Made by a program: the position numbers and the translations under genes
The notes under the pieces: generated by a model
Databases searched by the model: none
Told to the model about the DNA's origin: nothing
The model's input: the letters and a program-made list of their open reading frames with translations, nothing else
Source: an uncultured Solirubrobacterales bacterium
GTDB lineage: Bacteria > Actinomycetota > Thermoleophilia > Solirubrobacterales > 70-9
DNA length: 64,000 bases
Reading direction: 5' to 3'
Assembly (NCBI GenBank): GCA_963824215.1
Contig: CAWGOE010000004.1
Location: forward strand, 137,629-201,628
Shown: in pieces, positions 1-64,000 of the stretch
Position numbering within the stretch: the first letter of the stretch is position 1
How the letters are laid out: every line of letters starts with the position of its first letter

Positions 1-695
1 CTGCAACCGGCCTGATCATGATGGCCGCAACCAGCCCCGCCATCACCGCCCTCTCCGACGGCAGCCACCAGATCGCCTTCCAGGCCAGCACCGGCTACCT
101 GGGGACCTACTCATCGACGAGCGGCGGGAAAACGACCAACCTGGGCATGAAATCCGGCACCAGCCCCGCCATCAGCGCCTACCTCGGCACCAGCTACCAG
201 GTCGCCTTCCACGACAACACTGGCTACCTGTGGACCTACTCGCCGCTGAGCGGCGCGGCGACGACCAACCTGGGCATGAAATCCGGCACCAGCCCCGCCA
301 TCAGCACCTTCCCCGCCGGTGGCTACCAGGTCGTCTTCCACGACAACACCGGCTACCTGTGGACCTACTCTTTGACGAGTGGCGGGAAAACGACCAACCT
401 GGGCATGAAAGCCGGCACCAGCCCGAGCATCGACGTGATGACCGACAGCACCTACCAGGTCGCCTTCCACGACAACACCGGCTACCTGTGGACCTACGCG
501 CCGCCGAGCGGGGGAAAATGGATCGGCCTGGGCATGATGGCCGGCGCCAGCCCGGCCATCACCGCCCTCTCGGGCGGCAGCCACCACGTCGCCTTCCCAG
601 CCAACACCGGCGAGTTGTGGACCTACATGCCGCCGACCAACTGGAAAGGGACCGGCTTGGGGATGGCGGCTGGGACCAGCCCGAGCATTGATTAG
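1..695 (+). CDS. Tandem-repeat protein, C-terminal part (at least 5 copies of a 43-aa unit, beta-propeller-like); 5' end outside window
   Basis: ORF 18..695 stays open in frame back to base 3 (ATGLIMMAATSPAI continues the repeat). The unit TSPAI..YQVAFHDNTGYLWTY..G..TTNLGMKSG recurs every 129 nt (tggacctac at 231, 360, 489, 618). Confidence 0.7.
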   Translation, partial: ATGLIMMAATSPAITALSDGSHQIAFQASTGYLGTYSSTSGGKTTNLGMKSGTSPAISAYLGTSYQVAFHDNTGYLWTYSPLSGAATTNLGMKSGTSPAISTFPAGGYQVVFHDNTGYLWTYSLTSGGKTTNLGMKAGTSPSIDVMTDSTYQVAFHDNTGYLWTYAPPSGGKWIGLGMMAGASPAITALSGGSHHVAFPANTGELWTYMPPTNWKGTGLGMAAGTSPSID

Positions 696-830
696 GGATT
701 GCATTAACGCCGCATATCGGCACTAATTGGAATCTCGATGGATTTAATTCGCCTGTCGCCCCTATAATCCGACGATCTGTCAACCCGTCGCGCGCCCGCT
801 CGGAGAAGGCGCGGAAACCGGGAGGTCGAG

Positions 831-3800
831 ATGTCCGATACCCAGTCCCGTGAGCTTCATGGCGAGGGTGGCCCCGTCCGCTACTCGCCAGAGCGTGCCT
901 ACCGGCCGCTAGTTTCGCCGCCCAGCGTCGAGGACAAGGACGCCTGTGCGATCTATGCCTCTGTGCGCAAGGATGCGACGCCGGGCCACGAACCGGTCGA
1001 GCGCGCGATCCCGGCGCTGCAGAAGATGCTCCACCGCGCCGGCAACGTCGACGGCGAGGGCGATGGCTGTGGTCTCCTGGTCGACATCCCGCGCAAGATC
1101 TGGGCCGAGGAGGTTCGCTCCGGCGGGCACGATCCCTCGCTGACCCTCGACGACGCCTTTGCCGTCGCCCACGTCTTCGTCGATCGCTCGCAGGACCTCG
1201 AGCGTATTCAGCACGACGCCCGCGAGCTGCTCGGCCGCGGCGGCTTCCGCATCCTCGCCGAGCGCATCGGCGTCGTCGACTCGCCCGCGCTCGGCCCGAC
1301 CGCGCGCGAGGAGGAGCCCCACTTCTGGCAGCTCTGCGGCCTCGTCGCCGACGCTTCGCGCCGCGACCGCGTCCTCTTCGACCTGATGATCGAGCTGGAG
1401 ACCGAGCTCGGCGTCCACGTCCCTTCGCTCTCGGCGACGACCTGCGTCTACAAGGTGATGGGGGCGCCGAAGATCCTTGGCGAGTACTACCCCGACCTGC
1501 GCGACGAGCGCTTCGAGACGATCGGCTGTTTCGGCCACAACCGCTACTCGACCAATACCTGGCCCTCCTTCAAGCGGGTGCAGCCCTTCTCCGTGCTCGG
1601 TCACAACGGCGAGATCAACACGGTCGAACAACTGCGCCAGGAGGCGCGCATGCTCGGCGTGCCGATCCAGCCCGGCTCCTCGGACTCCCAGGACCTGAAC
1701 CGGACGATCGACACGCTGATCAGCCGCGACAAGCTCAGCCTCGCCGAGGCGATGGAGATGGTCGTGCCGCCGATCGTCAACGAGATCCGCGGCCTGCCCG
1801 AGGATCTGCACCGCTTCTACATGTACATGCGCCAGGCGATGGGGCCGTTTGCCCAGGGGCCGGTGGCACTGATCGCGCGCCACAGCGACGAGTGCGTCTT
1901 CTCCGCCGACGCGCTCGGCCTGCGGCCGCTCTGGCAGGTCGAGACCGGCGACGACTTTGTCTTCAGCTCCGAGCCCGGCGTCGTCGCGGTGAGCGAGATG
2001 GTCTCCGAGCCGAAGCCGCTCGCCCCCGGCGAGAAGGCGCTGGTCACGATCGACCGCGACCGCAAGCGCTCGACCCTGCACTCGCACGACGAGATGCTGC
2101 GCATCGTCCGCGACCGCTGGCTCGCCCGCAACGGGGCCGAGGAGGCGGCTCCCTACGATCGCGCCCTGACCACCGGCGGTCCGCTCGAGGGCTCGGACGT
2201 CCCCGGCTACTCCGACGCCGGCCCCGAAGAGCCGGTCAAGGTCGCCGATCGCATCCTCGCTGGCTTTGGCTGGCAGCGTGACGACGTCAAACTGGTCCAG
2301 CAGATGGCCTCCAACGGCGCCGAGCCGGTCGGATCGCTTGGCTACGACGGGCCGCTGGCGGCGCTCTCGCCGGAGCGCCAGAACCTCGCCGACTACTTCA
2401 AGGAGACGGTCGCCGTGGTCACCAACCCGGCGATCGACCGCGAGCGCGAGATGGAGCACTTCTCGACCCGCTCGATCTTCGGTCGCCGCCCCTCGATCGA
2501 CGCCGCCGGGGAGGACACCGGCACGGTCGAGACCTCTTTCCCGGTGATCCTCGGCGGTCACCATGGGATGGCGCCGCTCTCCGACAAGACCTATCGCAAG
2601 ATCGCCCGCGAGCACCAGACCTACCTGCTCGAGGACCTCTGGGAGCAGTTCCGCGGCCGCGCCGCCGCGGTCGACATCTCGCTGCTGGAGTCGGAGACCA
2701 CGCAGGGCGCGATAGAGCGGATCAAGCAGGAGGCGGTGAAGAAGGTGCGCGACGGCGCCGAGCTCCTGGTGCTGACCGATCGCACCGTCTATGACGCCGA
2801 GCGCCGCTACCTCGATCCGCACCTGGCCACCTCGGCAGTCGACCAGGCGCTGAAGCAGTTCCGGGTTGAGCCGGGTGAGGAGAACCTGAGGCGCCGCTGC
2901 GGCTTGGTATTGCGCTCCGCTTCGCTACGCAATGTCCACGACGTGATGCTCGCCCTCGGCCTCGGTGCCAACGGCGTCTGCCCGTACACGATGGTCGAGG
3001 TGATCTGCGTCGAGGACTACGAGACCGATATCGGCAACCTCTGCGCGGCGCTTGCCAAGGGAATCGAGAAAGTGATCTCGACGATCGGCATCCACGAGGT
3101 GCGCGGCTACGCCCGCCAGTTCTCCTCGATCGGCGTCAAGCCGGAGCTCGCCGAGATCTTCCAGACCGAGGCTTTTGCCGCCAGCGAGTCGGGCGGGGTC
3201 GGCTTTGCCGGCCTCGACGAGAGCACGAACGAGCGGGCGCGGATCCTCGGCGGCGACGAGGACGCCAAACCGGCCAAGACCTTCCGCTTCTACCCCAAGG
3301 TCTACAAGGCGGCGATCGCCACTGCCAACGGCTCTGGCTCCTACGCCGAATACAGCGAGAAAGTGCGCGACCTGGAGGCGCAGAGCCCGATCTCGATGCG
3401 CCACATCATGGGGCTCAAGGGCGACCGCGACCCGGTCGACCCGTCTACAGTCGATGCCGGGATCGGCCACCACGACTACCCCGTCGTGATCTCCTCGATG
3501 AGCTTCGGCTCGCAGTCCGAGCCCGCCTTCCGCGCCTACGCCGAGGCGGCGAAGTCGATCAACATCCTCTGCGTCAACGGCGAGGGCGGCGAGATCCGCG
3601 ACATGTACGGCAACTACCGCAAGTGGCGCGGCCAGCAGGTCGCCTCCGGCCGCTTCGGCGTTTCGGCCGAGATGCTCAACTCCTCCTACCTCGCCGAGAT
3701 CAAGATCGGCCAGGGCGCCAAGCCCGGCGAGGGCGGCCACCTGCCCGGCAAGAAGGTCTCCGAGAAGGTCGCCGCCGCGCGTAACGCGGCGCCCGGCACC

Positions 3801-5504
3801 GACCTGATCTCTCCCTCCAACAACCACGACCTCTACTCGATCGAGGACCTGGCCGAGCTGATCGACGAGCTGAAGACCGTCAACCCCGATGTGCGCGTCT
3901 CGGTCAAGGTGCCAGTGGTGCCGAACATCGGCACGATCGGCCTCGGCATCGCCAAGGCCGGCGCCGACATCATCACCCTGTCGGGCTTCGAGGGCGGCAC
4001 CGGCGCCGCGCGCCAGCACGCCCTGCGCCACGTCGGCCTGCCCTCTGACGTCGGCACTCGCGCCGTGCACCGGGCGCTGATGGAGGCAGGGCTGCGCAAC
4101 CGGGTCGAGATCTGGGCCGACGGCGGCTACCGCACCGGCCACGACGTCGTCAAGCTGCACTGCCTCGGCGCCAACCGGGTCGGCTTCGGCACCCTGGCGA
4201 TGGTCAGCCTCGGCTGCACGATCTGCCGCGGTTGCCAGCTCGACACCTGCCACGTCGGCATCGCGACCCAGATCGAGACGGTCGAGCAGGCCCAGGAGCA
4301 CGGGCTGAAGAAGTTCACCCCGCAGGAAATAGACGTGGCGGCGGAGAGCTGCGCCCGCTTCTTCGAGGCGATGGGCGAGGAGGTCAAGGAGGTCACGGCC
4401 TCGCTCGGCTACGACCGCGCCCAGGATCTGGTCGGCCGCTACGACCTGCTCGAGCAGATCTCCCATCACGACCAGATCGATCTGGCGCCGCTGATCACGC
4501 CGCTGGAGGAGTTCCTCGACCTCGAGCCGATCGACCTGCCGGTTGCCGAGGAGATCGCCGAGACCCGCGCCGAGGCGGGCATGGTCGTCGCCCAGCCGAT
4601 CCGGATGGAGGCCAAGCAGGCCTCGGCTCAGATCGGCGCCCTCGCCGGCGAAATCTGCTCGGGCAGCACCGTCAGCAGTCGCTTCCCACGCGCGACCGAT
4701 GCCAACGATCGCGTGCTCGGCACCGAGCTATCCGGCGCCATCGCCCGCTCCCGTATTTTCGACGGCGGGCCCGAGTCCAACGACGACGTGCTTGCTGACC
4801 TCGAGTTCAACGGCGGCTCGGTCGCCGGCCAGGGCTTCGGCGCCTTCAACTCTTACGGCGTCTCGATCCGGGTCGAGGGCGGCGCCCAAGACGGCGTCGG
4901 CAAGACGATGCTGGGCGGCACGGTCGCCGTGCTCAAGGGCAAGGGGGCGAAGGGCCAGCGGCTCAACGGCTCGGTCGGCAAGTCGTTCGCCTACGGCGCC
5001 CAGCGCGGCCGCCTCTTCGTCCAGGGCTCGGCCGATTCGCGCTTCTGCATCCGCCTCTCCGGCGCTGATGTGGTGCTGGGCGGCGAGCCCGAAGAGGCGA
5101 TCGACGACAGCCGCGGCTGTTTGGTCGACCGCGCCAATGCCAAGGGCTTCGCCTTCGAGTACATGACCTCGGGCCGCGCCGTTGTCCTCGGCGACCTCGG
5201 GCCCTGGGCCTGCGCCGGGATGACCGGCGGCCGCGTCTACGTCCGCCACAACGCTTTCGGCATCGATCGCCAAGCCATTGAATCTCGCCTTGGCGAGGGG
5301 GCAAAAGTCGAGCTGAAGGAGCTCGACTCAGAGGCCCAGCTCGACATCGACGACCTGCTCAGCCATTACGCAGACGAGCTGCGAGCAACGGGCCAGGACG
5401 ACGAGGCCGAGCGGATGATCAGTTTGGCCGGCGACGCCTCGAGCAACTTCCTGATGATCGTCCCGCACAAGGTCCAAGCGGACCCCTCGATCTCCACGGA
5501 GTAA
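831..5504 (+). CDS. gltB: Glutamate synthase large subunit-like protein (GATase-2, central, FMN and GXGXG domains fused)
   Basis: 1557-aa ORF with GHNGEINT (amidotransferase), GQGAKPGEGGHLPG and SPSNNHDLYSIEDL (FMN/synthase domain) and a C-terminal GXGXG-type repeat region. A GGGAGG RBS lies just upstream of ATG 831. No gltD-like gene follows. Confidence 0.93.
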   Translation: MSDTQSRELHGEGGPVRYSPERAYRPLVSPPSVEDKDACAIYASVRKDATPGHEPVERAIPALQKMLHRAGNVDGEGDGCGLLVDIPRKIWAEEVRSGGHDPSLTLDDAFAVAHVFVDRSQDLERIQHDARELLGRGGFRILAERIGVVDSPALGPTAREEEPHFWQLCGLVADASRRDRVLFDLMIELETELGVHVPSLSATTCVYKVMGAPKILGEYYPDLRDERFETIGCFGHNRYSTNTWPSFKRVQPFSVLGHNGEINTVEQLRQEARMLGVPIQPGSSDSQDLNRTIDTLISRDKLSLAEAMEMVVPPIVNEIRGLPEDLHRFYMYMRQAMGPFAQGPVALIARHSDECVFSADALGLRPLWQVETGDDFVFSSEPGVVAVSEMVSEPKPLAPGEKALVTIDRDRKRSTLHSHDEMLRIVRDRWLARNGAEEAAPYDRALTTGGPLEGSDVPGYSDAGPEEPVKVADRILAGFGWQRDDVKLVQQMASNGAEPVGSLGYDGPLAALSPERQNLADYFKETVAVVTNPAIDREREMEHFSTRSIFGRRPSIDAAGEDTGTVETSFPVILGGHHGMAPLSDKTYRKIAREHQTYLLEDLWEQFRGRAAAVDISLLESETTQGAIERIKQEAVKKVRDGAELLVLTDRTVYDAERRYLDPHLATSAVDQALKQFRVEPGEENLRRRCGLVLRSASLRNVHDVMLALGLGANGVCPYTMVEVICVEDYETDIGNLCAALAKGIEKVISTIGIHEVRGYARQFSSIGVKPELAEIFQTEAFAASESGGVGFAGLDESTNERARILGGDEDAKPAKTFRFYPKVYKAAIATANGSGSYAEYSEKVRDLEAQSPISMRHIMGLKGDRDPVDPSTVDAGIGHHDYPVVISSMSFGSQSEPAFRAYAEAAKSINILCVNGEGGEIRDMYGNYRKWRGQQVASGRFGVSAEMLNSSYLAEIKIGQGAKPGEGGHLPGKKVSEKVAAARNAAPGTDLISPSNNHDLYSIEDLAELIDELKTVNPDVRVSVKVPVVPNIGTIGLGIAKAGADIITLSGFEGGTGAARQHALRHVGLPSDVGTRAVHRALMEAGLRNRVEIWADGGYRTGHDVVKLHCLGANRVGFGTLAMVSLGCTICRGCQLDTCHVGIATQIETVEQAQEHGLKKFTPQEIDVAAESCARFFEAMGEEVKEVTASLGYDRAQDLVGRYDLLEQISHHDQIDLAPLITPLEEFLDLEPIDLPVAEEIAETRAEAGMVVAQPIRMEAKQASAQIGALAGEICSGSTVSSRFPRATDANDRVLGTELSGAIARSRIFDGGPESNDDVLADLEFNGGSVAGQGFGAFNSYGVSIRVEGGAQDGVGKTMLGGTVAVLKGKGAKGQRLNGSVGKSFAYGAQRGRLFVQGSADSRFCIRLSGADVVLGGEPEEAIDDSRGCLVDRANAKGFAFEYMTSGRAVVLGDLGPWACAGMTGGRVYVRHNAFGIDRQAIESRLGEGAKVELKELDSEAQLDIDDLLSHYADELRATGQDDEAERMISLAGDASSNFLMIVPHKVQADPSISTE

Positions 5505-5506
5505 GC

Positions 5507-5723
5507 GGCAGGACAGGAGGTACCCCTCCGCCGGAACCCGCGCCGGCACTCTTGCGAGGGCGCGGACGTGTTGCGGCTCACAAGTTCCTGCGAAGGGGTA
5601 CCTCCTGTCCTGCCCCGAACGGTGCGGGGGATGGGTTCCCCTCGGATGGAACTTGTGAGCCGTTAAGCGAGAGTCCCGTCGTCGGGCCGAGCGCGGGTTC
5701 CAGCTGAGGGGAACCCATCCCCC
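5507..5723. repeat. Four interleaved perfect inverted repeats (two large hairpin units in inverted orientation) between convergent genes
   Basis: A 5507-5527/5594-5614 (21 bp); B 5533-5543/5691-5701 (11 bp); C 5574-5588/5648-5662 (15 bp); D 5626-5643/5706-5723 (18 bp). All read directly from the sequence. Confidence 0.85.
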
Positions 5724-5731
5724 GCTGCTGA

Positions 5732-6121
5732 CTAGCGAGTCCGAGTCAAGAGGTCCGCGATGGCGCGGACCTCTTTGAGCAGGCCGTCGAGCATCGCCTC
5801 GGTGTTCGTGTGGATGCGCCACTCGGCGTGCTGGCGGTCCTGCTCTACTTGATCGATTCGGCGCTCTAGCTTGCGTACGCGCTTGTCCATTCGCTTTTCG
5901 ACCTTGGCGATCCGTTTCTTGACGTGGCTGCGCATCTCCCGGCTGGTCTCGTCGCGAATTGCGTCGAGCTCGCGCCGCAGCTCCGGGTGCTCGTGGTCGC
6001 TTGGCCCTTCGGCGAGCATCTCCTCGACCCCGGAACGGACCCGCTCGATCTCTTCGTGCAGGCGCTTACGTGCCTGTTCGGCCGCTACTGACGGATCGTG
6101 GGGCGAATCCACGGCAGCCAT
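5732..6121 (-). CDS. Coiled-coil hypothetical protein
   Basis: ORF 5732..6229. The internal Met (MAAVDSPHD...) at 6121 gives a charged, heptad-like 129-aa protein directly downstream of the FHA gene on the same strand. Confidence 0.55.
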   Translation of the reverse strand: MAAVDSPHDPSVAAEQARKRLHEEIERVRSGVEEMLAEGPSDHEHPELRRELDAIRDETSREMRSHVKKRIAKVEKRMDKRVRKLERRIDQVEQDRQHAEWRIHTNTEAMLDGLLKEVRAIADLLTRTR

Positions 6122-6159
6122 CCTACGGCTGCCATAGGCCGGAATTTGCGCGGTTTGCC

Positions 6160-6837
6160 TCAGCCTTCGAGCGCAAAGAGGCGGTAGCGGCCGATCGTCA
6201 GCTCGTCGCCGTCGGTGAGCTTGCCCCACTCGACCGTTGCACCGTTGATGAAAACACCGTTGAGGCTGCGGTCGTCGAGCACACGCAGGGACTCGCCCGG
6301 TTCGGAGACGATCAGGGCGTGGCGGCGGGAGACGCTGGGGTCGTCGAGGCGGACGTCGGCACTGACGCTGCGGCCGATCCGGGTCCAGCCCGACTCGATC
6401 TCGAAGTCGAGTACCTCGTCACCCTCCTCAAGGCAGACGAGGTGGCGGCTGCCGGAGCTCAGGCCCCCTCGCATCTCCTCCAGCCAGCTGGTCGGCGCGA
6501 CCTCGTCGGGCACGTCGAACTCAGCAGTGGTTTCGGAGTGCTCCTGCATCGATTCGAAGATCGAGTCGAGCCTGAAATGCGAGGCGCCGCAGCGGGGGCA
6601 GTCGGGAAGCCGGTCGTCCTCGTGGAGCGCCAACTGGGCTCCGCATGCGACGCAAAAGTACGTCCCAGGGCCCGGAAACGTCCCGCTGTCAGAGCTATCA
6701 GAAGCTGGGGTGGGGGTGAGGCTGGCGGTGATCTCTACTCCTTCCCGGCACCTGCCGTCATTTGATCCTAGCGCTGTGTACAAGACCTGCGCATCGGGGT
6801 TTTGCCGTAGCGATACCCAGGTTCCGGCCTCCGACAA
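6160..6837 (-). CDS. FHA-domain protein with central zinc-ribbon
   Basis: C-terminal FHA signature (RIGRS..DV.LDDPSVSRRHA...NGVFING...L.DGDELTIG) and a CxxC...CxxC motif (CVACG...CPRCG). Confidence 0.85.
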   Translation of the reverse strand: MSEAGTWVSLRQNPDAQVLYTALGSNDGRCREGVEITASLTPTPASDSSDSGTFPGPGTYFCVACGAQLALHEDDRLPDCPRCGASHFRLDSIFESMQEHSETTAEFDVPDEVAPTSWLEEMRGGLSSGSRHLVCLEEGDEVLDFEIESGWTRIGRSVSADVRLDDPSVSRRHALIVSEPGESLRVLDDRSLNGVFINGATVEWGKLTDGDELTIGRYRLFALEG

Positions 6838-6875
6838 ACCCGGCCGCTCGGGCGAGGATAGAATCGCGGCCTCGC

Positions 6876-7394
6876 ATGGGCCCGGTCAGCGCAGAGATCG
6901 AGATCGACGCCCCCAGGGAGCAGATTTTCGCGACGATCGCCGATCTTGCCCACCGTCCCTCCTTCACCGATCACTTCATCACCGACTTCCATCTGACGCG
7001 GCTCGAGTCGCGCGGGATCGGCGCTGGGGCGCGGTTCCGCGTCAACCTGCCGCTGCGATCGGTTTGGATGGATACCGTGATCGCCGAGCTCGCGGAGCCG
7101 CACAAGATCGTCGAGCATGGCCAGGGAGGACGAGCCAACCGCATTCCGACGACCCTCGTCTGGGAGCTGACCGAGGGCGCGGGCTCGTTAACCAGAGTCT
7201 GTGTCTCCCATTGGACCGAGCCATCGAACCCCTTTGATCGAGCGGTGGAGATGATCGCCGCCAACTCAATCTTTGAGCAACGCGGCTGGCGCGAGGCGCT
7301 GCGACGGCTGCGTGAGCGACTCGAGGGCGAGAAGGCGGCAGCGGCCCCGCTCGCCGTGGCGGGCGGCAACGCCCATGCGACTGGCATACCTTGA
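6876..7394 (+). CDS. SRPBCC/START-fold (polyketide cyclase-dehydrase-like) protein
   Basis: N-terminus MGPVSAEIEIDAPREQIFATIADLAHRPSF is typical of the SRPBCC family. Start chosen at the internal Met of ORF 6762..7394. Confidence 0.7.
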   Translation: MGPVSAEIEIDAPREQIFATIADLAHRPSFTDHFITDFHLTRLESRGIGAGARFRVNLPLRSVWMDTVIAELAEPHKIVEHGQGGRANRIPTTLVWELTEGAGSLTRVCVSHWTEPSNPFDRAVEMIAANSIFEQRGWREALRRLRERLEGEKAAAAPLAVAGGNAHATGIP

Positions 7395-7432
7395 GGCGGG
7401 CTGCCGAGCGCCTTTATAGACTCTCGCCGCCG

Positions 7433-7972
7433 ATGGCCGCCGCACGCAGAATCACCCTACCGTTGCTTGCCGCGCTTGCGCTTGCCTTCGCGCTTGCCGC
7501 CTGCGGCTCGGAGAGCCACTCCAAGGACGTGGTCGAGGGCCAGCCGGTGACGCTCGGCGAGCTCAAATACAACGTCATCTTCTCCCGTTTCCTCAACCCG
7601 AGCGACAACGAGGACTCTGCCTATCTGATTGGCCAGGACCCCGCCCCTCCTGGCTCGGCCTACTTCGGCGTCTTCCTCGAAGTCCAGAACGAGAGCGAAG
7701 AGCCACAGACGCTGGCCGATTCGTTCACGATCACCGACGCCGACCACGAGACCTTCGAGGCTCTGGAGAGCGAGAGCCTCTACGCGCTGCCCTTCGGCGG
7801 CGAAGTCGAATCCCAGGAACAGATCCCGATTCTCGACTCGACCCCGCAGAAGGGCCCGATCGAAGGCTCGCTGGTCCTCTTCGAGCTGCCTGCCTCTGCA
7901 TCTGAGAACCGCCCGCTGGTGATGTCGATCCCGGGTCCCGAAGGCCCGGCGACGGTCACGCTCGACCTCTAG
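7433..7972 (+). CDS. Putative lipoprotein (DUF4352-like, tentative)
   Basis: Lipobox LAFALAACGS after a basic N-terminus. Start taken at the Met preceding the signal peptide. Confidence 0.65.
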   Translation: MAAARRITLPLLAALALAFALAACGSESHSKDVVEGQPVTLGELKYNVIFSRFLNPSDNEDSAYLIGQDPAPPGSAYFGVFLEVQNESEEPQTLADSFTITDADHETFEALESESLYALPFGGEVESQEQIPILDSTPQKGPIEGSLVLFELPASASENRPLVMSIPGPEGPATVTLDL

Positions 7973-7984
7973 GCGCCGGTCCGC

Positions 7985-9751
7985 TCAGAGTCCGGCCGAG
8001 AGGACCTGGCCGGCAATTGGCGCGGCCACTTCGCCGCCGGCGGCTTCCGCTTCAATCAGCAGCACGCCGACCGCGAGCCGCGGCTTTTCCGCTGGGGAGA
8101 AGGCGATGAACCAGGCGTCCTTGATCTGCTCCGGTTCCTCTTCGTGCTCGGTGCCCGGCTTGGGCCCGAGCTCGGCCGTGCCGGTCTTGCCGGCGACCTG
8201 AGCCTCGGGGATCGCGGCGGCGAAGCCGGTGCCCCCGGCGACGACGCCGATCATCAGCTCGGTCAGTTCGTCCGCCAGCCCCTCGGACATCACGCGGACC
8301 GGCTCCGCCTCGGGCCGCAGCTTGCGGTTGGCGACCACCGAGGTTGGTTCGCGGACGCCGCCGTTGGCGATCGTCTGCGCCACGGTTGCCATCTGCAGCG
8401 GGGTCGCGAGCACCTCACCCTGCCCGATCGCGGTCACGCCGAGGTCGATTTCTTCGCCGATCTCAGTCGGGATGGTCGACTCGGGCGGGTCGACCGCGGC
8501 GACGATCTCCTCTGCGTAGAGCGTGGGCGGGGAGTTGAAGCCGAAGCGTTCGGCGGTCTCGACCAAGTCGTCGTTGCCGATCTTGGGGCCGAGCGGCGCG
8601 AAGTCGGCATTGCAGGACTCGGCGAAGGCTTCGCGGAAGGTGCCGCCGCAAAACTCGCCGTTGGCGTTGCTGATGAAGCGCCCGCCGACGTTGACCCCGT
8701 CGACGATTTCGAATTCGGTCTCGAGCGTGACAACGCCCTTCTCCAGCGCCGCCGCCGTCGTGATCGCCTTGAAGGTCGAGCCGGGTGGCTGTGGCGCCGA
8801 GAAGGCCTGTCCGGCGAGCGCGCGGACGTCGCCGCTGCGGGTATCGAGCACCGCGACCCCGCCCACGCGCCCGGCGAGGGCCGCAACTGCTTCCTCCTGC
8901 AGGTCGGGGTCGATGTTCGTCTTCACCGGCGCCCCGGGTTGGGGCTCGGCCTGGGAGAGGATCCGGGCCGAGCCGGCTTCGTTGACCGCAAGCAGCGATC
9001 CGCCTGGCCGCCCCGCGAGTCGCCTGTTGAACGCTTGCTCGAGCCCGCTGATGCCGACCGGTGCTTGCGGCGGAAACCCCTGGCGGGCGAGGGCGGCGAA
9101 GTCTTCTTCGTCAGGCGCTCCCACTTCGCCGGTGACGTCGATCGCCGCGCTGCCAAGCGGATGTTCGCGTTCTTCGGCGGGACCCTCCGCAAGTGGCGTC
9201 CCGTCGCGGGCGAGGATCTGCGCCCGCGGCGCGAGGTCGATCCGGTTCTCGAGATGCTCCCCGCTCGCCAAGCCCGGAAAGACGAGGCTGGGGTTCCAGG
9301 CGACGCCGCCATCTGCGTAGGGGACGAGGAGCTCGGTCTCGACGGCGCCGAAGGCGACGGTTCCTGCCTCGACCGGCACCAGCACCGCGGTGGCGCCGCT
9401 TGCGGAGCTGGGATCGCCCGGCGAATCGAAAGCAAGGCTGCGCAGCGTCGCCACCTCGGCCGCTTCGCGGTAGGCCTGGGCAAACTCGGTCGCACCGATC
9501 GCGCGGCGGGAGGCATCGTTCAGCTCGCGATACATCGCGGTGAAGTCTTTCTTGACCCACCCTTCGGTGAAGCGCTCGGCAGTCTCCTTCTCCGGTGACT
9601 CCGGCTTGCCCGCAGCGGCGCCAAGCGCGAACGCGATTACGGCGACGATGATGAGCGGCACAGCGCGAGTGACTATGCGACGACGACGCTCTACCTCAGC
9701 AGGCAGGGGTTTCACTGTCGGAAATCTAGTGTCGAGGGAGGTCGGGCTCAA
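7985..9751 (-). CDS. Penicillin-binding protein, class B transpeptidase with NTF2-like N-terminal domain
   Basis: STFK (PGSTFKAITTAAAL), SCN and KTGT (GKTGTAE) active-site motifs, plus an N-terminal membrane anchor. Confidence 0.88.
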   Translation of the reverse strand: MSPTSLDTRFPTVKPLPAEVERRRRIVTRAVPLIIVAVIAFALGAAAGKPESPEKETAERFTEGWVKKDFTAMYRELNDASRRAIGATEFAQAYREAAEVATLRSLAFDSPGDPSSASGATAVLVPVEAGTVAFGAVETELLVPYADGGVAWNPSLVFPGLASGEHLENRIDLAPRAQILARDGTPLAEGPAEEREHPLGSAAIDVTGEVGAPDEEDFAALARQGFPPQAPVGISGLEQAFNRRLAGRPGGSLLAVNEAGSARILSQAEPQPGAPVKTNIDPDLQEEAVAALAGRVGGVAVLDTRSGDVRALAGQAFSAPQPPGSTFKAITTAAALEKGVVTLETEFEIVDGVNVGGRFISNANGEFCGGTFREAFAESCNADFAPLGPKIGNDDLVETAERFGFNSPPTLYAEEIVAAVDPPESTIPTEIGEEIDLGVTAIGQGEVLATPLQMATVAQTIANGGVREPTSVVANRKLRPEAEPVRVMSEGLADELTELMIGVVAGGTGFAAAIPEAQVAGKTGTAELGPKPGTEHEEEPEQIKDAWFIAFSPAEKPRLAVGVLLIEAEAAGGEVAAPIAGQVLSAGL

Positions 9752-9771
9752 CGTTCTTGATTAGAGAGCCC

Positions 9772-10917
9772 TCATCCCGTGCAAGGGCCCGTGTCCACCT
9801 CCGTCGCTGCCGCTTCGACGAGTGCCTCCTCGACTATCTCGTTTGGGATCGCGAAGCCGCCGAGTGGGCCGGAGGTGGTGGCGGCGAAGACGGTGGCCAT
9901 CACCTTGCCGTTCGGGTCGACCAAGGGACCGCCCGAGTTGCCACTACGGACGTGGCCACGCAGCGAGGCGATCTGGCGCTGGATCGGGCCGTTGCCGTAT
10001 GCGTCCTCGCTGATCGCCGTGTTGATGTCGCCCATACGGGCAGCCGAGACGGCGTAGGGGCCGTTTTCGGGGTAGCCGAGGACGGCACCGGAGGTCCCCC
10101 GTTGGGGATCGGGCGCGATCGATAGGGGCGGAATCGATGCCCCGATTTGCAGCACGGCAAGGTCGTTGGCGGGGTCGTAGCGAACCGGCACTGCCTCAAG
10201 GGAGGCGCCATCGATCGTGTTGACCGTGGTGTCGTCCTCGCCGGCGATGACATGGGCGTTGGTGACGACCAGGCCCGGCGCGGCGACCCAGCCCGAACCC
10301 TCGACGCCGAGCCCGCAGGCAGTACCCAGCACGCGGACCACTGAGCGGCTCGCGCGGCGCACGTCCGGATCGGAGGCGACCCCCGAGTCCGGCGGGGCGA
10401 CAGGGGCGGTCGGACCGGTGATCGAGGGGGCAGGATCGATCCTGTTCAGCGCATTCAAGACCGGCCCCGAGGGCGGCAGCACGTCGTTCAGCTGGCGCAG
10501 GATCAAGGAGCGCTGCACGTCGCCGCGCAGCTGCGCGGTGCCGGGGGCGTGCAAGGCGACGGCGCCGAAGACCCAGACCAGTCCGAGGGCGACCGCGGCA
10601 ATCAGCGCCGCGCCGCCGGCCCCGTCGGCGAGATGCAGCGCGCCTCCGCGGACCAGGCGCTCGCGCAGGCCCAGTGCCAGGCTCTCCAGCGTCAAGGCGA
10701 CCAGGGCGCCGACCAACAGCGCCCCCAGCGCCGCGAACAGGGGCGCGTAGGGGGAGCTCGCGCCTTCGCTCAGCAGCAGCGGCGCGATCCTGGAGCCGGC
10801 CACCGCTCCCGCGGCGAACCCGCAGAGGGTGAGCATGCCGACGATCAAACCCTGCCTGTAGCCCCACATCGCGAAGGCGATGGTGAAGGCGACGATCGCC
10901 CAGTCGAGAACGGTCAT
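9772..10917 (-). CDS. CvpA-family membrane domain fused to trypsin-like serine protease (MarP-like)
   Basis: N-terminal TM helices (MTVLDWAIVAFTIAFAMWGY...), TNAHV His motif and GNSGGPLV Ser motif. Start set at the internal Met at 10917. Confidence 0.85.
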   Translation of the reverse strand: MTVLDWAIVAFTIAFAMWGYRQGLIVGMLTLCGFAAGAVAGSRIAPLLLSEGASSPYAPLFAALGALLVGALVALTLESLALGLRERLVRGGALHLADGAGGAALIAAVALGLVWVFGAVALHAPGTAQLRGDVQRSLILRQLNDVLPPSGPVLNALNRIDPAPSITGPTAPVAPPDSGVASDPDVRRASRSVVRVLGTACGLGVEGSGWVAAPGLVVTNAHVIAGEDDTTVNTIDGASLEAVPVRYDPANDLAVLQIGASIPPLSIAPDPQRGTSGAVLGYPENGPYAVSAARMGDINTAISEDAYGNGPIQRQIASLRGHVRSGNSGGPLVDPNGKVMATVFAATTSGPLGGFAIPNEIVEEALVEAAATEVDTGPCTG

Positions 10918-11315
10918 TGGAGAATCCAAGCAGGCCAGCCTCCCGGGCCCGTTACTTACGTTCAGTAAGCTGCAATGCAGTGGAGGCCGTATCCGCCCAG
11001 GCTCAGCACTCCGGCGTCTGCCCACATTTCCACGCTGCGATCGAGTTGATCGGCAAACGCTGGACGGGGGCGATCGTTTTTGCCCTGACCGAGGGCCCGC
11101 TGCGCTTCGGCGAGCTGGCAAAGGCGGTCCCCGGGCTCTCCGACCGCCTGCTCTCACAGCGCCTACGTGAGCTCGAGCAGGAGGGGCTGGTCGAGCGCGA
11201 GGTCGAAGCCGGCTCGCCGGTCCGCGTCACCTACTCGCTGACCGAGGCCGGGGTGGAGCTGGGGCCAGCGATTGCCGAGCTGAAGGAGTGGGCTCGCCGC
11301 TGGCGCTCGGGATAG
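10917..11315 (+). CDS. HxlR-family transcriptional regulator
   Basis: CPHFHAAIELIGKRWTGAIVFAL..GPLRFGEL...LS.RLRELE..GLVER is the HxlR signature. The start is uncertain (TTG 10917 or GTG 10980). Confidence 0.8.
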   Translation: MENPSRPASRARYLRSVSCNAVEAVSAQAQHSGVCPHFHAAIELIGKRWTGAIVFALTEGPLRFGELAKAVPGLSDRLLSQRLRELEQEGLVEREVEAGSPVRVTYSLTEAGVELGPAIAELKEWARRWRSG

Positions 11316-11325
11316 CCTCAACCGG

Positions 11326-12630
11326 GTGGAAGAGCTACCCGGGCCGTTCCCAGTCGGGCGCTATGCCCGCAAGCTGCAGGAGGAGCTGCGTCGACGGGCG
11401 CGGGTGCGACTGGTCGGCGAGGTGACCGGCATTTCGCGCAGCAAGGTCCAGGCCTACTTCGAGCTGCGTGATCCGGAGGGCGCTGTGCCCTGCGCGATCT
11501 GGCTCGACGACCTGGAGAAGGCCGGCCTGCCCGAGGCCGGCCTGCGCGACGGCGCCGAAGTCGTGATCGGCGGCGGCCCCGACTACTACCCTGGCGGCGG
11601 CCAAGCCTCACCCAGCTTCGCCTTCCGCGCCACCCACGTGCGCCTTGCCGGCGAGGGCGACCTGCTCGCCCGGCTCGAGGCGTTGCGCAAACAGCTGCGC
11701 ACCGAGGGTCTCTTCGAGCTGCAGAAGCAGCTCGCCCGGCCGCGGTTGCCGAAGGCAATTGGCGTGGTGACGGCGGAGAGCGGCGCCGCGCGACGCGATC
11801 TGTTGGCTGGGCTGCGACGGCGAGGCTGGGCCGGGACGGTCGTTTGGGCGTTCGCGCCGGTGCAGGACCGCCGCGCAGCGCCGGCGATCACCGCGGCGAT
11901 CCAGGAGCTCGCGGCGACCCCATCCGTTGAGGCGATCGTCGTCGCCCGCGGCGGTGGCAGCCTCGCCGACCTCTGGGCCTTCTGCGACGAGACCCTCTGC
12001 CGCACCGTTGCGCTGCTGCGCGTTCCGGTTGTCAGCGCCGTCGGCCATGAGCGCGACTCGACCCTGATCGACGACGTCGCCGCGGTCGCCTGCTCGACCC
12101 CGACCCATGCTGCCGAGGCGGTCGTACCGCTCGATTGCAACGCCGCCCGCGCCGGCCTCACTCGCAGTGCCAGCGCCCTGCGACGTGCCGGCGAGCGCGC
12201 GGTCGGGGCTCGCAACCGCCACCTCGTGGCGCTCGCTCGCGGGCCAGCGCGGGCGTTGCGGCGGGAGCGAATCGCACTCAACCAGAAGACCCGGGAGATC
12301 CGCGCTTCTTCTGAACGCGGGCTGGCCGAGCGCCGCGCCTTCCAGCGCCGCCTCACTCTCGTCGTCCTTGCCCGCGCCGCCCGCCGCGCGGCGGGGGCCG
12401 AAGCTGCCAGCAGGCGCGAGGCGCTGCGCCGGGCCGAGGTGGCGTTTCGCGCCCACGAACCCGAGCGCACCCTGGAACGTGGCTACGCCCTCGCCGAGGA
12501 CGGTGAGGGGGAGGCGGTGACCAGCGCTGCCGGCGCGCTCGCCGCGGGGCGCGTCAAACTGCGCTTTGCCGACGGCCGTGTCGGCGCCCAGATCGACGAG
12601 CATGGAGAGAGCGATGAGCGAGACCCCTGA
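11326..12630 (+). CDS. xseA: Exodeoxyribonuclease VII large subunit
   Basis: OB-fold N-terminus and the GGGSLADLWAFCDE motif. GTG start. Overlaps the downstream xseB. Confidence 0.9.
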   Translation: MEELPGPFPVGRYARKLQEELRRRARVRLVGEVTGISRSKVQAYFELRDPEGAVPCAIWLDDLEKAGLPEAGLRDGAEVVIGGGPDYYPGGGQASPSFAFRATHVRLAGEGDLLARLEALRKQLRTEGLFELQKQLARPRLPKAIGVVTAESGAARRDLLAGLRRRGWAGTVVWAFAPVQDRRAAPAITAAIQELAATPSVEAIVVARGGGSLADLWAFCDETLCRTVALLRVPVVSAVGHERDSTLIDDVAAVACSTPTHAAEAVVPLDCNAARAGLTRSASALRRAGERAVGARNRHLVALARGPARALRRERIALNQKTREIRASSERGLAERRAFQRRLTLVVLARAARRAAGAEAASRREALRRAEVAFRAHEPERTLERGYALAEDGEGEAVTSAAGALAAGRVKLRFADGRVGAQIDEHGESDERDP

Positions 12631-12844
12631 GTCCTACGAGGCCGCCGTGGAGCGGCTCGAGCAGATCATCGATCGGCTCGACTCCGGCCAGGCCGGCTTG
12701 CGCGAAACGCTCGAGCTGTGCCGCGAGGGCCGCGAGCTTGTCACCTACTGCTCGGGCGAGCTCGATGCGGTCAGCGAGGGACTCGAGGAGCTGCGTCTCG
12801 ACGAGCTGGCGGCAAAACTGGAGACGACCCCGAGCGAGAGCTAG
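12614..12844 (+). CDS. xseB: Exodeoxyribonuclease VII small subunit
   Basis: MSETPESYEAAVERLEQIIDRLDSG...LE is typical of XseB. Overlaps the xseA stop. Confidence 0.88.
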   Translation: MSETPESYEAAVERLEQIIDRLDSGQAGLRETLELCREGRELVTYCSGELDAVSEGLEELRLDELAAKLETTPSES

Positions 12845-12870
12845 CGAAAGGACCTGCCTTGAACGCAACG

Positions 12871-13260
12871 ATGCCCCTGATTACCGGTACCGACTTCATC
12901 ACCGTCGCCACCCAGGACTTCGATCGAGCGATCGAGTTCTACGGCGGCGTGCTCGGCCTGCCCGAGTCGAAGCGCTGGGGCAACATGCCGGGTGTTGAGT
13001 TCGAGACCGGCAACCTGACGATCGCGATCATGCAGTCGGATGCGTTCGGGCTCGAGTTCCGCGCTCACAACCACCCGATCGAGTTCCGTGTCGACGACGT
13101 GCCAGCCGCCCGCGCCGAGCTCGAATCGCGCGGCGTCGCCTTCGAGGCCGACACGCTCGACTCCGGTGTCTGCCACCAGGCTTTCTTCGCCGATCCCGAC
13201 GGCAACGCCCTGGCGATCCACCATCGCTACGCGCCGCCCGGGGCCCCTGAGCCTTCATAG
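12871..13260 (+). CDS. VOC/glyoxalase-family protein
   Basis: FITVATQDFDRAIEFYGGVLGL and ...FFADPDGNALAIH motifs. Start at the internal Met. Confidence 0.8.
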   Translation: MPLITGTDFITVATQDFDRAIEFYGGVLGLPESKRWGNMPGVEFETGNLTIAIMQSDAFGLEFRAHNHPIEFRVDDVPAARAELESRGVAFEADTLDSGVCHQAFFADPDGNALAIHHRYAPPGAPEPS

Positions 13261-13270
13261 GGGGATCGCG

Positions 13271-13741
13271 GTGGGCGAGTTCCAGCCCGAGGTACGACGG
13301 GCGACGCCACGCGACGCCGCGACCGTGGCGCGCCTCCTGCACGACTTCAACACTGAGTTCGACGAACCGACGCCGACCGTAGAGACTCTGACCGAGCGGG
13401 TCCGGGAGCTGATCGCCGGCGGCGTAATCGTCGTCTTGCTCTCTGGCGATGGCCCCGATGGCCTTGCCCAGTTTCGCTTCCTGCGCTCGGTCTGGAGCGA
13501 GGGCCTCGACCTCTACCTGGAGGAGCTCTACGTCATCCCAGCTCGACGGGGCGAGGGAATCGGCCGTGCCCTGCTCGAGGCGACGATGGCGGCCGGCCGC
13601 GAGGCCGGCGCCACCCGCATCGACCTCAACACGGGCGAAACCGACACAGCGGCACGGGCGCTATATGAGAGCACCGGCTTCACCAACCGCGAAGGCGGGG
13701 AGGACGGTCCGGCGATGCTCTACTACGAGCGCGACCTCTGA
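13271..13741 (+). CDS. GNAT-family N-acetyltransferase
   Basis: LEELYVIPARRGEGIGRALLEA (acetyl-CoA binding motif A). GTG start at 13271 is in frame within ORF 13040..13741. Confidence 0.8.
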   Translation: MGEFQPEVRRATPRDAATVARLLHDFNTEFDEPTPTVETLTERVRELIAGGVIVVLLSGDGPDGLAQFRFLRSVWSEGLDLYLEELYVIPARRGEGIGRALLEATMAAGREAGATRIDLNTGETDTAARALYESTGFTNREGGEDGPAMLYYERDL

Positions 13742-13754
13742 GGCTGCCTGACCG

Positions 13755-13832
13755 GCGCATCTCAGCGTCCTCAGTCGGTCGGCTGCGGGTCACGCACTGG
13801 AGTGCGCTCCCCTTGCCGGCCTCCCTGCGTCC
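13755..13832. repeat. REP-like dispersed intergenic element, copy A
   Basis: About 80 percent identical by eye to 29883-29959. Bracketed by a perfect 14-bp inverted repeat at 13740-13753 / 13844-13857. Confidence 0.8.
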
Positions 13833-13845
13833 TTGATCTGCTTGG

Positions 13846-16800
13846 TCAGGCAGCCTCAGGACCAGAGCAAAGGCGGCCAAGGGCCGGGCATCCGCGGCAT
13901 AGGTCCCAAGTGCGCTCATCCGGCGACGCCACAGGGAACTCGCCGGCGGCGATGCGTCTGATCGTCTTCTCGAGCTCGGCCCGTCCGTGCACCATCGCCT
14001 CGCCGTCGAGCAGCTCGACCACAGGCTCCTCGGGCCGTTCGAGGAAGACGTAGGCGACCTCGACCGCGGCTGCGTCGCGCGCCTCGGCAACTGCCAGCGC
14101 GTAGACCGCCCGCTGCGTTGCGTACTTGGCGGCGCGTTGGGCTGGCGTCACGCCGTCCAGGCGGTCGGTCTTGTAATCGACGACGAGCGGTGGCGCCCCT
14201 TCACGCTCGACCAGTAGATCGATCGAGCCGCGCAGGGTCGTGCCGGAGACGCCGAGAAGCAGCGGCACCTCGGCGCGGGCGGATGCGTTGCCGGCGAGGA
14301 TTTGCTCACGCAGCATCGTTGAGCCGAGCCAGGCGCGGATCGACGCTTGCAGCCCTGCCTCGACTTTGCCGCCCGGGTCCAGGCCTGCGGCGGCCGCATG
14401 GCTCCGGACTAAATCCGCCGCTGGCTCGCGCCAATCGTTGGCCTGGCTCCACTCGAGCAGCGAGTGGACGGTGGCGCCGCGGGCCGCTGCCTCGTCTCGG
14501 GAACCAGCGCGAACGCGCTCGCCCAAATCGAGGACTCGCTCCATCTGGAAGCGGTAGGCGCATTCGTCATAGGCGGCGAGCGCGGTGTAGGAGAGCGGGC
14601 GGTTGGGAACCGTCGGTGGGCGGCCCTCCAGCAGCGGCGCCTGTCCCGTGCTTGGCTCTGTAGTGGTGTCGGGATCGCGCCGTGTCCTGGTCAACTCGAC
14701 GGCGCGCTGCGGCGACGGGGTGTTGAGCCGCACGTCGATCAGCGAGGGCGAGAAACTCGACTCCAGTCCCTCGCGCGGCTGCGGCGCCGGGATCACGATC
14801 ACCGAATCTTGCTCGCGGTCAACCTCAAACCCGTCGAGGATGCGCTCGATCACCGGCGTGCCGGGCTGCGTGCCGCGGCCCGGTTTCGACATCGCCACGC
14901 CGCTGAGGATCAGCCGTTCGCGCGCCCGCGTTGCGGCGACGTGGAAGAGGCGCAGCTCCTCAGCCGCTTCACGCTGCTGGGCCTCGGCGCAGAGCGCCTC
15001 GTGGGCGTAGAGGTTGATCGAGGCGGCGCCGAGGCGGCGCAGCTGCATTCCCACCCGCGGCTCCTCGCTCTCGTGGCCGAGCATCAGCGGCGGCAGGCGC
15101 GAGCCGGCCAGCAGGCGCCGCGAAAGGCAGGGGACGGCGACGACGCCGAACTCGAGACCCTTGGCGCTGTGCACGGTCATGACCCGCACCCCGTCGTGGC
15201 CCTCGATCGCGCTCGCCGCTTCCGCCTCGGCGTCGGCCTCGGCCCGTGAGGCGAGGAAATCGAGCAAGCCGCGCAGATCGCGTCCCTCGCGCACCTCGAA
15301 CTCCCCCGCCAGTCGCATCAGCTTGCGCACGTTGGCGAAACGCGCCTCTCCCGACGGGCGCATCAGCACCGCCAGGTCGTAGCCGGTCTCGGCGATCGCC
15401 GCCTCGATCAGGCCGGGGAGGGTGAGGCGCCCGGCGCGCTCACGCAGGCTGACAAGCGTCTGCGCGAAATCCCGCAGGAGGCCCATCTCCGGCTCGGAGA
15501 TCTCCGCCAGGCGCTCGGGGGCGTCGAGCTCGGCCTCGCCCAAGCCCGCCGCCACCTCCAGCGCCGGCCAAACATGGCGCCGCCGTCCCGCCGCGGCGCG
15601 CAGCAGCCAGAGCGTGTCGGGCGCCACGGCGCAGGCGGGGGAAGCAAGAGCACCGAAGAGCGCTTGGTCGTCGAGTGGGTTGGCGATCGTCGCCAGTAGG
15701 GCGCAGACGTCGGCGACCTGTTGCTGGGACCAGTAACCACGGCCACCGATCGTGTACGGGCGTAGGCCGGCGCGCTCCAGTGAATCCTCGTAGGCGTCGA
15801 GGTGGGTGAAGGCACGCAGCAGGACGACCATCTCGCCGCGCTCGACTCCGCCCTCGGCCAGCTCGCGCAGCCGCTCGGCAATGAAGCGCGCCTCGGCCAG
15901 GTGGCTCGGCGGCGTATCGGCGTCGGTTGCCGGCGCCAGGTCGATTCCCTCGCTGTCCCAGCCGTCGCGGGCGGTGAGCAGCAGCTCGACCGCTGGGCCC
16001 TCGCCCGGCGGCTTGGGCAGCTGCGGCGGCGCGCCGACGCGCAGTGGATGAAAGGCATCGCCGAGCAGCCGCTCGCCGATCGCGTTGACGGCGCCGATCA
16101 CCTCCGGGCGTGAGCGGAAGTTGCCGCTCAACTCCATCGCCATGGCCTCGGGGCTCTCTTCCACGGCGCGCCGCTGCTCGCGGAACACGTCGAGGTCGGC
16201 GTGGCGGAAGCCGTAGATCGACTGCAGCTCATCGCCGACGACCATCAGCTCGGCGCGCGGCCCGCGCAGCGCCTCGATCAGCCGCAGCTGCAGGCGGTTC
16301 GTGTCCTGGAACTCGTCGACGAGCAGGTGGCTGAAGCGCGCCCTGTAGGCGTTGCCGATCTCCTCGCGTTCGAGCAGGCGCACGGCGCGCAACTGGAGGT
16401 CCTCGAAGTCGAGCCCGCCGCGCCGCTCCTTGATCGCCTCGAAACGGCGCCCGAAGAGCGTCAGCAACTCGGCGATGTGGCGGTAGGCCTCGCCTGCCTC
16501 GCCGGCCGCGGCGGTCTGGGAGACGGCTGCGTCGACGGCCTCCCGGTAGGCGCTCATCGATTTCGCCTTGCTGTCGGTCCGCAGCGCGACGAGCTGGTCG
16601 AGGTCGGGCGGCCCGGTGCTGGCTTCGAGCACCGCCAGTGCCCGCTCGATCAGCTCGCGATTGGAGTTGGTCGGTTTCAGCTCCTCCAGGGTCTCTGCTG
16701 CGACGGCCGCGGCGTGCCGAATGCCCGCCTGCGGATCCGGCTGCGGCGGCTCGGGCAGGCGAGGCGCCGCGACCCCGCGACTGCGCAGCTCGGCGTGGAC

Positions 16801-17322
16801 GCCGCTGACGATCGACCGCAGTCCGTCGATCTCGAACGCGGCGACGGTCTGCTCCCGCGCCACCTCGCCCTCGGCGAGAAACTCGCCCAGGGCCTCGTCG
16901 AAGGCCTCGCGCGCGGTTCGTTCGGTCTCGGGCCCGTCGAGGACGCGGAAGCGGGGATCGATTCCGGCTGCCACCGGGTGCCCGGCGAGGAGCCGGTTGC
17001 AAAAGCCGTGGATCGTCGTCACCCAAGCCCCGCCGATTGCGCTCAGCAGCTCGGCAGCCCGCTCGGATCCCGCGGCGGCGCGGAGCTCCAGCGCGGCGCG
17101 GATCCGCTGCCGTAGCTCGGTCGCGGCCTTGTCGGTGAAGGTGAAGGCGAGCACGGCGTCGGGAGAGATGCCGAGGTCGCAGACGAGACGGCAGTAGCGG
17201 TCGACCATGACGCCGGTCTTGCCGGTTCCGGCGCCGGCCTCGACCAGGACGTCGTGGCCGCGGGCCTCGATCGCGGCGGCCTGCTCGGGGGTCGGGGCGG
17301 GGGCGCTCACCGCTCCTCCCAC
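13846..17322 (-). CDS. UvrD-type helicase / RecB-family nuclease subunit (AddA/AdnB-like)
   Basis: Walker A AGAGTGKTG, UvrD helicase motifs and a C-terminal PD-(D/E)XK region (DLLVERE...VVDYKTD). Overlaps the upstream partner gene. Confidence 0.88.
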   Translation of the reverse strand: MGGAVSAPAPTPEQAAAIEARGHDVLVEAGAGTGKTGVMVDRYCRLVCDLGISPDAVLAFTFTDKAATELRQRIRAALELRAAAGSERAAELLSAIGGAWVTTIHGFCNRLLAGHPVAAGIDPRFRVLDGPETERTAREAFDEALGEFLAEGEVAREQTVAAFEIDGLRSIVSGVHAELRSRGVAAPRLPEPPQPDPQAGIRHAAAVAAETLEELKPTNSNRELIERALAVLEASTGPPDLDQLVALRTDSKAKSMSAYREAVDAAVSQTAAAGEAGEAYRHIAELLTLFGRRFEAIKERRGGLDFEDLQLRAVRLLEREEIGNAYRARFSHLLVDEFQDTNRLQLRLIEALRGPRAELMVVGDELQSIYGFRHADLDVFREQRRAVEESPEAMAMELSGNFRSRPEVIGAVNAIGERLLGDAFHPLRVGAPPQLPKPPGEGPAVELLLTARDGWDSEGIDLAPATDADTPPSHLAEARFIAERLRELAEGGVERGEMVVLLRAFTHLDAYEDSLERAGLRPYTIGGRGYWSQQQVADVCALLATIANPLDDQALFGALASPACAVAPDTLWLLRAAAGRRRHVWPALEVAAGLGEAELDAPERLAEISEPEMGLLRDFAQTLVSLRERAGRLTLPGLIEAAIAETGYDLAVLMRPSGEARFANVRKLMRLAGEFEVREGRDLRGLLDFLASRAEADAEAEAASAIEGHDGVRVMTVHSAKGLEFGVVAVPCLSRRLLAGSRLPPLMLGHESEEPRVGMQLRRLGAASINLYAHEALCAEAQQREAAEELRLFHVAATRARERLILSGVAMSKPGRGTQPGTPVIERILDGFEVDREQDSVIVIPAPQPREGLESSFSPSLIDVRLNTPSPQRAVELTRTRRDPDTTTEPSTGQAPLLEGRPPTVPNRPLSYTALAAYDECAYRFQMERVLDLGERVRAGSRDEAAARGATVHSLLEWSQANDWREPAADLVRSHAAAAGLDPGGKVEAGLQASIRAWLGSTMLREQILAGNASARAEVPLLLGVSGTTLRGSIDLLVEREGAPPLVVDYKTDRLDGVTPAQRAAKYATQRAVYALAVAEARDAAAVEVAYVFLERPEEPVVELLDGEAMVHGRAELEKTIRRIAAGEFPVASPDERTWDLCRGCPALGRLCSGPEAA

Positions 17323-20273
17323 TCGCCGTTCTCAGCCTCGATCGGCGCCCGGTCGCGCCGGCAGATCGGCGCGAAGTCGCAGAACGCCGGGCAGACGTCG
17401 TGGCCGCGCAGCCCCTCGCGCGGTCCCGGATCGCGGCGGATCTCACCCCGCCGCATGCGGCCGACAATCTCGCCGGCGCGTCGGCGCGCGTCGGCCAGCA
17501 TCTGCTCGAACTCGGCGTGGTCGACCACGTCCTTCTCGTAGAGGCGGTAGGAGGCGAGCCCGGCGGCGGCGTCCTCGCGGACGGCGCCGCGCGGGCGGCG
17601 GGAGGAGGTGCCGCGCAGCGGGTGGTAGAGACCGCCGACAGCGTCCGCGCCCCAGTGCTCGGCCACGGCGATCAGGTAGAGCTGCAGCTGCAGCTTCGCC
17701 TGCTCCTCGAACTTCTCGCGCGGGGTGACCGTGCGGGAGAGCTTGTAGTCGAGGACGAGTGCCCGGCCGGCGGCGTCGCGGTCGACCCGGTCGATCGCCC
17801 CGTGCAGTCCCCAGCCGTCGATCTCGAGCACGGGGCGCTCGGTGTTCTCGTCCTCGCCGAAGCCCGCCTCCAGCAGCCAGGGCTCGAACCCACCCGTTTC
17901 GCGCTCTGCCTCCTCGGCGAGAAAGCGCGCGAGCAGTCCTTCGACCCGCCGCGCAATCGCCCGCTCGGTGGGGTGGACGCCAAGTCCACGCTCGCCGGTC
18001 ACCTCGGCGAGCAGCTCGCGCGCCCGTCCGATCCAGGCGCCAAGCGAGCTCGGGCGGGGGAGGGGGTCGCCGCCGGGGCGCTCGCGAAAGAGGCGATCCA
18101 GGATTGCGTGCATCAGCCCGCCCTGCACGAGCGGGTCGGGTGCCGGGTCGAGCGGCTGGGGGTCGAGCTCGTGCGAGACGAACCAGCGGTAGGAGCAGAC
18201 GTCGAAGCCCTCCAGAGTCGTGCCGCCGTAGGCCGGGACGGCGGCGAGGGAGGCGAGCACGGCTGGATTGGAGAGCGGCCCGGGGGCACGGCTGGCGGCC
18301 TCGGCCCTTCGCGCTCTGGCCAGGTCGGCCTCTGAGGGAGCCAGGTGTCGCGGTAGGCGCACATCGGTGAGGCTGCGGACAATGGTCAGTTCCGCCTCGA
18401 CCGGATCTGCCGTCGCATCCGGCGCCGGCGCGAGCAGTCGGCGCACCTGATCGAGGAAAGGCGAGCGCGGCTGCGCGACCCCGTTCTCGTCGCTGTCGCG
18501 GTAGGAGAGGAAGAGGCGCTTGCTGGGTAGCGCCAGGCAGGAGTGGAAGAGGTAGCGCTCCTCGGCATCGGGGTCGCGGCGCGGCGCCAGGCCGAGCTCG
18601 AGCCGCTGCGCTTCGGAGAGGAACGGGTCCGCTGCGCTGTCGCGGCGCGGGAACTCGCCGTCTTGGAGCGAAGCGACGAAGGCATACTCGAAGCGCGAGG
18701 CGCGCAGGCGGTAGGGACTGGCGATCCGCACTCTTCCCTCGACCGGCCCGCTCCAGGCGCGGAAGCGGAGCTCGCGCAAGGTCGCCGCCAGGTTCTCGGA
18801 CCGTGGCGCCAGCTCGGGCAGCTCAGCCAGGTCGCCGAGCGCGGTGGAGATCTCCGCCGCGGCGCGCAGCTCCAAGCCGTCCCCTCGGCCCGGCGTTGGC
18901 CCGTCCTCGCCGGCGCGGATGGGGCGCGAAGCCATCGTCCCCGCGAGACGGGCGATCGTGGCCGCAAGCTCGCTCGCGCTCGCGCTCTGTCTCAGCTGCT
19001 CTAGGTCGCCGGGCAGCTGCTCGTAGCGCTCCTCCCACAGGCTCAGCGCAGCGGCGGCGCTTTGCAGCCGGCGGCGGCGAATGGCGCGCTCGAACCAGTC
19101 GACTCGCGCCGCGGGGATCCCCGATGGCCCGCGCAGGAATCGCAGCAGATCGGCTGCTCGACCGGTACCGAGCTCAGCCTCCAACAGCGCGATCAGCGCT
19201 CCGCCGACGGAAGTCCCGGCGACCGGGATCTCCGCCTCCAGCGCAACGCCGACGCCGTAGGACTCGAGTACCGCTGCCAGCAGCGGCCCCCGCCGCGCTG
19301 GGTCTCGCACCACGATCGCGATTCCGGCTGGGTCGGCGCCGCTCGCGATCAACTTCGCAATCTCGGCGCCGATCGCCTCCGCCTCGCTGCGCTCGCCGGC
19401 GGAGCGCAGCAGCACAAGGGCGTCGCTCGGCTGCCGCCGCGCCGGTTCGGCGCTGCCAAGCTCACGCTGCAGGTGGACCAAGAGGGGATCGATGCCGAAG
19501 GGTTCGCGCTCTTCGGGGCCGCTCAGTGCCTCGTCGGTCGTCGCGATCGTGCTCAGCTCCCGCATCAGTGAGGTGCGGGCGGCGAGCGCCGCGTCACCCT
19601 CCTCGTAAGCGAGGGCGACGGTCACGTCGGTGATCTCGCTCAGCGCCTCGAGCAGCCGACTCTGATTTGGAGTTAGATCGCCCGGCTCGTAGAAGAGGAC
19701 CGGCCGCCCTCCCCAGGCCGCCTGTGGCGCCGCTCGCAGCGACTCGATCGCCGCCCGCGCGACCCCGTGCACGTCGAGCAGGCCGAGCCGGTCCCGGACT
19801 TCGGCATAAGCGCCGAACAGCTCGGTCAGGTCACCGAGGTAGGCGGAGGACTCGAGCGTCTGTGCCCCCGACCCGAGCGAGTCTGGCTCGAGCCCGGCGC
19901 TCTGCAACTCGTCGAGCAGGCGCTCGAAGGAGAGCGCAAAGCCCGAGCGCCCGGCGGCGCGCCGTAGCGGTCCCAGCCTCTCGTGGCGGGCCGCGATCCC
20001 CACAGAGATCGCCGCCTGACGCTGGGCGGGGGCCAGCTCGTCGCCAAGTGGGGCGCCGGTGCAGCGCGCCACCTCACGGAAGAGGTCGGCGAAGGTCATC
20101 ACCGAGCCGCCGAGCGCGGCGCCCGTCTCGCAGAGGCTGCGCTCGAAGCGGAAGACGTCGTCGAGCGTCGGCAGGACCAGGATCGGGTTGCGGTCGAGCG
20201 CCTCGCGGAAGAGGGCCTGGATCCGGCCGGCGCGGCCGGAGTTGGGGGGTCCATGGATCAGCGTCAGTGGCAT
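17307..20273 (-). CDS. Helicase-nuclease partner subunit (AddB/AdnA-like) with C-terminal Cys cluster
   Basis: Degenerate P-loop GPPNSGRAGR, a C-terminal nuclease region (LVLDYKLS) and CPAFCDFAPIC. Start set at MPLTLIHGPP. Confidence 0.82.
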   Translation of the reverse strand: MPLTLIHGPPNSGRAGRIQALFREALDRNPILVLPTLDDVFRFERSLCETGAALGGSVMTFADLFREVARCTGAPLGDELAPAQRQAAISVGIAARHERLGPLRRAAGRSGFALSFERLLDELQSAGLEPDSLGSGAQTLESSAYLGDLTELFGAYAEVRDRLGLLDVHGVARAAIESLRAAPQAAWGGRPVLFYEPGDLTPNQSRLLEALSEITDVTVALAYEEGDAALAARTSLMRELSTIATTDEALSGPEEREPFGIDPLLVHLQRELGSAEPARRQPSDALVLLRSAGERSEAEAIGAEIAKLIASGADPAGIAIVVRDPARRGPLLAAVLESYGVGVALEAEIPVAGTSVGGALIALLEAELGTGRAADLLRFLRGPSGIPAARVDWFERAIRRRRLQSAAAALSLWEERYEQLPGDLEQLRQSASASELAATIARLAGTMASRPIRAGEDGPTPGRGDGLELRAAAEISTALGDLAELPELAPRSENLAATLRELRFRAWSGPVEGRVRIASPYRLRASRFEYAFVASLQDGEFPRRDSAADPFLSEAQRLELGLAPRRDPDAEERYLFHSCLALPSKRLFLSYRDSDENGVAQPRSPFLDQVRRLLAPAPDATADPVEAELTIVRSLTDVRLPRHLAPSEADLARARRAEAASRAPGPLSNPAVLASLAAVPAYGGTTLEGFDVCSYRWFVSHELDPQPLDPAPDPLVQGGLMHAILDRLFRERPGGDPLPRPSSLGAWIGRARELLAEVTGERGLGVHPTERAIARRVEGLLARFLAEEAERETGGFEPWLLEAGFGEDENTERPVLEIDGWGLHGAIDRVDRDAAGRALVLDYKLSRTVTPREKFEEQAKLQLQLYLIAVAEHWGADAVGGLYHPLRGTSSRRPRGAVREDAAAGLASYRLYEKDVVDHAEFEQMLADARRRAGEIVGRMRRGEIRRDPGPREGLRGHDVCPAFCDFAPICRRDRAPIEAENGEWEER

Positions 20274-20407
20274 AGCGGCAAGCGACCCAGCATAGGTCCG
20301 GCGGCGGCGTGCACAGCGATGCCGCAGAGCCGCGGCGTGAAGCCGCAATTGGCGCATTTCCCGCCCCGCTTTGCCGTCTTCCGCCCTCTCTAGATTGGGC
20401 GCAGCAG

Positions 20408-20863
20408 ATGTCCCTTTGCTTCGTAGACCCAGCAGATGCGATCCGCGCGATCTCCGACTCGATCGGCCGCGAGGCCCGTCGGCAGCTTCTCGGCGAGGCC
20501 GTTCGCGCCTGGGTCGACGAGATCCCCGACGACGAGCTCGAGGTCCACTACGCCAAAGCCCTCTCCGAGCTCGACGAGCACGACCTCTCGATGCTCGCCG
20601 CCTGGCACGGCTCGCTCGAGCTCGGCCAGCCTGTTCCCAACCGCGACTTCCTCATGGGCGCCTTCGGCTCCCTCGGCGAGAACCGCCGCGAGGCGCTGAA
20701 GCTGGCAGCCGGCTTCCGCGGTGAGGAGGCCGTCGACTCCGGCGTCACCGAAGACGACGCCCTCGAGCTGGTCCTAGGCCTGCTCTCCCAGCCGCGCCAG
20801 ATGGAGCTGGCCGTAGAGGCCGTAGAGCTCTACGTCTGGGACCGGGCTGGCTCGGACAACTAG
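20408..20863 (+). CDS. Hypothetical protein
   Basis: Acidic 151-aa ORF from the internal Met. High G+C codon pattern. No recognisable motif. Confidence 0.5.
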   Translation: MSLCFVDPADAIRAISDSIGREARRQLLGEAVRAWVDEIPDDELEVHYAKALSELDEHDLSMLAAWHGSLELGQPVPNRDFLMGAFGSLGENRREALKLAAGFRGEEAVDSGVTEDDALELVLGLLSQPRQMELAVEAVELYVWDRAGSDN

Positions 20864-21106
20864 CCGGGACTCAGTTCAAGTAAGCCCGGTTCTCGTTTTC
20901 AAGTATTAGCGGGGGTTTTGCGGGAGCGATCTTTGAGCCGCCGCCTCGAAGGCAGTTAGCGGGAGCCGCAAGGCCAAGAATTTTCCCCGCTAGCTTCGAC
21001 CAGGGTGATTCTCGCACAGCGGAAGCTCCGACCTGAGAGCCGGAGCTGATTTCGAGCAGGGCGGTTTACCGAGACCTGCGTGCTTATTCAGAGGGAGGCG
21101 GTAGGG

Positions 21107-22666
21107 CTAGGCCGCGACCGCTAAGCCGGGTGGGGCATTCGCTCGTTTGCGCTGCTCCATCGCCAGCGCGTGCATCGAGCAGAAGACCATCAGGAAATCC
21201 AGTTGTGCTTGCTCGCGTCGGCGATACCAAGACTTGCCTTTGAGCAGGCCGAAGCGCGTAACCAGGTGGCCGTGAAAACCCTCGCCGTGGCCGAAGCGAT
21301 TACGCCCAAACTTGGCCGCGATAGGCGAGTTGAAAGTCAAGGGATTGCCGAACAGCCAATCAGCCTTGTCCTCCTCGCCGGGCAGGCAACGAACGAAGCG
21401 TTTGGGACTCTCGGTGAGTCGCCACTTGCCGCTCGTGACGGTGATCGAGCCGCACGATTTGCACTCGCCCTCGACTCTGACGACCGCGCGGCCATTCTTG
21501 TTGCGGCTAATCCGAGGGATGGTCTTGCCCTGGCCGCAAACACAGAACAGCTCGCGATGTCCGTTCGCCCGCCAGTCTGGATAACCCTGGATTTGGATTG
21601 CCTCGCTGTTCTTCTTCTCCGCGTTCTTCTTGCTCACCTCGCGGTCAGCGTGGGAAACCGGATGAACGCTCTCGACAATCCCGGCCTCGCGAAGCGCCGC
21701 TCGAAGCTCGCCCTTCGTGTAGGCGGCATCGCCGGTCAGCACCGCCAATCCATCCCCCAAGTGCGGAGCCACGTTCTCGCGCCACTCCTCGCGCAACATC
21801 GCCAACGCGGTATCGCCCTCGCCATGGCCTTTGGTTGCCAACGGAGTCAGGCGACAAGCCAACGGCAGGCCGGTCGAAGTCGTCACCGCGACCATGTTGA
21901 AGCCGTGGCCGTCCTTGCCGTGATTACTCTCGGTTCGCGCCATGAAGCCGCCGCCCTCAAGCGTCGGCGGTTTGATTTCGCCCGTCTTCCGGTTCAAACG
22001 CTCGAAGCTCGTGTAGTGGCTGCGGATCACCGAGCCGTCGATGTTCAGCGTTCGCGCCTCCTCACGGAAATCCGCATCCTCTAGATGCTCGGCAACCAAG
22101 CGTTGAAACAACTCCTCGTAAGCCTCGATATGTCGGGACAGCTCCCAGCGTTGGAGGTGCCGCCAGATAGTCGCCTCGCTTGGTACGCCATCCATTGACT
22201 TGACCAAGGTGACGCCGCGACCGTAGCGCTTGCGGGGCTTGTCGAAGCCCAACAGCACTCGGGTTGGCTCTTGGCGATCTGAGGCCAGCAGCGTGCGAGC
22301 TTCGCCATAAGTGCTGACTCCGGCGAGCTTCTGAAAGAGGACAGCGCTCTCAAGCTCGGCGCTCGAATACGAGGGAGCAGGACCTTTCCTAGAACGCTCC
22401 GCGTCCAACTGCGCCAGCGCCGGGAGCATCACGGCCTGCCAAGCCTGCGAGTCCAAGACCACTCGGGTCTTCTCGCCCAAGCCGACGCCCCGCCACTCCC
22501 CACGGCAATTCGCATACGGAGTCTCGACCCCGATAGGAGGAGCCGGAAGCACTTTGCTCCGAGGCCGTCGCTTGCCCGTGCCTTTAGCCATAGGAAAAAC
22601 ATGCGGTCTCTCACCGGCCTTCCTCGCCGGATCACTATATGTAGATCCGCTAGTCTGCTCAGGCAT
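21107..22666 (-). CDS. DDE-type transposase-like protein (IS4/IS5-superfamily-like, with zinc-ribbon insertion)
   Basis: Candidate catalytic contexts NIDGSVI, LTGDAAYT and GHGEGFHGHL, with a CVCG...CKSCG insertion between the second D and the E. Start uncertain (22666 or 22588). Family assignment tentative. Confidence 0.6.
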   Translation of the reverse strand: MPEQTSGSTYSDPARKAGERPHVFPMAKGTGKRRPRSKVLPAPPIGVETPYANCRGEWRGVGLGEKTRVVLDSQAWQAVMLPALAQLDAERSRKGPAPSYSSAELESAVLFQKLAGVSTYGEARTLLASDRQEPTRVLLGFDKPRKRYGRGVTLVKSMDGVPSEATIWRHLQRWELSRHIEAYEELFQRLVAEHLEDADFREEARTLNIDGSVIRSHYTSFERLNRKTGEIKPPTLEGGGFMARTESNHGKDGHGFNMVAVTTSTGLPLACRLTPLATKGHGEGDTALAMLREEWRENVAPHLGDGLAVLTGDAAYTKGELRAALREAGIVESVHPVSHADREVSKKNAEKKNSEAIQIQGYPDWRANGHRELFCVCGQGKTIPRISRNKNGRAVVRVEGECKSCGSITVTSGKWRLTESPKRFVRCLPGEEDKADWLFGNPLTFNSPIAAKFGRNRFGHGEGFHGHLVTRFGLLKGKSWYRRREQAQLDFLMVFCSMHALAMEQRKRANAPPGLAVAA

Positions 22667-23030
22667 GGGAAACCCCGATCTGCGCCCAAAAGACACGAAC
22701 GAGCGCAAAGCGGCAGCACTGCGCGCGAAGCTGCCTGACCACGAGGAAACGGCTCGCCTGGCTCGACAAGCTCAGGTCTTGGGCGACCCGACCCGCTTGA
22801 GCATCTTGCTCTTGCTCCGAGAAGCTGGTTCCTCGCTTGAAGCCGGAGAGCTGTGCGTCAGCGACCTGTGCTTGATCATCGAACGCGAGCAGGGCGGAGT
22901 CAGTCGCCATTTGAAAATCGCCTTGGACGCTGGCCTGGTCACTCGGCATCGCCTCGACCTCTGGGCGATGTACGCCCTGACCGAGCGAGCCAAAGAACTC
23001 CTGGCAGCGCTGCTCGGCTCCGAGAAGTAG
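22665..23030 (+). CDS. ArsR/SmtB-family transcriptional regulator
   Basis: VLGDPTRLSILLLL...ELCVSDLCLII...GVSRHLKIALDAGLV is the ArsR wHTH signature. Confidence 0.8.
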   Translation: MGNPDLRPKDTNERKAAALRAKLPDHEETARLARQAQVLGDPTRLSILLLLREAGSSLEAGELCVSDLCLIIEREQGGVSRHLKIALDAGLVTRHRLDLWAMYALTERAKELLAALLGSEK

Positions 23031-23050
23031 CCGACCTGAACAGTGGCCGG

Positions 23051-23701
23051 TCACTCGCCTGCCTCCTCTCCGAGGAAGTGCGCCAGCGTGTCTCGCCAGA
23101 GGGAGTGGCGGCGGCGATAAGAATTGATGCTCGGCAGGCACTTGTGATGGTCGCCTTGAGCGCGTGCCAATTCCAGCTCGCGCTGACGCCAGGCTTTGAA
23201 CTCCCTGACCTCTGGCGGCTTGCCGAGATCGTCAGCGCAACGCCGGAGCGTGTCGCGCAATTCCTGCTCTGAGTAGCGCCACGTCCGACCAAGGCGGCGG
23301 CTGGCAAAGCGCGCCTCGATCCGCCGCGCCTGGCTCGGCTGCTCCGGTGAGTCAGAAAGCAATAGCGCCTCCTTGGCTAGCCGCCAAGTTCCGAAATAAC
23401 GCATCACCTGGGAGAGCGGTTCGACGCTGGCCTTGCCATCGCGGATCTCCTGCTGGATGGCCGCTCGGTAGTCGTCAGCGGTTAGCTGCGCTGGCTCCTT
23501 CCCGGCCAACTCGCCGACCCGATGCATAGACGCCAATAGCCGCTCGGACTCGCTCAAGTCGTCAGCCTCGCCTCGAAGCCGAAGCTCGGTTAGACGCCGC
23601 AAGACCTCCATCTGCTCCCAAGCGGTCAAGGCTTCAAAGCCGATGACCATCAAGCCAACAGCAGTCGTCGGCAGTTCCAGATTGGGATCGGGTTTACTCA
23701 T
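23051..23701 (-). CDS. Hypothetical protein with homing-endonuclease-associated-repeat-like motifs
   Basis: Two units of the type ...YFGTWRLAKEAL and ...SINSYRRRHSLWRDTLAHF, each preceded by a 'context' helix (YSEQELRDTLRRCADDLGKPP). No nuclease motif seen. Confidence 0.5.
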   Translation of the reverse strand: MSKPDPNLELPTTAVGLMVIGFEALTAWEQMEVLRRLTELRLRGEADDLSESERLLASMHRVGELAGKEPAQLTADDYRAAIQQEIRDGKASVEPLSQVMRYFGTWRLAKEALLLSDSPEQPSQARRIEARFASRRLGRTWRYSEQELRDTLRRCADDLGKPPEVREFKAWRQRELELARAQGDHHKCLPSINSYRRRHSLWRDTLAHFLGEEAGE

Positions 23702-23758
23702 AGGCGAAATAGACTATAAGTAAAGCAGCGGCGGAATGTCAAGGCAGCACGTCTGCGG

Positions 23759-23977
23759 ATGTGGGAGGCTTTTCCGATGTTCGGGGCAGGCGTAATCGTC
23801 GGAGTCGTCGGGGCGGTGATTCTCGGTCGTGGAATGTGGCTCGTCGTAATGGCACGAACGGAACGGCTAGTTCCCGCCGAGAAGCAGCGAGCAGAACGTG
23901 TTGCCATACAGGTGGCACCAATTGGCGTTCTCATCTGTGCCATCGCGGCGGTACTGCTGCTGTTGGGAAGCAGCTAG
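23759..23977 (+). CDS. Small two-TM membrane protein
   Basis: Two hydrophobic helices (FGAGVIVGVVGAVILG, VAPIGVLICAIAAVLLLLG). A GGGAGG RBS precedes the second Met at 23777, which may be the real start. Confidence 0.5.
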   Translation: MWEAFPMFGAGVIVGVVGAVILGRGMWLVVMARTERLVPAEKQRAERVAIQVAPIGVLICAIAAVLLLLGSS

Positions 23978-24198
23978 TAGCTATCGCGCTCCATGCCGTT
24001 CCGTCGCATCCGCGCTTGTGCTCTTGCTCCGACCGCATCCCAGATCGTCCCCGGCGCAGAGCGCTTCCAGTCTCTATCAAGAGCAATGATCGCGTTGCCC
24101 CACGAACCGGGGATGTAGTTCGCGTAGCCGTAGCGAAGAATGAAAATCGCGGTCTTTTGTCTCCAGCTAAGAGATGGTTGAACGGTCTGCGCCTCCAT
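23974..24198 (-). CDS. Small hypothetical protein (74 aa)
   Basis: Internal Met of ORF 23974..24390 (MEAQTVQPSLSWRQKTAIFILRYGY...). Diverges from the XRE gene. Confidence 0.35.
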   Translation of the reverse strand: MEAQTVQPSLSWRQKTAIFILRYGYANYIPGSWGNAIIALDRDWKRSAPGTIWDAVGARAQARMRRNGMERDSY

Positions 24199-24244
24199 GC
24201 GGCGAGTTTCAGCCGAGCACGCCCCTATCGTGAGACTTCCGTTT

Positions 24245-24508
24245 ATGCCGAGATCGCGAGAGCCAAAAAGACGCCAGGCTGCCAAAGCCAAGCCCTCGCA
24301 TAAGGCGCTGGGGCGAGCGGTTGCCTTTACCCGCGAAGAACTTGGCTTGACGCAGGCTGAAGTCGCCAAGAAAACCGGCCTGCACGCCACCTACATCAGC
24401 GGGATCGAGAACGGCTCCCGCAACCCAACTTGGACTGTTCTCAGTCAGATCAGTAGGGCGCTCGGCTTGTCGATCTCCGAGCTGGCAGCGCGGGCAGAAT
24501 CCTTATGA
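24245..24508 (+). CDS. XRE-family HTH regulator
   Basis: LGLTQAEVAKKTGLHATYISGIENGSRNPTWTVLSQISRALGLS. The stop overlaps the next gene's start (ATGA). Confidence 0.8.
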   Translation: MPRSREPKRRQAAKAKPSHKALGRAVAFTREELGLTQAEVAKKTGLHATYISGIENGSRNPTWTVLSQISRALGLSISELAARAESL

Positions 24509-25575
24509 GAGGGAGGCTGCGGCAAGCTCGCGGCGGCCTCAAGGCGGCGGTTGCAAGATTCAAGGGCATTCGACGGCGACGACAGATCGGCATTCCTGCC
24601 TTCGCTGTCATCTTGGCGCTCTCGGTCTGGGCGGCGCTCGAACGCGATGTCTTCGAGGGAATTCTTCTGCTCGTTGCCGCCTCGGGTCTACTCGTTGCAG
24701 CGCTGGGCTTTGCTCCTAACCGCCCGAAGCTGCGAGTGACGGACTCAACTGGTCATGACTGGATGGCTGTTAAACGCGAGCCTGTTCGTCCTATTGATGA
24801 GGAGGCAATCGTTGATGAGCAAGAACAGGTGTGCCGTGAGGAAATGCCCCGCCAACCTCGTCCAGTGTTTCCTCCGGGGCACGTGTTAGGCGGCGCGTCC
24901 GTACAAACGATTGCCGAGCAACTTGAGCAGGCGAACCGCCATTTAGGTCAGCCCTCCGATGATGTGCTTCGGGAACATCTGGGAGAGGTCAACAACTACG
25001 GCTCGGAGTTGCGCGAGTGGCTGCTGAGCTTTGAGGCCGCGCGGGCAGAGTGCTTACGGATCTTCGAGTGCGAGTTGCGTATCTACGAGGCTGGCCACGC
25101 GTCCGCTGATCACATCAATCTCATCCTGAGATTTCCCGAGGGCTTCGAGCTTGACGAAAAATTACCTGAGGTCAATGAGCAACCAAAGCGGCCTGAGTTC
25201 TCATACGGATCGGTTGTCCTGCCGTTCTCAAGTGCAATGGACTTCGCGCAGAATGCCGCCAGCTACGTCGAGGGACTTAAGCTCCACCGAACCGACGATG
25301 AACCTCGCTACTCGCTGGAGAGTGGCCGACCCAGGATTGACTACTCATTGGGGCACGTCAATCAGGCGCACTACCGATCAGTGCCCGCCTTCACTTTGAA
25401 GGCTCCGAAGGAGCCAGGCGAGTACGAGATCGATTGGGAACTAACCGCTGATGGCTTGCCGAAAGCGCTCACCGGCACTTTTATTTTGGAGTTTCGCCCG
25501 CCTTCTCAGAGTCAGCCGCTTACGGCGCTCGGCGATCTCGAAGCCGAGGGCAGGCAGTTCAACCTGCTTAGCTGA
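24505..25575 (+). CDS. Membrane-anchored hypothetical protein (2 N-terminal TM helices plus a roughly 270-aa soluble domain)
   Basis: 356-aa ORF translationally coupled to the XRE gene. TM segments IGIPAFAVILALSVWAAL and ILLLVAASGLLVAALGF. No known motif. Confidence 0.65.
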   Translation: MRGRLRQARGGLKAAVARFKGIRRRRQIGIPAFAVILALSVWAALERDVFEGILLLVAASGLLVAALGFAPNRPKLRVTDSTGHDWMAVKREPVRPIDEEAIVDEQEQVCREEMPRQPRPVFPPGHVLGGASVQTIAEQLEQANRHLGQPSDDVLREHLGEVNNYGSELREWLLSFEAARAECLRIFECELRIYEAGHASADHINLILRFPEGFELDEKLPEVNEQPKRPEFSYGSVVLPFSSAMDFAQNAASYVEGLKLHRTDDEPRYSLESGRPRIDYSLGHVNQAHYRSVPAFTLKAPKEPGEYEIDWELTADGLPKALTGTFILEFRPPSQSQPLTALGDLEAEGRQFNLLS

Positions 25576-25579
25576 CAAC

Positions 25580-25864
25580 TCAGCCCTGAAACAGCGTGGC
25601 AAGCGCGGCGATCAAGCTGGCTAATGCGGTCAGCCCGGTCAGGCCGATAGCGATGTTCGCTCGACGCTTGGCTTCCTTGGCCTCTCGGTGCTCCCTGTCG
25701 GCCTCCATAAACACCTGACGCATGTGAGGACGTTTCGGCACGCCAATGCCTTCAGTCCGCATCGCACTGGCAACGCGACCCGGCAGGCGCTCAATCGCAC
25801 TGGCAATACGGTCAAGCTGATCGGGCGCAAGATCGGTTCGCTCTTGCTCTCGCTCGTCAAGCAT
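25580..25864 (-). CDS. Small tail-anchored membrane protein
   Basis: 94 aa with a C-terminal TM (IAIGLTGLTALASLIAALATLF). Lies downstream of the XRE gene 25901..26170 on the same strand. Confidence 0.5.
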   Translation of the reverse strand: MLDEREQERTDLAPDQLDRIASAIERLPGRVASAMRTEGIGVPKRPHMRQVFMEADREHREAKEAKRRANIAIGLTGLTALASLIAALATLFQG

Positions 25865-25900
25865 GGCGCTGACGATAAGGCTGAGAGCGGCGGCTACCGG

Positions 25901-26170
25901 CTACTTCTTAGCTTTTGAAACCCTGAACTTGCCTGGAGCTGATGGCTCGTAGCTGAGGCCATCGAGGAGAACGGCGGGCTGGACGTTTAAGGCTCCCGCG
26001 AGTCGCAAGAGCGTGTCTAGTCGAGGGAGCTGGTTAGCCCTGAGAAGCTCGCCGATCTGGGTGCGGTGTATTTCCGCTGCCTGCGCCAGAGCTTCCTGAG
26101 TCATCCCCGCCTGCTCCCGAGCGCGAGCCAGGTTCTCAGCGAAGCGTTGGGCGATGGCGTCATCGGGCAC
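25901..26170 (-). CDS. XRE-family HTH regulator
   Basis: FAENLARAREQAGMTQEALAQAAEIHRTQIGELLRANQLPRLDTLLRLAGAL. Paralog of 27034..27315. Confidence 0.8.
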   Translation of the reverse strand: MPDDAIAQRFAENLARAREQAGMTQEALAQAAEIHRTQIGELLRANQLPRLDTLLRLAGALNVQPAVLLDGLSYEPSAPGKFRVSKAKK

Positions 26171-26305
26171 GAGCAGCAGTCTCTTGCCCTGCCCGCCTTT
26201 AGACCACAGGGTAAACCTGGATAGGAAAACCCGTCAGGGACCTGCTACCGTCCTCGGCCGCTTTCGGCTCTGCGGAGTCCAAAGCGCTACGAAAGGAGAC
26301 AGGAA

Positions 26306-26668
26306 TTGTCAGCAGCGAAGCGAGGGCGACTAGCTGGATGTATCGGCTTTCTTCTCATCGCCGCATTGGTCTTGCCGGGAACGGGAGGAGCCACTAGCTC
26401 CCCTAACTGGAAGAACTGCGGCTTGTTGCATTACCAGGCGGATCGCTTTGTCCGCACGGAAGCACGAGGCGTCGGCTGCGCCAAGGCGAGGCAGGTCGCT
26501 CGTGTGGTCGCTAATCATCCGGGCAAGCGCTATTGCCCGAACGCCGGGACGTGTCGTATCGCGGGCTTCACCTGCCTGATCGACACGTTTCGCGACAAGG
26601 TTCTTTGCACACGCGACCGGGAACCGTTGGAACGCATTCGTATGCGCGGCGTGACCAAACGCAGGTAA
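26306..26668 (+). CDS. Secreted Cys-rich small protein
   Basis: TTG start preceded by a GAAAGGAGA RBS. Signal peptide GCIGFLLIAALVLPGTGGA. Six Cys residues in the mature part. Confidence 0.6.
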   Translation: MSAAKRGRLAGCIGFLLIAALVLPGTGGATSSPNWKNCGLLHYQADRFVRTEARGVGCAKARQVARVVANHPGKRYCPNAGTCRIAGFTCLIDTFRDKVLCTRDREPLERIRMRGVTKRR

Positions 26669-26740
26669 ACCGATAATGGAAATGCCGCCCGCGCTGTTTG
26701 AGGCAGCCGGGCGGCGTGGCACCGAAAGGATGAACTTCCG

Positions 26741-27037
26741 ATGCAAAAGGATCGTATTGAGCAGGATCAGTTCTGCCTTGAGACTGAGCGCCCTGATCGT
26801 GTGGATGCAAGAACTCAAGGGCGAGTGCTCAGCCTGGTTCTCAGTGAGCAGCCTCGACAACTGAGCCGGGACGAGATTGAGCGCGAGCTACTAAACGCAC
26901 AATCCGATTTCGCCGAACGCGACGGGCTAGCGCGAGCGATCCGCGATCTCGCCCTGGCCGGGCTACTCCATGAAGTCGAACACTTGGTTTTCCCCAGCCG
27001 GGCAGCCCTGGTCTTTCACGATTTGGAGCTGGAATGA
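26741..27037 (+). CDS. Small wHTH-like protein, paralog family member 1
   Basis: Shares the ...EL...ERDGLARAIRDLALAGLL...V.P..AAL pattern with 38525..38794 and 46190..46426. Overlaps the start of the next XRE gene. Confidence 0.6.
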   Translation: MQKDRIEQDQFCLETERPDRVDARTQGRVLSLVLSEQPRQLSRDEIERELLNAQSDFAERDGLARAIRDLALAGLLHEVEHLVFPSRAALVFHDLELE

Positions 27038-27315
27038 GAGATCCCGTCGCTGAGCAGTTCGCTCAGAACTTGAAGCGCGTCCGCAAGCAAGCGGGGATTT
27101 CTCAGGAAGAACTCGGGCTGATAGCTGACTTACATCGAACCGAGATCAGCTTGCTAGAGACTGGCGCGCGAACCCCAAAGATTTCAACTTTGCTCAAGCT
27201 CTGCGCGGGCTTGCAAGTCAAGCCGAGCGCGATGCTCCAAGGAATTGAGTGGAAGCCCGGCGATGTAACCCCTGGCAGTTTCAGCGTCGAGAAGCCGGAC
27301 GCGTCCTCCCTTTAG
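27034..27315 (+). CDS. XRE-family HTH regulator
   Basis: FAQNLKRVRKQAGISQEELGLIADLHRTEISLLETGARTPKISTLLKLCAGL. Confidence 0.8.
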   Translation: MRDPVAEQFAQNLKRVRKQAGISQEELGLIADLHRTEISLLETGARTPKISTLLKLCAGLQVKPSAMLQGIEWKPGDVTPGSFSVEKPDASSL

Positions 27316-27333
27316 ACGACCTGCCCGTAGCGC

Positions 27334-27546
27334 CTACTTCTTCTTTTTCTGCCGGTTGTACGGCGACCGATTAACGGGCTTGAGTGACTGCCCAATTTCG
27401 CTGGCCTTGTTCTCGATGCTGGCTTTGGTGCGTTTCAGCTCGTGAGCGATCAACCCGGTCGGCGTGTTCCCTTTCGCCAGTTTTTTGAGTCGCCTTTCGT
27501 CCGTGCTCGTCCAATCCTGCCGGTGTTTCGCTGGCGTTTTCGCCAT
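27334..27546 (-). CDS. Small basic protein (Myb/SANT-like HTH, tentative)
   Basis: 70 aa, W-x2-DE-x2-LKKLA pattern, KKKK tail. An AGGAGGAAG RBS precedes the ATG. Confidence 0.5.
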   Translation of the reverse strand: MAKTPAKHRQDWTSTDERRLKKLAKGNTPTGLIAHELKRTKASIENKASEIGQSLKPVNRSPYNRQKKKK

Positions 27547-27661
27547 TGTTCTTCCTCCTGTCGTGATTAGTAGATCGGCACCTCGCGGCCAAGTAGAACT
27601 GTCTTGGGACAGCTAGTCAACAGACCCGCGTGTTTTCGTCGCAGATGTTGGACGGCGGGAA

Positions 27662-28693
27662 ATGACCGCCTCGCTCCCTAATCTGAGAGCTGTGCCACAG
27701 AAACGAAAGAAACAGCGCCGGGTCGCTTCCCAGCGACCTCCTTCATACCCAGGGGGAGCCTCGATAGGCGACCTCCCCGGTGCCGGGAAGCCCTCCAACT
27801 TTGACGTGATCGAGGAGAGAATTTCGGATGCCGGAACTATCCGCTCTCGCGCTCTTGCGACTTTGACCGAGGATGCTGGTGCCAGCCGTTCTAGCGCGTT
27901 GGCTGCCCTGGGCGGGAAGAAGCTCTTGCCGCCGATTCGGGCGGGCATCATTGATTATCTGAGCGAAGAGGATCAAAAGACTCTGGAAGAGAAAATGGCG
28001 AAGGTATCGCAGACGATCTCGGGTCATTTCGAGAGCATCGACTTTCCGCCACCCGAGCTTCGTGAGCGAATGATGGAGCTTGGCCAGCGCGCGTTTCGGC
28101 AACAACGGCTAGCTGGTGAGACTGTTGTCTTGCCGCCGAGTCCGCAGCCTCCCTATGGACAGGAGCAGCAGGAGAAGAAGCAGAAGGGCAAGGCTCGGCG
28201 GCGGCCTCCGGCGCGGGAGCAGATCGCTAAGCGCGTTTTCAAGCGGCATCGCCAAGCGGTTGTCTCCTTCTTGAAAGAGGCCGGGCTGAAAACTGAGTTG
28301 GACGAGCTGGGGAAGGTCGAGACTGAAGTCGCGAAAGGCTCGAAGCGCTCCTGTATGCACGCCGCATACAGCGCCAGGGTTCTATTAGAAGGCTTGGCGA
28401 ATCACTTGTTCCCGCCCACCTCGGAGAAGTGGCGAGGGCGCGATACGCAGGAGCGCTCCTTGGGCGCGAAAGACTTCAAAAACCGCCTGATCGCCTACGT
28501 CGAGCGGGAGCTTGAGGGTCAATTGGAGGGCGAGGAGTTCCGAGCGTTCGTCGGCACCTTGGATGTGGTGATGCGCTGGACTGGCGGAGGTCCTCACGGA
28601 TCGCACGAGCCAGACGACGCTGAGCATCTCTACACGCGGATGATCGACGCGCTGTCCGTGATCGCTCGCGCATACGCGGCAGAGCAGACCTAG
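27662..28693 (+). CDS. Hypothetical protein (343 aa)
   Basis: Long ORF with island-like composition, basic and low-complexity in the centre. The C-terminal helical region (CMHAAYSARVLLEGLANHLFPP...) is only vaguely DUF4145-like. Confidence 0.6.
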   Translation: MTASLPNLRAVPQKRKKQRRVASQRPPSYPGGASIGDLPGAGKPSNFDVIEERISDAGTIRSRALATLTEDAGASRSSALAALGGKKLLPPIRAGIIDYLSEEDQKTLEEKMAKVSQTISGHFESIDFPPPELRERMMELGQRAFRQQRLAGETVVLPPSPQPPYGQEQQEKKQKGKARRRPPAREQIAKRVFKRHRQAVVSFLKEAGLKTELDELGKVETEVAKGSKRSCMHAAYSARVLLEGLANHLFPPTSEKWRGRDTQERSLGAKDFKNRLIAYVERELEGQLEGEEFRAFVGTLDVVMRWTGGGPHGSHEPDDAEHLYTRMIDALSVIARAYAAEQT

Positions 28694-28700
28694 CACTCGC

Positions 28701-29762
28701 GTGGCTAGCGGCCAGCGAGCAGAGGTTCGTAGGGAGACTTTGGAAGCACTCCTGGCCGTCTCTGAGCATCTTGGTTTGCCAGCAGGTGAGGCTCCGACGA
28801 TGGCGCAGTTTGACCAGGCAGCCGACGAGCTGGGCTTGGATTGGAGCAGCGCCCGAGTGATCCGGGTCTGGGAGCGCTGGCGCTTGGCTCAGGAAGTGTT
28901 CAAGGGCGAACGCGACGCTCGCTCCTTTATCGGGCGGGATTTTCACGCTGCTCCGGGTCGCAGCCGGAAGAATCAAGAGGAGCCGATACGCGGGGTGAAG
29001 CGCTGGTTGCGCTCGCGTCCGCAGCGCAAGACCGCTTCGGCTTATGACGAGTTCGCCAAGGCTTACAACGCGAGCGAGGTATCAGCAGATAAACGCCTTC
29101 GCTCACCCCAATCTGTGAGCGGCGCGCTTCGACTGCGCTGGCCAAACGTAATCGCCGTCGCTCGTGGTGAAGTCTCGCTGACGGATGCGCGCGAACGGGA
29201 GCTGGCCGAACTCCTGCCCAAGGTCAGCACCGCGAACGCGATCCTTGGTTCCCCTGGAGCCTCGCGGCTGCTCAAGCGTTCGGAGCAGGCGGTGCGAGAT
29301 GCGTTCAAGCAGAGTCGCCATTTCCCCATTCCCGTAGCGGTGATGGACGGCAGGCACGCCTGGCTCTATGACGACTTGAAGCGCTACAAGCGCGGCCTGG
29401 CGGCTCCCAAACGCTCTGAGGGAGAACTCCAATTCCTGTACATGGATTCGTCTGAGCTGCGGACGCGCCTCAGTCTCTCTTCGGGAGCATTCCGACGCCG
29501 GGTGAAAGAGCAGCGATGGGATCTTGTCCCCCGACCCGAGGGAGCTGTCGCTGCTGGGGTTCCATATTGGCTCCGAGAGAAGGTCGAGGACTGGCTGCGG
29601 GTCAAAGGCAAAGCCGAACTCACGCCGGAGCAGGAAGACGAGATCAAGAAGGCAAATGCCCGCCGCGCGGCTGTCATCGGCGCTAGTCTCAAAGCAGCGC
29701 GCCAGAAGGAACCCTGGCGACACCGCAAACGCGGCAAGAGGAAGCGGCGGAAAAGCGCTTAA
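28701..29762 (+). CDS. Hypothetical protein with homing-endonuclease-associated-repeat-like N-terminal units and Lys/Arg-rich tail
   Basis: GTG start 8 nt after the previous stop. Units end in ...VIRVWERWRLAQEVF and ...YDEFAKAYN. Tail KRGKRKRRKSA. Confidence 0.6.
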   Translation: MASGQRAEVRRETLEALLAVSEHLGLPAGEAPTMAQFDQAADELGLDWSSARVIRVWERWRLAQEVFKGERDARSFIGRDFHAAPGRSRKNQEEPIRGVKRWLRSRPQRKTASAYDEFAKAYNASEVSADKRLRSPQSVSGALRLRWPNVIAVARGEVSLTDARERELAELLPKVSTANAILGSPGASRLLKRSEQAVRDAFKQSRHFPIPVAVMDGRHAWLYDDLKRYKRGLAAPKRSEGELQFLYMDSSELRTRLSLSSGAFRRRVKEQRWDLVPRPEGAVAAGVPYWLREKVEDWLRVKGKAELTPEQEDEIKKANARRAAVIGASLKAARQKEPWRHRKRGKRKRRKSA

Positions 29763-29833
29763 AAAGAGGGATTGCGTCGATTCTCCCGCTAAATATCCGG
29801 AACTTTCCCGCTAAGCAATCTAGGGCAATAAGA

Positions 29834-29861
29834 AGGCCGCTCCAGGAGCGGCCTCTTACTT
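29834..29861 (+). terminator. Rho-independent-type terminator after 28701..29762
   Basis: Stem aggccgct (29834-29841) / agcggcct (29847-29854), loop ccagg, then a T-containing tail cttactt. Confidence 0.6.
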
Positions 29862-29882
29862 GAAATCAATCCCAGCCAGGGT

Positions 29883-29959
29883 GCGCATCTCGGGGTCTTC
29901 AGTCGTCCTCCTCGGGTCACGCACATAAGTGCGCTCCCCTCGTCGTCCTCCCTGCATCC
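29883..29959. repeat. REP-like dispersed intergenic element, copy B
   Basis: Matches 13755-13832. Retains the hairpin cgcac-ataa-gtgcg. Lies 18 nt from the right end of island 1. Confidence 0.8.
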
Positions 29960-30000
29960 CCCGACCTGCACGCCCTGGGCAAGCTGTCCGGCAGCGATAA

Positions 30001-30645
30001 CTAGGCGATCGCCGAGCGCACGCCGGCGATCGCCTGCTCGCTGTCCTGGAAGTGGACGGCGGTCATTCCCGCCTTTTCGGCCCCTTCGCAGTTGACTAGG
30101 ACGTCGTCGACGAAGAGGCAGGACTCCGCGGGGAGGCCGAGCCCGTCGAGGGTGATCTCGTAGATCTTCGATTCGGGCTTGCGACAGCCGACGAAGCCGG
30201 AGTCGACGACGGTCTCGAAGATCTCATCGACCGGCAGCATTGGGCGCCACAGCGGCTCCCACTCCTGCACGTTGTTGGTCAGCATCGCCATCCGGTAGCC
30301 GCTGTCCTTGAGCTCGCGCATCAGCTCGATCATCGCCGGGTTCGGCTGCAGCGCCTCGAAGTAGATCTCTTTGAAGCGGTGCATCTCCGGCCTGTGTCCG
30401 AGTAGCGGCTCGAGGCTTTCGGTGAGCTTCTCCAGGAAGGCGACCTCGGTGATCTCGCCGCGCTCCATTTCGAAGAGGGGGTTGTCGCCGTTGGCCTCCG
30501 TGGCCGCCTGCATTCCCTTCCCGAGCACTTCGGTCGTGATCCCCGTTCGGTCCTGGAAGGCCATGAACGACTGCACCAGGGGGCTGGTCAGCACTCCGCC
30601 GAAGTCGGAGATAACTGCAGTGATCTTGCTACCCGGCTCAGGCAT
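30001..30645 (-). CDS. HAD-superfamily hydrolase (subfamily IA)
   Basis: Motif I VISDFGGVLT, motif II LTNN, motif IV FVDD. Confidence 0.85.
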   Translation of the reverse strand: MPEPGSKITAVISDFGGVLTSPLVQSFMAFQDRTGITTEVLGKGMQAATEANGDNPLFEMERGEITEVAFLEKLTESLEPLLGHRPEMHRFKEIYFEALQPNPAMIELMRELKDSGYRMAMLTNNVQEWEPLWRPMLPVDEIFETVVDSGFVGCRKPESKIYEITLDGLGLPAESCLFVDDVLVNCEGAEKAGMTAVHFQDSEQAIAGVRSAIA

Positions 30646-31030
30646 CGCGGGTCAGCTCGTAGTGACCGAGCCCCTCCCGGCCCTCGACCGACCAGCGGAA
30701 GAAGGCGATCTCGGAAACGGTGCCCGGTCGCTGCACTTTCGCCGAGCTGATCAGCGTCCCCGCTCCGCGCAGGGGCGGCCCGTCATCGTCATCGGTCCAG
30801 AGCTCCAGCGTCGCCCGCCGTTGCACGCCGTCGGGACCGTACTCGGTCGAGAGCAGCGCCTCGGAGACCTCAACCGGGGCGCCATCAGGGCCGCAGATGA
30901 TCGCTGAGACCCGCTCGTCGCCGTGGCCGCTGGCTCCGGCCGGCCGTTCGGCGCTCAACGCCAGCAGGCCGCCGTCGGAGAAGACGATGCCGATCGAACG
31001 CCGCTGCGCCTGGTTGAAATTCTCACTCAC
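30638..31030 (-). CDS. Hypothetical protein (130 aa)
   Basis: GTG 31030 is in frame within ORF 30638..31333. The longer N-terminal extension would run antisense through the DUF59 gene. Overlaps the HAD start by 8 nt. Confidence 0.5.
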   Translation of the reverse strand: MSENFNQAQRRSIGIVFSDGGLLALSAERPAGASGHGDERVSAIICGPDGAPVEVSEALLSTEYGPDGVQRRATLELWTDDDDGPPLRGAGTLISSAKVQRPGTVSEIAFFRWSVEGREGLGHYELTRDA

Positions 31031-31090
31031 CGTGCCGCAGCCTATTTGACCACCCGAGAGGCCGGCCCGGTGCGTCGCTAGGCTGTGGGC

Positions 31091-31408
31091 ATGTCTGAGA
31101 ACCAAACCGAAGTGCTCACCGAGGACGACGTCTTCGAGGCGCTCGAGGAGGTCATCGATCCCGAGCTGGGGCTCGACTTCGTCTCCCTCGGCCTCGTCTA
31201 CGACGTCAACATCGAGGACGAAGACGTCTACGTCACCTTCACCCTGACTACGCCGGCCTGCCCAATCGGCCCCCAGGTCTCCGAGCAGATGAAAGAGTTC
31301 GTAGGCGACCTCCCCGGCGTAAGCGCCGTCCACCCAAAGATGATCTTCGACCCCCCCTGGTCCCCAGAGATGATGACCGAGGACGCCAAGTTTGCGCTGG
31401 GCTTCTAG
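31091..31408 (+). CDS. sufT: DUF59/SufT-like Fe-S cluster assembly protein
   Basis: EALEEVIDPELGLDFVSLGLVYDV...TLTTPACP is the DUF59 (MIP18) signature. Its last roughly 40 nt are the integration target repeated at 45543 and 49587. Confidence 0.85.
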   Translation: MSENQTEVLTEDDVFEALEEVIDPELGLDFVSLGLVYDVNIEDEDVYVTFTLTTPACPIGPQVSEQMKEFVGDLPGVSAVHPKMIFDPPWSPEMMTEDAKFALGF

Positions 31409-31447
31409 GCAGGGTTTGCGGGGTCATAGGGGGTCAATCGGGGTCTA
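31369..31447 (+). repeat. Direct repeat 1 (attL-like): 3' end of sufT-like gene plus 39 nt downstream
   Basis: gatgatgaccgaggacgccaagtttgcgctgggcttctaggcagggtttgcggggtcatagggggtcaatcggggtcta is nearly identical to 45543-45621. The 29-nt core is also present at 49587-49615. Confidence 0.85.
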
Positions 31448-31468
31448 TTTCATCCCCATCCCATCCCC

Positions 31469-32176
31469 ATGAGCATCCCCACGGACAACAATGCGAGTGC
31501 TTTCTCGGAGGCTCGAAGCGCACCCGACCAGTTACTCTCGGTGGTCGAGGTTGCGCGCCTGATGGGGGTGGGGATGCCAACCGCGGTCGGATACGTGATG
31601 GACATGGGCCTTCGCTCTCTTGACGAGGGCGAGCTGATCAAGGCTGAACGTCTCGAGGTTCCCCTGATCCGTCGCAGCGAGTTGGACCGATTTGCTGAGG
31701 AGCTAAAGGCGGAGCTGCCTCCGGCTCCGGCCCCTCAGGCGCCAGCCAACCTGGTCGAAAATGAAGCATTCCTGGCCGCGTACCACTTCGTCATGTCGTT
31801 GCAGGCGGGCGACTTCGATGGCGTCTGGAATACGGCGAGTCGGGCGTCCAAAGAGGCCCTGGAGAGTCCGAAGAACTTGGCGAGCTGGTGGAGCCGATAT
31901 CTGGACATTGCGAATGCCTCGGAGCCGGGAGTGGCATCGGGGGTTTATTCGATAGACGACGAGACTGTCGCGATCAAGTACATGGCTGACACCCCCGCCT
32001 CTGGTGGATACATGAAAGTGGGCACTATCGTCGAGGCAACCCCACTTGCACTTGTCCTCGACCCTGAGGGCTGGCGCTTGGATCAGCCAACCCAGGAGCG
32101 CTGTGCCGAGTGGCGCCATATCGTTGGCGGTCCTCAGCCCGAGGGAGGCTCAGGTTCTGCAAATGGGCCAAACTGA
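31469..32176 (+). CDS. Hypothetical protein with N-terminal excisionase/MerR-like HTH
   Basis: LLSVVEVARLMGVGMPTAVGYV is an HTH-like segment. The C-terminal half has no recognisable motif. The 3' end overlaps the convergent gene by 43 nt. Confidence 0.55.
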   Translation: MSIPTDNNASAFSEARSAPDQLLSVVEVARLMGVGMPTAVGYVMDMGLRSLDEGELIKAERLEVPLIRRSELDRFAEELKAELPPAPAPQAPANLVENEAFLAAYHFVMSLQAGDFDGVWNTASRASKEALESPKNLASWWSRYLDIANASEPGVASGVYSIDDETVAIKYMADTPASGGYMKVGTIVEATPLALVLDPEGWRLDQPTQERCAEWRHIVGGPQPEGGSGSANGPN

Positions 32177-33423
32177 TCGGTCGGAGCCTTGCCGAGGATT
32201 GCCCGCTCGCGGAGTCGCGTGTAGGGGAGTGCCAAAAGCATGAATTCCCTTACCGGTTCGTGCAGGAGCGCGTCGGCCATCGCGCGCGAGTAGCTCTCCT
32301 CCACAGTCAAGAAGGCGAGAAAGGCACCGAGTGCAACGATGCTGAGCAGTGCCGCGACCTCCAAATAGGGGTCGGCGGGAATCGACAAGTGCCACCAGAG
32401 GACGGTTACCGGGAAGTGAGAACTCTGCGACTGACTCCAATCTCGCGCCACGTCGGCTGGGACCAGGATCAGGCCCAGCGCGTACAGGTACCCGAAGACG
32501 CACACGCCAAGTCCCGCCAGCATCACCACCGTCCTCACTACCACTGCTCTTTTTAGTGGCCGCCGAACGATCTCGGCCAGGTAGGGGGAGAAGTCCTCGA
32601 CCAGGGAGGGATCGAAGCCGCTCCGAAGCATCCCCCGGCCGTTGTTCAGGACCCAGCTACCGGCATAGGGGCCAGCGAGTCGTCCCACCAGCGGGTCAAC
32701 CGCTCGCGCGGAGTCCGAGTCTGCGGCGAGCGCCGCTCCGGTGTCAGAAACCACGTTCGGGAGTGATCCGACCAACCTGCCGATCAAGACCAAGACCAAT
32801 GGTATGAGGATCAGTATCGCGAGCCAGATCAAGCGCGTCGCTTCCGCAGCGTCCGCCACCCGCCAGAGGTCGGCGGTCACCAATGGCGCAAATAGAAGCA
32901 GCAGCACCAGAGGGAACAGCAACGGGATGCTACGCAGCAGCGCTTTGCGGTCGACGCCGAGTCCGTTCTTGACGAAGCGAACGATCAGGTAGAGCCCGCC
33001 AGTGACTGCAAGCGCGACTCCAAAGGTGTCGCGCAAGCCTGCGAAGCCATACTCGATCGCTACCAGCACCGCCAGGACGATCCAGCCCACCATGATGGAA
33101 ATCGCGGCTTGCGGCCATCTGCTGCCGAGAACAAGGACCAGGACAAAGAGCGCCATCGTCACGAACGCGGTCCATCCCATGGGCAAAGACAGCGCGAATC
33201 TGGCGCTTAGCGCGTAGCCAAGGCTAAATGCGAGCGTGAAGAAAAATCCGGTCCAGTTGGGACCGAGCACCGGTGCCGGCGGTCTCTCCTCGCTCAGGCA
33301 AAGGCGGTTGTAGCCGGCCTTGGTGAGCGCGTCAGCGAGGTGGTGCCGCAGCTCTTCCTCGGGCGGGCGGGGCCCAAGCGAAGAGATTCCACCCTCGTCG
33401 TCTGCGGATAAGTCAGTGGCCAT
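32134..33423 (-). CDS. Polytopic membrane protein (about 9-10 TM), unknown function
   Basis: 429-aa ORF with many hydrophobic helices (FFFTLAFSLGYAL, FVTMALFVLVLVLG, IMVGWIVLAVLVAI, LLFPLVLLLLFAPL, ...). Confidence 0.65.
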   Translation of the reverse strand: MATDLSADDEGGISSLGPRPPEEELRHHLADALTKAGYNRLCLSEERPPAPVLGPNWTGFFFTLAFSLGYALSARFALSLPMGWTAFVTMALFVLVLVLGSRWPQAAISIMVGWIVLAVLVAIEYGFAGLRDTFGVALAVTGGLYLIVRFVKNGLGVDRKALLRSIPLLFPLVLLLLFAPLVTADLWRVADAAEATRLIWLAILILIPLVLVLIGRLVGSLPNVVSDTGAALAADSDSARAVDPLVGRLAGPYAGSWVLNNGRGMLRSGFDPSLVEDFSPYLAEIVRRPLKRAVVVRTVVMLAGLGVCVFGYLYALGLILVPADVARDWSQSQSSHFPVTVLWWHLSIPADPYLEVAALLSIVALGAFLAFLTVEESYSRAMADALLHEPVREFMLLALPYTRLRERAILGKAPTDQFGPFAEPEPPSG

Positions 33424-33480
33424 ACTTTCGATGCGTTGTACTCATCGCAGGTTTCAGCACAAACGCTGAGTGAATATATG

Positions 33481-34617
33481 TCAGGGCCGTTCCAAATATG
33501 AATCCAGCAACCGACGCGCTTCGACCTCGCTGCCGGGCATCAGGTGCCCGTAGCGGTCGAGCGTGATCGTGATCGTCGCGTGCCCCAGATAGGTGCTCAG
33601 GGTCTTGGCGTTGAGGCCAGCGGCGATTCCGATGCTGGCGAAAGTGTGGCGACCCTCGTGGAAACCGAGCGGCTTGAGCCCCGCCTCCTCCCATCGCGCG
33701 TGGGTGCGACGGCGCAGGATTCCGGGATCGGTTGGCCACTCGGGGTTGTTGGCACTCGGGAAAAGAAGGCCGTCGCTCGGGTGATCAAGCAGGACAAGAT
33801 GATCGACCAAGAGCGCAGCGAGCCTGTCGATGATCGGCACGCTACGCGGCTTACGGGACTTCGTTGGGATGAACTGCTTGGTTCCGCGATCCCAGCTCCG
33901 GTGGACGTGAATCCAGCCGCCATCGAGATCAACGGCGGCAACGTCGAGCGCCAGCAACTCCCCGAGACGTAGACCGGCGTAGACGGCGAGACCGAGCGTG
34001 GCCCGGTCCTTGGGCCGCATCGCGGCTATCAGTCTCTCTGCTTCGGCGGGGGACGCGATCCGGTCACGCGTCTTCTGTCCTGCCGGAAGCCGAAGTCCGA
34101 CGCAGGGATTCACATGGACCCACCCGCGCAGTTCCGCGAAGCCGATCAAGGCCCGCAGCGCCGCCACGATGTTCCTGATCGTGGACGGCGACCTGTCCGC
34201 CGTCGTCAGTCCGTCAACCCAGCGTTGGAGTTCTGGACGCTGAAGGCGGCTGATCCGCTTCGACCCCAGCTCGGACACCGCGTGATTGTTGAGGTCGTGC
34301 TCGTAGCCCCGAATGGTGCTCGGCTTGTAGGCGTGCCCGCCTTTCTGACGGAACGTGTTCGACTTCATATCGGCGATGAATTCCTCCGCCGCTTCGGAGA
34401 CGGTCGGCCCGGCTGCGGCCGACAGCGTGCCCGCCTGGAGGCGCGCTTGCGCGTCTACCCGCCAGGACCGTGCCTCGGCTAGTGATCCCGTCCACGGCCC
34501 CCGGATGTACTTGCCGACGGACTTGTCGTGGGCGGTGCCCCTGTATCGCTTCTTCCCCTTCGTGTCCTCTCGGACTTCGATCCCTTGGAGGGCCGGACTA
34601 CGCTTCTTAGTGCTCAT
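33481..34617 (-). CDS. int: Tyrosine recombinase / phage-type integrase
   Basis: SAM-like N-domain. Catalytic contexts GLRLGELLAL (R), HEGRHTF (H-x-x-R) and LGHATITITLDRYGHL (H...Y). Confidence 0.9.
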   Translation of the reverse strand: MSTKKRSPALQGIEVREDTKGKKRYRGTAHDKSVGKYIRGPWTGSLAEARSWRVDAQARLQAGTLSAAAGPTVSEAAEEFIADMKSNTFRQKGGHAYKPSTIRGYEHDLNNHAVSELGSKRISRLQRPELQRWVDGLTTADRSPSTIRNIVAALRALIGFAELRGWVHVNPCVGLRLPAGQKTRDRIASPAEAERLIAAMRPKDRATLGLAVYAGLRLGELLALDVAAVDLDGGWIHVHRSWDRGTKQFIPTKSRKPRSVPIIDRLAALLVDHLVLLDHPSDGLLFPSANNPEWPTDPGILRRRTHARWEEAGLKPLGFHEGRHTFASIGIAAGLNAKTLSTYLGHATITITLDRYGHLMPGSEVEARRLLDSYLERP

Positions 34618-34907
34618 GGAGTGTCCTCTCTATGGGCCATGCCCCCGGCCGGTGCAACGGCGCGGGGGCGCTTTGTCACTACCGGCATTTTAGACGCCAG
34701 CCTGGTCGTCGCGGTCAATGTGGCGTTGCCGGCCAGCCACTTTTCGATCTCTGGGACAGGGATGATTCGCAGGCTTCCACGACGAACGATCCGCAGCTCG
34801 GGTTGAACGTGGCGCTTGAATGACGACTCGCTCATCCCGACCGCTTCGGCGGCCTCCTCGACGGTCAGGCCGAGGCGAGGGGGTGAAGGGCGGTTTGGCA
34901 TGGGCAT
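34614..34907 (-). CDS. xis: Excisionase-family HTH DNA-binding protein
   Basis: LTVEEAAEAVGMSESSFKRHV...RIIPVPEIEKWL. The stop overlaps the int start. Start at Met 34907 or 34901. Confidence 0.75.
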   Translation of the reverse strand: MPMPNRPSPPRLGLTVEEAAEAVGMSESSFKRHVQPELRIVRRGSLRIIPVPEIEKWLAGNATLTATTRLASKMPVVTKRPRAVAPAGGMAHREDTP

Positions 34908-34931
34908 TCCTGTTGTCCACCAGGGATGTCG

Positions 34932-34954
34932 TTTGCATCGGGCATTTGCATCGG
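34932..34954. promoter_or_regulatory. Two direct TTTGCATCGG repeats in the xis / relaxase divergent intergenic region
   Basis: tttgcatcgg at 34932-34941 and 34945-34954 (13-nt register), about 25 nt upstream of the xis start. Confidence 0.4.
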
Positions 34955-35253
34955 ATACATCCGAAAACTTCCGCGAACGCCCCTGGAAATTCGCGCCGGT
35001 CCTCGACGCCACCGCGACGGCGAAACAGCCACGAACCCACAGCCAGGGCAACCCAAGCCACGATCAGCCAGTCCGTCAACCACCACCAGCAAGGCAAGAG
35101 CCAAGCACGAGAGTCAGGCACTCATGGCAGCTATTCAGCCATGAGAAGCCACCCAGACCGAAGCTCCAACAGCCAACAGCAACCACCCTCACGCCCTATC
35201 ACTTTGTTAAGAGATCGATGCATTGAGCGCTCTCCACAGACATACCCCGTGGA

Positions 35254-38200
35254 ATGCTCTCAATCGGAAAGCTCGGCAAAGGACAGGAGCACTACTACCT
35301 CGACAAGGTCGCCGAAGGCGCTGAGGACTACTACTCCGGCGAGGGCGAGGTCGCCGGGGAATGGCTCGGCGACGCCGCCGAGGACCTTGGCCTCTCCGGG
35401 GAGGTCGAGGCAGCCCAGCTCGAAGCGATGCTGACCGGGCGCAACCCGGTCGATGGAGAGCCGCTAGTCGGGATGCGCGGCGTCCCTTCCAGCGGATCGG
35501 TCCCAGGCTTCGATCTCACCTTCTCGGCTCCCAAGTCTGTCTCCCTGCTGTGGAGCCTCGGCGGGCCCGTCGCGGCGGTCGAGGTCAAAGCCGCCCACCG
35601 CGAAGCCGTAGGAGCCGCCCTCGACTACATGCAGCGCGAGGCGTGCTGGACGCGGCGCGGAGCCGGAGGCTCGGAGTTCGTCCAGGGCAACGGCTACCTG
35701 GCGGCGGGCTACGTCCATCGCTCCTCGCGCAACGGCGATCCGCAGCTCCACACCCACGTCCTCATCGCCAACGCGACCAAGGCCGAAGGTCGCTGGACCC
35801 GTCTCTACCACCCGGCGATCTACGACCACGCCAAGACCGCCTCCTACATCTACGAGGCCCACCTTCGCCACGAGCTCAGCCGCCGCCTGGGCGTCGAGTG
35901 GCAGCCGACCCGCAAAGGCATCGCCGAGATCGCGGGCTTCGCCGACGAGCACCTGCGGGCCTTCTCCACCCGCCGCGCGGAAATACTCGAGGCGGCGGGC
36001 GCGGATGCCTCGGCGCGTTCGATGCAGGTCGCGGCGCTCGCCACCCGCAAGCCGAAGGAGCGCGACGTCGGCCACGGCGAGTTGCTTGTCCGATGGCGAT
36101 CGAGGGCCGAGGAGATTGGCTTGGACCGCGAGGCGATCGCGCGCACCTTCGACTCGGAGGCAGCGCTGAGGATCGACCGCACCGACGCGCCCGCCATATC
36201 GGAGGCGCAGTTCGGCCGCGCCGTCACGGCGGCTGCGTCCCACTTCGACCGCCGCGAGGCGATCCAGGCCGTCGCCGACGCGCTCCCGCAGGGTGCGCCG
36301 GGAGCCGAGGTCGAGCGCCTGGCCGACGGCTTCCTCGCGTCCGAGTCCGTGATCCAGATCGCGGAGGGCGCCAAAGGCCCCCGCTATACGACTCGCCGCG
36401 TTTGGGAGCTTGAGCGCGAAGCGCTGGCCGCTGCCGAGCGAATGCGAGCGCAGGGACCGGACCCGGCAGGCGAGCTGATTGCGGCGCGCGTGATCCACGC
36501 TCGCCCGACCTTGAAGGCAGACCAGCGCGAGATGATCCGCCGCCTCTTGACGAGCCCCGAGGGGGTCGCCGTCGTGATCGGCGAGGCGGGCAGCGGCAAG
36601 ACCTTCGCCATTGTCGCCGCAGCGGAGGGCTGGGCACAGGCCGGGATCGAGCTGCGCGCCGCAGCGCCGACCTGGCGAGCTGCGAACGTGATGCGAGCCG
36701 AGGGCTTGCCCGCTTCGAGCATCGCCAGCTTGCTCTTGCAGCTCGACCGCGCCGAGCACGAGGGCAGCGAGGGCTTGCCGCATGAATCGGTCCTGCTGAT
36801 CGACGAGGCCGGGATGGTGGACTCGGCCACCCTGGCGCGGCTCACCTCTCACGCCGAGCAGGCGCAGGCGAAGCTCGTCCTCGTCGGCGACCCTGAGCAG
36901 CTTGGCGAGATTGAGGCGGGCGGCCTGTTTCGGGCGCTCGCCGAGCGTGGCGAGCCGATCCACCTTGACGAGGTGATCCGCCACCGTCACGACCTCGACC
37001 GCGAAGCCGCGAAGCGGATCAGGGAGGGCGAGGGGCGCGAGGCGCTGAGTCTTTACCGATCCGAGGAGCGGGTGACGGTTGCGCCCGATGCCGAGGCCCG
37101 CCGCGAGGCAATGGTCCGCGACTGGCACGAGGCATTCGAGCGGGGCGAGGACGCCGTGATGGTCGCCAAGCAGAACGCCGAGGTCAGACGCTTGAACGAG
37201 GTCGCGCGAGAGGTTCGCCGCCAGGCCGGGCAGTTCGGAGCGCAGGAAATCGAGATCGGCGAAGCCACCTTCGCCGCCGGCGATCAGGTCATCACCCGCG
37301 TCAACGACCGCAGCGCCGAAGTCTTCAACCGGGAGCGCTGGCGCATCGCCGAGGTCGACGCCGCCGAGCGTCGCGTCGTCCTCGACGGGATCGACCACGC
37401 GAAGCGGGTCGAGATCGGCGACGACTATCTCGTGCGGACCAACCCGCACTCAGAGGCTCCCGCGCTCGAACACGCCTACGCCGTTACGACCTATTCGGCG
37501 CAGGGCACGACCGTGGACCGCGCCTTCGTCGCGGCCGACCCCTCGATGGACAAGCAGGAGCTATACGTCGCCGCCTCCCGCAGCCGCGAGGAGACCTTCA
37601 TCTACGCCACGCCGGAGATTCAGACCCATCGAGAGGAGATCGCGCCGCCCTCGCCCCACCTACGCGAGGGCATCCCGCACATCGGCGAAGCGGCCGAGCG
37701 CGACCGCTCCCAGCTCGCCGCTCACGAGGTGGCGCTGCGCTCGCAGTTCGCCGGCCTGCCGAGCGAGGAGCTGGTCGCCCGCCGCGACGAGCTGCGAGCC
37801 GCCGCAGGCAACGAGGAGAGCCGGGAGAGCCAGCGCCGCATGTTGCAGGAGCGGATCGAGCGCGCCCGCGAGCACATCGACGGCTTCGAGACCGAGCGCG
37901 AGGCAGCGCAGGCGCTACCGCGCCGCCAGAGGCACGACGAGCTGGCGCGCATCGACGCCTGGGAGGCGAGATCGCGCAGGCAGACCACACAGCTCGAAGC
38001 CGAGATGCAGGAGATGTCCGTCGTCGGGCAGGCCGCGCGCCGGGAGCTGGCGGTCGCCGAGCAGGTTCTCGCGCAGCGGTGCGAGCTGGCGGTCATCGCC
38101 GCGCGGATCTCCGCGCCCGTCTACGTCAAGGCCGAGCTGGGGGAGAGGCCGAGCGATCCGGCCAAGCGGAAGGCTTGGGATCGCGGTGTCTCTCAGATCG

Positions 38201-38391
38201 AGCGCTACCGACAGGAGCACGGGGTCAAGGACCCGAACAGGGCGCTGGGCCGCGAGGCGAAACGAGGAGCCGAGCGAGCACGGCAGGAGGCGACGTGGCG
38301 ACGAATCCGAGAGGCACAGCGGGCCCTTGGCCTGGGGCAGCACGCGGCGAGAGCGCGTCAGCTCGGTAGAGGGCTGAGCATTGGCAGGTGA
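35254..38391 (+). CDS. traA: MOBF-family conjugative relaxase (TrwC/TraA-like) fused to a RecD-like helicase
   Basis: N-terminus MLSIGKLGKGQEHYYLDKV...DYYSGEG, the HRSSRNGDPQLHTHVLIAN histidine triad, Walker A GEAGSGKTF and LLIDEAGMV. Confidence 0.9.
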   Translation: MLSIGKLGKGQEHYYLDKVAEGAEDYYSGEGEVAGEWLGDAAEDLGLSGEVEAAQLEAMLTGRNPVDGEPLVGMRGVPSSGSVPGFDLTFSAPKSVSLLWSLGGPVAAVEVKAAHREAVGAALDYMQREACWTRRGAGGSEFVQGNGYLAAGYVHRSSRNGDPQLHTHVLIANATKAEGRWTRLYHPAIYDHAKTASYIYEAHLRHELSRRLGVEWQPTRKGIAEIAGFADEHLRAFSTRRAEILEAAGADASARSMQVAALATRKPKERDVGHGELLVRWRSRAEEIGLDREAIARTFDSEAALRIDRTDAPAISEAQFGRAVTAAASHFDRREAIQAVADALPQGAPGAEVERLADGFLASESVIQIAEGAKGPRYTTRRVWELEREALAAAERMRAQGPDPAGELIAARVIHARPTLKADQREMIRRLLTSPEGVAVVIGEAGSGKTFAIVAAAEGWAQAGIELRAAAPTWRAANVMRAEGLPASSIASLLLQLDRAEHEGSEGLPHESVLLIDEAGMVDSATLARLTSHAEQAQAKLVLVGDPEQLGEIEAGGLFRALAERGEPIHLDEVIRHRHDLDREAAKRIREGEGREALSLYRSEERVTVAPDAEARREAMVRDWHEAFERGEDAVMVAKQNAEVRRLNEVAREVRRQAGQFGAQEIEIGEATFAAGDQVITRVNDRSAEVFNRERWRIAEVDAAERRVVLDGIDHAKRVEIGDDYLVRTNPHSEAPALEHAYAVTTYSAQGTTVDRAFVAADPSMDKQELYVAASRSREETFIYATPEIQTHREEIAPPSPHLREGIPHIGEAAERDRSQLAAHEVALRSQFAGLPSEELVARRDELRAAAGNEESRESQRRMLQERIERAREHIDGFETEREAAQALPRRQRHDELARIDAWEARSRRQTTQLEAEMQEMSVVGQAARRELAVAEQVLAQRCELAVIAARISAPVYVKAELGERPSDPAKRKAWDRGVSQIERYRQEHGVKDPNRALGREAKRGAERARQEATWRRIREAQRALGLGQHAARARQLGRGLSIGR

Positions 38392-38395
38392 ACCA

Positions 38396-38509
38396 CCCGA
38401 CCTACCGGCGATTGAAGCACCGCGAGGGCGGCCGTCAACCCCCTGCGGGGGTCGGGCGCAAGCGCCCTTGACTGCCGCCCTCGCGGTGCTGTTCTGCGGG
38501 TAGGTCGGG
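38396..38509. repeat. Branched inverted repeat downstream of relaxase (candidate oriT or terminator)
   Basis: Outer arms cccgacctacc 38396-38406 / 38499-38509. Inner 22-bp arms 38417-38438 / 38468-38489 (1 mismatch). The tip holds two mini-hairpins, ccccc-tgc-ggggg and gggcgc-aa-gcgccc. Confidence 0.8.
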
Positions 38510-38524
38510 ACGGGAAGGTGGCGA

Positions 38525-38794
38525 CTACGTGAGGAGTGCGCAGGCCCGAAGCGCTGCCGGTGTCGGTTGCACAATCTCATCGTCGCGGTTGGCGAATAAC
38601 CCGAACTCACGGAGCCCCCGGATTGCCTGAGCCGCGGTCTCGACCTCCCTGGGGTCGTCGGCGTCGCTGATGATCCTGAGCGCAAGCTCTTTGGCCGTCA
38701 GGTTTTTGGGATGCAGTTCTGCCGCAACTTCGAGGATCACGGCTTCGACTACTGCAACGTCATATTTAGGCGGCGAGGCGTCAGCGTTGGTCAT
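38525..38794 (-). CDS. Small wHTH-like protein, paralog family member 2
   Basis: ...LTAKELALRI...EVETAAQAIRGLREFGLF....IVQPTPAALRA aligns with 26741..27037 and 46190..46426. Confidence 0.6.
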   Translation of the reverse strand: MTNADASPPKYDVAVVEAVILEVAAELHPKNLTAKELALRIISDADDPREVETAAQAIRGLREFGLFANRDDEIVQPTPAALRACALLT

Positions 38795-38877
38795 GTTGCT
38801 CTCTCAGCGGTTTGCGTGGCGCGGGCGAGGCGACGTAGAGGGCGACCCTGCCCGCCCCCTGCGTCCCCGACGTGGGA

Positions 38878-39666
38878 CTACTTCCCTGCCGCCTCCGCCT
38901 TGCGCCGGCCGTCCCTCTTGCTCCCGCCGCCGTTTCGACCAGCCCCGTTTGCCCCGCTTGCTGACGCGCTCGCCGCCCCCTCGACCTGTGCGACCAGGGC
39001 ATACAAGTCTGCGGGCTCCCAGGCTGCCTCGAAGGCCAGCAGGGCGAAGGTGTAGCCGGTCGCCTCGCCGCCGTCGCCGTTGGCCTTCTCCCTGCGTTTC
39101 GCCGTAGCCCGCTGCTCATTTTCGACTTCCTTGGTCGCGCGCTCCGCGATTGCCTGCACGTTGCGCTGCCCCTCAGCGTCGAGGACGAGTGGGGTGCGGG
39201 TGATGTGATCGTGCTCTCCTTGCAGCTTGCCCGCTTTCAGGGCGTCCCCCAGGTCGTTGAACAGGTCGCTTGCTTGGCCCGCGCCCACGACGGCGCGCAG
39301 CCCTTTTTTGAGCTTCCGCCATGCCTTCGCCGGGAACAGGGTTTTCGCACTGGCGCGGTAGTAGTGCTCGACCGCTCCCCGCCGTGGCTCGGTGCGCGTC
39401 TCTTCGATCATCCCGTCGCAGTCGTCGCGCAGGACTTTGACGTGGTAGCTGACCTGGCTCAGACCTTCATCGAGCGCCTTGGACAGCGCCTTGGGGCTGA
39501 CCTCTCCCGCCACAGCGGCGAGCAGGATGTGTTGGCGCAGGACGTGATCCAGTGCCTTGACGAGCCGGGGGTCCACCAGCACTGGCAGGTGCTCCCCGCC
39601 CTTTGCGGTGTTCCCGTTGCGTGGCTTACCTCTAGGCATTCTCTCGTCCCTTCTGCCGGCGCTCAC
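38878..39666 (-). CDS. ArsR-like wHTH protein with extended C-terminal domain and basic tail
   Basis: ILLAAVAGEVSPKALSKALDEGLSQVSYHVKVLRD...RRGAVEHYYRA. Paralog of 46430..47203. The start may be Met 39639. Confidence 0.7.
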   Translation of the reverse strand: MSAGRRDERMPRGKPRNGNTAKGGEHLPVLVDPRLVKALDHVLRQHILLAAVAGEVSPKALSKALDEGLSQVSYHVKVLRDDCDGMIEETRTEPRRGAVEHYYRASAKTLFPAKAWRKLKKGLRAVVGAGQASDLFNDLGDALKAGKLQGEHDHITRTPLVLDAEGQRNVQAIAERATKEVENEQRATAKRREKANGDGGEATGYTFALLAFEAAWEPADLYALVAQVEGAASASASGANGAGRNGGGSKRDGRRKAEAAGK

Positions 39667-39692
39667 TTCGAGCGGTCGGTGCTATTTGAAAT

Positions 39693-39710
39693 AAGAAGTG
39701 GCAACTTCTT
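39693..39710. promoter_or_regulatory. Palindrome upstream of the ArsR-like gene (candidate operator)
   Basis: aagaagt-ggca-acttctt, 7-bp arms, about 30 nt upstream of the 39666 start. Confidence 0.35.
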
Positions 39711-39842
39711 GGCACGAGTCGAGTCTTGCCGACCTCTCAGTAAGTTTCACAACCCGCGCGAAGGCTCACCTGTTACTCAGCCTTTTCTTAGTAATCCCCG
39801 CTGACCGACGTGAAGGAGCGGCTAGAGGGCAGTTGCGGGCGG

Positions 39843-40037
39843 TTAGTCGAGGAGCTGGCCTGGCTTGACCTCGACCGCTTTTGCAAGCCGACGCAGCGTC
39901 GAGATTTTCGGATCGCGCTTCCCGGCCTCCATCCGGCTGACCTCCGTGACATGGACGCCGCTGCGCTGTGCGACCTCTTCCTGGGTGAGCCCCAGGTGTT
40001 CCCGTGCCTCACGCAGTTTGGTGCCGAAGTGGTTCAC
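39843..40037 (-). CDS. XRE-family HTH regulator
   Basis: FGTKLREAREHLGLTQEEVAQRSGVHVTEVSRMEAGKRDPKISTLRRLAKAV. Confidence 0.8.
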   Translation of the reverse strand: MNHFGTKLREAREHLGLTQEEVAQRSGVHVTEVSRMEAGKRDPKISTLRRLAKAVEVKPGQLLD

Positions 40038-40196
40038 GGCGAGGATCGTCTGCGCTGGAGACAGAAACCGCCATAGGAAACTTCACAAGTCCTTGCGTAG
40101 ACTGCCGTCCCTCCATGCCGCCTCGGGACGAAGACGGGGGAGCCGGCCACGGGCCTCACGCAAGCGGGCCGCGACCGGCCCCCTTTATCGCATGCC

Positions 40197-40256
40197 TTAG
40201 CCGTGCTTCATCACTTGCACGCTGGGACAGACGTTCGTTACTTGCGCGATCTGCAT
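40197..40256 (-). CDS. Conserved 19-aa micro-ORF (MQIAQVTNVCPSVQVMKHG), copy 1
   Basis: ATG 8 nt after AAGGGAGGTGA. A same-length paralog with the same SD sits at 47342..47401. Substitutions between the copies are largely synonymous or conservative. Confidence 0.55.
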   Translation of the reverse strand: MQIAQVTNVCPSVQVMKHG

Positions 40257-40429
40257 CGCATTCACCTCCCTTTCTCGTCTTTCAGCGGGTGGTCCCGCTG
40301 GACAAGGAGGGAATGCTAAGGAAACATCGAGTATCCGCTAAAAAACGGCCTGGCCAGGGTGTTTTCTCCAGGCAGGCCCTTATGCTCTGGCACGCCTGAG
40401 TAAGCGAACGGCACGGAGCAACGACTATT

Positions 40430-41749
40430 TTGGTGGAGACGGCGATCAGATTGGGGCAGGGCAAGCGGGGCGTTGCCGCCGCTGTCGCCTACGCCGTCAC
40501 GCACCAAGCGAGGACCGAAATCCACACGCTCCTCAACGAAGCGCCGCGCTCGCAGGAGGAACTAGCGCGTCTAATCTGCGCCCCTGCGAGCAAGAATATC
40601 GCGCATCACCTTAGGGAAATGCTTGCAGACGGCTCCATCGAGCTTGCTTATGTCAAGCCGGTGCGCAACGCCTTCGAGCACTACTACCGCGCGGTCGAGA
40701 TTCCCTTCTACACCGATGAGGAGATCGCCGCGATGCCCCCAGAGGCGAGAGAGGCAATCGCAGGCGTGATCTTTGAGGGGGTCATGTCCGAGGCGATGGC
40801 TGCTCTTTGGGCGGGAAAGATGGTCAACGACCGTCGGGTTTGGCTGTCTTGGCGCTGGTTCAACGTAGATGCTCAGGGCCGTGAGGACATAGCGGACGAC
40901 CAGGCGAGGCATTGGGAGCGAGTTCGAGAGATCGAGGTTGAATCACTTGGACGTTGCGCCAAGTCGGGGGAGCCGACCAAGTCGATCATCGTGACCTCGT
41001 TGGGATTTGAGCGCTTCCGTTTCTCGGCACCCCAGCCAATGCCGGTGGTGGGTTCGGAAGAAAGTGCGCCGCCGCTGATCAGGTTGGGCCAGGGGAAGCG
41101 AGGAGTCGAGGAAGCTGTCGGCTACGCGCTCAAGCACCAGCACCGGGTTGAAATCCTGTGCCTTCTGAACGAAGGCGAGCACAACCGCTATGAGCTAGCC
41201 GCGTTGATCGGCGAGGAGCCGACCAAGATCAAGCACCACCTCAAAGAACTGCTGGACGAGGGCTCGATCGAACTGGCCTACTCCAAGCGCGTCGGCAACA
41301 TGATTCAGCACTACTACCGGGCGGTCGAGATCCCGTTCTACACCGACGACGAAATCGAGGCGCTGCGTCCTGAGGAGAGGCAGGCATTTGCTGGCGTGAT
41401 CCTCCAGGCGGTCATGGCTGAGGCGCTGGCCGCGCTGTGGGCGGGGAAGATGGCTGATGATCGCCGCGTTTGGCTGTCTTGGCGTTGGTTCCACGTCGAT
41501 GCGCAGGGCCGTGAGGACATAGCCGACGAGCAGGCGAGGCATTGGGAGCGAGTTCGAGAGTGCGAGGCAGAATCGACTAACCGCTGCGCCAAGTCGGGGG
41601 AGCCGACCAAGTCGATCATCGTGGCATCGCTCGGACATGTGCGCTGCCGCAGAGCCCCGATGGCAACGCCGGCCGACGATCCGACCGAGCCTGGCGCTGT
41701 GGGCAATGTTCTGAGACCCACAGGGCTCACGCAAGAGGTCCGCCTGTAG
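40430..41749 (+). CDS. Fused tandem duplication of an ArsR-like wHTH protein (two units of roughly 215 aa)
   Basis: Both halves contain IRLGQGKRGV...H(Q)...EI..LLNE...HHL.E.L.DGSIELAY...HYYRAVEIPFYTD(D/E)EI...WAGKM..DRRVWLSWRWF.VDAQGREDIAD.QARHWERVRE. TTG/GTG start. Confidence 0.7.
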   Translation: MVETAIRLGQGKRGVAAAVAYAVTHQARTEIHTLLNEAPRSQEELARLICAPASKNIAHHLREMLADGSIELAYVKPVRNAFEHYYRAVEIPFYTDEEIAAMPPEAREAIAGVIFEGVMSEAMAALWAGKMVNDRRVWLSWRWFNVDAQGREDIADDQARHWERVREIEVESLGRCAKSGEPTKSIIVTSLGFERFRFSAPQPMPVVGSEESAPPLIRLGQGKRGVEEAVGYALKHQHRVEILCLLNEGEHNRYELAALIGEEPTKIKHHLKELLDEGSIELAYSKRVGNMIQHYYRAVEIPFYTDDEIEALRPEERQAFAGVILQAVMAEALAALWAGKMADDRRVWLSWRWFHVDAQGREDIADEQARHWERVRECEAESTNRCAKSGEPTKSIIVASLGHVRCRRAPMATPADDPTEPGAVGNVLRPTGLTQEVRL

Positions 41750-41820
41750 GCGCGCCCTCGCGCACTAGTGCCGCTCATTACTGAAACTTATTCCAGTAAT
41801 GGCCAGGTCTTCTTACGACC

Positions 41821-42576
41821 GTGACTGGCGACGCGAAGGCCACCTATGAGGCGATGGCATCCGTCTACGACATCTTCACCGCTCACTATGACGACGAGCT
41901 TTGGATAGGCGAGCTGGTTTCCGCGCTTGAACGCAACGGCTTGAGCGGAGAGCGCCTGCTCGACGTGGCGTGCGGGACCGGAAAGAGCTTCCTGCCGATG
42001 CTCGACCGGGGATGGGAGGTGACTGCGTGCGACATCTCGCCCGCGATGTTGGCGCGCGCACGGGCAAAGGTCGGAGAGGCAGTGCCGCTGTCGGTGGCTG
42101 ACATGCGAGGCTTGCCCGAGATCGGCAAGTTCGATCTTGTCTGGGCGCTGGACGATTCGATCAACTACCTGCTCAGCGAGGTCGAGCTGCTCAAAGCCCT
42201 GGGCGGGATGGGGGCAAATCTCGCCCCGGGAGGTCTGCTGCTATTCGATGTCAACACCCTGGTTGCCTATCGCAGCTTCTTCGCCGAAACCGCTGTGGTC
42301 GAGCGCGCCGGGCGGAGGCTTGTTTGGCGTGGTCAGACTGCCAGCGATGCGGAGCCTGGGTCGATCTGCGAAGCGGTCCTTGAAGAGGATGGAGGGCCGA
42401 CGAAAACGCATGAGCATCGGCAGCGCCACTTTGCCGATGCTGAAATACGCTCAGCCGTCGAGCGCGCCGGCCTCACCCTGGTCGATGTCTACGGCCTCTA
42501 TACGGACGCGGTACTGAGGCAGCCGCTTGACGAGGGCGCTCATACGAAGGCGGTCTACATCGCTGGGCGGGAGTAG
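41821..42576 (+). CDS. Class I SAM-dependent methyltransferase
   Basis: Motif I LLDVACGTGKSFLPML and post-I VTACDISPAML. GTG start. Confidence 0.85.
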   Translation: MTGDAKATYEAMASVYDIFTAHYDDELWIGELVSALERNGLSGERLLDVACGTGKSFLPMLDRGWEVTACDISPAMLARARAKVGEAVPLSVADMRGLPEIGKFDLVWALDDSINYLLSEVELLKALGGMGANLAPGGLLLFDVNTLVAYRSFFAETAVVERAGRRLVWRGQTASDAEPGSICEAVLEEDGGPTKTHEHRQRHFADAEIRSAVERAGLTLVDVYGLYTDAVLRQPLDEGAHTKAVYIAGRE

Positions 42577-42680
42577 TGGAGAGAAACCACTCCCCTATTA
42601 CATGGCATTGGGGTAGGTTGTCGCGGACGTTCTCCGAGGTGATTTTCCTAAGAGATTGGGTTCAGCAAACGGGAGGCGGA

Positions 42681-43037
42681 ATGGCGAGATACGTATTTCT
42701 GTTCAAGGCCGAGAGCGCTGGCGCGGGCCAGATTCTGTTCGGTGCATCTGAGGCGGCTGAGCGGCAGGTCGATGCAATCGAGCAACTCGGCGGCTCCGTC
42801 GAGGTGCAGCACTTCGTGACGGGCGCTCACGATCTAGTCCTCATCGCAGACCTCCCGAGCGAGGCGGCCAGTCTCGCCGTTTCGCTTGCAGCCGAGGCTG
42901 GTGGATTTCAAGTGGACACGATGCGAGCGTTCGATGCGGCGGAACTTGATCAGGCCCAAAGCCTCGTCCCAGAGGTTCGTGATTGGTTGCGGGGGAAAGT
43001 GGCGTCCGCCGTCGACGAGGAGCCGGGGAAAGCGTGA
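42681..43037 (+). CDS. GYD-domain protein
   Basis: MARYVFLFK...VTGAHDLVLIADLPSEAASLAVSLA...VDTMRAF fits the GYD family pattern. A GGGAGG RBS lies upstream. Confidence 0.65.
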   Translation: MARYVFLFKAESAGAGQILFGASEAAERQVDAIEQLGGSVEVQHFVTGAHDLVLIADLPSEAASLAVSLAAEAGGFQVDTMRAFDAAELDQAQSLVPEVRDWLRGKVASAVDEEPGKA

Positions 43038-43270
43038 ACGTTTTCGAGGGGCTTGGACTGATAGTGGCGGGCGGCGGCGGCCGACCCCCCGGCGGGCCTT
43101 GGTCCGGGCCTTTTCCCCCGAACGATCCGCAAAAGCCACCGGTTCCCAATAGCCCTCTGCCGACGCCTCCTAGTCCCCCCGTTAACGCGGGTCGGGGTGG
43201 CCAAGCGGGTGCTGCGGCGGGGGCAGGGGGTCTAGGAGGGGGAAATCCCTTCGGTTTTCGGGTGAAGTAA
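43034..43270 (+). CDS. Possible Pro/Gly-rich small protein (78 aa)
   Basis: GTG 43034 overlaps the GYD stop (GTGA). Low-complexity sequence (GGGGRPPGGPWSGPFPP...GGLGGGNPFGF). Coding status uncertain. Confidence 0.3.
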   Translation: MNVFEGLGLIVAGGGGRPPGGPWSGPFPPNDPQKPPVPNSPLPTPPSPPVNAGRGGQAGAAAGAGGLGGGNPFGFRVK

Positions 43271-43385
43271 TGACGGTGCTCCTCGGCGGGCGAAATGTCT
43301 GGAGGGCGAGTTGACCTGCTGGTAGCGTGCATTGAGAAGCTCGCTGGCTCAATACTGCGTTAACGAGGCTCGAAGCAGTTGGTTT

Positions 43386-43604
43386 TCAGCCCTGAATTGC
43401 CCGACCACGCGCCACAGTTGACAGGCGCGAGTCCGGTTCGAGGATGGCGGCGTGAAGGTCACCGTCGCTGATGCGAATCGATCCCGGCGTACCGGCTGAC
43501 CGGCGAATATCCACGCTGCCTGATTTCAATTCGCTTGGCCCCATCCGAACGGTGATGACGGCGGGCATCAGAAGCCCCTTGCGAGGGTCCGACCTGACGT
43601 CCAC
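43386..43604 (-). CDS. Possible small hypothetical protein
   Basis: 72-aa ORF (or 60 aa from MPAVITVRM...). No motif. Weak support. Confidence 0.25.
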   Translation of the reverse strand: MDVRSDPRKGLLMPAVITVRMGPSELKSGSVDIRRSAGTPGSIRISDGDLHAAILEPDSRLSTVARGRAIQG

Positions 43605-43613
43605 AATGGAGAG

Positions 43614-44309
43614 ATGCGTCTTAGCGAACTCGACAGGACGGCGAGGATTTTCGCCGAAATCGAAAAGCCCAATCGGTTTCTCTCCTCCCTGGTCGGACCG
43701 TCTTCGACGACCTCAACCGTTCAAAGGATCATCGATCAACGGGTGAAGCAGGACCGAATGCTCGGACTGGCAAGGCCGTCGATGTTGGAGCAGATCGTCA
43801 CGGGACAGGCCAGGCGGGACCGCTTGCTTAAGAATGTGACTGAACCGACGGCAGTCGAGCGGATGATGGGGCAGGTAGCGCTAACCGACCGGCTCGTTTC
43901 ATCTTCGGTCCTTGACCAGATTTCCAGGCAGCAGCGCATCTTTGACGACCTGACCCGGAGGACGACGCTGCTCCAGACGCTTGTCACCGGGTCGGCTTCA
44001 CTGCCTTCGGAACTGATCGGCCGCGCCGATCGATGCCGGGAGGATTTGCAAGACGAAATTGCGGAAGAAGTCGCCGTCGCTGTAGATCTGCCAAGCGCTG
44101 TGCCGGATGTGCTTGGGCGTCTCGCCGACGAACGCGAAGCGATCCTCGTCTGCCTGAAGCGAATCGGGTTCATAGGGGCGGCTGGGCACTACTTTGGCGT
44201 TCAGATCTCACCGGTCGTGCTGGGCTTGGTAATCGTCTTCCTGGTCATTGGTGAAGTCGCCGACGAAATCCTCACGGAACGTGCTGGCCGCGAGGCCGAA
44301 GCAGCCTGA
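43614..44309 (+). CDS. Hypothetical protein with internal roughly 20-aa repeats and a C-terminal TM helix
   Basis: Repeated ..DR(L/M)...S.L(E/D)QI.. units. C-terminal VVLGLVIVFLVIG. Confidence 0.55.
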   Translation: MRLSELDRTARIFAEIEKPNRFLSSLVGPSSTTSTVQRIIDQRVKQDRMLGLARPSMLEQIVTGQARRDRLLKNVTEPTAVERMMGQVALTDRLVSSSVLDQISRQQRIFDDLTRRTTLLQTLVTGSASLPSELIGRADRCREDLQDEIAEEVAVAVDLPSAVPDVLGRLADEREAILVCLKRIGFIGAAGHYFGVQISPVVLGLVIVFLVIGEVADEILTERAGREAEAA

Positions 44310-44330
44310 CGAACACGGCCTAGAACCAAG

Positions 44331-44364
44331 AAAGCCCCGAGGAATGGAGTCGTGGCCTCGGGGC
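44331..44364 (+). terminator. Hairpin after 43614..44309
   Basis: agccccgagg ... cctcggggct: 10-bp GC-rich stem about 20 nt after the stop. Confidence 0.5.
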
Positions 44365-44450
44365 TCGCCAGTTTGGGATTACTGCGCTAACGCAGCTCGA
44401 AGCACTACGGGTTTCGCAAGTTCGCATTGCGAATGCGTCGGCGAAGCGGA

Positions 44451-44804
44451 TCAGGCGGTGCGCGTCCGTACTCTAAGTTCGACCTGGTAGTCGGCGGGAA
44501 CCGAGACAGTGTGATGTCCGGGTTTGGGCTTTGGGCGACGAGCCAGCAGGCGCTTGAGTAGGGCCAACCCACCGCCGCGGGGTATGGCAGCAATCTCGTT
44601 CCCGTCGGGATAGACGACCACGAGCGGCCGATAGTCGGCGAGTGCTTGAGATATCAAGTCCGAGGCATCTGGGGAGTCTGCGGGGATGAGCACAGTCCTA
44701 TTCGGATAGCGCTCGTCTGCCTCAGGATCGGCAGCGATACGGCCGAGAAGATCGAAGGCAGCATCGGTGCCCGGCGTGTTCTTGCTTTCGCCTGGTTTCT
44801 TCAC
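44451..44804 (-). CDS. Hypothetical protein (117 aa)
   Basis: ORF directly downstream of vapC on the same strand. No motif. Confidence 0.45.
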   Translation of the reverse strand: MKKPGESKNTPGTDAAFDLLGRIAADPEADERYPNRTVLIPADSPDASDLISQALADYRPLVVVYPDGNEIAAIPRGGGLALLKRLLARRPKPKPGHHTVSVPADYQVELRVRTRTA

Positions 44805-44811
44805 AGCTCGG

Positions 44812-45231
44812 TCAGCGGATCAGTCGAACCTCGACGCCGAGGTAGGGCACGTCCTCCCAGGCTTCATCGGTCGTTAGCGCAGGGACACCGAGCCGCTCTG
44901 ACAGAGCGAGGCACGCGCGATCAGCAAGCGATAGCCCTCGCTGCTTTGTGATCGGTCGAAGTTGCGCAAGGGCAACGCAGTCCGCCGCCGTGAGCGGTTC
45001 AATCGTCAGCGCTCGTTTGGAGCCTTCCGCTTTGCGCAGCTCCGCTGCCGCCGTGGCCGGATCGCCACCTCGCTCCGCGACCTTTGACAGCACCTCAGCC
45101 AGGTTCACCACGCTGATCGCTGCCCCATCTGCGATTGCGTCGGTTACCACCTCGCTGCCCTCCTCGTCGTTGAGGAGCGCCAGGACCGCGGAGGCATCGA
45201 GGACAGATGCCGCCGATTCAGCGTTTGCCAC
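44812..45231 (-). CDS. vapC: PIN-domain ribonuclease toxin (VapC-like)
   Basis: VLDASAVLALLNDEEG..., ...VNLAEV..., LSLADRACLALSERLGVPALTTD carry the PIN acidic residues. Overlaps the upstream antitoxin gene. Confidence 0.85.
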   Translation of the reverse strand: MANAESAASVLDASAVLALLNDEEGSEVVTDAIADGAAISVVNLAEVLSKVAERGGDPATAAAELRKAEGSKRALTIEPLTAADCVALAQLRPITKQRGLSLADRACLALSERLGVPALTTDEAWEDVPYLGVEVRLIR

Positions 45232-45412
45232 GCCGCCGCGCTTCTTCGGCGGCCTCTCGGTCTTCAGCCCGCGCTTCGGCGCGCCGCTCTGCGATCAGCT
45301 CGTCCGAGATATTGCGGCCCGCTGTCCGGTCCGCGAACAGACCGCGCATCCGCTCCGCAGCCTGCCGGCGGCGTTCTACTTCCGAGCGAGCGTGTTTGGT
45401 TGCGTGGGCCAT
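45218..45412 (-). CDS. vapB: Type II antitoxin (VapB-like, 64 aa)
   Basis: Small charged ORF MAHATKHARSEVERRRQAAERMRGLF... overlapping vapC by 14 nt. Start at the internal Met of ORF 45218..45601. Confidence 0.65.
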   Translation of the reverse strand: MAHATKHARSEVERRRQAAERMRGLFADRTAGRNISDELIAERRAEARAEDREAAEEARRRGKR

Positions 45413-45542
45413 GCTTCCCTCATGGTACCCGCAGCCGCAGAAGCCACTGCACTCTGCGAATTGGCCCTCGCATCCCCACCGCCATCCCCACGACGCGCAG
45501 AAGTTGCCGATTTGCAGGGCCGTTACGTCTAGCCTTCCACGT

Positions 45543-45621
45543 GATGATGACCGAGGACGCCAAGTTCGCGCTCGGCTTCTAGGCAGGGTTTGCGGAGTCA
45601 TAGGGGGTCAATGGGGGTCTA
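45543..45621 (+). repeat. Direct repeat 2 (junction between the two tandem elements)
   Basis: 79 nt nearly identical to 31369-31447, including the post-stop arm. Encodes the orphan ...MMTEDAKFALGF* tail. Confidence 0.85.
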
Positions 45622-45774
45622 GAAGGTCGTCCAAGCTGAAGCGGGTCGGGTCCCGCACCGCCGCAGACTGCCCGCCGGGCGTTTCCACGTCGCGGCGGAA
45701 CTCAGCGATGAACTGGCTCAACTCTTTCAGCGGAGGTCAGAGCGAGCTTGTCCTCGTAACCGGGGCAGGTGGAC

Positions 45775-46083
45775 GCGAGCTCGCGATCATCGCCGCCCGA
45801 ATCCCCCCGCCCGCCTACGTCAAGAGCGAGCTGGGGAGAGGCCGAGCGACCCGGCGAAGCGCAAGGCATGGGATCGCGGCGTCTCACAGATCGAGCGCTA
45901 CCGCCAAGAGCACGGCATCAAGGACCCGAGCAAAGCCTTGGTCGCAAGGCGAAACGAGGAGCCGAGCGCGTCCGCCAGGAGACCGCGTGGCGGCGGCTAC
46001 GGGAGGTTCAGCGAGTCCTAGGCCGTGGGCAACACGCGGCGAGAGCGCGCCAGCTCTGCAGAGGGTTGAGCATCAGGCGATGA
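45775..46083 (+). pseudogene. Relaxase C-terminal remnant with frameshifts
   Basis: Nucleotide homology to 38080-38391. The peptide pieces ELAIIAARIPPPAYVKSELG and KAKRGAERVRQETAWRRLREVQRVLGRGQHAARARQLCRGLSIRR fall in different frames because of single-nt deletions. Confidence 0.8.
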
Positions 46084-46092
46084 GGAAGGACA

Positions 46093-46192
46093 CCCCGACC
46101 CACCGGCATTGAAGCGCCGCGAGGATGGCCGTCAACCCCCTGCGAGGGTCGGGCGCAAGCGCCCTTGACTGCCACCCTTTGCGGGTAGGTCA
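46093..46192. repeat. Degenerate copy of the branched inverted repeat
   Basis: ccccgacccaccggcattgaagcgccgcgaggatggccgtcaaccccctgcgagggtcgggcgcaagcgcccttgactgccaccctttgcgggtaggtc aligns with 38396-38509, with a deletion in the right arm. Confidence 0.75.
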
Positions 46193-46426
46193 GAGCCTGA
46201 GGATTGAGGCGGCGCGGAGCGCAGCGTCTGTCGGTTCGATGACGCCACTGTTCTCCCGGAGCAGATCAGAAGTCGCGAGATCGCGGATTGCGTTCTCGAG
46301 TTGTTCATCTTCGCCTCCCTCTCCAGAAAGCTCGCCGATCAGCTCTGAGGGCGCTAGGTGATCAGGATGTCGTTCAACTACGTACAGAAGGACGGCGAGT
46401 TCGAATTGCCTTGGATCGAGCGGCAT
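46190..46426 (-). CDS. Small wHTH-like protein, paralog family member 3
   Basis: ...LAPSELIGEL....EDEQLENAIRDLATSDLL....VIEPTDAALRAA. Confidence 0.6.
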   Translation of the reverse strand: MPLDPRQFELAVLLYVVERHPDHLAPSELIGELSGEGGEDEQLENAIRDLATSDLLRENSGVIEPTDAALRAASILRL

Positions 46427-46429
46427 TGC

Positions 46430-47203
46430 TTAGCGTCTCTTGGTCGCCGAAGCCTTCTTGCCATCCTTGGCGTTTCTGGCGGACAGAAAGCTCGCGAGGA
46501 AGACAGTTGCAGTGGTTGGTCCTGCTGCCTTGCCGTTGGCTTTGGATAGTCGCTTGTTCGCTTTGGCCTGCAGCTCCAGGACGGACTCCACGAAGTCTCT
46601 GGAGAGCTGCCCGAATTCATCGACCCCGAGCGCGTCGAGAATCAGCGGCATCCAGCTCAGCTCGCCAGGTGGGTGGTCGAAGACACCAGCCTTGATCGAA
46701 GCCGAGGCATCCTCGAAGAACTCTTGGAGGATGGCCAATGAGATCGTCTTTCGAATTGCGGGCGGGAGGTTGTCCCATGCATCAGGCGGAATCAGGGTGG
46801 GAGCGGCTGCCCGGTAGAAGTGCTCGACTGCTCCGCGGCGCGGAATCTTGTGATCCGCCACGATCAGGCGGCATTCCCTCAGCACGCCGACGTGATAGCT
46901 GACTTGGCTAAGCCCTTCGTCCAGCTCCTCAGAGATTTCCTTTGGGCTGGCGACGCGTTCGCAGAAGATCGCGAAGATTTTGACGCGCTCCCTCTTTGAC
47001 AGCGCTTTCATCTGCCTGTAGTTGACCAGCTCCCCTCGGGGGCGCTTTGGTCGATTGCTGGCCGGTTTCCTTCCGGTTGCTTTCGGCACGCCTTTTGCTG
47101 ATGGCCCACTTCTCTTACGCGCAGCTTTCTTCTGGGGAATTGGGATCGCCTCCATCCTTCTTTTGGTACGGCAAATTTGAGGCGCTCCAAAGTACGGGTT
47201 CAA
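46430..47203 (-). CDS. ArsR-like wHTH protein with extended C-terminal domain and basic tail (paralog of 38878..39666)
   Basis: VKIFAIFCERVASPKEISEELDEGLSQVSYHVGVLRE...RRGAVEHFYRA. Start uncertain. Confidence 0.7.
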   Translation of the reverse strand: MNPYFGAPQICRTKRRMEAIPIPQKKAARKRSGPSAKGVPKATGRKPASNRPKRPRGELVNYRQMKALSKRERVKIFAIFCERVASPKEISEELDEGLSQVSYHVGVLRECRLIVADHKIPRRGAVEHFYRAAAPTLIPPDAWDNLPPAIRKTISLAILQEFFEDASASIKAGVFDHPPGELSWMPLILDALGVDEFGQLSRDFVESVLELQAKANKRLSKANGKAAGPTTATVFLASFLSARNAKDGKKASATKRR

Positions 47204-47341
47204 TTGGGACTAAACGAAGCGAATTTCCTAGAGCTTCAAAGAAGCTGTAATTTGCCTTTAATAAATCTGTGCATTACGGCGGGAGCCCAATTAGACGACC
47301 GGCGACGCGCCGAGAACGGCGGGCCGCCGGTCCATGCGCTG

Positions 47342-47401
47342 CTAGGCCGACTTGGTAACTGAAACAGCCGGAACTATCTGACTGACGTTGCTGATCTGCA
47401 C
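47342..47401 (-). CDS. Conserved 19-aa micro-ORF (VQISNVSQIVPAVSVTKSA, GTG start), copy 2
   Basis: GTG 7 nt after GGGAGGAGGTGA. Same length and spacing as copy 1. Followed by the hairpin gaccggcg...cgccggtc. Confidence 0.55.
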   Translation of the reverse strand: MQISNVSQIVPAVSVTKSA

Positions 47402-47547
47402 GTTGCCTCACCTCCTCCCAGGGATTAGCGCTAAATGCTCAGATTATCTAGATCATTTAGCGGCTACTCGCTCATCGGGCGTGCCGCGGGGCAGCAGATC
47501 ACTCAGGAATCGGCCGACAAATCGGCTAGGCTGGTGCGGTCAACACA

Positions 47548-48177
47548 GTGCAAGGAGGAGACTTGGCCGCAGGTAATCGCACCGCGAGAAAGGAGCTGCA
47601 CGAGCTACTTGCTCAGCTCGTGGCGTGCATCAATACTGTCAAGGTCCTCACGGTGCTCGCCGAACGTGCGGCTAGCCCGAAGGAAATAGGCGAATCTCTG
47701 GGCTTGAAGACGCCAACTGCCAGCTATCACGTTCGCAAGCTGCTGGACCTGGGCCTCGTCGAGCTAGTTAAGGAGGAGGATGTTGGCGGCGTCATACAGC
47801 ACACCTATCGAGCGATAGTTCGGCCGCTCATCAGCACCGAAGAGTGGGAGGGCTTGGATGTTGCCGAGCGGCAGCAATTCTCAATTTGGATCGTGCAGTT
47901 GATTTTGGCCGATGCGGCTAAGTCTTTTCAGGCCAAGGTCTTCGACGCGCGGTCAAGCCGCCACCTCAGCAGGACCCCCATGATCGCCGACGATCAAGGC
48001 TTCAGCGAAGTTGCTGACATCCAGAACAAGGCGCTAGAAGACATCATTCAAACGCAAGCCGTCATCGCCGACAGGCTTGCTCGCAATGAAACGATGGGGA
48101 CGCACATGATTGCGGCCATGATCTGTTTCGAGCTTCCCGGGCGAAGCGAGGGGCCCGCATCGATTGTGGAGGAATAG
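47548..48177 (+). CDS. ArsR-like wHTH protein with C-terminal extension
   Basis: VKVLTVLAERAASPKEIGESLGLKTPTASYHVRKLLDLGLVE...IQHTYRA. Start is GTG 47548 or TTG 47563, after AAGGAGG. Confidence 0.7.
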   Translation: MQGGDLAAGNRTARKELHELLAQLVACINTVKVLTVLAERAASPKEIGESLGLKTPTASYHVRKLLDLGLVELVKEEDVGGVIQHTYRAIVRPLISTEEWEGLDVAERQQFSIWIVQLILADAAKSFQAKVFDARSSRHLSRTPMIADDQGFSEVADIQNKALEDIIQTQAVIADRLARNETMGTHMIAAMICFELPGRSEGPASIVEE

Positions 48178-48202
48178 AAGCCCGCTCCTATGACGGGCGC
48201 GG

Positions 48203-48451
48203 TCAGTTGTCCGACACGACTTGCTCGCGGCCCAGGCGAACAAGCTCAAGGCTTTCGACCTCAAGCGCGGCTGCGAGTCTCCGCAGTACATCCCAGCTTG
48301 GGTTCCCCTTTCCGCGCTCAATGCTGGAGAGGTAGGTCCAGTGAATCTCGGCGTGACTCGCCAGGGCCTCGATCGTCATGTCGCGCTGTTCTCGGAGAAG
48401 CCGGATAGCGGCTCCGAGCTGCTCGGCAGTCGGCGGGTGAGAAGGAGGCAC
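48203..48451 (-). CDS. XRE-family HTH regulator
   Basis: LGAAIRLLREQRDMTIEALASHAEIHWTYLSSIERGKGNPSWDVLRRLAAAL. Confidence 0.8.
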   Translation of the reverse strand: MPPSHPPTAEQLGAAIRLLREQRDMTIEALASHAEIHWTYLSSIERGKGNPSWDVLRRLAAALEVESLELVRLGREQVVSDN

Positions 48452-48620
48452 TGAGGCGCAAGAGCCTCCCGCGATGCCACTCGTCTGACCATAGTTTATA
48501 CTCTATGTTCTGAATGAGGGAGGAGAGTCGGCGGAGGGCAGGGGAGGCGAGCGCGGGAGTCGGGGGGCCGTTCATCGACGGGACGGTTGCGCTTGCTCTT
48601 CCCCGGCCACACCAGATTTC

Positions 48621-49022
48621 TTGGTCGCTTGCATGCTGCCGCGTCTGGTTCTCGGCTGCGTCGCCTGGCCCCAAATCGTGTCCCGGCCGTTTGGCCTCCC
48701 ATCAGCGGTCGGGGCACAGCCGCTCGAGGTGGAAGCCGTGAGTTCGTCGCGGCTCGAGACGATCGTGAAGCACGATGGCCGTCTGAACCTCCTGTGCTGC
48801 CTTCTGGACGGGGGGCCTCTGTCGGTCCCCCAGATCGCTGCGCGGATCGGCGAGTCCTTGCAGGCTGTGCGCTATTGGATAGGTTTGCTCGACGCGTTCA
48901 GCCTTGTTGAAAAGCACGCAGGGATGAGCGGTGGGGAGACGTTGTATTCGGCTACGTTGGACCGGCATCCCGAGTGGGTTCGGGAAGCCGTAGCCCAGCA
49001 TCGCCCGCGAGCGCTTGACTGA
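48621..49022 (+). CDS. ArsR-like wHTH protein
   Basis: GRLNLLCCLLDGGPLSVPQIAARIGESLQAVRYWIGLLDAFSLVE. The start is uncertain; a later GTG near 48730 is possible. Confidence 0.55.
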   Translation: MVACMLPRLVLGCVAWPQIVSRPFGLPSAVGAQPLEVEAVSSSRLETIVKHDGRLNLLCCLLDGGPLSVPQIAARIGESLQAVRYWIGLLDAFSLVEKHAGMSGGETLYSATLDRHPEWVREAVAQHRPRALD

Positions 49023-49205
49023 GAGCGGTGCGGGCGTTGTCCAGCCTGGATCGAATCGTCCACCCCTTAGGCCATGCGACTCACTCTCGCTTCGTGAGCG
49101 TCGCGATCTGGAAACCTTCGCCTTACGATTCGGCCGGGCGTGTCTATCGGGCCGATTGCCCGCCGTCGCGTGTGGGGGGCCGGCTCTGCCCCTAATGTGC
49201 GTTGC

Positions 49206-49397
49206 ATGGGAGGTATTCCGCTATCGGAGTGGTCAGGGAGTGGCGCAACTCAGCGGCTTGAGGCCACCATTCGGGAGTTCAACGAGGAGACCAGCCGGCA
49301 GACGGCGACGATGATTCAACTGACGAGGTGGATTGTCGTCTTGACCGTGGTGCTGGTTGTCGGTCTCATTGTCCAGATCATCATCGCCTTGGTATAG
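49206..49397 (+). CDS. Small tail-anchored membrane protein
   Basis: Internal Met of ORF 49140..49397. C-terminal TM WIVVLTVVLVVGLIVQIIIALV. Confidence 0.4.
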   Translation: MGGIPLSEWSGSGATQRLEATIREFNEETSRQTATMIQLTRWIVVLTVVLVVGLIVQIIIALV

Positions 49398-49586
49398 CCA
49401 TTCTCGGCACGCTTGAGATCTAGTGGTATCGCCGAATTCCAGCCGGAGCGCGGGGCGGCAGGCTCGTGGACCGGGACGCTTACTGCTGTGTTCCCTGGCA
49501 GGGGCAGGGTCTCCATTGCTGGCCCCACTTTCTCAGCGCGGCGATTATCTGGATGAGCGTTGTCCCGCCGATGAATTTGGCATCGT

Positions 49587-49615
49587 CGAGGACGCCAAGT
49601 TCGCGCTTGGCTTCT
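49587..49615 (+). repeat. Direct repeat 3 (attR-like core; displaced original 3' end of the sufT-like gene)
   Basis: cgaggacgccaagttcgcgcttggcttct followed by TGA and native flanking sequence. Encodes the orphan ...EDAKFALGF*. Confidence 0.8.
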
Positions 49616-49620
49616 GAGCC

Positions 49621-50103
49621 CTAGCGCGGCAACTGCGGATCGTCGTCCTTGATCTCCTCGGCGGTGCCGTCGTAGTCGTAGTTACGACCGGCTGAGTCGT
49701 AGCGGGTGGACGCGCCGCGGACGCCGCCCATGCCGACGACGACGAAGCGCCTCGCGGCGTAGCCGCGCAGCAGGCGGCGGGCGATCGCTCTCGTCGGTGG
49801 GATCAGCAGGAAAAGGCCGAAGATGTCGGTGATGAAGCCGGGGGTGAGGAGCAGGGTGCCGCCTACGGCGATCATCACGCCGTCCGCGACCTCCTTGCCC
49901 GGGAAGCGGCGCTCGGCCAGTGCCTGGTTGAAGCGCTGCCAGGCGCCGCGGCCCTGGTGGCGCAGCAGCAGCGATCCGAGCACCGCGTCGGCCAGCAGCA
50001 GGGCTAGGGTCGGCAGCACGCCGATCAGGCCGCCGACCTTGATGATCACGTACAGCTCGATGATCGGGACGACGATGAAGACGAGTACGAGCAGCAGGCC
50101 CAC
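49621..50103 (-). CDS. fxsA: FxsA-family membrane protein
   Basis: IVVPIIELYVIIKVGGLIG...LLLTPGFITDIFGLFLLIPPTR. Confidence 0.88.
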   Translation of the reverse strand: MGLLLVLVFIVVPIIELYVIIKVGGLIGVLPTLALLLADAVLGSLLLRHQGRGAWQRFNQALAERRFPGKEVADGVMIAVGGTLLLTPGFITDIFGLFLLIPPTRAIARRLLRGYAARRFVVVGMGGVRGASTRYDSAGRNYDYDGTAEEIKDDDPQLPR

Positions 50104-50106
50104 GGG

Positions 50107-51522
50107 TCAGGCCGGTGCGCGAGCTGCTTCGGCGGCTGCCTCCAGCTCCTGCAGCGACTCCTCGATGCCGGCGGCAATCAGTTCGACGTCCTCCATCGAG
50201 TCGTAGTCGGCGAGCAGGCCGAAGCAGACGCGCCCGTTGTAGCTCATGATCGCCACCGCCATCGCGTGGTTCTGGGGCAGGAAAGCGACCGGGAAGACCT
50301 CCTGCAGCTCGCGGCCGAGCACGTAGAGCGGCATCTGCGGCCCGGGCACGTTGGTGACGATCAGATTGAAGAGCCGGGTCGAGAAGTTGATCCTCGCCGC
50401 CTGCGCCAGCAGGGTCGGCGGGGCGAAGTCGTTGAAACGGGAGATCACTTCGGCGCCGAGCGCCTGCTTGGAGCGCTTCAGGCCCTCCATCTGCTCGCTG
50501 ACCACCCGCAGCCGCCGCGCTGGGTCCTCGACGTAGACCGGCAGCGGTCCGCGCATCGCCGCCAGTTTGTTACCCAGCTCGCCGCGCTCGTCGGCGGTGC
50601 GGATCGAGACCGGCACGAGGGCGCGCAGCTCGAGCCCCTCGGTGCGGATCCCCCGCGTGTGCAGCCATTTGCGCAGGGCGCCGGTGACGACAGCGAGCAC
50701 GACGTCGTTGACCGTCCCACCCAGCGCGTCCTTGATCTTTTTAAAGGTCGCCAGCTCCGAGCGGGTCCAGGTGAAGCGGCGGTGCGGGCCGATCTCCCGG
50801 TTCAACGGCACGTCGGGGGCGGGGTCGGCGAACGCGCCCGCGACCTCGCCGACCGCCTCAAGCGCCTCCACTGCCCGCCGCGCCGCCGTCTCCGGATGGC
50901 GGACCACGTCGACCGCGCGCTCGGCGAGCTTGACCGGCGCCGTGACCAGCTCGCTCGCGCCGCGGGCGATCAGGTCGGTCGTGCTCGGCGCGGCCTGCGG
51001 TTGCCAGCCGTCCTCGACCGGAGCCGGCTCGGCGATCGGCTCCAGGTCGAAGAGCACGGTGCCGATGTCGACGCCGGCGATCCCGTCGACCGCGGCATGG
51101 TGCGTCTTGGTCAACAGGGCGAAGCGGTCGCGCTCGAGGCCCTGCACCAGCCACATCTCCCAGAGCGGCTTGGAGCGATCGAGCTGCTGGGAGAAGACGC
51201 GTGCGGCGAGCCGCTTCAGCTGCGCCTCGCCGCCCGGCTCGGGCAGTGCCGTGTGGCGGATGTGGTAGCTGAGATTGAAGTTGACGTCGTCGGCCCAGAG
51301 CGGCCGGCCGGCCTCCAGCGGAGGTACGACGAGGCGCTGGCGGAAACGGGGGACCTGGTCCAGCTTCCCCCGCACATGCTCGACCAGATCGACGTAGCGG
51401 GGCGGCGGCCCCTCGAAGATCAGGATGCCGCCGATGTGCATATGGCTGGACGAGCTCTCGTTGGTCAGAAACGAGGCGTCGGTCGAGCTGAGGCGCTCGA
51501 GATGGTCTCCGGCGGTCTTCAT
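50107..51522 (-). CDS. Wax ester synthase / diacylglycerol acyltransferase (WS/DGAT)
   Basis: [10 protein letters not shown] (HHxxxDG) active-site motif and NVPGP near the C-terminus. 471 aa. Confidence 0.88.
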
Positions 51523-51602
51523 CCTGCAAGGCTAGCTGCGACGCGACTCCGGCCCAAGCCCCGCAACGGCAGCCGCAACGGCGCCACCGGTACCCTGGGG
51601 CC

Positions 51603-52565
51603 ATGTCAACCACTTCAACCGTGGCTCCCAAGCGCGTTCTGCTGGCCGCCCCGCGCGGCTACTGCGCCGGTGTCGATCGCGCCGTGCAGACGGTCGAGCG
51701 GGCGCTCGAGCACTACGGCGCCCCCATCTACGTGCGCAAAGAGATCGTCCACAACAAGCACGTGGTCGAGGAGCTCTCAAAGCGGGGCGCGATCTTCGTC
51801 GAGGAGGAGACCGAAGTGCCGGAGGGAGAGATGGTCGTCTTCTCCGCCCACGGCGTCGCCCCGGCCGTCCACGAGAACGCCGCCGCCCGCAACCTGCGCA
51901 CGATCGACGCCACCTGCCCCCTGGTCACCAAGGTCCACGTCTCGGCGCGCCGCTTCGCCGCCGACGGCTACACGATCGTGATGATCGGCCACCAAGGCCA
52001 CGAGGAGGTGGAAGGGACCACCGGTGAGGCGCCGGACAGCATCGTCCTGATCGAAACGGTTGACGAAGTCGAGAGCCTCGAGGTGCCGGACCCGACCAAG
52101 GTCGCCTTCATCACTCAGACGACGCTCTCGGTAGATGAGACGGCGGAGGTGATCGCCGCGCTGCGCGCCAAGTTCCCCGGCATAGTCAGCTCCAAGTCCG
52201 ACGACATCTGTTACGCGACGACCAACCGACAGATCGCGGTCAAGCAGCTGGCGCGCGAATGCGAGCTGGTGCTCGTGATCGGCTCGACCAACTCCTCCAA
52301 CTCCAACCGCCTGGTCGAGGTGGCGCGCGAACACGGCGCCGCCTCGCACCTGATCGACAACCACACCCAGGTTCAGGAGGAGTGGCTCGATGGGGTGGAG
52401 ACGGTCGGCATCACCTCCGGCGCCAGCGCCCCCGAGGAGCTGGTCGAGAGACTGGTCGAGCTCTTCCGCGAGCGTGGCGCCGACGACGTCTCCGAGTTGC
52501 GCACCGTCCACGAGGACGTGCGCTTCATGCTGCCGAAGAAGATTCGGGAAGTAGCTGTTGCTTAG
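51603..52565 (+). CDS. ispH: 4-hydroxy-3-methylbut-2-enyl diphosphate reductase
   Basis: [34 protein letters not shown] and SSNSNRL motifs. Confidence 0.92.
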
Positions 52566-52694
52566 GCCTTATAGGCGCACATCCAGGTACGGGCGACCGC
52601 CGATTGTGCGACAATACGTTTAGGTAGAGAGCTGTTGGTCCATCCAGCACCTCCGAGAGAAAGGCTCGCTTCGGCGGGCCTTTCTCGTGCATGA

Positions 52695-52726
52695 CGCCCC
52701 GGCGTCGCGAACGCTACGCCGGGGCG
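52695..52726 (-). terminator. GC-rich hairpin directly after mini-ORF 52732..52797
   Basis: cgccccggcgt (52695-52705) pairs with acgccggggcg (52716-52726): 11-bp perfect stem. No U-tract. Confidence 0.4.
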
Positions 52727-52731
52727 GGTAG

Positions 52732-52797
52732 CTATTGCCGAACGCTTTGGACAACCATCCAAAGCAGCAATAGGTAGAGAACTGCGATTGGGTCCAT
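52732..52797 (-). CDS. Candidate 21-aa hydrophobic mini-protein (MDPIAVLYLLLLWMVVQSVRQ)
   Basis: ATG 3 nt after AAAGGAGGGAAA (SD core about 6-7 nt from the ATG). TM-like core. Followed by a strong hairpin. Confidence 0.4.
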   Translation of the reverse strand: MDPIAVLYLLLLWMVVQSVRQ

Positions 52798-52862
52798 TTT
52801 CCCTCCTTTCTCTTGGGGACAAGCCGAGACGCCTGCCATGGCCAAGGGAGGGAGGGGACCCC

Positions 52863-52934
52863 GTGGACCCAGTTCTCCGCTACCGATTGTCTACCATACT
52901 AAAGGTTGCAGACGTTTTGTCTGCGCTACGTTAA
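52863..52934 (+). CDS. Candidate 23-aa mini-ORF (VDPVLRYRLSTILKVADVLSALR)
   Basis: GTG preceded by AAGGGAGGGAGGGGA. Begins with the same TGGACCC...AGTTCTC...TACC motif as the minus-strand mini-ORF. Weak support. Confidence 0.25.
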   Translation: MDPVLRYRLSTILKVADVLSALR

Positions 52935-53830
52935 GGCACGCCTGCCGCGAAGCTGACCGACCAGATCTTCAGGCCCGGCGAGGGGCGGAGGGTAAGGCGG
53001 TGCGCCTCATGGCGGGCGTGCTCTGCGAGTGAGTAGAGCGCCGGCTCGGTGACGTCGACTGTCTGTGCAGCGACGCCGTCTAGTTCGAACGCAAGCTCGC
53101 CCGTTCCCTCCACGGTGACGTGGACGCCGCCGGCCTCGTACTCGACCTCCAGCACCTCACCATCCTCACCGGCGGTCCAAGGCTGCTCCCAGGAGCCGCC
53201 AGGGAAGAGCTCGGGGGTGGGGGGCATGACCTTGGCCCCTGGCCCGTCCGTCGGCCGCAGGGGGTCCATCGGCGCCGGCAGCGTGCGCAGGGCATCCTGA
53301 TCGCGCAGCTCCTCCTGGATCGCTTCCTCGGTCGCCCGGTATTCGCCCTCGCCGAAGTGGACCCAGGTCAGGGCGCCGCCCAGCTTCCAGAGAAAAAGGC
53401 TGGGCCAGCCGGTGCAGCCGTAGGAGTGCCAAAGGCGTCGATTGGCGTCGATTGCGACGGGGAACTCGATGCCGAGCCGGTCCAGGCCGTCTGCAGCGGC
53501 GTCGCGGTCTGCGCCGAAGGGGAAGCGCGGCGCTTGCACGCCGATCGTGGTCAGGCCCTCCGGCCCGTAGCGCCTTGCCCACTCCGCGACATAGGGCAGC
53601 GTGCGCACGCTGTTGAGCTGAGCAAAGTCGAAGAAGTGGACCAGGGCGGGTCCGGCCGCGGTCGCGATCGGCATCGAGCGCGGCGCCTCGCCGATCCACT
53701 CGATCCCCTCGGGAAGGTCGGGCGCGGCGATGTTCTCTTGCTCGGGGCGCATCGGGGGAGGCGGGAAGTTATCTTGGGAAGCGATGATCGAGTTCCTGAT
53801 CGCCGCGATCCCGCTGCTGGTGCTCGTCAC
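52931..53830 (-). CDS. Thioredoxin-fold (redoxin/DipZ C-terminal-like) protein; no CxxC visible
   Basis: ALVHFFDFAQLNSVRTLPYV...LTTIGVQAPRFPF...GWPSLFLW resembles a thioredoxin-like fold. The start may be the internal MRPEQEN. Confidence 0.65.
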   Translation of the reverse strand: MTSTSSGIAAIRNSIIASQDNFPPPPMRPEQENIAAPDLPEGIEWIGEAPRSMPIATAAGPALVHFFDFAQLNSVRTLPYVAEWARRYGPEGLTTIGVQAPRFPFGADRDAAADGLDRLGIEFPVAIDANRRLWHSYGCTGWPSLFLWKLGGALTWVHFGEGEYRATEEAIQEELRDQDALRTLPAPMDPLRPTDGPGAKVMPPTPELFPGGSWEQPWTAGEDGEVLEVEYEAGGVHVTVEGTGELAFELDGVAAQTVDVTEPALYSLAEHARHEAHRLTLRPSPGLKIWSVSFAAGVP

Positions 53831-54020
53831 CTTCTTGCTGCTCGGCCGCTATCCCGGCGCCGAAGTGGCGATGCGTCTTGCCGAGCGGATCGCCTCGCGC
53901 GCCCGCTCGCTGGCCACAGCGGCGCGGAGCTGGCCCCGCCCGCGGCCGCCGGCCTCGCACGCCGTCCGGGGAGGCCTCCTCCTCGCCTTCGGCCTCTCCG
54001 GCCGCGCCCCTCCCGCCTGA
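53784..54020 (+). CDS. Small membrane protein
   Basis: MIEFLIAAIPLLVLVTFLLLG TM helix. Lies upstream of the lipoprotein / membrane-protein pair. Confidence 0.4.
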   Translation: MIEFLIAAIPLLVLVTFLLLGRYPGAEVAMRLAERIASRARSLATAARSWPRPRPPASHAVRGGLLLAFGLSGRAPPA

Positions 54021-54065
54021 TCGCTCTGCCCAGAGACCGTTCACCTCAAAGCGAGAGGAAGCTTC

Positions 54066-54482
54066 ATGATCCACGCAAAGAGGGCCCTGGCCCTGCTGCT
54101 TGCAGTTTTCGCCGTCGTCGGAGTCGCAGCCTGTGGAAGCGACGACGACAGCACGACGACCGCCGCGACCGCCGCGAGTGGCAACGAAAAGGCGACCACC
54201 CAGGAAGAAAGCCAGAAGCCGGCGACGCCGACGATCGTCGTCCGCAACGGCGAGCCGGTCGGCGGCGTGCAGGAGCTCGAGTACGACGCCGGCGATGAGA
54301 TCCGCTTCCGGGTCAGCTCGAACCAGGCCGACGAGGTCCACGTCCACGGCTACGACGTCGAGGAGGAGATCCCCGCTGGGGGTTCCGCCACGCTCGCCTT
54401 CCCGGCCGACATCGAAGGGATCTTCGAGGTCGAGCTGCACGGCAGCCAGACCCAGATCGCGGAGCTGCGCGTCAACCCGTGA
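54066..54482 (+). CDS. Lipoprotein (cupredoxin-like fold, tentative)
   Basis: Lipobox VGVAACGS. C-terminal beta-rich region EVHVHGYDVEEEIPAGGSATLAFPADIEGIFEVELHG. Overlaps the next gene. Confidence 0.65.
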   Translation: MIHAKRALALLLAVFAVVGVAACGSDDDSTTTAATAASGNEKATTQEESQKPATPTIVVRNGEPVGGVQELEYDAGDEIRFRVSSNQADEVHVHGYDVEEEIPAGGSATLAFPADIEGIFEVELHGSQTQIAELRVNP

Positions 54483-55873
54483 ACCTGCTGCCGATCGCGC
54501 ACGCGCTGGCCGCCCGGCAGGACCTGCCGATACCGGCCTGGCTGTTCGCCTGGGGGGCGTCGATCGTCCTGATCGTCTCCTTCTTCGCGCTCTCGGTCGG
54601 CTGGCGTGAGCCCCGCTTTGAGGGGGACCGTTGGCGTCCCCTCGGGGCGGGGCTCTCGCGGGTGCTGCTCAGCCCACCGGTCCAGATCCTCTGTGGCGCG
54701 ATCGGCGTCTTCCTCCTCGGCCTGGCGGTCTACTCGGGCCTGCGCGGCACCGAAGCACCCGATCGCAACTTCACCCTCACCTTCCTCTTCGTCACCTGCT
54801 GGCTCGGCTTCCCCCTCTTCAGCGTCCTGCTCGGCGACGTCTTCCGACCCTTCAATCCCTGGCGCGCGGTCGGCCGCGTAGCGGGCAGCGCCTTCACCGC
54901 GCTTGCCGGGCAGCGGCCGGCCCACGTCGCTTACCCGGCCTGGCTAGGCCGCTGGCCAGCCGCGATCGGCCTCGTCGCGGTCGTCTGGCTGGAGATCGTC
55001 TACGGCGTCAGCGGCGGTGTCGCCGTCGGCCTCTCTCCGCACCCTGCCGCCGTCGCGGTCCTCGTCTACACCGCTTACACGCTGACGATGATGGCCCTAT
55101 TCGGAACCGAGAAGTGGTGCCGGAACGGCGAGGTCTTCTCCGTCTACTTCGGCATGTTCTCCCAGCTCGGTTCCTTTGCCTTCAAGGACGGCAGGCTCGG
55201 CCGCCGTCGCCCGCTTGCCGCGGCGACCCACTGGGCGACCGTGCCCGGCTCGGCTGCGGTGGTGATCGCCTCGATCGCCACCACCAGCTTCGACGGCGCC
55301 TCGGAGGGGGCTCTGCTCAGCGCGCTCGAATGGACCTTCGAACGCTTCAGCGACGCCGACCTTGGCCTGACGACCGCGCTGCGCCTCACCGACACGATCT
55401 TCATCGGCCTCTGTGTCGCCGGCGTGACCCTGATCTACCTGATCGGCGTCTGGGGGATGTCGACCGTGGCCGGGGCGCCGCCCCTGCGCAAGCTCTGGAC
55501 CGGCTTCGCCCACACGCTGATCCCAATTGCAGTCGCCTACCTGGTCGCCCACTACTTCAGCCTCTTCGTTTTCCAGGAGCAGGCCCAGTTCACCTACCTC
55601 CTCTCCGACCCTCTCGGCACCGGTACGACCGATCTCTTCGGCACCGCTTCCACGGGCATCGATTTCCAGATACTCAGCGCGAACGCGATCTGGTACGTCC
55701 AGGTCGGCGCCCTCGTCGTCGGGCATGTGATCGCGCTGACGCTTGCCCACGATCGCGCCACGGCTTACTGGGGGGACTACCGTCAGGCGGCGCGCTCGCA
55801 GTACTGGATGCTGGCAGTGATGGTGGCCTTCACCTGTTTTGGCTTGTATCTGCTCTCAGTTGCCAACGCCTAG
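54479..55873 (+). CDS. Polytopic membrane protein (about 10-12 TM)
   Basis: 464-aa hydrophobic ORF translationally coupled to the lipoprotein gene. Confidence 0.7.
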   Translation: MNLLPIAHALAARQDLPIPAWLFAWGASIVLIVSFFALSVGWREPRFEGDRWRPLGAGLSRVLLSPPVQILCGAIGVFLLGLAVYSGLRGTEAPDRNFTLTFLFVTCWLGFPLFSVLLGDVFRPFNPWRAVGRVAGSAFTALAGQRPAHVAYPAWLGRWPAAIGLVAVVWLEIVYGVSGGVAVGLSPHPAAVAVLVYTAYTLTMMALFGTEKWCRNGEVFSVYFGMFSQLGSFAFKDGRLGRRRPLAAATHWATVPGSAAVVIASIATTSFDGASEGALLSALEWTFERFSDADLGLTTALRLTDTIFIGLCVAGVTLIYLIGVWGMSTVAGAPPLRKLWTGFAHTLIPIAVAYLVAHYFSLFVFQEQAQFTYLLSDPLGTGTTDLFGTASTGIDFQILSANAIWYVQVGALVVGHVIALTLAHDRATAYWGDYRQAARSQYWMLAVMVAFTCFGLYLLSVANA

Positions 55874-55911
55874 AAGACCGCTGCGGGCCGGAGACTTTTC
55901 AGCGGTCTTCT
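55872..55911 (+). terminator. Hairpin at the stop of 54479..55873
   Basis: agaagaccgctg (55872-55883) pairs with cagcggtcttct (55900-55911): 12-bp stem. Confidence 0.55.
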
Positions 55912-56050
55912 AGGTCCTAGAGGGCGTTTAACAGCGGAGGATGCGGGAATCCGTAGAAGTACCCGTGGCCGAATGGCGGTTTTCTACTGATGCCAGCGGG
56001 CGCCCTGAGTGGTCTACTAGGGCTTGAGGTTTGCGAGTCACAGATTCTCC

Positions 56051-56104
56051 GTTTCTCCCCATAGTTTCTCCCCATACATAGTCCCCCATAAGTTCCCTCC
56101 CATA
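56051..56104. repeat. Short tandem repeat (2 perfect 13-mers gtttctccccata plus 2 degenerate 14-mers)
   Basis: gtttctccccata at 56051-56063 and 56064-56076, then catagtcccccata and agttccctcccata. Confidence 0.8.
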
Positions 56105-56161
56105 AGTAAGAAACAGCATCGAGGTCGCCGGACATATCAGCCATTCCGACGGCCTCGATGC
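56104..56161 (-). terminator. Rho-independent-type terminator of sufD
   Basis: 17-bp arms 56116-56132 / 56145-56161 (2 G:U-type mismatches), followed on the minus strand by tgtttcttactt. Confidence 0.65.
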
Positions 56162-56200
56162 AATTAGCTGGGATGGGCTTGAGGGGCGCGGCGAAGACAG

Positions 56201-57361
56201 CTAGAGGATCTCGCCGAGCCGGCGCTCGAGCGCCGCCGAGACCTCGTCCCGGACCGGTCCCTCGGCGAGGCGTTCGACCAGCGACTCGAGGAAGCCCTCG
56301 ATGATCACCTGCTTGGCCGTCGCCGGATCGAGCCCGCGCGAGGTCAAGTAGAAGAGCTGGTCGCGGTCGATCTGGGCAATCGCCGCGGCGTGGGTGCAGC
56401 GGACGTCGTCGGCTTCGATCTCGAGGCCGGGGATCGCATCTGCGTGGGCCTCGGGGGAGAGCAGCAGGTTGCGGCTCTCCTGGAAGGCGTCGGTCCCCTG
56501 GGCGCCGGGGTCGACGCGGATCATCCCCCGCCAGACGGCGGTCGAGCCAGCGGCGAGGACGCCGCGGAAGGCGAGGTCGGAGAAGGTGTTCGGTGCCGCG
56601 TGCTCCTGCGTCGTGTCGTAGTCGAGGTGCTGGCCGGGACCGCTGGCGTAGCCGCCGGTCACCCGCGCCTCGGAGCCCGGGCCCGCGAGGTTGGTCTCCA
56701 TCCGCACCTTGCCGCGCCCCGAGCCAAAGCCGAGCGCGGTCCAGTCAAGCCGGCCGTCGCGCTCCACCTGCGCCCGCTGGCTTGAGAAGATCCAGGCGCG
56801 CTCGGAAATGTCCTGGGTCGAGACGTAGCGCAGGGTCGCGGCCTGGCCGACGTGCAGCTCGACCACCGAGTTGAGCAGGGCGTCGGTCTCGTCGTTCGCG
56901 GAGCCGCTGTGCTCCCAGACCTCCGCCTCGGCGCCCTCCTCGAGCACGACCAGCGTGCGCCAGGAGACCGCCGTGCCGTCCTCGTCGAGCGGCAGCTCGA
57001 CTTTGATCGGATCGACGACCGTGACCCCGGCTGGCACGTGGACCAGGACGCCGTCGCGCCAGCTCGCCTCGTTGCGGGCGACGAAGGGGTCCTCCGCCGG
57101 CACCAGCGAGCCGAGCCGCTCGCGCAGCAGCTCTCCGTGGCTCTCGAGCGCCTCGGCGAGCGGCAGCACGATGGCGCCCTCGACGCCCTCCACCGCAGCG
57201 ACGGGCGTCGCTGCCGCGTAGGCATCGAGATCGAGCGTCGCGAGGTCGGTGAATTCCCAGCCCTTCGCCTTCTGGTCGGGAAGGGGGAGGCTCTGCGTGA
57301 GAGAGGCGCCCCGCTGGCGCCTCTCGTCCAACCAGCTCGGCTCGGTCGCTACCTCAGCCAA
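56201..57361 (-). CDS. sufD: Fe-S cluster assembly protein SufD
   Basis: 386 aa with the SufBD-family C-terminal beta-helix region. Overlaps the sufB stop. Confidence 0.88.
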
Positions 57362-58787
57362 TGGAGCCCTCCATCTGCAGCTCTATGAGTCGATTCAGCT
57401 CGACCGCGTACTCCATCGGCAGCTCTTTGGTGACCGGCTCGATGAAGCCGTTGACGATCATCTTCGAGGCCTCTTCCTCGTCGAGCCCGTGGCTCTGCAG
57501 GTAGAAGATCTGCTCGTCGCCGATTTTGGACACGGTTGCCTCGTGGCCGACGTCAGCGTCGTTCTCGCCGATCCGGATCGTCGGGTAGGTGTCCGAGCGC
57601 GAGTCCTCGTCGAGCAGCAGCGCGTCGCAGACGACCTTGGAGCGCGACTCACTCGCTCCGTCGGCGACTTCGAGCAGGCCGCGGTAGGTCGCCCGCCCGC
57701 CGTCCTTGGAGATCGACTTGGAGAAGATCGAGGACGACGTGCGCGGGGCGGCGTGGATGATCTTGCCGCCGGCATCCTGGTGCTGACCCTCGCCGGCGAA
57801 GGCGATCGAGAGGATCTCGCCGTGGGCTTCGGGCCCGAGCAGGTAGATCGACGGGTACTTCATCGTCAACTTCGAGCCGAGGTTGCAGTCGACCCACTCC
57901 ATCGTCGCCTTCTCGTGAGCGACGGCGCGCTTGGTGACCAGGTTGAAGACGTTCTGCGACCAGTTCTGCACGGTCGTGTAGCGGACGCGTGAGCTCGGCT
58001 TGGCGACGATCTCGACCACGGCGGAGTGCAGCGAGTCGGTCGAGTAGACCGGCGCCGTGCAGCCCTCGATGTAGTGGACGTCGGAGCCCTCCTCGGCAAT
58101 GATCAGCGTCCGCTCGAACTGGCCCATGTTCTCGGTGTTGATCCGGAAGTAGGCCTGCAGCGGCATCTCCACCTTGACCCCAGCTGGCACGTAGACAAAG
58201 GAGCCGCCCGACCAGACGGCCGAGTTGAGCGCCGCCAGTTTGTTGTCGTTGGGCGGGATGATCGTCGCCCAGTACTCGCGGACGAGGTCCTCGTGCTCGC
58301 GCAGCGCCGTGTCCATGTCGGTGAAGATCACGCCCTGGGCCTCGAGCTTCTCGTTGACCTGGTGGTAGACGACCTCGGACTCGTACTGGGCGCCCACCCC
58401 GGAGAGGAATTTGCGCTCCGCCTCGGGAATGCCGAGCCGGTCGAAGGTGTTTTTGATGTCCTCGGGGACCTCGCTCCAGTCGCGGCTGTTCTTTTCCGAG
58501 GCGCGGACGAAGTAATGGATGTCGTCGAAGTCGATCTGGCCGAGGTTGCCGCCCCAGGTTGGGGTCGGGCGCGAATAGAAGTGCTCCAGCGCCTTCAGCC
58601 GGAAGTCGCGCATCCACTGCGGCTCGTCCTTGTACTCGGAGATCGATTCGACCACCTCGCGTGAGAGGCCCTTCGGCGCTTTGTAGGCGTAGCCGCTCTC
58701 GGGATCGTGGAAGCCGAACTTCTCCTTGTAGTCGGCGTTGATCCCGGCAAGCTCTCTTTTCTCTGCGACTGCCTCTGGCGTTGCCAT
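57354..58787 (-). CDS. sufB: Fe-S cluster assembly scaffold SufB
   Basis: [28 protein letters not shown]...[16 protein letters not shown]... Start at the internal Met. Confidence 0.92.
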
Positions 58788-58789
58788 GA

Positions 58790-59116
58790 TCAGACCTCCA
58801 AGACGATGGTGTCGCCCACGACGGCCGTCGTGAACGTCCGTACCGGAGCATAGGCGGGGAGCGTCTTCGGCCTGCCGGTGGTCAGGTCGAAGAGGGAACC
58901 GTGGCGGGGGCACTCGACGGTGCAGGTGGCGGCGTCGAACTCGCCCTCGGCGAGCGGGCCGTCGTCGTGCGAGCAGCGATCCTCGATCGCGTACAGCGTC
59001 CCGTCGCAGTTGAAGACCCCGATCTTCGTCTCGTCGTGCTCAACCAGGCGCATCGCGCCGGGCGGCAGCTCGGCGAGCGGGCAGACGGGGATTGAGGTTC
59101 CAGCGGTGTCGGTCAA
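58790..59116 (-). CDS. Rieske [2Fe-2S] domain protein
   Basis: CSHDDGPL and CPRHGSLF (CxH...CxxH). Confidence 0.85.
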
Positions 59117-59229
59117 GAGGGTCCTTCTCGCGCGCTCTCCGCGGCGCGCTCGTGCGGGTTGAGACTAATCCTACTTACAAGGTCGGATTTTAGCGACGTG
59201 AGAGGATCGGTCGAACGAGCCTTCGACGA

Positions 59230-60039
59230 ATGGAGACGCAAATGAGCGAGCGGACCAGTTACGCGCCAGGGACCCCTTGCTGGGTCGACCTCGGGACCCC
59301 TGACATCGAGGCGGCCGTCGATTTCTATGGCGGCCTCTTCGGTTGGGACGTGCCCGAGACTGAGACCGCCGAGCAGACCGGCGGCTACCGCCAGGCGATG
59401 CTGCGTGGCAAGCCGGTGGCCGGGGTGATGCCGCTGATGCAGGAGGGGCAGCCGCCCGCCTGGAGCAGCTACGTCTCGGTGGACGACGCCGACGCGACCG
59501 CCGCCAAGGTCACCGATGCCGGTGGGACCGTGATCGCCGAGCCGATGGAAGTGCTCGACCTCGGCAAGATGGCGGTCTTCGCCGACCCGACCGGGGCTGT
59601 CTTCGGGATCTGGCAGCCGGGCACGTTCATCGGCGCTGAAATCGTCACCGAGCCGGGCGCGCTCTCCTGGAACGAGCTCAACACCCGCGACCCCGGGTCC
59701 GCCAAGGCCTTCTACGGGGCGGTCTTCGGCTGGGGGTTCGAAGACAACGACATGGGGGAGATGGGGACCTACACGACGCTGAAATTGGGCGACGACATGG
59801 TCGGCGGGATGCTCGACATGGGGCCGCGTGGCGTTCCCGAGCAGGTCCCGGCTCACTGGCAGGTCTACTTTGCCGTCGAGGACACGGACGCGACCGTCGA
59901 GCAGGCCAAGGGCGCCGGCGGCAGCGTGATGGTCGAGCCGATGGTGGTCCCGGCCGGTCGCTTCGCGATCCTCACCGACCCGCACGGAGCGAGCTTTGCG
60001 GTGATCACGCTCAGCGAAGGGACGGGGGAAAACGCGTAA
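59230..60039 (+). CDS. Two-domain VOC/glyoxalase-family protein
   Basis: PCWVDLGTPDIEAAVDFYGGLFGW and a second repeat LSWNELNTRDPGSAKAFYGAVFGW. Confidence 0.82.
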   Translation: METQMSERTSYAPGTPCWVDLGTPDIEAAVDFYGGLFGWDVPETETAEQTGGYRQAMLRGKPVAGVMPLMQEGQPPAWSSYVSVDDADATAAKVTDAGGTVIAEPMEVLDLGKMAVFADPTGAVFGIWQPGTFIGAEIVTEPGALSWNELNTRDPGSAKAFYGAVFGWGFEDNDMGEMGTYTTLKLGDDMVGGMLDMGPRGVPEQVPAHWQVYFAVEDTDATVEQAKGAGGSVMVEPMVVPAGRFAILTDPHGASFAVITLSEGTGENA

Positions 60040-60048
60040 GCGCCGCGG

Positions 60049-60486
60049 TTAGGACGAGCCGAGATCGGCGGCCGCTTCTGTCGGGTCGCCGGTCTCGCCC
60101 TCGTCCTCCCATTCGGCTGACTGGCCGAGGCTGGCGCTCTTGACCACCTTGAGGCCGAGCATCGCGCACTTCATCCGCGTCGCAGAGATCTCGATCCCGA
60201 GCAGGTCGAGCACCTCCTCTTTGGGCAGCGCCAACAGCTCCTCGCGCGTCTTGCCGACCAGCTCGTCGGTCAGCAGCGAAGTCGCCGCGGTCGAGATCGC
60301 GCAGCCCTGGCCCTCGAAGGCGATCTCCGCCACGCGCCCGTCCTCGTCGAGGCGGATCGTCACGTGCTGCTCGTCGCCGCAGAACGGGTTGGTGTCCTCG
60401 AACTCGAGGTCGGCGTTCTCGAGCCGGCCGAAGTTGTGCGGCCGCTTGTAGTGCTCGAGGATCTGCTCTCTGTACAGCTCATCCAT
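60049..60486 (-). CDS. sufU: SufU/IscU-like sulfur acceptor
   Basis: LYREQILEHYKRPHNFG, NPFCGD, GQGCAIS and MKCAMLG motifs. Start at the internal Met. Confidence 0.88.
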   Translation of the reverse strand: MDELYREQILEHYKRPHNFGRLENADLEFEDTNPFCGDEQHVTIRLDEDGRVAEIAFEGQGCAISTAATSLLTDELVGKTREELLALPKEEVLDLLGIEISATRMKCAMLGLKVVKSASLGQSAEWEDEGETGDPTEAAADLGSS

Positions 60487-60559
60487 GGCTTCGAGGCTAG
60501 CGAAGGTCGCTACGGTGATCTGTGAGCCACGACCGTCACGACCCGCGAAGGAGCAATCC

Positions 60560-61222
60560 ATGGAGCTACCGCAGATCGTCACCGAGGAGGAGTGGCAGCG
60601 CTCCCATGAGGCCCTGCTGGCCAAGGAGAAAGAGGCGACCCGGGCCAGCGACGCACTTGCAGCCGAGCGCCGTCGCCAGCCGATGATGGAGGTCTCGGCC
60701 GATTACGAGTTCGAGGGTCCCGAGGGGAGGCGAACGCTCGCCGAGCTCTTCGACGGCCGCCGCCAGCTGATCGTCTACCACTTCTGGTTCCCGCCGGACG
60801 GGACTCCCTGCGGCGGCTGCACGATGTTCACCGACCAAGTCAGCGAGCTCACCCACCTCAACGCCCGCGACACCTCGTTCGCGCTCGTCTCCCGCGCGCC
60901 CCAGCCGCAGATTGAGGCGTACAAGGAGCGCATGGGCTGGACGATCCCCTGGTACACGGTGGTCGGCGAGGGCTTCCAGGAGGCGTGCGGGACGACCGAG
61001 TACTTCGCCCTCGACATCTTCCTGCGCGACGGCGACCGGGTCTTCCTCACCTACGCGACCACCAGCCGCGGGGTCGAGGCCCTGGGCAGCGTCTGGACCT
61101 TCCTCGACCTGACCCCGCTCGGTCGCCAGGAGAAGTGGGAGGACACGCCCCCCGGTCGCCCGCAGGGCCCTGCGTACAAATGGTGGCGCCGGCACGACGA
61201 ATACGACTCACCGGCGACGTAG
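60560..61222 (+). CDS. DUF899 thioredoxin-like protein
   Basis: EEWQRSHEALLAKEKEATRASDALAAERRRQPM...CGGCTMF fits the DUF899 pattern. Confidence 0.75.
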   Translation: MELPQIVTEEEWQRSHEALLAKEKEATRASDALAAERRRQPMMEVSADYEFEGPEGRRTLAELFDGRRQLIVYHFWFPPDGTPCGGCTMFTDQVSELTHLNARDTSFALVSRAPQPQIEAYKERMGWTIPWYTVVGEGFQEACGTTEYFALDIFLRDGDRVFLTYATTSRGVEALGSVWTFLDLTPLGRQEKWEDTPPGRPQGPAYKWWRRHDEYDSPAT

Positions 61223-61267
61223 CCGACATTGACCCCACCCCAGTGGGGTGAAAGTCGGAAGCGTGGC

Positions 61268-62518
61268 CTAGGAGGCTAGGCCGAAGACGCGGCGGGCGTC
61301 GTCGAGGCCCTCGACCAGGCGGTCGATCTCCGCCGGCGTCGTGTAGACGCCGAAGCTGGCGCGTGCCGTGGCGGCGATCCCGAGGCGATCCATCAGCGGC
61401 TGCGCGCAGTGGTGGCCGGCCCGGACGGCGACGCCGTGGCGGTCGAGGATCTCCGAGACGTCGTGGGCGTGGACTCCCTCCAGCTCGAAGGAGACCGGTC
61501 CGAGGCGCTCGGGGGCGCGGGGTGGCCCGAAGATCCGCAGCCCCCGCACCTCGCCGAGGCTCGCCAGCGCGTAGTCGGTGATCTCGCGCTCGTGCTCGCG
61601 GACCGCCTCCATGCCGAGGGCGTCGAGCCAGCGCAGCGCTGAGGCCATCCCAATCGCTTGCGCAATCGCCGGCGTCCCCGCCTCGAAGCGGGCGGGCGGA
61701 TCGGCATAGGTCGTCCCCGCCGTCGTCACCTTGCGGATCATCGAGCCGCCGCCGAGGAAGGGCGGCATCGCGCGCAGCAGGTCGAGCTTGGTCCAGAGCG
61801 CGCCGATGCCGGTCGGCGCGTAGAGCTTGTGGCCGGTCAGGGCGTAGAAGTCGACGCCGAGCTCACCCACGTTCAACGGTAGCTTCGGCGCCGCCTGGGC
61901 GCCGTCGGCGAGGACCAGGGCGCCGGCGTCATGGGCGAGTCGGGCGATCTCGGCGACCGGGTTCTCCGTGCCGAGCACGTTGGAGACGTGGGCGACCGCG
62001 ACTAGCTTCGGCCCGCGCTCGAGCAGCGCCGCGTAAGCGTCCATGTCGAGCGTGCCGTCCTCGCCGACCGGCACCCAATCGATCTCGGCACCGACCCGCT
62101 CGGCGAGTTGCTGCCAGGGGACGATGTTGGAGTGGTGCTCCATCTCGGTCAGCACGACGCGGTCGCCGGCCCCGACGTTGGCATCGCCCCAGGCCCGCGC
62201 GACTAGGTTGATCGCCTCGGTCGCGTTGCGGACGAAGATCACCTCGCGCCGGTCGGCGGCGCCGAGGTGGTCGGCGACGGTCGCCCGCGCGCCCTCGTAC
62301 GCCGCGGTTGCCTCGGCCGAGAGCGTGTGCGAGCCGCGGTGGACGTTGGAGTGGTGGGTGCGCTCGTAGCGGTCGACCGCCTGGATCGAAGCCAGCACCC
62401 GCTGGGAGCTGGCGCCGCTGTCCAAGTAGGCGACCGGGCGTCCGTTGACCTCGCGCTCGAGCGCCGGGAAGGAGGCGCGGACTTTCTCGATCGGGAAGGC
62501 CGAAACGGAGACCGTCAT
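61268..62518 (-). CDS. sufS: Cysteine desulfurase SufS
   Basis: YLDSGASSQ, SNVLGT, LTGHKLYAPTGIG (PLP lysine) and RAGHHCAQP (catalytic Cys). Confidence 0.92.
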   Translation of the reverse strand: MTVSVSAFPIEKVRASFPALEREVNGRPVAYLDSGASSQRVLASIQAVDRYERTHHSNVHRGSHTLSAEATAAYEGARATVADHLGAADRREVIFVRNATEAINLVARAWGDANVGAGDRVVLTEMEHHSNIVPWQQLAERVGAEIDWVPVGEDGTLDMDAYAALLERGPKLVAVAHVSNVLGTENPVAEIARLAHDAGALVLADGAQAAPKLPLNVGELGVDFYALTGHKLYAPTGIGALWTKLDLLRAMPPFLGGGSMIRKVTTAGTTYADPPARFEAGTPAIAQAIGMASALRWLDALGMEAVREHEREITDYALASLGEVRGLRIFGPPRAPERLGPVSFELEGVHAHDVSEILDRHGVAVRAGHHCAQPLMDRLGIAATARASFGVYTTPAEIDRLVEGLDDARRVFGLAS

Positions 62519-62573
62519 TGGGTGGCGCCTCCAATAGATGCTTCGCCCAACCTCCGGTCGCACACCATCAGAA

Positions 62574-63407
62574 TTAGACGCTCCCTCCGGTTGGGCTCGC
62601 TGCTACCTCCTCGCGGATCCAGCCGTAGCCCTTCTCCTCGAGCTGGGTGACCAGCTCGGGGCCGCCCTCTTTGACGATCCGGCCCTCGAACATGACGTGG
62701 ACCGAGTCGGGCTTGACCATGTGCAGGATGCGCTGGTAGTGGGTGATGATGAGCACGCCCATGTCGGGCCCGGCGAAGGTGTTGACGCCATCGGCGACGA
62801 CCCGCAGCGCGTCGATGTCGAGACCGGAGTCGGTCTCGTCGAGAACCGCGATCTCGGGCTTCAGCAGCGCCAGCTGCAGCAGCTCCATCCGCTTCTTCTC
62901 ACCGCCGGAGAAGCCGTCGTTGAGGTAGCGGCTGGAGAAGTCTTTGGGGATGTTGGCGAGGGCCATCGCCTCCTGGGCGACCTTGGCGAACTCTTTGATC
63001 TTGATCTCGCCTTCGTCGCGGGCCTCGCGGCGGGCGTTGAGGATCATCCGCAGGTACTTGCTGACGGAGACGCCGGGGATCGCGACGGGATACTGGAAGG
63101 CCATGAAGAGGCCGGCGCGCGAGCGCTCGTCGGGGTCGGCCTCGGTCATGTCCTCGCCCTTGAAGACGATCGAGCCCTCGGTCACCTCAAGTGCGGGGTG
63201 GCCCATGATTGCGTTGGCCAGCGTCGACTTGCCAGAGCCGTTCGGACCCATCAGGGCGTGGACCTTGCCCTTCTCGACGTCGAGGTCGAGACCGCGGAGG
63301 ATCTGCTTGTCCTCGACGCTCACGTGCAGGTTGCGTATCTCCAGCTCAGCCAATGTCACTCCGTTCGTGTGATTCGTTGTGGTTCGGGGGTTCTGATCGA
63401 GCGTCAA
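62574..63407 (-). CDS. sufC: Fe-S cluster assembly ATPase SufC
   Basis: Walker A GPNGSGKST, signature FSGGEKKR and Walker B AVLDETDSGLD. Confidence 0.92.
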   Translation of the reverse strand: MTLDQNPRTTTNHTNGVTLAELEIRNLHVSVEDKQILRGLDLDVEKGKVHALMGPNGSGKSTLANAIMGHPALEVTEGSIVFKGEDMTEADPDERSRAGLFMAFQYPVAIPGVSVSKYLRMILNARREARDEGEIKIKEFAKVAQEAMALANIPKDFSSRYLNDGFSGGEKKRMELLQLALLKPEIAVLDETDSGLDIDALRVVADGVNTFAGPDMGVLIITHYQRILHMVKPDSVHVMFEGRIVKEGGPELVTQLEEKGYGWIREEVAASPTGGSV

Positions 63408-63880
63408 GCGGCGCTGCCGACGGGCGCCTTCTCGGCGTCGCCGGCGTTACCGCCAGAGAACTCGACCAGCTCGGCCAGCGTCGTGCCGGCGAGCGCCTTG
63501 GTGACGCCCCCTTGGACGCGGGTCCAGAGCAGCTTCGTCGCGCAGGCTCGGTCGCCATCGTTCTCGTGCGAGCAGAGGACCTTGCCCTCCGGCGTCTCGT
63601 GAAAGCACTCCATCGGCGCGATCTGCCCTTCCAGCGCCTCGACCACTTCGTCGAGGGTGATCGTCGCCGCCGGCTGGGCGAGCCGGTAGCCGCCGTGGGC
63701 ACCACGGGTCGACGTGACCAGACCCGCGTTGCGCAGTTTGGCCACCAAGTGCTCGAGGTAGGAGAGCGGCAGCCGCTCCGCCTCGGCGACGGCGCTGAGC
63801 GAAACCGGGGCGGACCCGGGCTGGCGGCCCAGCTCGACCATCAGGCGAACTCCGTACTCCGCTTTCGTCGAGAACAACAT
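63404..63880 (-). CDS. Rrf2-family transcriptional regulator (IscR/suf-regulator-like)
   Basis: KAEYGVRLMVELG..., LPLSYLEHLVAKLRNAGLV.S.RG.HGGY and C-terminal Cys residues. Heads the sufCS genes. Confidence 0.85.
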   Translation of the reverse strand: MLFSTKAEYGVRLMVELGRQPGSAPVSLSAVAEAERLPLSYLEHLVAKLRNAGLVTSTRGAHGGYRLAQPAATITLDEVVEALEGQIAPMECFHETPEGKVLCSHENDGDRACATKLLWTRVQGGVTKALAGTTLAELVEFSGGNAGDAEKAPVGSAA

Positions 63881-63907
63881 CGACCTAAATCCTACTGAAG
63901 CGGTCGG

Positions 63908-64000
63908 TTATGCGGATGCGGGCTCGGTCGCCTCTCGCGCCGCAGCCTCTTCGGCTTCCCGCTTGCCGATCTCGACGTGGGCCTTGCTATCGCGGTTGCT
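63908..64000 (-). CDS. 3' end of an unidentified gene (5' part outside window)
   Basis: Minus-strand frame reads ...SNRDSKAHVEIGKREAEEAAAREATEPASA then TAA (63908-63910). Too short to classify. Confidence 0.3.
   Translation of the reverse strand, partial: SNRDSKAHVEIGKREAEEAAAREATEPASA

Follow-up and report, generated by a model that had tools for sequence, protein, structure and literature searches.

Several integrative mobilisable elements (IMEs) with a tyrosine integrase are known to insert at the 3' ends of protein-coding genes, e.g., ATE-1 in guaA, IMESag-rpsI in rpsI, and SGI1 in trmE (PMC5704250). For both IMEs and ICEs, a three-step model is established in which integration and decay are followed by the accretion of another element (PMC5704250). 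A close parallel to our locus comes from Streptococcus thermophilus, where ICESt1/ICESt3 and a CIME accreted in tandem at the 3' end of fda (Pavlovic 2004, Bellanger 2011, via PMC5704250). As summarised in that review, the system has three direct att repeats and a history in which integration and decay were followed by the insertion of a second element into the att site of the resident; our locus also has three direct repeats and, we propose, the same succession. According to the same summary, the CIME of S. thermophilus has functional attL and attR and is mobilised in cis by an ICE, whereas here the intact partner is a predicted IME, and the decayed one lacks arm motifs at either end and is probably not excisable. 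The review, published in 2017, counts no canonical IME with a MobF relaxase and one actinobacterial IME (PMC5704250).

The window that we analysed is the whole of a 64,000-nt stretch of DNA from an uncultured Solirubrobacterales bacterium (assembly GCA_963824215.1, contig CAWGOE010000004.1, positions 137,629-201,628 of the forward strand), and it was compared with 126 related Solirubrobacterales loci, taken from genomes and metagenomes. The Solirubrobacterales belong to the class Thermoleophilia; the lineage is known here from MAGs and metagenome contigs alone, and our literature searches gave no description of its mobile elements. We read the locus as two tandem insertions, an intact IME (element 1) followed by an eroded element (element 2), with excision expected only by recombination between the first and second repeats, and we give this reading a probability of roughly 85%.

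The integration target is a sufT-like gene (DUF59/FeS_assembly_P; PF01883, E = 2.9e-23) at 31091..31408 on the + strand, with a start at 31085 or 31091. Homologues of its product in Solirubrobacterales are 87-97% identical and are named metal-sulfur cluster assembly factor. The tail of this gene, encoding ...EDAKFALGF*, occurs three times on the + strand, always as a direct repeat, and all three copies lie where the initial annotation had placed them. The first, R1, is the att core within attL (31378..31406, in an extended repeat at 31369-31447); the second, R2, is the core that joins element 1 to element 2 (45552..45580, extended repeat 45543-45621); the third, R3, is the native tail, displaced but still with its TGA stop (49587..49617, core 49587-49615). 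R1 and R2 are identical at 75 of 79 nt (95%), including 39 nt past the TAG stop. R3 has only the 29-nt core in common with them, with one or two mismatches, and ends in TGA at 49615-49617. When up to three mismatches are allowed, the 29-mer is found three times in the window, each time on the + strand, and never in 100 shuffles. Just 3 nt separate R3 from the stop codon of fxsA (49621-49623, minus strand), the native neighbour convergent to sufT (49621..50103, - strand; PF04186, E = 4e-38). R3 matches the sequence of an empty site in one relative (L109) at 34 of 34 nt, and its arrangement with fxsA has the tight sufT-fxsA spacing of two others (L060 and L087), which agrees with the earlier proposal that R3 is the original gene end. 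The final codons of the sufT-like gene now come from element 1.

Relatives with an empty site had been named as the comparison whose failure would speak against integration; we sought them and found seven among the 77 usable loci of a SufT-seeded scan, with sufT-fxsA gaps of 2-103 nt. The family arm stands directly at the sufT stop in 30 of these 77 loci (~39%), so that the site is polymorphic among relatives, with the element present or absent, which speaks indirectly for the predicted excision and helper-driven mobilisation. The arm is missing from the empty sites and follows sufT in dozens of occupied loci, which confirms that the 39 nt past the stop in R1 and R2 are element-borne and that integration at the 3' end is site-specific. 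A second scan, seeded with int, gave 39 loci: in 27 of them the sufT 3' end lies on the strand opposite to int, 0-5 kb downstream; near-full-length integrase matches adjoin it in 21 of 22 cases, the exception lying at a contig end; and at least 10 loci have a second copy of the core beyond the far side of the element, with fxsA there in eight. Further integrase lineages, at 59-65% identity, use the same core. These comparative data refute a rival origin of the repeats, local gene-tail duplication with no integration involved, and leave it a negligible chance: it has to contend with the empty sites, with the recurrence of int beside the sufT tail and of the same arm after sufT, and with inter-repeat DNA that holds mobility genes and is lower in GC3 (~0.70-0.79 in most element genes and 0.87 in the relaxase gene, against 0.88-0.93 in the native flanking genes).

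The sufT 3' end thus serves as the attachment site for a widespread Solirubrobacterales family of tyrosine-integrase elements. A protein-coding Fe-S assembly gene had been singled out as the target, and PF01883 bears this out; a target of this kind is not unusual for the element class (PMC5704250). We found no report of a sufT-like DUF59 gene as an integration target in the literature searched. The sufT-fxsA hotspot is previously undescribed and heavily used, and the type of event is itself ordinary; because tandem accretion beside a decayed relative is textbook behaviour for ICEs and IMEs, the conceptual gain is small. What the locus documents is a site-specific family of mobilisable elements and a busy hotspot in an abundant soil lineage. 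Three-core arrays and inserts with decayed ends were also seen at other loci, e.g., L054 and L053.

Element 1 (14.2 kb, 31407-45551) is bounded by R1 and R2 and had been credited with int, xis, and a relaxase gene, all of which we recovered, the second on weaker grounds. The tyrosine integrase (33481..34617, - strand; PF00589, E = 1.5e-20) is full length at 378 aa, with the box residues R, K, HxxR, H, and Y legible in its translation, and has 891 homologues at E<=1e-20, with 61-98% identity among the 120 matches listed. Overlapping its start is a xis-like HTH gene (34614..34907, - strand), for which the TIGR01764 match is weak and below the cut-off (E = 0.0016) and which stands immediately upstream of int in 28 related loci. 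The MobF (TrwC-type) relaxase-helicase (35254..38391, + strand; 1045 aa, full length) matches PF08751 (E = 1.8e-81) and AAA_30 and scores 261 bits against the NF041492 MobF model (cut-off 100). A region of cargo and regulators follows at 38878..44309, with a wHTH gene (38878-39666, - strand), an internally duplicated ArsR-like gene (40430-41749, +), a methyltransferase gene (41821-42576, +), a gene for a GYD protein (42576-43037, +), and orf231 (43614-44309, +), which has no detectable family. At the right end lies a VapBC-like pair (44812..45412, - strand), made of a PIN toxin (44812-45231; PF01850, E = 1e-14), whose protein is 100% identical in L053, and of a short antitoxin candidate recognised from its translation (45218-45412).

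The gene content of element 1, i.e., an integrase with att sites and its own relaxase, with no genes for a coupling protein or mating pore, points to an intact IME, whose predicted mobility would need a helper conjugative system because those genes are lacking. It could instead be an ICE or AICE with unrecognised transfer proteins, or a prophage or satellite, and three ORFs without a family (orf235, orf429, and orf231), one of them a large multi-pass membrane protein, leave some room for this; we nevertheless consider it very improbable. No T4SS, T4CP, FtsK, or Rep domain was found in the ORFs of element 1 with Pfam, NCBIfam, PADLOC, and PHROG, which together spanned the likely genes of the element, nor any VirD4, TcpA, FtsK/TraB, VirB4, or phage structural domain, and the hallmarks of AICEs (an FtsK-like TraB translocase and a Rep protein) are absent from both elements. 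Furthermore, 14 kb would not accommodate a T4SS. The two ORFs between attL and int (31469..33423), orf235 (31469-32176, +) and orf429 (32134-33423, -; 429 aa, the multi-pass membrane protein), which have no match in these four collections, are variable cargo: they are missing from the close relatives L021 and L007 and co-occur only in L084 (88-92% amino acid identity). As an IME, element 1 resembles the canonical ones in encoding int (with xis) and a relaxase of its own but neither a coupling protein nor a mating pore, in the gene-tail copy that keeps the target intact, in the flanking direct repeats, and in the toxin-antitoxin module. It differs from them in its target, a sufT-like DUF59 gene, in its host, in its MobF relaxase, and in that its mobilisation is predicted from sequence.

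Profiles of the att arms, built from 44 loci for attL (87 positions) and from 11 for attR, separate the two elements. The P' arm of element 1 is complete (31407..31492, + strand; attL-arm HMM positions 1-87, E = 2e-26), with three GGGGTC(A/T) repeats and RTCCCCAY motifs at 31452, 31463, and 31475. Its P arm (attR arm) is likewise complete (45458..45551, + strand; attR-arm HMM, E = 1e-24, the single strong match of this profile in the window) and contains RTCCCCAY at 45472 and 45484, plus GATTTGCAGGG and GTGATGATGAC. Across about 40 loci the motif keeps the same offsets from the core start, +74, +85, and +97 at attL, as in element 1, and -80 and -68 at attR. From this position and conservation we infer that RTCCCCAY marks putative arm-type sites of Int. 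Lambda attP combines a core with arm-type sites for Int and sites for Xis. The arms described here resemble it in having short direct repeats with a helical-turn spacing of 10-12 nt and a constant distance from the core (three copies of RTCCCCAY in P' and two in P, with three of GGGGTC(A/T) beside the core), whereas the motifs themselves are unrelated to those of lambda and Pfam gave no N-terminal arm-binding domain in the integrase. Arm motifs of conserved position provide a simple sequence test to tell excision-competent elements from fixed relics, and the window presents the two types as neighbours: element 1 has five of the five motifs, at both ends, and element 2 none of the five.

The + strand DNA just past the relaxase gene of element 1 may hold its origin of transfer. 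A conserved three-way-junction hairpin begins 25 nt after the stop codon (38416..38490), folds as DNA at -40.8 kcal/mol (z -6.7), and shows compensatory changes at 10 of 21 pairs in an alignment of 26 homologues. Rfam comparison matched no family and no nic site was identified in it; we regard it as a candidate oriT.

Element 2 (4.0 kb, 45581-49586, between R2 and R3) is an eroded relative of element 1 that has undergone at least two deletions. R2, one of the three co-oriented cores, is preceded by the attR arm of element 1 (E = 1e-24) and followed by the beginning of a P' arm (E = 8e-9). This second P' arm is shortened (45581..45620, +; attL-arm HMM positions 1-40 of 87): the GGGGTC repeats are kept and the three RTCCCCAY motifs are deleted. 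A remnant of the left end follows (45621-45764, +). It shares 91% identity with the corresponding end of the element in L021, against which the arm has a 134-nt gap. Next come a relaxase 3' remnant of ~310 nt (45774-46083, +; 83% identical to 38081-38391) and a degenerate copy of the hairpin (46108..46178, +), which is 93% identical to that of element 1 over 71 nt, has a diverged 3' basal strand, and no longer folds (-20 kcal/mol, z -0.6). Two wHTH genes (46430-47203, -; 47548-48177, +) are colinear with the regulators of element 1 at about 30-50% amino acid identity, in line with the earlier view that the two elements are related, and unknown ORFs continue from there to R3. No int or xis was found in element 2, and the ~310-nt tail is all that it keeps of the relaxase gene; int, xis, and ~90% of the relaxase gene were lost in a deletion of about 5 kb, so the description of element 2 as lacking all three in intact form stands.

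We found no support for the suggestion that element 2 is a functional CIME, excisable by the Int and Xis of element 1 either alone (R2 x R3) or along with element 1 (R1 x R3) and then co-mobilised. The loss of int, xis, and an intact relaxase gene is what one expects of a CIME, as is its place between two direct cores; the P' arm keeps its initial 40 nt, GGGGTC repeats included, at 95% identity; co-excision of CIMEs and ICEs is documented in other systems (PMC5704250); and better-kept non-autonomous relatives exist, such as L053 with both arms and an intact hairpin. Yet a CIME would retain usable attL and attR, and the arms of element 2 are incomplete: all five positionally conserved RTCCCCAY motifs are missing, those on the left through the 134-nt deletion, and the attR-arm profile has no match upstream of R3. 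The hairpin copy no longer folds, and the cargo of element 2, absent from all 126 related loci, shows no sign of having spread. We therefore regard a functional CIME as quite improbable, and element 2 is probably locked at this site.

A different lineage may be the source of the right part of element 2, since the left flank of R3 shares less gene homology than the attR sites of the family do, starting at CGAGGAC and not at GATGATGAC. Element 2 could then be a fusion of the remnants of at least two insertions, the left one from the family of element 1 and the right one from another lineage that targets sufT, with the separating att deleted. Family likeness extends through the left end, the relaxase tail, the hairpin, and the two wHTH genes up to about 48.2 kb, and from there to 49.6 kb there is no match at all and the R3 flank lacks every attR feature of the family; more broadly, 46430..49586 has no nucleotide match among the 126 loci. 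The use of this core by other integrase lineages and the arrays and decayed inserts at other loci also fit a fusion. Against it, pattern and profile searches found no residual core or arm inside element 2, and a one-element origin, with divergent cargo and loss of the right arm by deletion, fits equally well. A fusion is thus possible, and we lean against it.

The complete arms of element 1 and the erosion of element 2 therefore support the tandem accretion of the two. Each element of the family carries a copy of the gene tail, and integration thereby restores the SufT reading frame and pushes the native tail to the far side, where it adjoins fxsA. Element 2 most likely arrived before element 1, an order that we infer, as the att structure gives the same product for both orders. 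It has been stripped of its putative arm-type sites by the 134-nt deletion and of int, xis, and most of the relaxase gene by the one of about 5 kb; its right end lacks a family arm, and its hairpin has decayed. With these arms and genes lost, R1 x R2 recombination alone would be expected to work, excising element 1 by itself.

A more far-reaching, and in our judgement unlikely, proposal is that the hairpin is the oriT of an undescribed, very abundant family of sufT-targeting MobF IMEs and that deletion derivatives are their non-autonomous hitchers. If true, an IME itself dependent on a conjugative helper would excise and mobilise such derivatives in trans, i.e., a three-tier parasitism at one chromosomal hotspot of soil Solirubrobacterales. 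Many independent deletion derivatives in the comparison set keep the hairpin and both att arms, e.g., L053, L007b, L052, L037, and L073. Their deletion junctions might reflect relaxase-mediated events; they cluster within about 25 nt of the hairpin.

The 3' end of a sufT-like gene (31091-31408, + strand; DUF59/FeS_assembly_P by domain match, with no record returned on exact-protein look-up) is present in three direct copies, R1, R2 and R3, recovered at exactly the positions of the initial annotation and all encoding EDAKFALGF followed by a stop. Over 79 nt, R1 (31369-31447) and R2 (45543-45621) agree at 75 positions, and 39 nt of the match lie past the TAG stop. R3 (49587-49615) has the 29-nt core alone in common with them, uses a TGA stop (49615-49617), and lies 3 nt from the stop (49621-49623) of its convergent right-hand neighbour, identified as FxsA by domain match. 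Allowing up to three mismatches, the 29-mer occurs three times in the window, always on the + strand, and never in 100 shuffles. In related loci (handles L0xx and L1xx), the native order is AddAB-like genes, a 151-aa gene, HAD, DUF7064, sufT, a variable region, fxsA, WS_DGAT and lytB.

Empty sites, whose absence would have counted against the initial proposal, were found in seven loci by a SufT-seeded scan, unbiased as to element, of 80 metagenome loci (77 usable). The sufT and fxsA stops of these sites are 2-103 nt apart: 2 nt in L087, 4 nt in L060, 17 nt in L072, 28 nt in L109, 32 nt in L051, and about 100 nt each in L096 and L104. The family arm directly follows the sufT stop in 30 of the 77 loci (a full integrase gene in 5, integrase fragments in 8), and the rest have other inserts or short flanks. 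The tail-plus-arm unit of 77-79 nt that follows sufT is conserved at 85-97% among occupied loci; similarity to empty sites ends at the stop codon. R3 and the next 5 nt are identical to the empty site of L109 at 34 of 34 positions. Since the arm is found only in occupied loci and R3 is the native sequence of L109, the arm is element-borne and R3 is the displaced native tail, as had been proposed. Local duplication as the origin of the repeats was rejected. In L040-L046 and many of L047-L126, the spacer between sufT and fxsA is a variable hotspot whose contents include toxin-antitoxin pairs (DUF433/PIN, HEPN/NTase), AAA_15/DUF3696 ATPases, a protein kinase, HIRAN, DUF488 and MscL; the inserts often have no recognisable att repeat, and three-core arrays occur there in other loci, e.g., L054.

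Close homologs of the integrase of element 1, the insert between R1 and R2, number in the hundreds. Identity is 61-98% across the 120 listed, and among these matches those with a source name come from Solirubrobacterales. An integrase-seeded scan of genome contigs gave 39 loci, nearly all from Solirubrobacterales MAGs. Of these, 27 have the 3' end of sufT on the opposite strand, 0-5 kb downstream of the integrase gene; the 27 include 21 of the 22 near-full-length matches, the exception being at a contig end. On the far side of the element, these integrase-seeded loci show a second core copy in at least 10 cases and fxsA in 8.

We aligned the flanks of every core copy, counting offsets from the core start. 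In about 40 loci, the putative arm motif RTCCCCAY occupies fixed offsets of +74, +85 and +97 at attL and of -80 and -68 at attR, which also has conserved GATTTGCAGGG and GTGATGATGAC. Six of the nine matches to this motif in the 64-kb window are at the ends of element 1 and none at the ends of element 2, the insert between R2 and R3. Profile HMMs were built from the family arms (attL arm, 44 loci; attR arm, 11 loci). The attL model detects the P' arm at the left end of element 1 (31407-31492, model positions 1-87, E 2e-26) and a partial one at the left end of element 2 (45581-45620, model positions 1-40 only, E 8e-9); the attR model detects the P arm at the right end of element 1 (45458-45551, model positions 22-115, E 1e-24) and has no match upstream of R3. 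Between the stop codon and the RTCCCCAY cluster are three GGGGTC(A/T) repeats about 10 nt apart (31421-31447 and 45595-45621), a family-wide feature that the truncated arm of element 2 has kept; they may be Xis sites or core-proximal Int sites. The integrase-seeded scan also contained more distant integrase lineages (54-65% identity; L022, L024, and also L025, L027 and L028), of which at least those of L022 and L024 adjoin sufT-tail cores. The L024 integrase gene is an immediate neighbour of a core, shares its strand and occupies the opposite end of the element; RTCCCCAY motifs are absent from L022.

Element 1 (31407-45551) has a core-to-core spacing of 14,174 bp. Read from the left, the P' arm is followed by two ORFs of unknown function (orf235 and one for a 429-aa membrane protein), a full-length tyrosine integrase gene (33481-34617, - strand), an xis-like HTH ORF overlapping it (34614-34907), a full-length MobF/TrwC relaxase-helicase gene (35254-38391), a 75-nt structured element (38416-38490), genes for winged-helix regulators, a methyltransferase and a GYD protein, and, before the P arm, a PIN toxin gene that has a short antitoxin candidate upstream of it. 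Of the genes initially attributed to it, the integrase and relaxase are present at full length and xis as the xis-like ORF. Domain and family scans, including PADLOC and PHROG, found no coupling protein, T4SS, FtsK/TraB, Rep or phage structural domain; the last three absences led us to reject the AICE and prophage readings. As integrase and relaxase occur here without any of these functions, element 1 is, judged by its gene content, a putative integrative mobilizable element (IME). PADLOC and PHROG gave only generic wHTH and methyltransferase similarities for the cargo and called no defence system. An internal 630-nt tandem duplication in the ArsR-like gene (40430-41749; units 40595-40894 and 41225-41524, 77% identical) has produced a two-domain regulator.

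The structured element 3' of the relaxase gene has 26 homologs, from full elements and remnants, whose alignment reveals a common three-way junction with compensatory changes at 10 of 21 pairs and near-invariant GTCAAC, TTGAC and 5' ATTGAAGC. Folded as DNA, the copy of element 1 reaches -40.8 kcal/mol (z -6.7); that of element 2 has lost its 3' basal strand and, at -20 kcal/mol (z -0.6), is no better than shuffles. At E<=1, Rfam had no match anywhere in 20-52 kb, which places the hairpin outside described RNA families; a consensus terminator scan left it unflagged, and terminator-like sites were no commoner than in shuffles. It may have a 3'-UTR RNA role. We prefer to regard it as a candidate oriT: it adjoins the relaxase gene, its conservation is sequence-specific, and several independent deletion derivatives have kept it. 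In three loci (L037:~9895-10201, L052:~11352-11612 and L073:~4032-4423), a 3' fragment of the integrase gene is joined to the structured element at three different deletion junctions, all within about 25 nt of its 5' edge, a clustering that suggests either selection keeping the structured element or a deletion mechanism ending there.

Element 2 (45581-49586; spacing 4,035 bp) is colinear with element 1, but eroded. Its partial arm is followed by 144 nt from the left end, a 3' remnant of a relaxase gene (its last ~310 nt, with 83% identity to that of element 1), the copy of the structured element, two wHTH genes with ~30-50% aa identity to their element 1 counterparts, and ~1.4 kb of unknown sequence. 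Aligned directly with the full-length element of L021, whose integrase is 98% identical, element 2 shows a clean 134-nt deletion immediately after the third GGGGTC, with the loss of three RTCCCCAY motifs; the next 144 nt are colinear, and the sequence then jumps to the relaxase tail, omitting ~5 kb that in L021 hold int, xis and most of the relaxase gene. Element 2 thus carries at least two deletions when set against an L021-like ancestor, and it has no recognisable P arm. The initial annotation was right that it has no intact int, xis or relaxase and that both core copies are kept; complete arms are not.

Lambda-type excision requires arm-type sites in attL and attR alike. Since element 2 lacks them, we infer that R1 x R2 would be the sole competent pair, excising element 1 alone, and that R2 x R3 and R1 x R3 recombination is unlikely. 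That runs counter to the proposal that element 2 is a CIME, excisable alone or with element 1: its P' arm is cut at the 134-nt deletion and a P arm is absent at R3. Better-preserved non-autonomous relatives exist elsewhere. In the 4.6-kb element at sufT in L053 (1087-5772), the attL and attR arms are both complete and the hairpin is intact; of the relaxase just the tail is left, and there is no integrase. Its rightmost 1.25 kb and the right end of element 1 share 95% identity, and the PIN proteins are 100% identical. As a candidate CIME, it is better than element 2.

The array most likely arose by the established three-step model of integration, decay, and integration of a second element into one of the att sites of the resident (PMC5704250). 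A first insertion at the sufT 3' end would have been followed by decay of that resident, and a second element would then have entered its att site, generating R2 as a hybrid. R2 has the structure expected of such a site, with the P arm of element 1 on its left and the P' arm of element 2 on its right. Core polymorphisms (TTT..CTG, TTC..CTC, TTC..CTT) were no guide to which element arrived first: either order leads to one final arrangement, so this structure cannot prove the sequence of events. The heavy decay of element 2 suggests that it arrived earlier. It is possible, though less likely than not, that element 2 is a fusion of remnants, which would be compatible with the explanation given above. 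The unknown 1.4 kb on its right-hand side points that way, as does gene homology of unusually short extent to the left of R3; pattern and profile HMM searches found no residual arm or cryptic fourth core inside it.

There is good documentation both of IMEs with a tyrosine integrase at the 3' ends of protein-coding genes, among them guaA, rpsI, rplL and trmE, and of tandem arrays with decayed relatives (PMC5704250). Element 1 resembles such IMEs in integrase and type of target, but differs from the canonical IMEs of the 2017 review in its MobF relaxase: that review lists no canonical IME with such a relaxase and a single actinobacterial IME (PMC5704250). MobF is the prevalent relaxase family in Actinobacteria (PMC8190616). 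No report of sufT/DUF59 as an att site was found in the literature searched, where apparent matches to DUF59 concerned DUF5906. The novelty lies in the target gene, the host order and the att architecture defined for this family.

A low-GC stretch of ~9 kb (20860-29879; GC 0.57-0.62 vs ~0.70 in flanking native sequence) separates the 151-aa and HAD genes, which adjoin in relatives. Imperfect inverted repeats of 25 nt mark its edges (20860-20884 and 29855-29879), and it encodes a DDE transposase (21107-22708, - strand) together with one HNH-repeat and one HTH_3 protein. This stretch, probably a transposon, is a second insertion in the window, independent of those at sufT.

What the first reader, a model, noticed from the sequence alone, without database searches (positions are those of the whole stretch)
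40197..40256. 19-aa micro-ORF with a strong Shine-Dalgarno site, conserved at peptide level in both tandem elements
Copy 1 (minus strand, 40256 to 40197) is AAGGGAGGTGA-n8-ATG, encoding MQIAQVTNVCPSVQVMKHG*. Copy 2 (47401 to 47342) is GGGAGGAGGTGA-n7-GTG, encoding (M)QISNVSQIVPAVSVTKSA*.

The two have the same length, with 8 identical and about 8 similar residues. Conserved V and P codons differ at third positions (gta/gtc, ccc/ccg, gtg/gtt). That pattern is expected for selection on the peptide rather than on the RNA.

Each copy is followed by a GC-rich hairpin region and, 140-160 nt later, a regulator gene (XRE at 40037, ArsR-like at 47203). Each copy diverges from an ArsR-like gene on the plus strand. 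It is too short for the ORF track and is not an obvious TM toxin. It could be a regulatory leader peptide, a signalling or RiPP-like peptide, or a small regulator of transfer.
Basis: seen in the sequence. Interest (0 to 1): 0.7.

Follow-up and report, generated by a model that had tools for sequence, protein, structure and literature searches.

The report
Conserved 19-residue microprotein beside ArsR-like regulators
The two tiny ORFs are real, translated members of an undescribed family of 19-amino-acid microproteins in soil Solirubrobacterales, each encoded as its own mini-gene next to an ArsR-like regulator, which points to a small-peptide layer of gene control in this uncultured lineage.

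Summary
Both micro-ORFs exist as described, and both are members of a large family. I found 96 copies (91 distinct peptides) in 83 genome or virus loci. A metagenome scan that used only the SD and ORF pattern added 107 more distinct peptides.

Family features:
- Length is 19 residues in 88 of 91 distinct peptides.
- Consensus is M-K-I-x5-V-V-P-L-L-S-I-x-K-x-x, with Lys always third from the C-terminus.
- Each has a near-perfect Shine-Dalgarno site and a coding-type substitution pattern (pN/pS 0.53 in frame, about 1.0-1.2 off frame).
- About 90% have a strong GC-rich hairpin just after the stop.

The constant neighbour is not the downstream gene, which varies and is sometimes convergent. It is a divergently transcribed ArsR-family winged-helix regulator resembling PH1932, Phr and Kfla_6221. 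This holds for 82 of 88 anchored copies and 104 of 109 unanchored ones. In one clade the SD and 19 codons sit in frame at the 3' end of the regulator gene.

About half the copies, none in this window, lie 0.1-1.7 kb upstream of a conserved MccB/PaaA-like E1 enzyme.

Best reading: a stand-alone, regulator-linked microprotein acting in trans, not a leader peptide. No Pfam, NCBIfam, Rfam or literature match was found. Function is inferred, and no expression data exist.

The parts
40197..40256 (-). Micro-ORF copy 1: 19 codons plus TAA, MQIAQVTNVCPSVQVMKHG
   Evidence: leave-out HMM E=1.7e-7.
40262..40272 (-). Shine-Dalgarno AAGGGAGGTGA, 5 nt before the ATG
   Evidence: The same GGGAGGTGA/GGGGGTGA block is present at all 78 copies listed.
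40136..40183 (-). GC-rich hairpin starting 13 nt after the stop (GGGGGCCGG...CCGGCTCCCCC). It has no U-tract.
   Evidence: A simple U-tract terminator scan finds nothing here. Its role as a terminator or 3' stabiliser is inferred.
40283..40300 (-). Small 5'-UTR hairpin CAGCGGG-ACCA-CCCGCTG just upstream of the SD, conserved in class A copies
   Evidence: seen in sequence.
40313..40318 (-). Candidate -10 box TAGCAT. The related motif [T/G/C]AGCAT recurs upstream of other copies.
   Evidence: This is inference only; the consensus promoter scan found nothing.
40430..41749 (+). Divergent partner regulator: an ArsR-like winged-helix protein (PH1932/Phr-like by family), internally duplicated (two wHTH + C-terminal-domain units)
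   Evidence: and (repeat D1: 40595-40894 vs 41225-41524, 77%).
40075..40103 (-). Conserved motif CTACGCAAGGACTTGTGAAGTTTCC with the palindrome ACTT-GTG-AAGT, between the hairpin and the XRE gene. Likely the XRE gene's own operator/promoter.
   Evidence: the motif recurs in class A and related loci. The function is inferred.
39843..40037 (-). XRE-family HTH gene downstream of copy 1
   Evidence: HTH_3, E=1.5e-17.
38878..39666 (-). Second wHTH of the same ArsR-like family (262 aa), further downstream of copy 1
47342..47401 (-). Micro-ORF copy 2: GTG start, 19 codons plus TAG, (M)QISNVSQIVPAVSVTKSA
   Evidence: E=8.3e-7. Ortholog MRINAVEQTIPAVSVTKSA in L084.
47408..47419 (-). Shine-Dalgarno GGGAGGAGGTGA, 6 nt before the GTG
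47297..47332 (-). GC-rich hairpin starting 9 nt after the stop
47429..47462 (.). Inverted repeat CGCTAAATGATC-n10-GAGCATTTAGCG overlapping the candidate -10 (GAGCAT). Putative operator.
   Evidence: A conserved counterpart exists in L085. Regulator binding is inferred.
47548..48177 (+). Divergent partner regulator of copy 2 (209-aa ORF; P0001 is the 204-aa called product)
46430..47203 (-). wHTH of the same family (257 aa) downstream of copy 2. It is 38% identical to 38878-39666.
31369..31447 (+). att-like direct repeat, copy 1 of 3 (left end of element 1)
   Evidence: D4/D6.
45543..45621 (+). att-like direct repeat, copy 2 of 3 (junction of the two tandem elements)
   Evidence: 95% identical to 31369-31447.
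49587..49615 (+). att-like direct repeat, copy 3 of 3 (right end of element 2)
   Evidence: D6, 97%.

Best explanation
Each micro-ORF is a genuine, efficiently translated 19-codon gene from an undescribed microprotein family of Solirubrobacterales. The consensus is M-K-I-x5-V-V-P-L-L-S-I-x-K-x-x, with Lys always third from the C-terminus.

Each copy looks like a self-contained mini-gene. It has its own promoter region, in many copies overlapped by an inverted repeat, a near-perfect SD, 19 codons, and then a strong GC-rich hairpin that ends or stabilises a short transcript.

Its fixed genetic partner is an ArsR-family winged-helix regulator resembling PH1932, Phr and Kfla_6221. That gene is usually transcribed divergently about 200 nt away, and in one clade is fused in frame to the peptide.

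The most likely mechanism is that the regulator controls the mini-gene and the peptide acts in trans as a small partner or effector of that regulator circuit. In this window that circuit is the regulatory module beside the relaxase of two tandem integrated mobilisable elements. The peptide is not a leader peptide for the gene downstream.

Shown: coding selection, fixed length, the SD, the hairpin, the regulator linkage and the fusion clade. Inferred: transcription boundaries, operator binding and the trans action.
For: Family size and fixed length:
- 78 exact-19-codon copies were found in 70 of 81 sources.
- A length-free HMM search adds members, and only 3 of 91 distinct peptides are not 19 aa.
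- Lys sits at position -3 in 91 of 91.

Coding signature:
- GC at codon positions 1/2/3 is 0.56/0.36/0.76.
- pN/pS is 0.53 in frame against 1.01 and 1.24 off frame.
- The V9 codon is GTN with a freely varying third base.

Regulator linkage:
- 82 of 88 copies have a divergent wHTH gene of the family, median 215 nt away.
- In a metagenome scan using only the SD and ORF pattern, 104 of 109 copies do.

Independence from the downstream gene:
- The downstream gene is UDG-like, XRE, wHTH, CDF transporter, sortase-like, RmlD-like or DUF5996 in different loci.
- It is convergent within 20-76 nt in L030, L036, L060, L070 and L081.

Fusion clade:
- P0041, P0054, P0056 and P0057 end in ...CFELPEEV[KR]x followed by MK[IVM]xE[VI]PSTVP...RKS[NS].
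- The SD is read as 'EEV', and the downstream genes are all different.
- These four proteins supply the only long-ORF tails among 2105 that match the peptide HMM (6 hits, three of them the same P0056 sequence in L081-L083).

Hairpin and upstream repeats:
- A strong hairpin follows in about 90% of copies.
- The region from the SD to the 5' arm is no more stable than shuffles, median z=0.29.
- AT-rich inverted repeats occur upstream in 36 of 96 copies against 7 of 96 shuffles.

Several diverged copies can occur within one fetched locus (L001, L010, L023, L036, L060, L070).
Against: - There is no expression, ribosome-profiling or peptide evidence. Everything comes from MAGs and metagenomes.
- AlphaFold2 of the natural fusion P0056 leaves the peptide tail at pLDDT below 50, so no docking is predicted for a monomer.
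- About half of the wHTH genes have no micro-ORF (76 of 153).
- Window copy 1 shows no clear operator palindrome.
- The hairpins lack U-tracts and no consensus promoter is detected, so the transcription-unit boundaries are inferred.
- Tandem micro-ORFs (L001, L013, L062) imply that some transcription reads through the first hairpin.
- The position between a regulated promoter and diverse cargo genes also fits a cis-acting role.
Confidence: 0.5

Rival explanations
1. RiPP-type precursor. The 19-mer is the substrate of the conserved MccB/PaaA-like E1 enzyme, which has an N-terminal peptide-clamp (RRE-like) domain. The conserved N-terminus MK[IV] would be held by the clamp while the C-terminus is adenylated. 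The invariant Lys at -3 could then form a C-terminal lactam or another adduct. Copies on mobile elements would borrow the chromosomal enzyme. This does not exclude the peptide then acting on the regulator.
For: - The 368-378 aa enzyme best matches MccB (3h5a, 3h5n, 6om4; E about 1e-32) along the adenylation domain. It matches PaaA (5ff5, E=1e-27) from residue 4 onward.
- NCBIfam TIGR03882 'TOMM precursor leader peptide-binding' scores above its cutoff.
- The enzyme gene starts 66-75 nt after the micro-ORF stop in L058 and L087.
- It lies a median 1656 nt from the micro-ORF start in 45 of 96 copies.
- In the unanchored sample it is within 3.2 kb in 32 of 46 copies.
- From my own knowledge, a tiny ORF with a strong SD and a following hairpin before the enzyme gene mirrors mccA-mccB.
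- Fixed length with both ends conserved fits a peptide held at two sites.
Against: - No such enzyme exists in the 64-kb window, and 51 of 96 copies have none in the fetched locus.
- MccA-type peptides end in Asn; here only 8 of 91 do.
- No YcaO, exporter or immunity gene was seen next to the enzyme.
- The enzyme is a highly conserved, core-like gene (at least 76% identity over the top 120 hits) and occurs without any micro-ORF in L088.
- Most co-occurrences reflect one syntenic chromosomal locus, which is effectively one evolutionary event.
- The universal partner is the wHTH gene, not the enzyme.
Confidence: 0.2
2. Cis-acting leader. Translation of the micro-ORF, or stalling of its nascent chain, sets how much transcription or translation passes the hairpin into the downstream gene. 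This would be attenuation, or arrest-peptide control of the TnaC or Erm-leader type.
For: - The ORF sits between a probably regulated promoter and diverse cargo genes.
- The hairpin base lies 0-15 nt after the stop, so a terminating ribosome would overlap it.
- Fixed distances from P11 and K17 to the stop are what arrest peptides show (the comparison is from my own knowledge).
- Tandem copies require read-through of the first hairpin.
- Class C peptides often end K-x-R, which resembles the '+x+' macrolide arrest motif known to me.
Against: - No alternative antiterminator structure was found, median z=0.29.
- The downstream gene is convergent in at least 5 loci.
- In the fusion clade the ORF travels with the regulator while the downstream genes all differ and the strong hairpin is lost.
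- Operator-like motifs of their own precede the XRE, the wHTH-257 and the UDG genes. The UDG motif is present even where there is no micro-ORF.
- The whole peptide is conserved, not only its C-terminal part.
- There is no run of regulatory codons.
Confidence: 0.17
3. Exported cell-cell signalling pro-peptide sensed by the neighbouring regulator, analogous to Rgg/SHP or PrgX/PrgQ in Firmicutes.
For: - The architecture is the same: a tiny peptide gene divergent from its regulator and followed by a hairpin, and here it sits on a mobilisable element.
- Diverged copies occur within one fetched locus, as expected for cognate pairs.
Against: - The peptide is only mildly hydrophobic (median GRAVY 0.31) and is charged at both ends, with no signal-like segment.
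- The regulator is an ArsR-like winged helix with a helical C-terminal part, not a TPR receptor.
- No exporter or Opp genes were noticed nearby.
- The in-frame fusion to a cytoplasmic regulator argues for intracellular action.
Confidence: 0.06
4. Not a gene: a chance ORF lying over a conserved RNA or DNA element such as an operator or sRNA.
For: There is no direct expression evidence. The K17 codon is always AAG, which could hint at a nucleotide-level constraint.
Against: - Frame-specific purifying selection and third-position variation.
- The ORF stays intact in about 200 distinct sequences with almost no length change, while flanking spacers vary.
- An optimal SD is present at every copy listed.
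- No Rfam match.
Confidence: 0.02

Closest known systems
mccA-mccB of the microcin C operon, and PaaP-PaaA of pantocin A (operon details from my own knowledge; enzyme similarity)
   Same: A very short ORF with a strong ribosome-binding site is followed by a stable hairpin, then an E1-like adenylating enzyme with an N-terminal peptide-binding domain. That arrangement is seen directly in L058 and L087, and at about 1.6 kb distance in class C loci.
   Different: There is no C-terminal Asn; the invariant residue is Lys at -3. No export or immunity genes were seen. The enzyme is a conserved core-like gene and is absent from this window. The constant partner of the peptide is a wHTH regulator, which mcc and paa clusters lack.
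Peptide-plus-cognate-regulator cassettes of Firmicutes: Rgg/SHP, PrgX/PrgQ (pCF10) and RRNPP systems (my own knowledge; PMC10075063 surfaced, title and abstract only)
   Same: A tiny peptide gene lies next to, and often divergent from, its regulator. A terminator follows the peptide gene. Such cassettes occur on conjugative or mobilisable elements, and diverged paralogous pairs occur in one genome.
   Different: The regulator is an ArsR-like winged helix, not a TPR or Rgg receptor. The peptide is polar and charged at both ends with no export signal. The phylum is Actinomycetota. A clade with an in-frame fusion to the regulator exists.
Leader-peptide attenuators and arrest peptides: trpL/hisL, the whiB7 uORF, TnaC and Erm leaders (my own knowledge)
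   Same: A short, SD-led ORF is followed closely by a hairpin. Conserved residues sit at fixed distances from the stop codon.
   Different: No antiterminator alternative structure was found. There are no regulatory codon runs. The downstream gene is not constant and is sometimes convergent. The ORF stays with the regulator when the geometry changes.
ArsR-type regulators PH1932 (1uly/2cwe), Phr heat-shock regulator (2p4w) and Kfla_6221 (4g6q)
   Same: The partner regulator shares the N-terminal ArsR-like winged helix and the long helical C-terminal part. These are the best Foldseek hits, with a weak sequence hit to 1uly.
   Different: To my knowledge, none of these has a reported microprotein partner. 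Similarity is modest (TM 0.34-0.44, 14-22% identity).

Membership tests
Leader-peptide transcription attenuator (trp/his type, whiB7 uORF type) | Mutually exclusive terminator and antiterminator structures involving the leader ORF region | tested here: not met
   the SD+ORF+spacer+5'-arm region is no more stable than shuffles (median z=0.29; 3 of 91 have z<-2).
Leader-peptide transcription attenuator (trp/his type, whiB7 uORF type) | A constant, co-directional regulated gene or operon downstream | tested here: not met
   the downstream gene varies, and it is convergent within 20-76 nt in L030, L036, L060, L070 and L081.
Nascent-chain arrest peptide (TnaC, ErmCL, SecM type) | Conserved residues at fixed distance from the stall site or stop codon | tested here: met
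   K at -3 in 91 of 91; P or S at position 11 in 85 of 88; length 19 in 88 of 91. This feature is not specific to arrest peptides.
Nascent-chain arrest peptide (TnaC, ErmCL, SecM type) | Ribosome stalling that changes expression of a downstream gene in cis | not testable with these tools
   Needs toeprinting, Ribo-seq or reporter assays.
Microcin C-like (MccA/MccB) RiPP | MccB-type E1 enzyme with a peptide-clamp domain encoded next to the precursor | tested here: inconclusive
   the enzyme is present for 45 of 96 copies and starts 66-75 nt after the stop in L058 and L087. It is absent from this window and from 51 fetched loci.
Microcin C-like (MccA/MccB) RiPP | Precursor ends in Asn, the residue that is adenylated | tested here: not met
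   the last residue is R 30, G 29, A 13, S 9, N 8, T 2.
Microcin C-like (MccA/MccB) RiPP | Export pump and self-immunity genes in the cluster | tested here: not met
   no such genes were apparent next to the enzyme in L042, L058 or L076, judged by reading ORF sequences without a Pfam scan. Only a few kb were inspected.
RRNPP, Rgg/SHP or PrgX/PrgQ peptide signalling | Small peptide gene adjacent to its receptor or regulator gene | tested here: met
   82 of 88 and 104 of 109 copies are divergent from a wHTH gene.
RRNPP, Rgg/SHP or PrgX/PrgQ peptide signalling | Receptor with a TPR-type or Rgg-type peptide-binding domain | tested here: not met
   only the ArsR/HTH_20 winged helix plus long helices. 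The best structural matches are Kfla_6221, PH1932 and Phr.
RRNPP, Rgg/SHP or PrgX/PrgQ peptide signalling | Secreted, hydrophobic or signal-bearing pro-peptide | tested here: not met
   median GRAVY 0.31, net charge +1 to +3, charged residues at both ends.
Type I toxin or small membrane protein | A hydrophobic segment long enough to span a membrane | tested here: not met
   the peptide is 19 aa, and the longest hydrophobic stretch in the consensus is about 7 residues (VVPLLSI).
ArsR-type regulators with a C-terminal domain, PH1932/Phr-like (applies to the partner protein) | N-terminal ArsR-like winged helix followed by a long helical C-terminal domain | tested here: met
   HTH_20/HTH_5, all NCBIfam hits below cutoff; AF2 pLDDT 76.9; 4g6q E=8.6e-6; 1uly E=7.8e-5; 2p4w E=3.6e-4.

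The most novel reading that the evidence does not exclude
Solirubrobacterales may use a peptide-based regulatory code. In this reading, 19-residue peptides are modified at the C-terminus or at Lys-3 by the conserved MccB/PaaA-like E1 enzyme. They then act as cognate effectors of paralogous ArsR-like regulators. Copies carried by integrative mobilisable elements would tap the host enzyme to control their own regulatory module. That would be a new RiPP-like effector class and the first peptide-ligand system for ArsR-type regulators in Actinomycetota.
Probability: 0.12. Interest if true: 0.88.

Novelty: new variant of a known kind. Interest (0 to 1): 0.7.

Why it matters
Genes of 19 codons are invisible to standard gene callers, so this family is missing from protein databases. 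I found no Pfam, NCBIfam or Rfam match and no relevant paper.

The family is nonetheless abundant. It is under purifying selection and is tied to one regulator family in a widespread, largely uncultured soil lineage.

If the peptide is a detachable subunit or effector of the regulator, that is a new way of controlling ArsR-type repressors, including those on mobile elements. If it is the substrate of the orphan MccB/PaaA-like enzyme, it identifies that enzyme's missing precursor.

Either outcome can be tested directly with a 19-mer synthetic peptide.

Tried and rejected
- MAFFT of the two intergenic regions did not align the ORFs in register. The copies are too diverged at DNA level.
- The consensus promoter and U-tract terminator scans found nothing at either copy.
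- Rfam at a permissive threshold gave only one chance-level hit elsewhere.
- NCBIfam on the peptides, padded to 20 aa, gave nothing.
- Literature searches found nothing relevant.
- PLSDB plasmids gave no match to the 262-aa wHTH.
- AlphaFold2 of the natural wHTH-peptide fusion P0056 left the tail disordered, so it gives no support for docking in a monomer.
- Metal-binding peptide, suggested by C12/H14/H18 in class A, was rejected because class C peptides have no Cys or His.
- Branched-chain amino-acid attenuator was rejected because the downstream genes are unrelated to ilv or leu.
- T4 gene-60-like bypass or reinitiation onto the UDG gene was considered. It was dropped because the conserved RTGATTCAGTT motif is not consistently in frame with the UDG ORF and also occurs in L088 without any micro-ORF.
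- The macrolide '+x+' arrest motif fits only peptides ending K-x-R, not the whole family.
Full report
**Observation.** Copy 1 is 40256..40197 (-), ATG, MQIAQVTNVCPSVQVMKHG. Copy 2 is 47401..47342 (-), GTG, (M)QISNVSQIVPAVSVTKSA. Each follows a near-perfect Shine-Dalgarno block (AAGGGAGGTGA, GGGAGGAGGTGA). Each is followed by a GC-rich hairpin (40183-40136 and 47332-47297). The flanking proteins of the two copies are only 32-38% identical, and the intergenic DNA no longer aligns in register. So these are old homologues, not a recent duplication.

**Setting in the window.** The window is high-GC with a lower-GC island at about 21-50 kb. Three att-like direct repeats (31369-31447, 45543-45621, 49587-49615) delimit two tandem integrated elements.
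- Element 1 carries a tyrosine integrase (33481-34617) and a TrwC relaxase (35254-38391).
- Element 2 is a 4-kb remnant with a relaxase-3' relic (45833-46178).
- In both, the micro-ORF lies in the same module: relaxase end, a small ORF, an ArsR-like winged-helix (wHTH) gene, an XRE gene in element 1 only, the micro-ORF, and then a divergent wHTH gene.

The closest protein match (P0001, 100% identity) sits on a 1.3-Mb contig. Every locus related to the wHTH is labelled Solirubrobacterales, Conexibacteraceae or unclassified Actinomycetota.

**A large family.**
- Using the downstream wHTH as an anchor, I fetched 80 genome loci.
- A profile scan found 78 SD-led 19-codon ORFs in 70 of 81 sources.
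- Because that scan imposed the length, I repeated it with an HMM against every short ORF of 8-70 aa. New members and a subfamily (MTIKPCPTV.P.LSL.K.R) appeared, and only one 20-mer and two 18-mers.
- After adding protein-anchored and IMG/VR loci, there are 96 copies, 91 distinct peptides and 83 sources.

The profile is M1, K/Q/T2, I/V3, five variable polar residues, V9, V/I10, P11 (70) or S11 (15), L/S12, L/V13, S/H14, I/V/T15, x16, K17, x18, x19. Lys is third from the C-terminus in 91 of 91. An HMM built without the window sequences scores the two window ORFs at E=1.7e-7 and 8.3e-7 among 1248 short ORFs, and the next best hit is E~1.

**Coding selection.** All figures are from 77 distinct coding sequences.
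- GC at codon positions 1/2/3 is 0.56/0.36/0.76.
- Mean entropy is lowest at position 2 and highest at position 3.
- V9 is GTN with all four third bases in use.
- Nei-Gojobori pN/pS is 0.53 in frame against 1.01 and 1.24 in the other two frames.

Together with the invariant strong SD and the near-invariant length, this supports a translated product selected at the amino-acid level. No expression data are available.

**Anatomy of the unit.** About 90% of copies have a strong hairpin (at least 9 bp, dG at or below -25 kcal/mol, median -35) beginning within 25 nt of the stop. Random windows from the same loci reach this in about 30% of cases. Stem sequences differ between loci. The hairpins lack U-tracts, and neither a consensus promoter nor a U-tract terminator is called at the window copies. 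The hairpin's role as a terminator or 3' stabiliser is therefore inferred.

Upstream, a recurrent [T/G/C]AGCAT motif is a candidate -10 box. AT-rich inverted repeats occur in 36 of 96 copies against 7 of 96 shuffles, centred about 88 nt before the start. Window copy 2 has CGCTAAATGATC-n10-GAGCATTTAGCG. Copy 1 has no clear palindrome but has a small 5'-UTR hairpin. Rfam has no match.

**What is constant and what is not.**
- The downstream gene varies: UDG family 4-like, XRE, wHTH, a His-rich CDF transporter, a sortase-like protein, an RmlD-like reductase or DUF5996 (several of these identified from sequence only).
- In L030, L036, L060, L070 and L081 the next gene is convergent and ends 20-76 nt after the micro-ORF stop.
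- The constant neighbour is a divergently transcribed wHTH gene of one family: 82 of 88 copies, median 215 nt.

Because those loci were fetched through the wHTH, I tested the linkage without that anchor. Of the 109 copies with enough upstream sequence, 104 have the divergent wHTH, median 219.5 nt away. Of 111 distinct downstream regions, 103 have the hairpin. The unconstrained positions follow the family consensus. That pattern favours the MKI...VVP...K subtype.

The regulator is an ArsR-like winged helix with long C-terminal helices (AlphaFold2 pLDDT 76.9). Its nearest solved structures are Kfla_6221, PH1932 and the Pyrococcus heat-shock regulator Phr.

**A fusion clade.** Four cluster representatives of the regulator (P0041, P0054, P0056, P0057) are 215-222 aa and about 50-60% identical to one another. 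They end in ...CFELPEEV[KR]x followed by MK[IVM]xE[VI]PSTVP..[IV]RKS[NS].

At the DNA level, the canonical SD (GAGGAGGTGA, read as E-E-V) and a 19-codon family member lie in frame at the 3' end of the regulator ORF. The divergent position is empty, the strong hairpin is absent, and each locus has a different gene downstream. These four proteins supply the only tails among 2105 long ORFs that match the peptide HMM. So the peptide stays with the regulator when the geometry changes. This is classic gene-fusion evidence for a shared function. AlphaFold2 of P0056 as a monomer leaves the tail disordered, which neither supports nor excludes binding in a dimer.

**An enzyme lead.** In the commonest chromosomal arrangement (class C) the order is wHTH(-), micro-ORF(+), UDG-like(+), wHTH(-), then a 368-aa E1-like protein(+).
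- Its best solved relatives are MccB (E about 1e-32) and PaaA (E=1e-27, aligned from residue 4). It passes the NCBIfam 'TOMM precursor leader peptide-binding' cutoff.
- In L058 and L087 the enzyme gene starts 66-75 nt after the micro-ORF stop, just beyond the hairpin. From my own knowledge, that is the mccA-hairpin-mccB arrangement.
- The enzyme is in the fetched locus for 45 of 96 copies and within 3.2 kb for 32 of 46 unanchored copies.

Several points argue against a simple microcin C analogy:
- The peptides rarely end in Asn (8 of 91).
- No exporter or immunity gene is apparent nearby.
- The enzyme is highly conserved and core-like.
- It can occur without any micro-ORF (L088).
- It is absent from this 64-kb window.

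The invariant Lys at -3, the conserved N-terminus and the fixed length would fit a peptide held at both ends by such an enzyme. That is inference only.

**Cis or trans.** A classical attenuator is not supported. The region from the SD to the hairpin's 5' arm is no more structured than shuffles (median z=0.29), and there are no regulatory codon runs. The downstream genes show motifs of their own:
- ACTT-GTG-AAGT before the XRE gene.
- AGCTTC-TTT-GAAGCT before the 257-aa wHTH.
- RTGATTCAGTT 12-17 nt before the UDG start, present even without a micro-ORF.

A nascent-chain arrest role cannot be excluded. Arguments in its favour are the closeness of the hairpin to the stop, the fixed distances from conserved residues to the stop, and tandem micro-ORFs that need read-through (L001, L013, L062).

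**Verdict.** The best explanation is a stand-alone, regulator-linked 19-residue microprotein gene whose product acts in trans within the regulator's circuit (confidence about 0.5 for the mechanism, about 0.9 for a real coding gene in a cassette with the regulator). In this window it forms part of the regulatory module of two tandem mobilisable elements.

Rivals, in order:
- Precursor of the MccB/PaaA-like enzyme (0.2; compatible with the main model).
- Cis-acting leader or arrest peptide (0.17).
- Exported pheromone (0.06).
- Non-coding chance ORF (0.02).

No database or paper I could search describes the family.

**Caveats.** All data come from MAGs and metagenomes. Promoter, operator and terminator roles are inferred. 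My profiles were seeded with K17-containing peptides. Many class C loci are orthologous and so count as few independent events.

Noticed in passing
window 31369-31447, 45543-45621, 49587-49615; also 38140-38481 vs 45833-46178: Three att-like direct repeats, which are the 3' end of a + strand ORF, delimit two tandem integrated elements. One is 14.2 kb with an integrase and a TrwC relaxase. The other is a 4-kb remnant that keeps only a relaxase-3' relic (80-93% identical) plus the regulatory module.
   Followed up: partly
window 40430-41749 (+): The divergent regulator of copy 1 is an internal tandem duplication of the whole wHTH + C-terminal-domain unit (repeat 40595-40894 vs 41225-41524, 77%). 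The same roughly 440-aa duplicated form is the partner in most class A loci (L007, L008, L010, L011 and others).
   Followed up: partly
L058 (gene starts 66 nt after the micro-ORF stop at locus position 3740, - strand), L087:3001-4152, L059, L042, L076: A highly conserved 367-383 aa E1-like enzyme in Solirubrobacterales matches MccB and PaaA best. NCBI labels it 'TOMM precursor leader peptide-binding protein'. It has no YcaO or other RiPP genes nearby, and its substrate is unknown.
   Followed up: partly
L081:3610-3669, L103:3089-3148, L104:3092-3151, L105:3092-3151: In one clade of regulators the SD and the 19-codon ORF lie in frame at the 3' end of the regulator gene, so gene callers report a fused 215-222 aa protein. 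Whether the fusion, the free peptide or both are made is unknown.
   Followed up: yes
31 class C-type loci, e.g. the L059 region between the micro-ORF hairpin and the UDG gene; also L088:2140-2170: A nucleotide-level conserved motif (C)RTGATTCAGTT lies 12-17 nt upstream of the likely ATG of a family-4 UDG-like gene. In some loci it opens a 6-7 codon mini-ORF whose stop overlaps the UDG start (ATGA). It is present even where there is no micro-ORF.
   Followed up: partly
window 40075-40103 (-), and the equivalent position in class A and related loci: The conserved motif CTACGCAAGGACTTGTGAAGTTTCC, containing the palindrome ACTT-GTG-AAGT, lies between the hairpin and the XRE gene. It is probably the XRE gene's own operator/promoter.
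   Followed up: no
L001 (2122 and 2284, +), L013 (3262 and 3381, +), L062 (3752 and 3602, -), L010 (1823 and 1690, -): Tandem pairs of diverged micro-ORFs lie 120-160 nt apart. The second has no recognisable promoter of its own, which implies read-through of the first hairpin.
   Followed up: no
L080 (downstream of the micro-ORF at 3753, -), L051, L062, L039/L104: Cargo genes downstream of the cassette include a His-rich cation-diffusion-facilitator transporter, a sortase-like protein, an RmlD-like reductase and DUF5996. The cassette therefore appears upstream of diverse genes. Except for DUF5996, these were identified from sequence only.
   Followed up: no
window 44812-45231 (-) and 44451-44804 (-): A PIN-domain (VapC-like) gene sits next to a small neighbouring ORF near the right end of element 1. 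It is probably a toxin-antitoxin pair.
   Followed up: no
L089:689 (-), L091:2801 (-), L101:2710 (-): Three IMG/VR 'viral' contigs carry more diverged 19-aa SD-led micro-ORFs divergent from distant wHTH relatives (28-42% identity). The cassette therefore also occurs on putative prophage or mobile contigs.
   Followed up: partly
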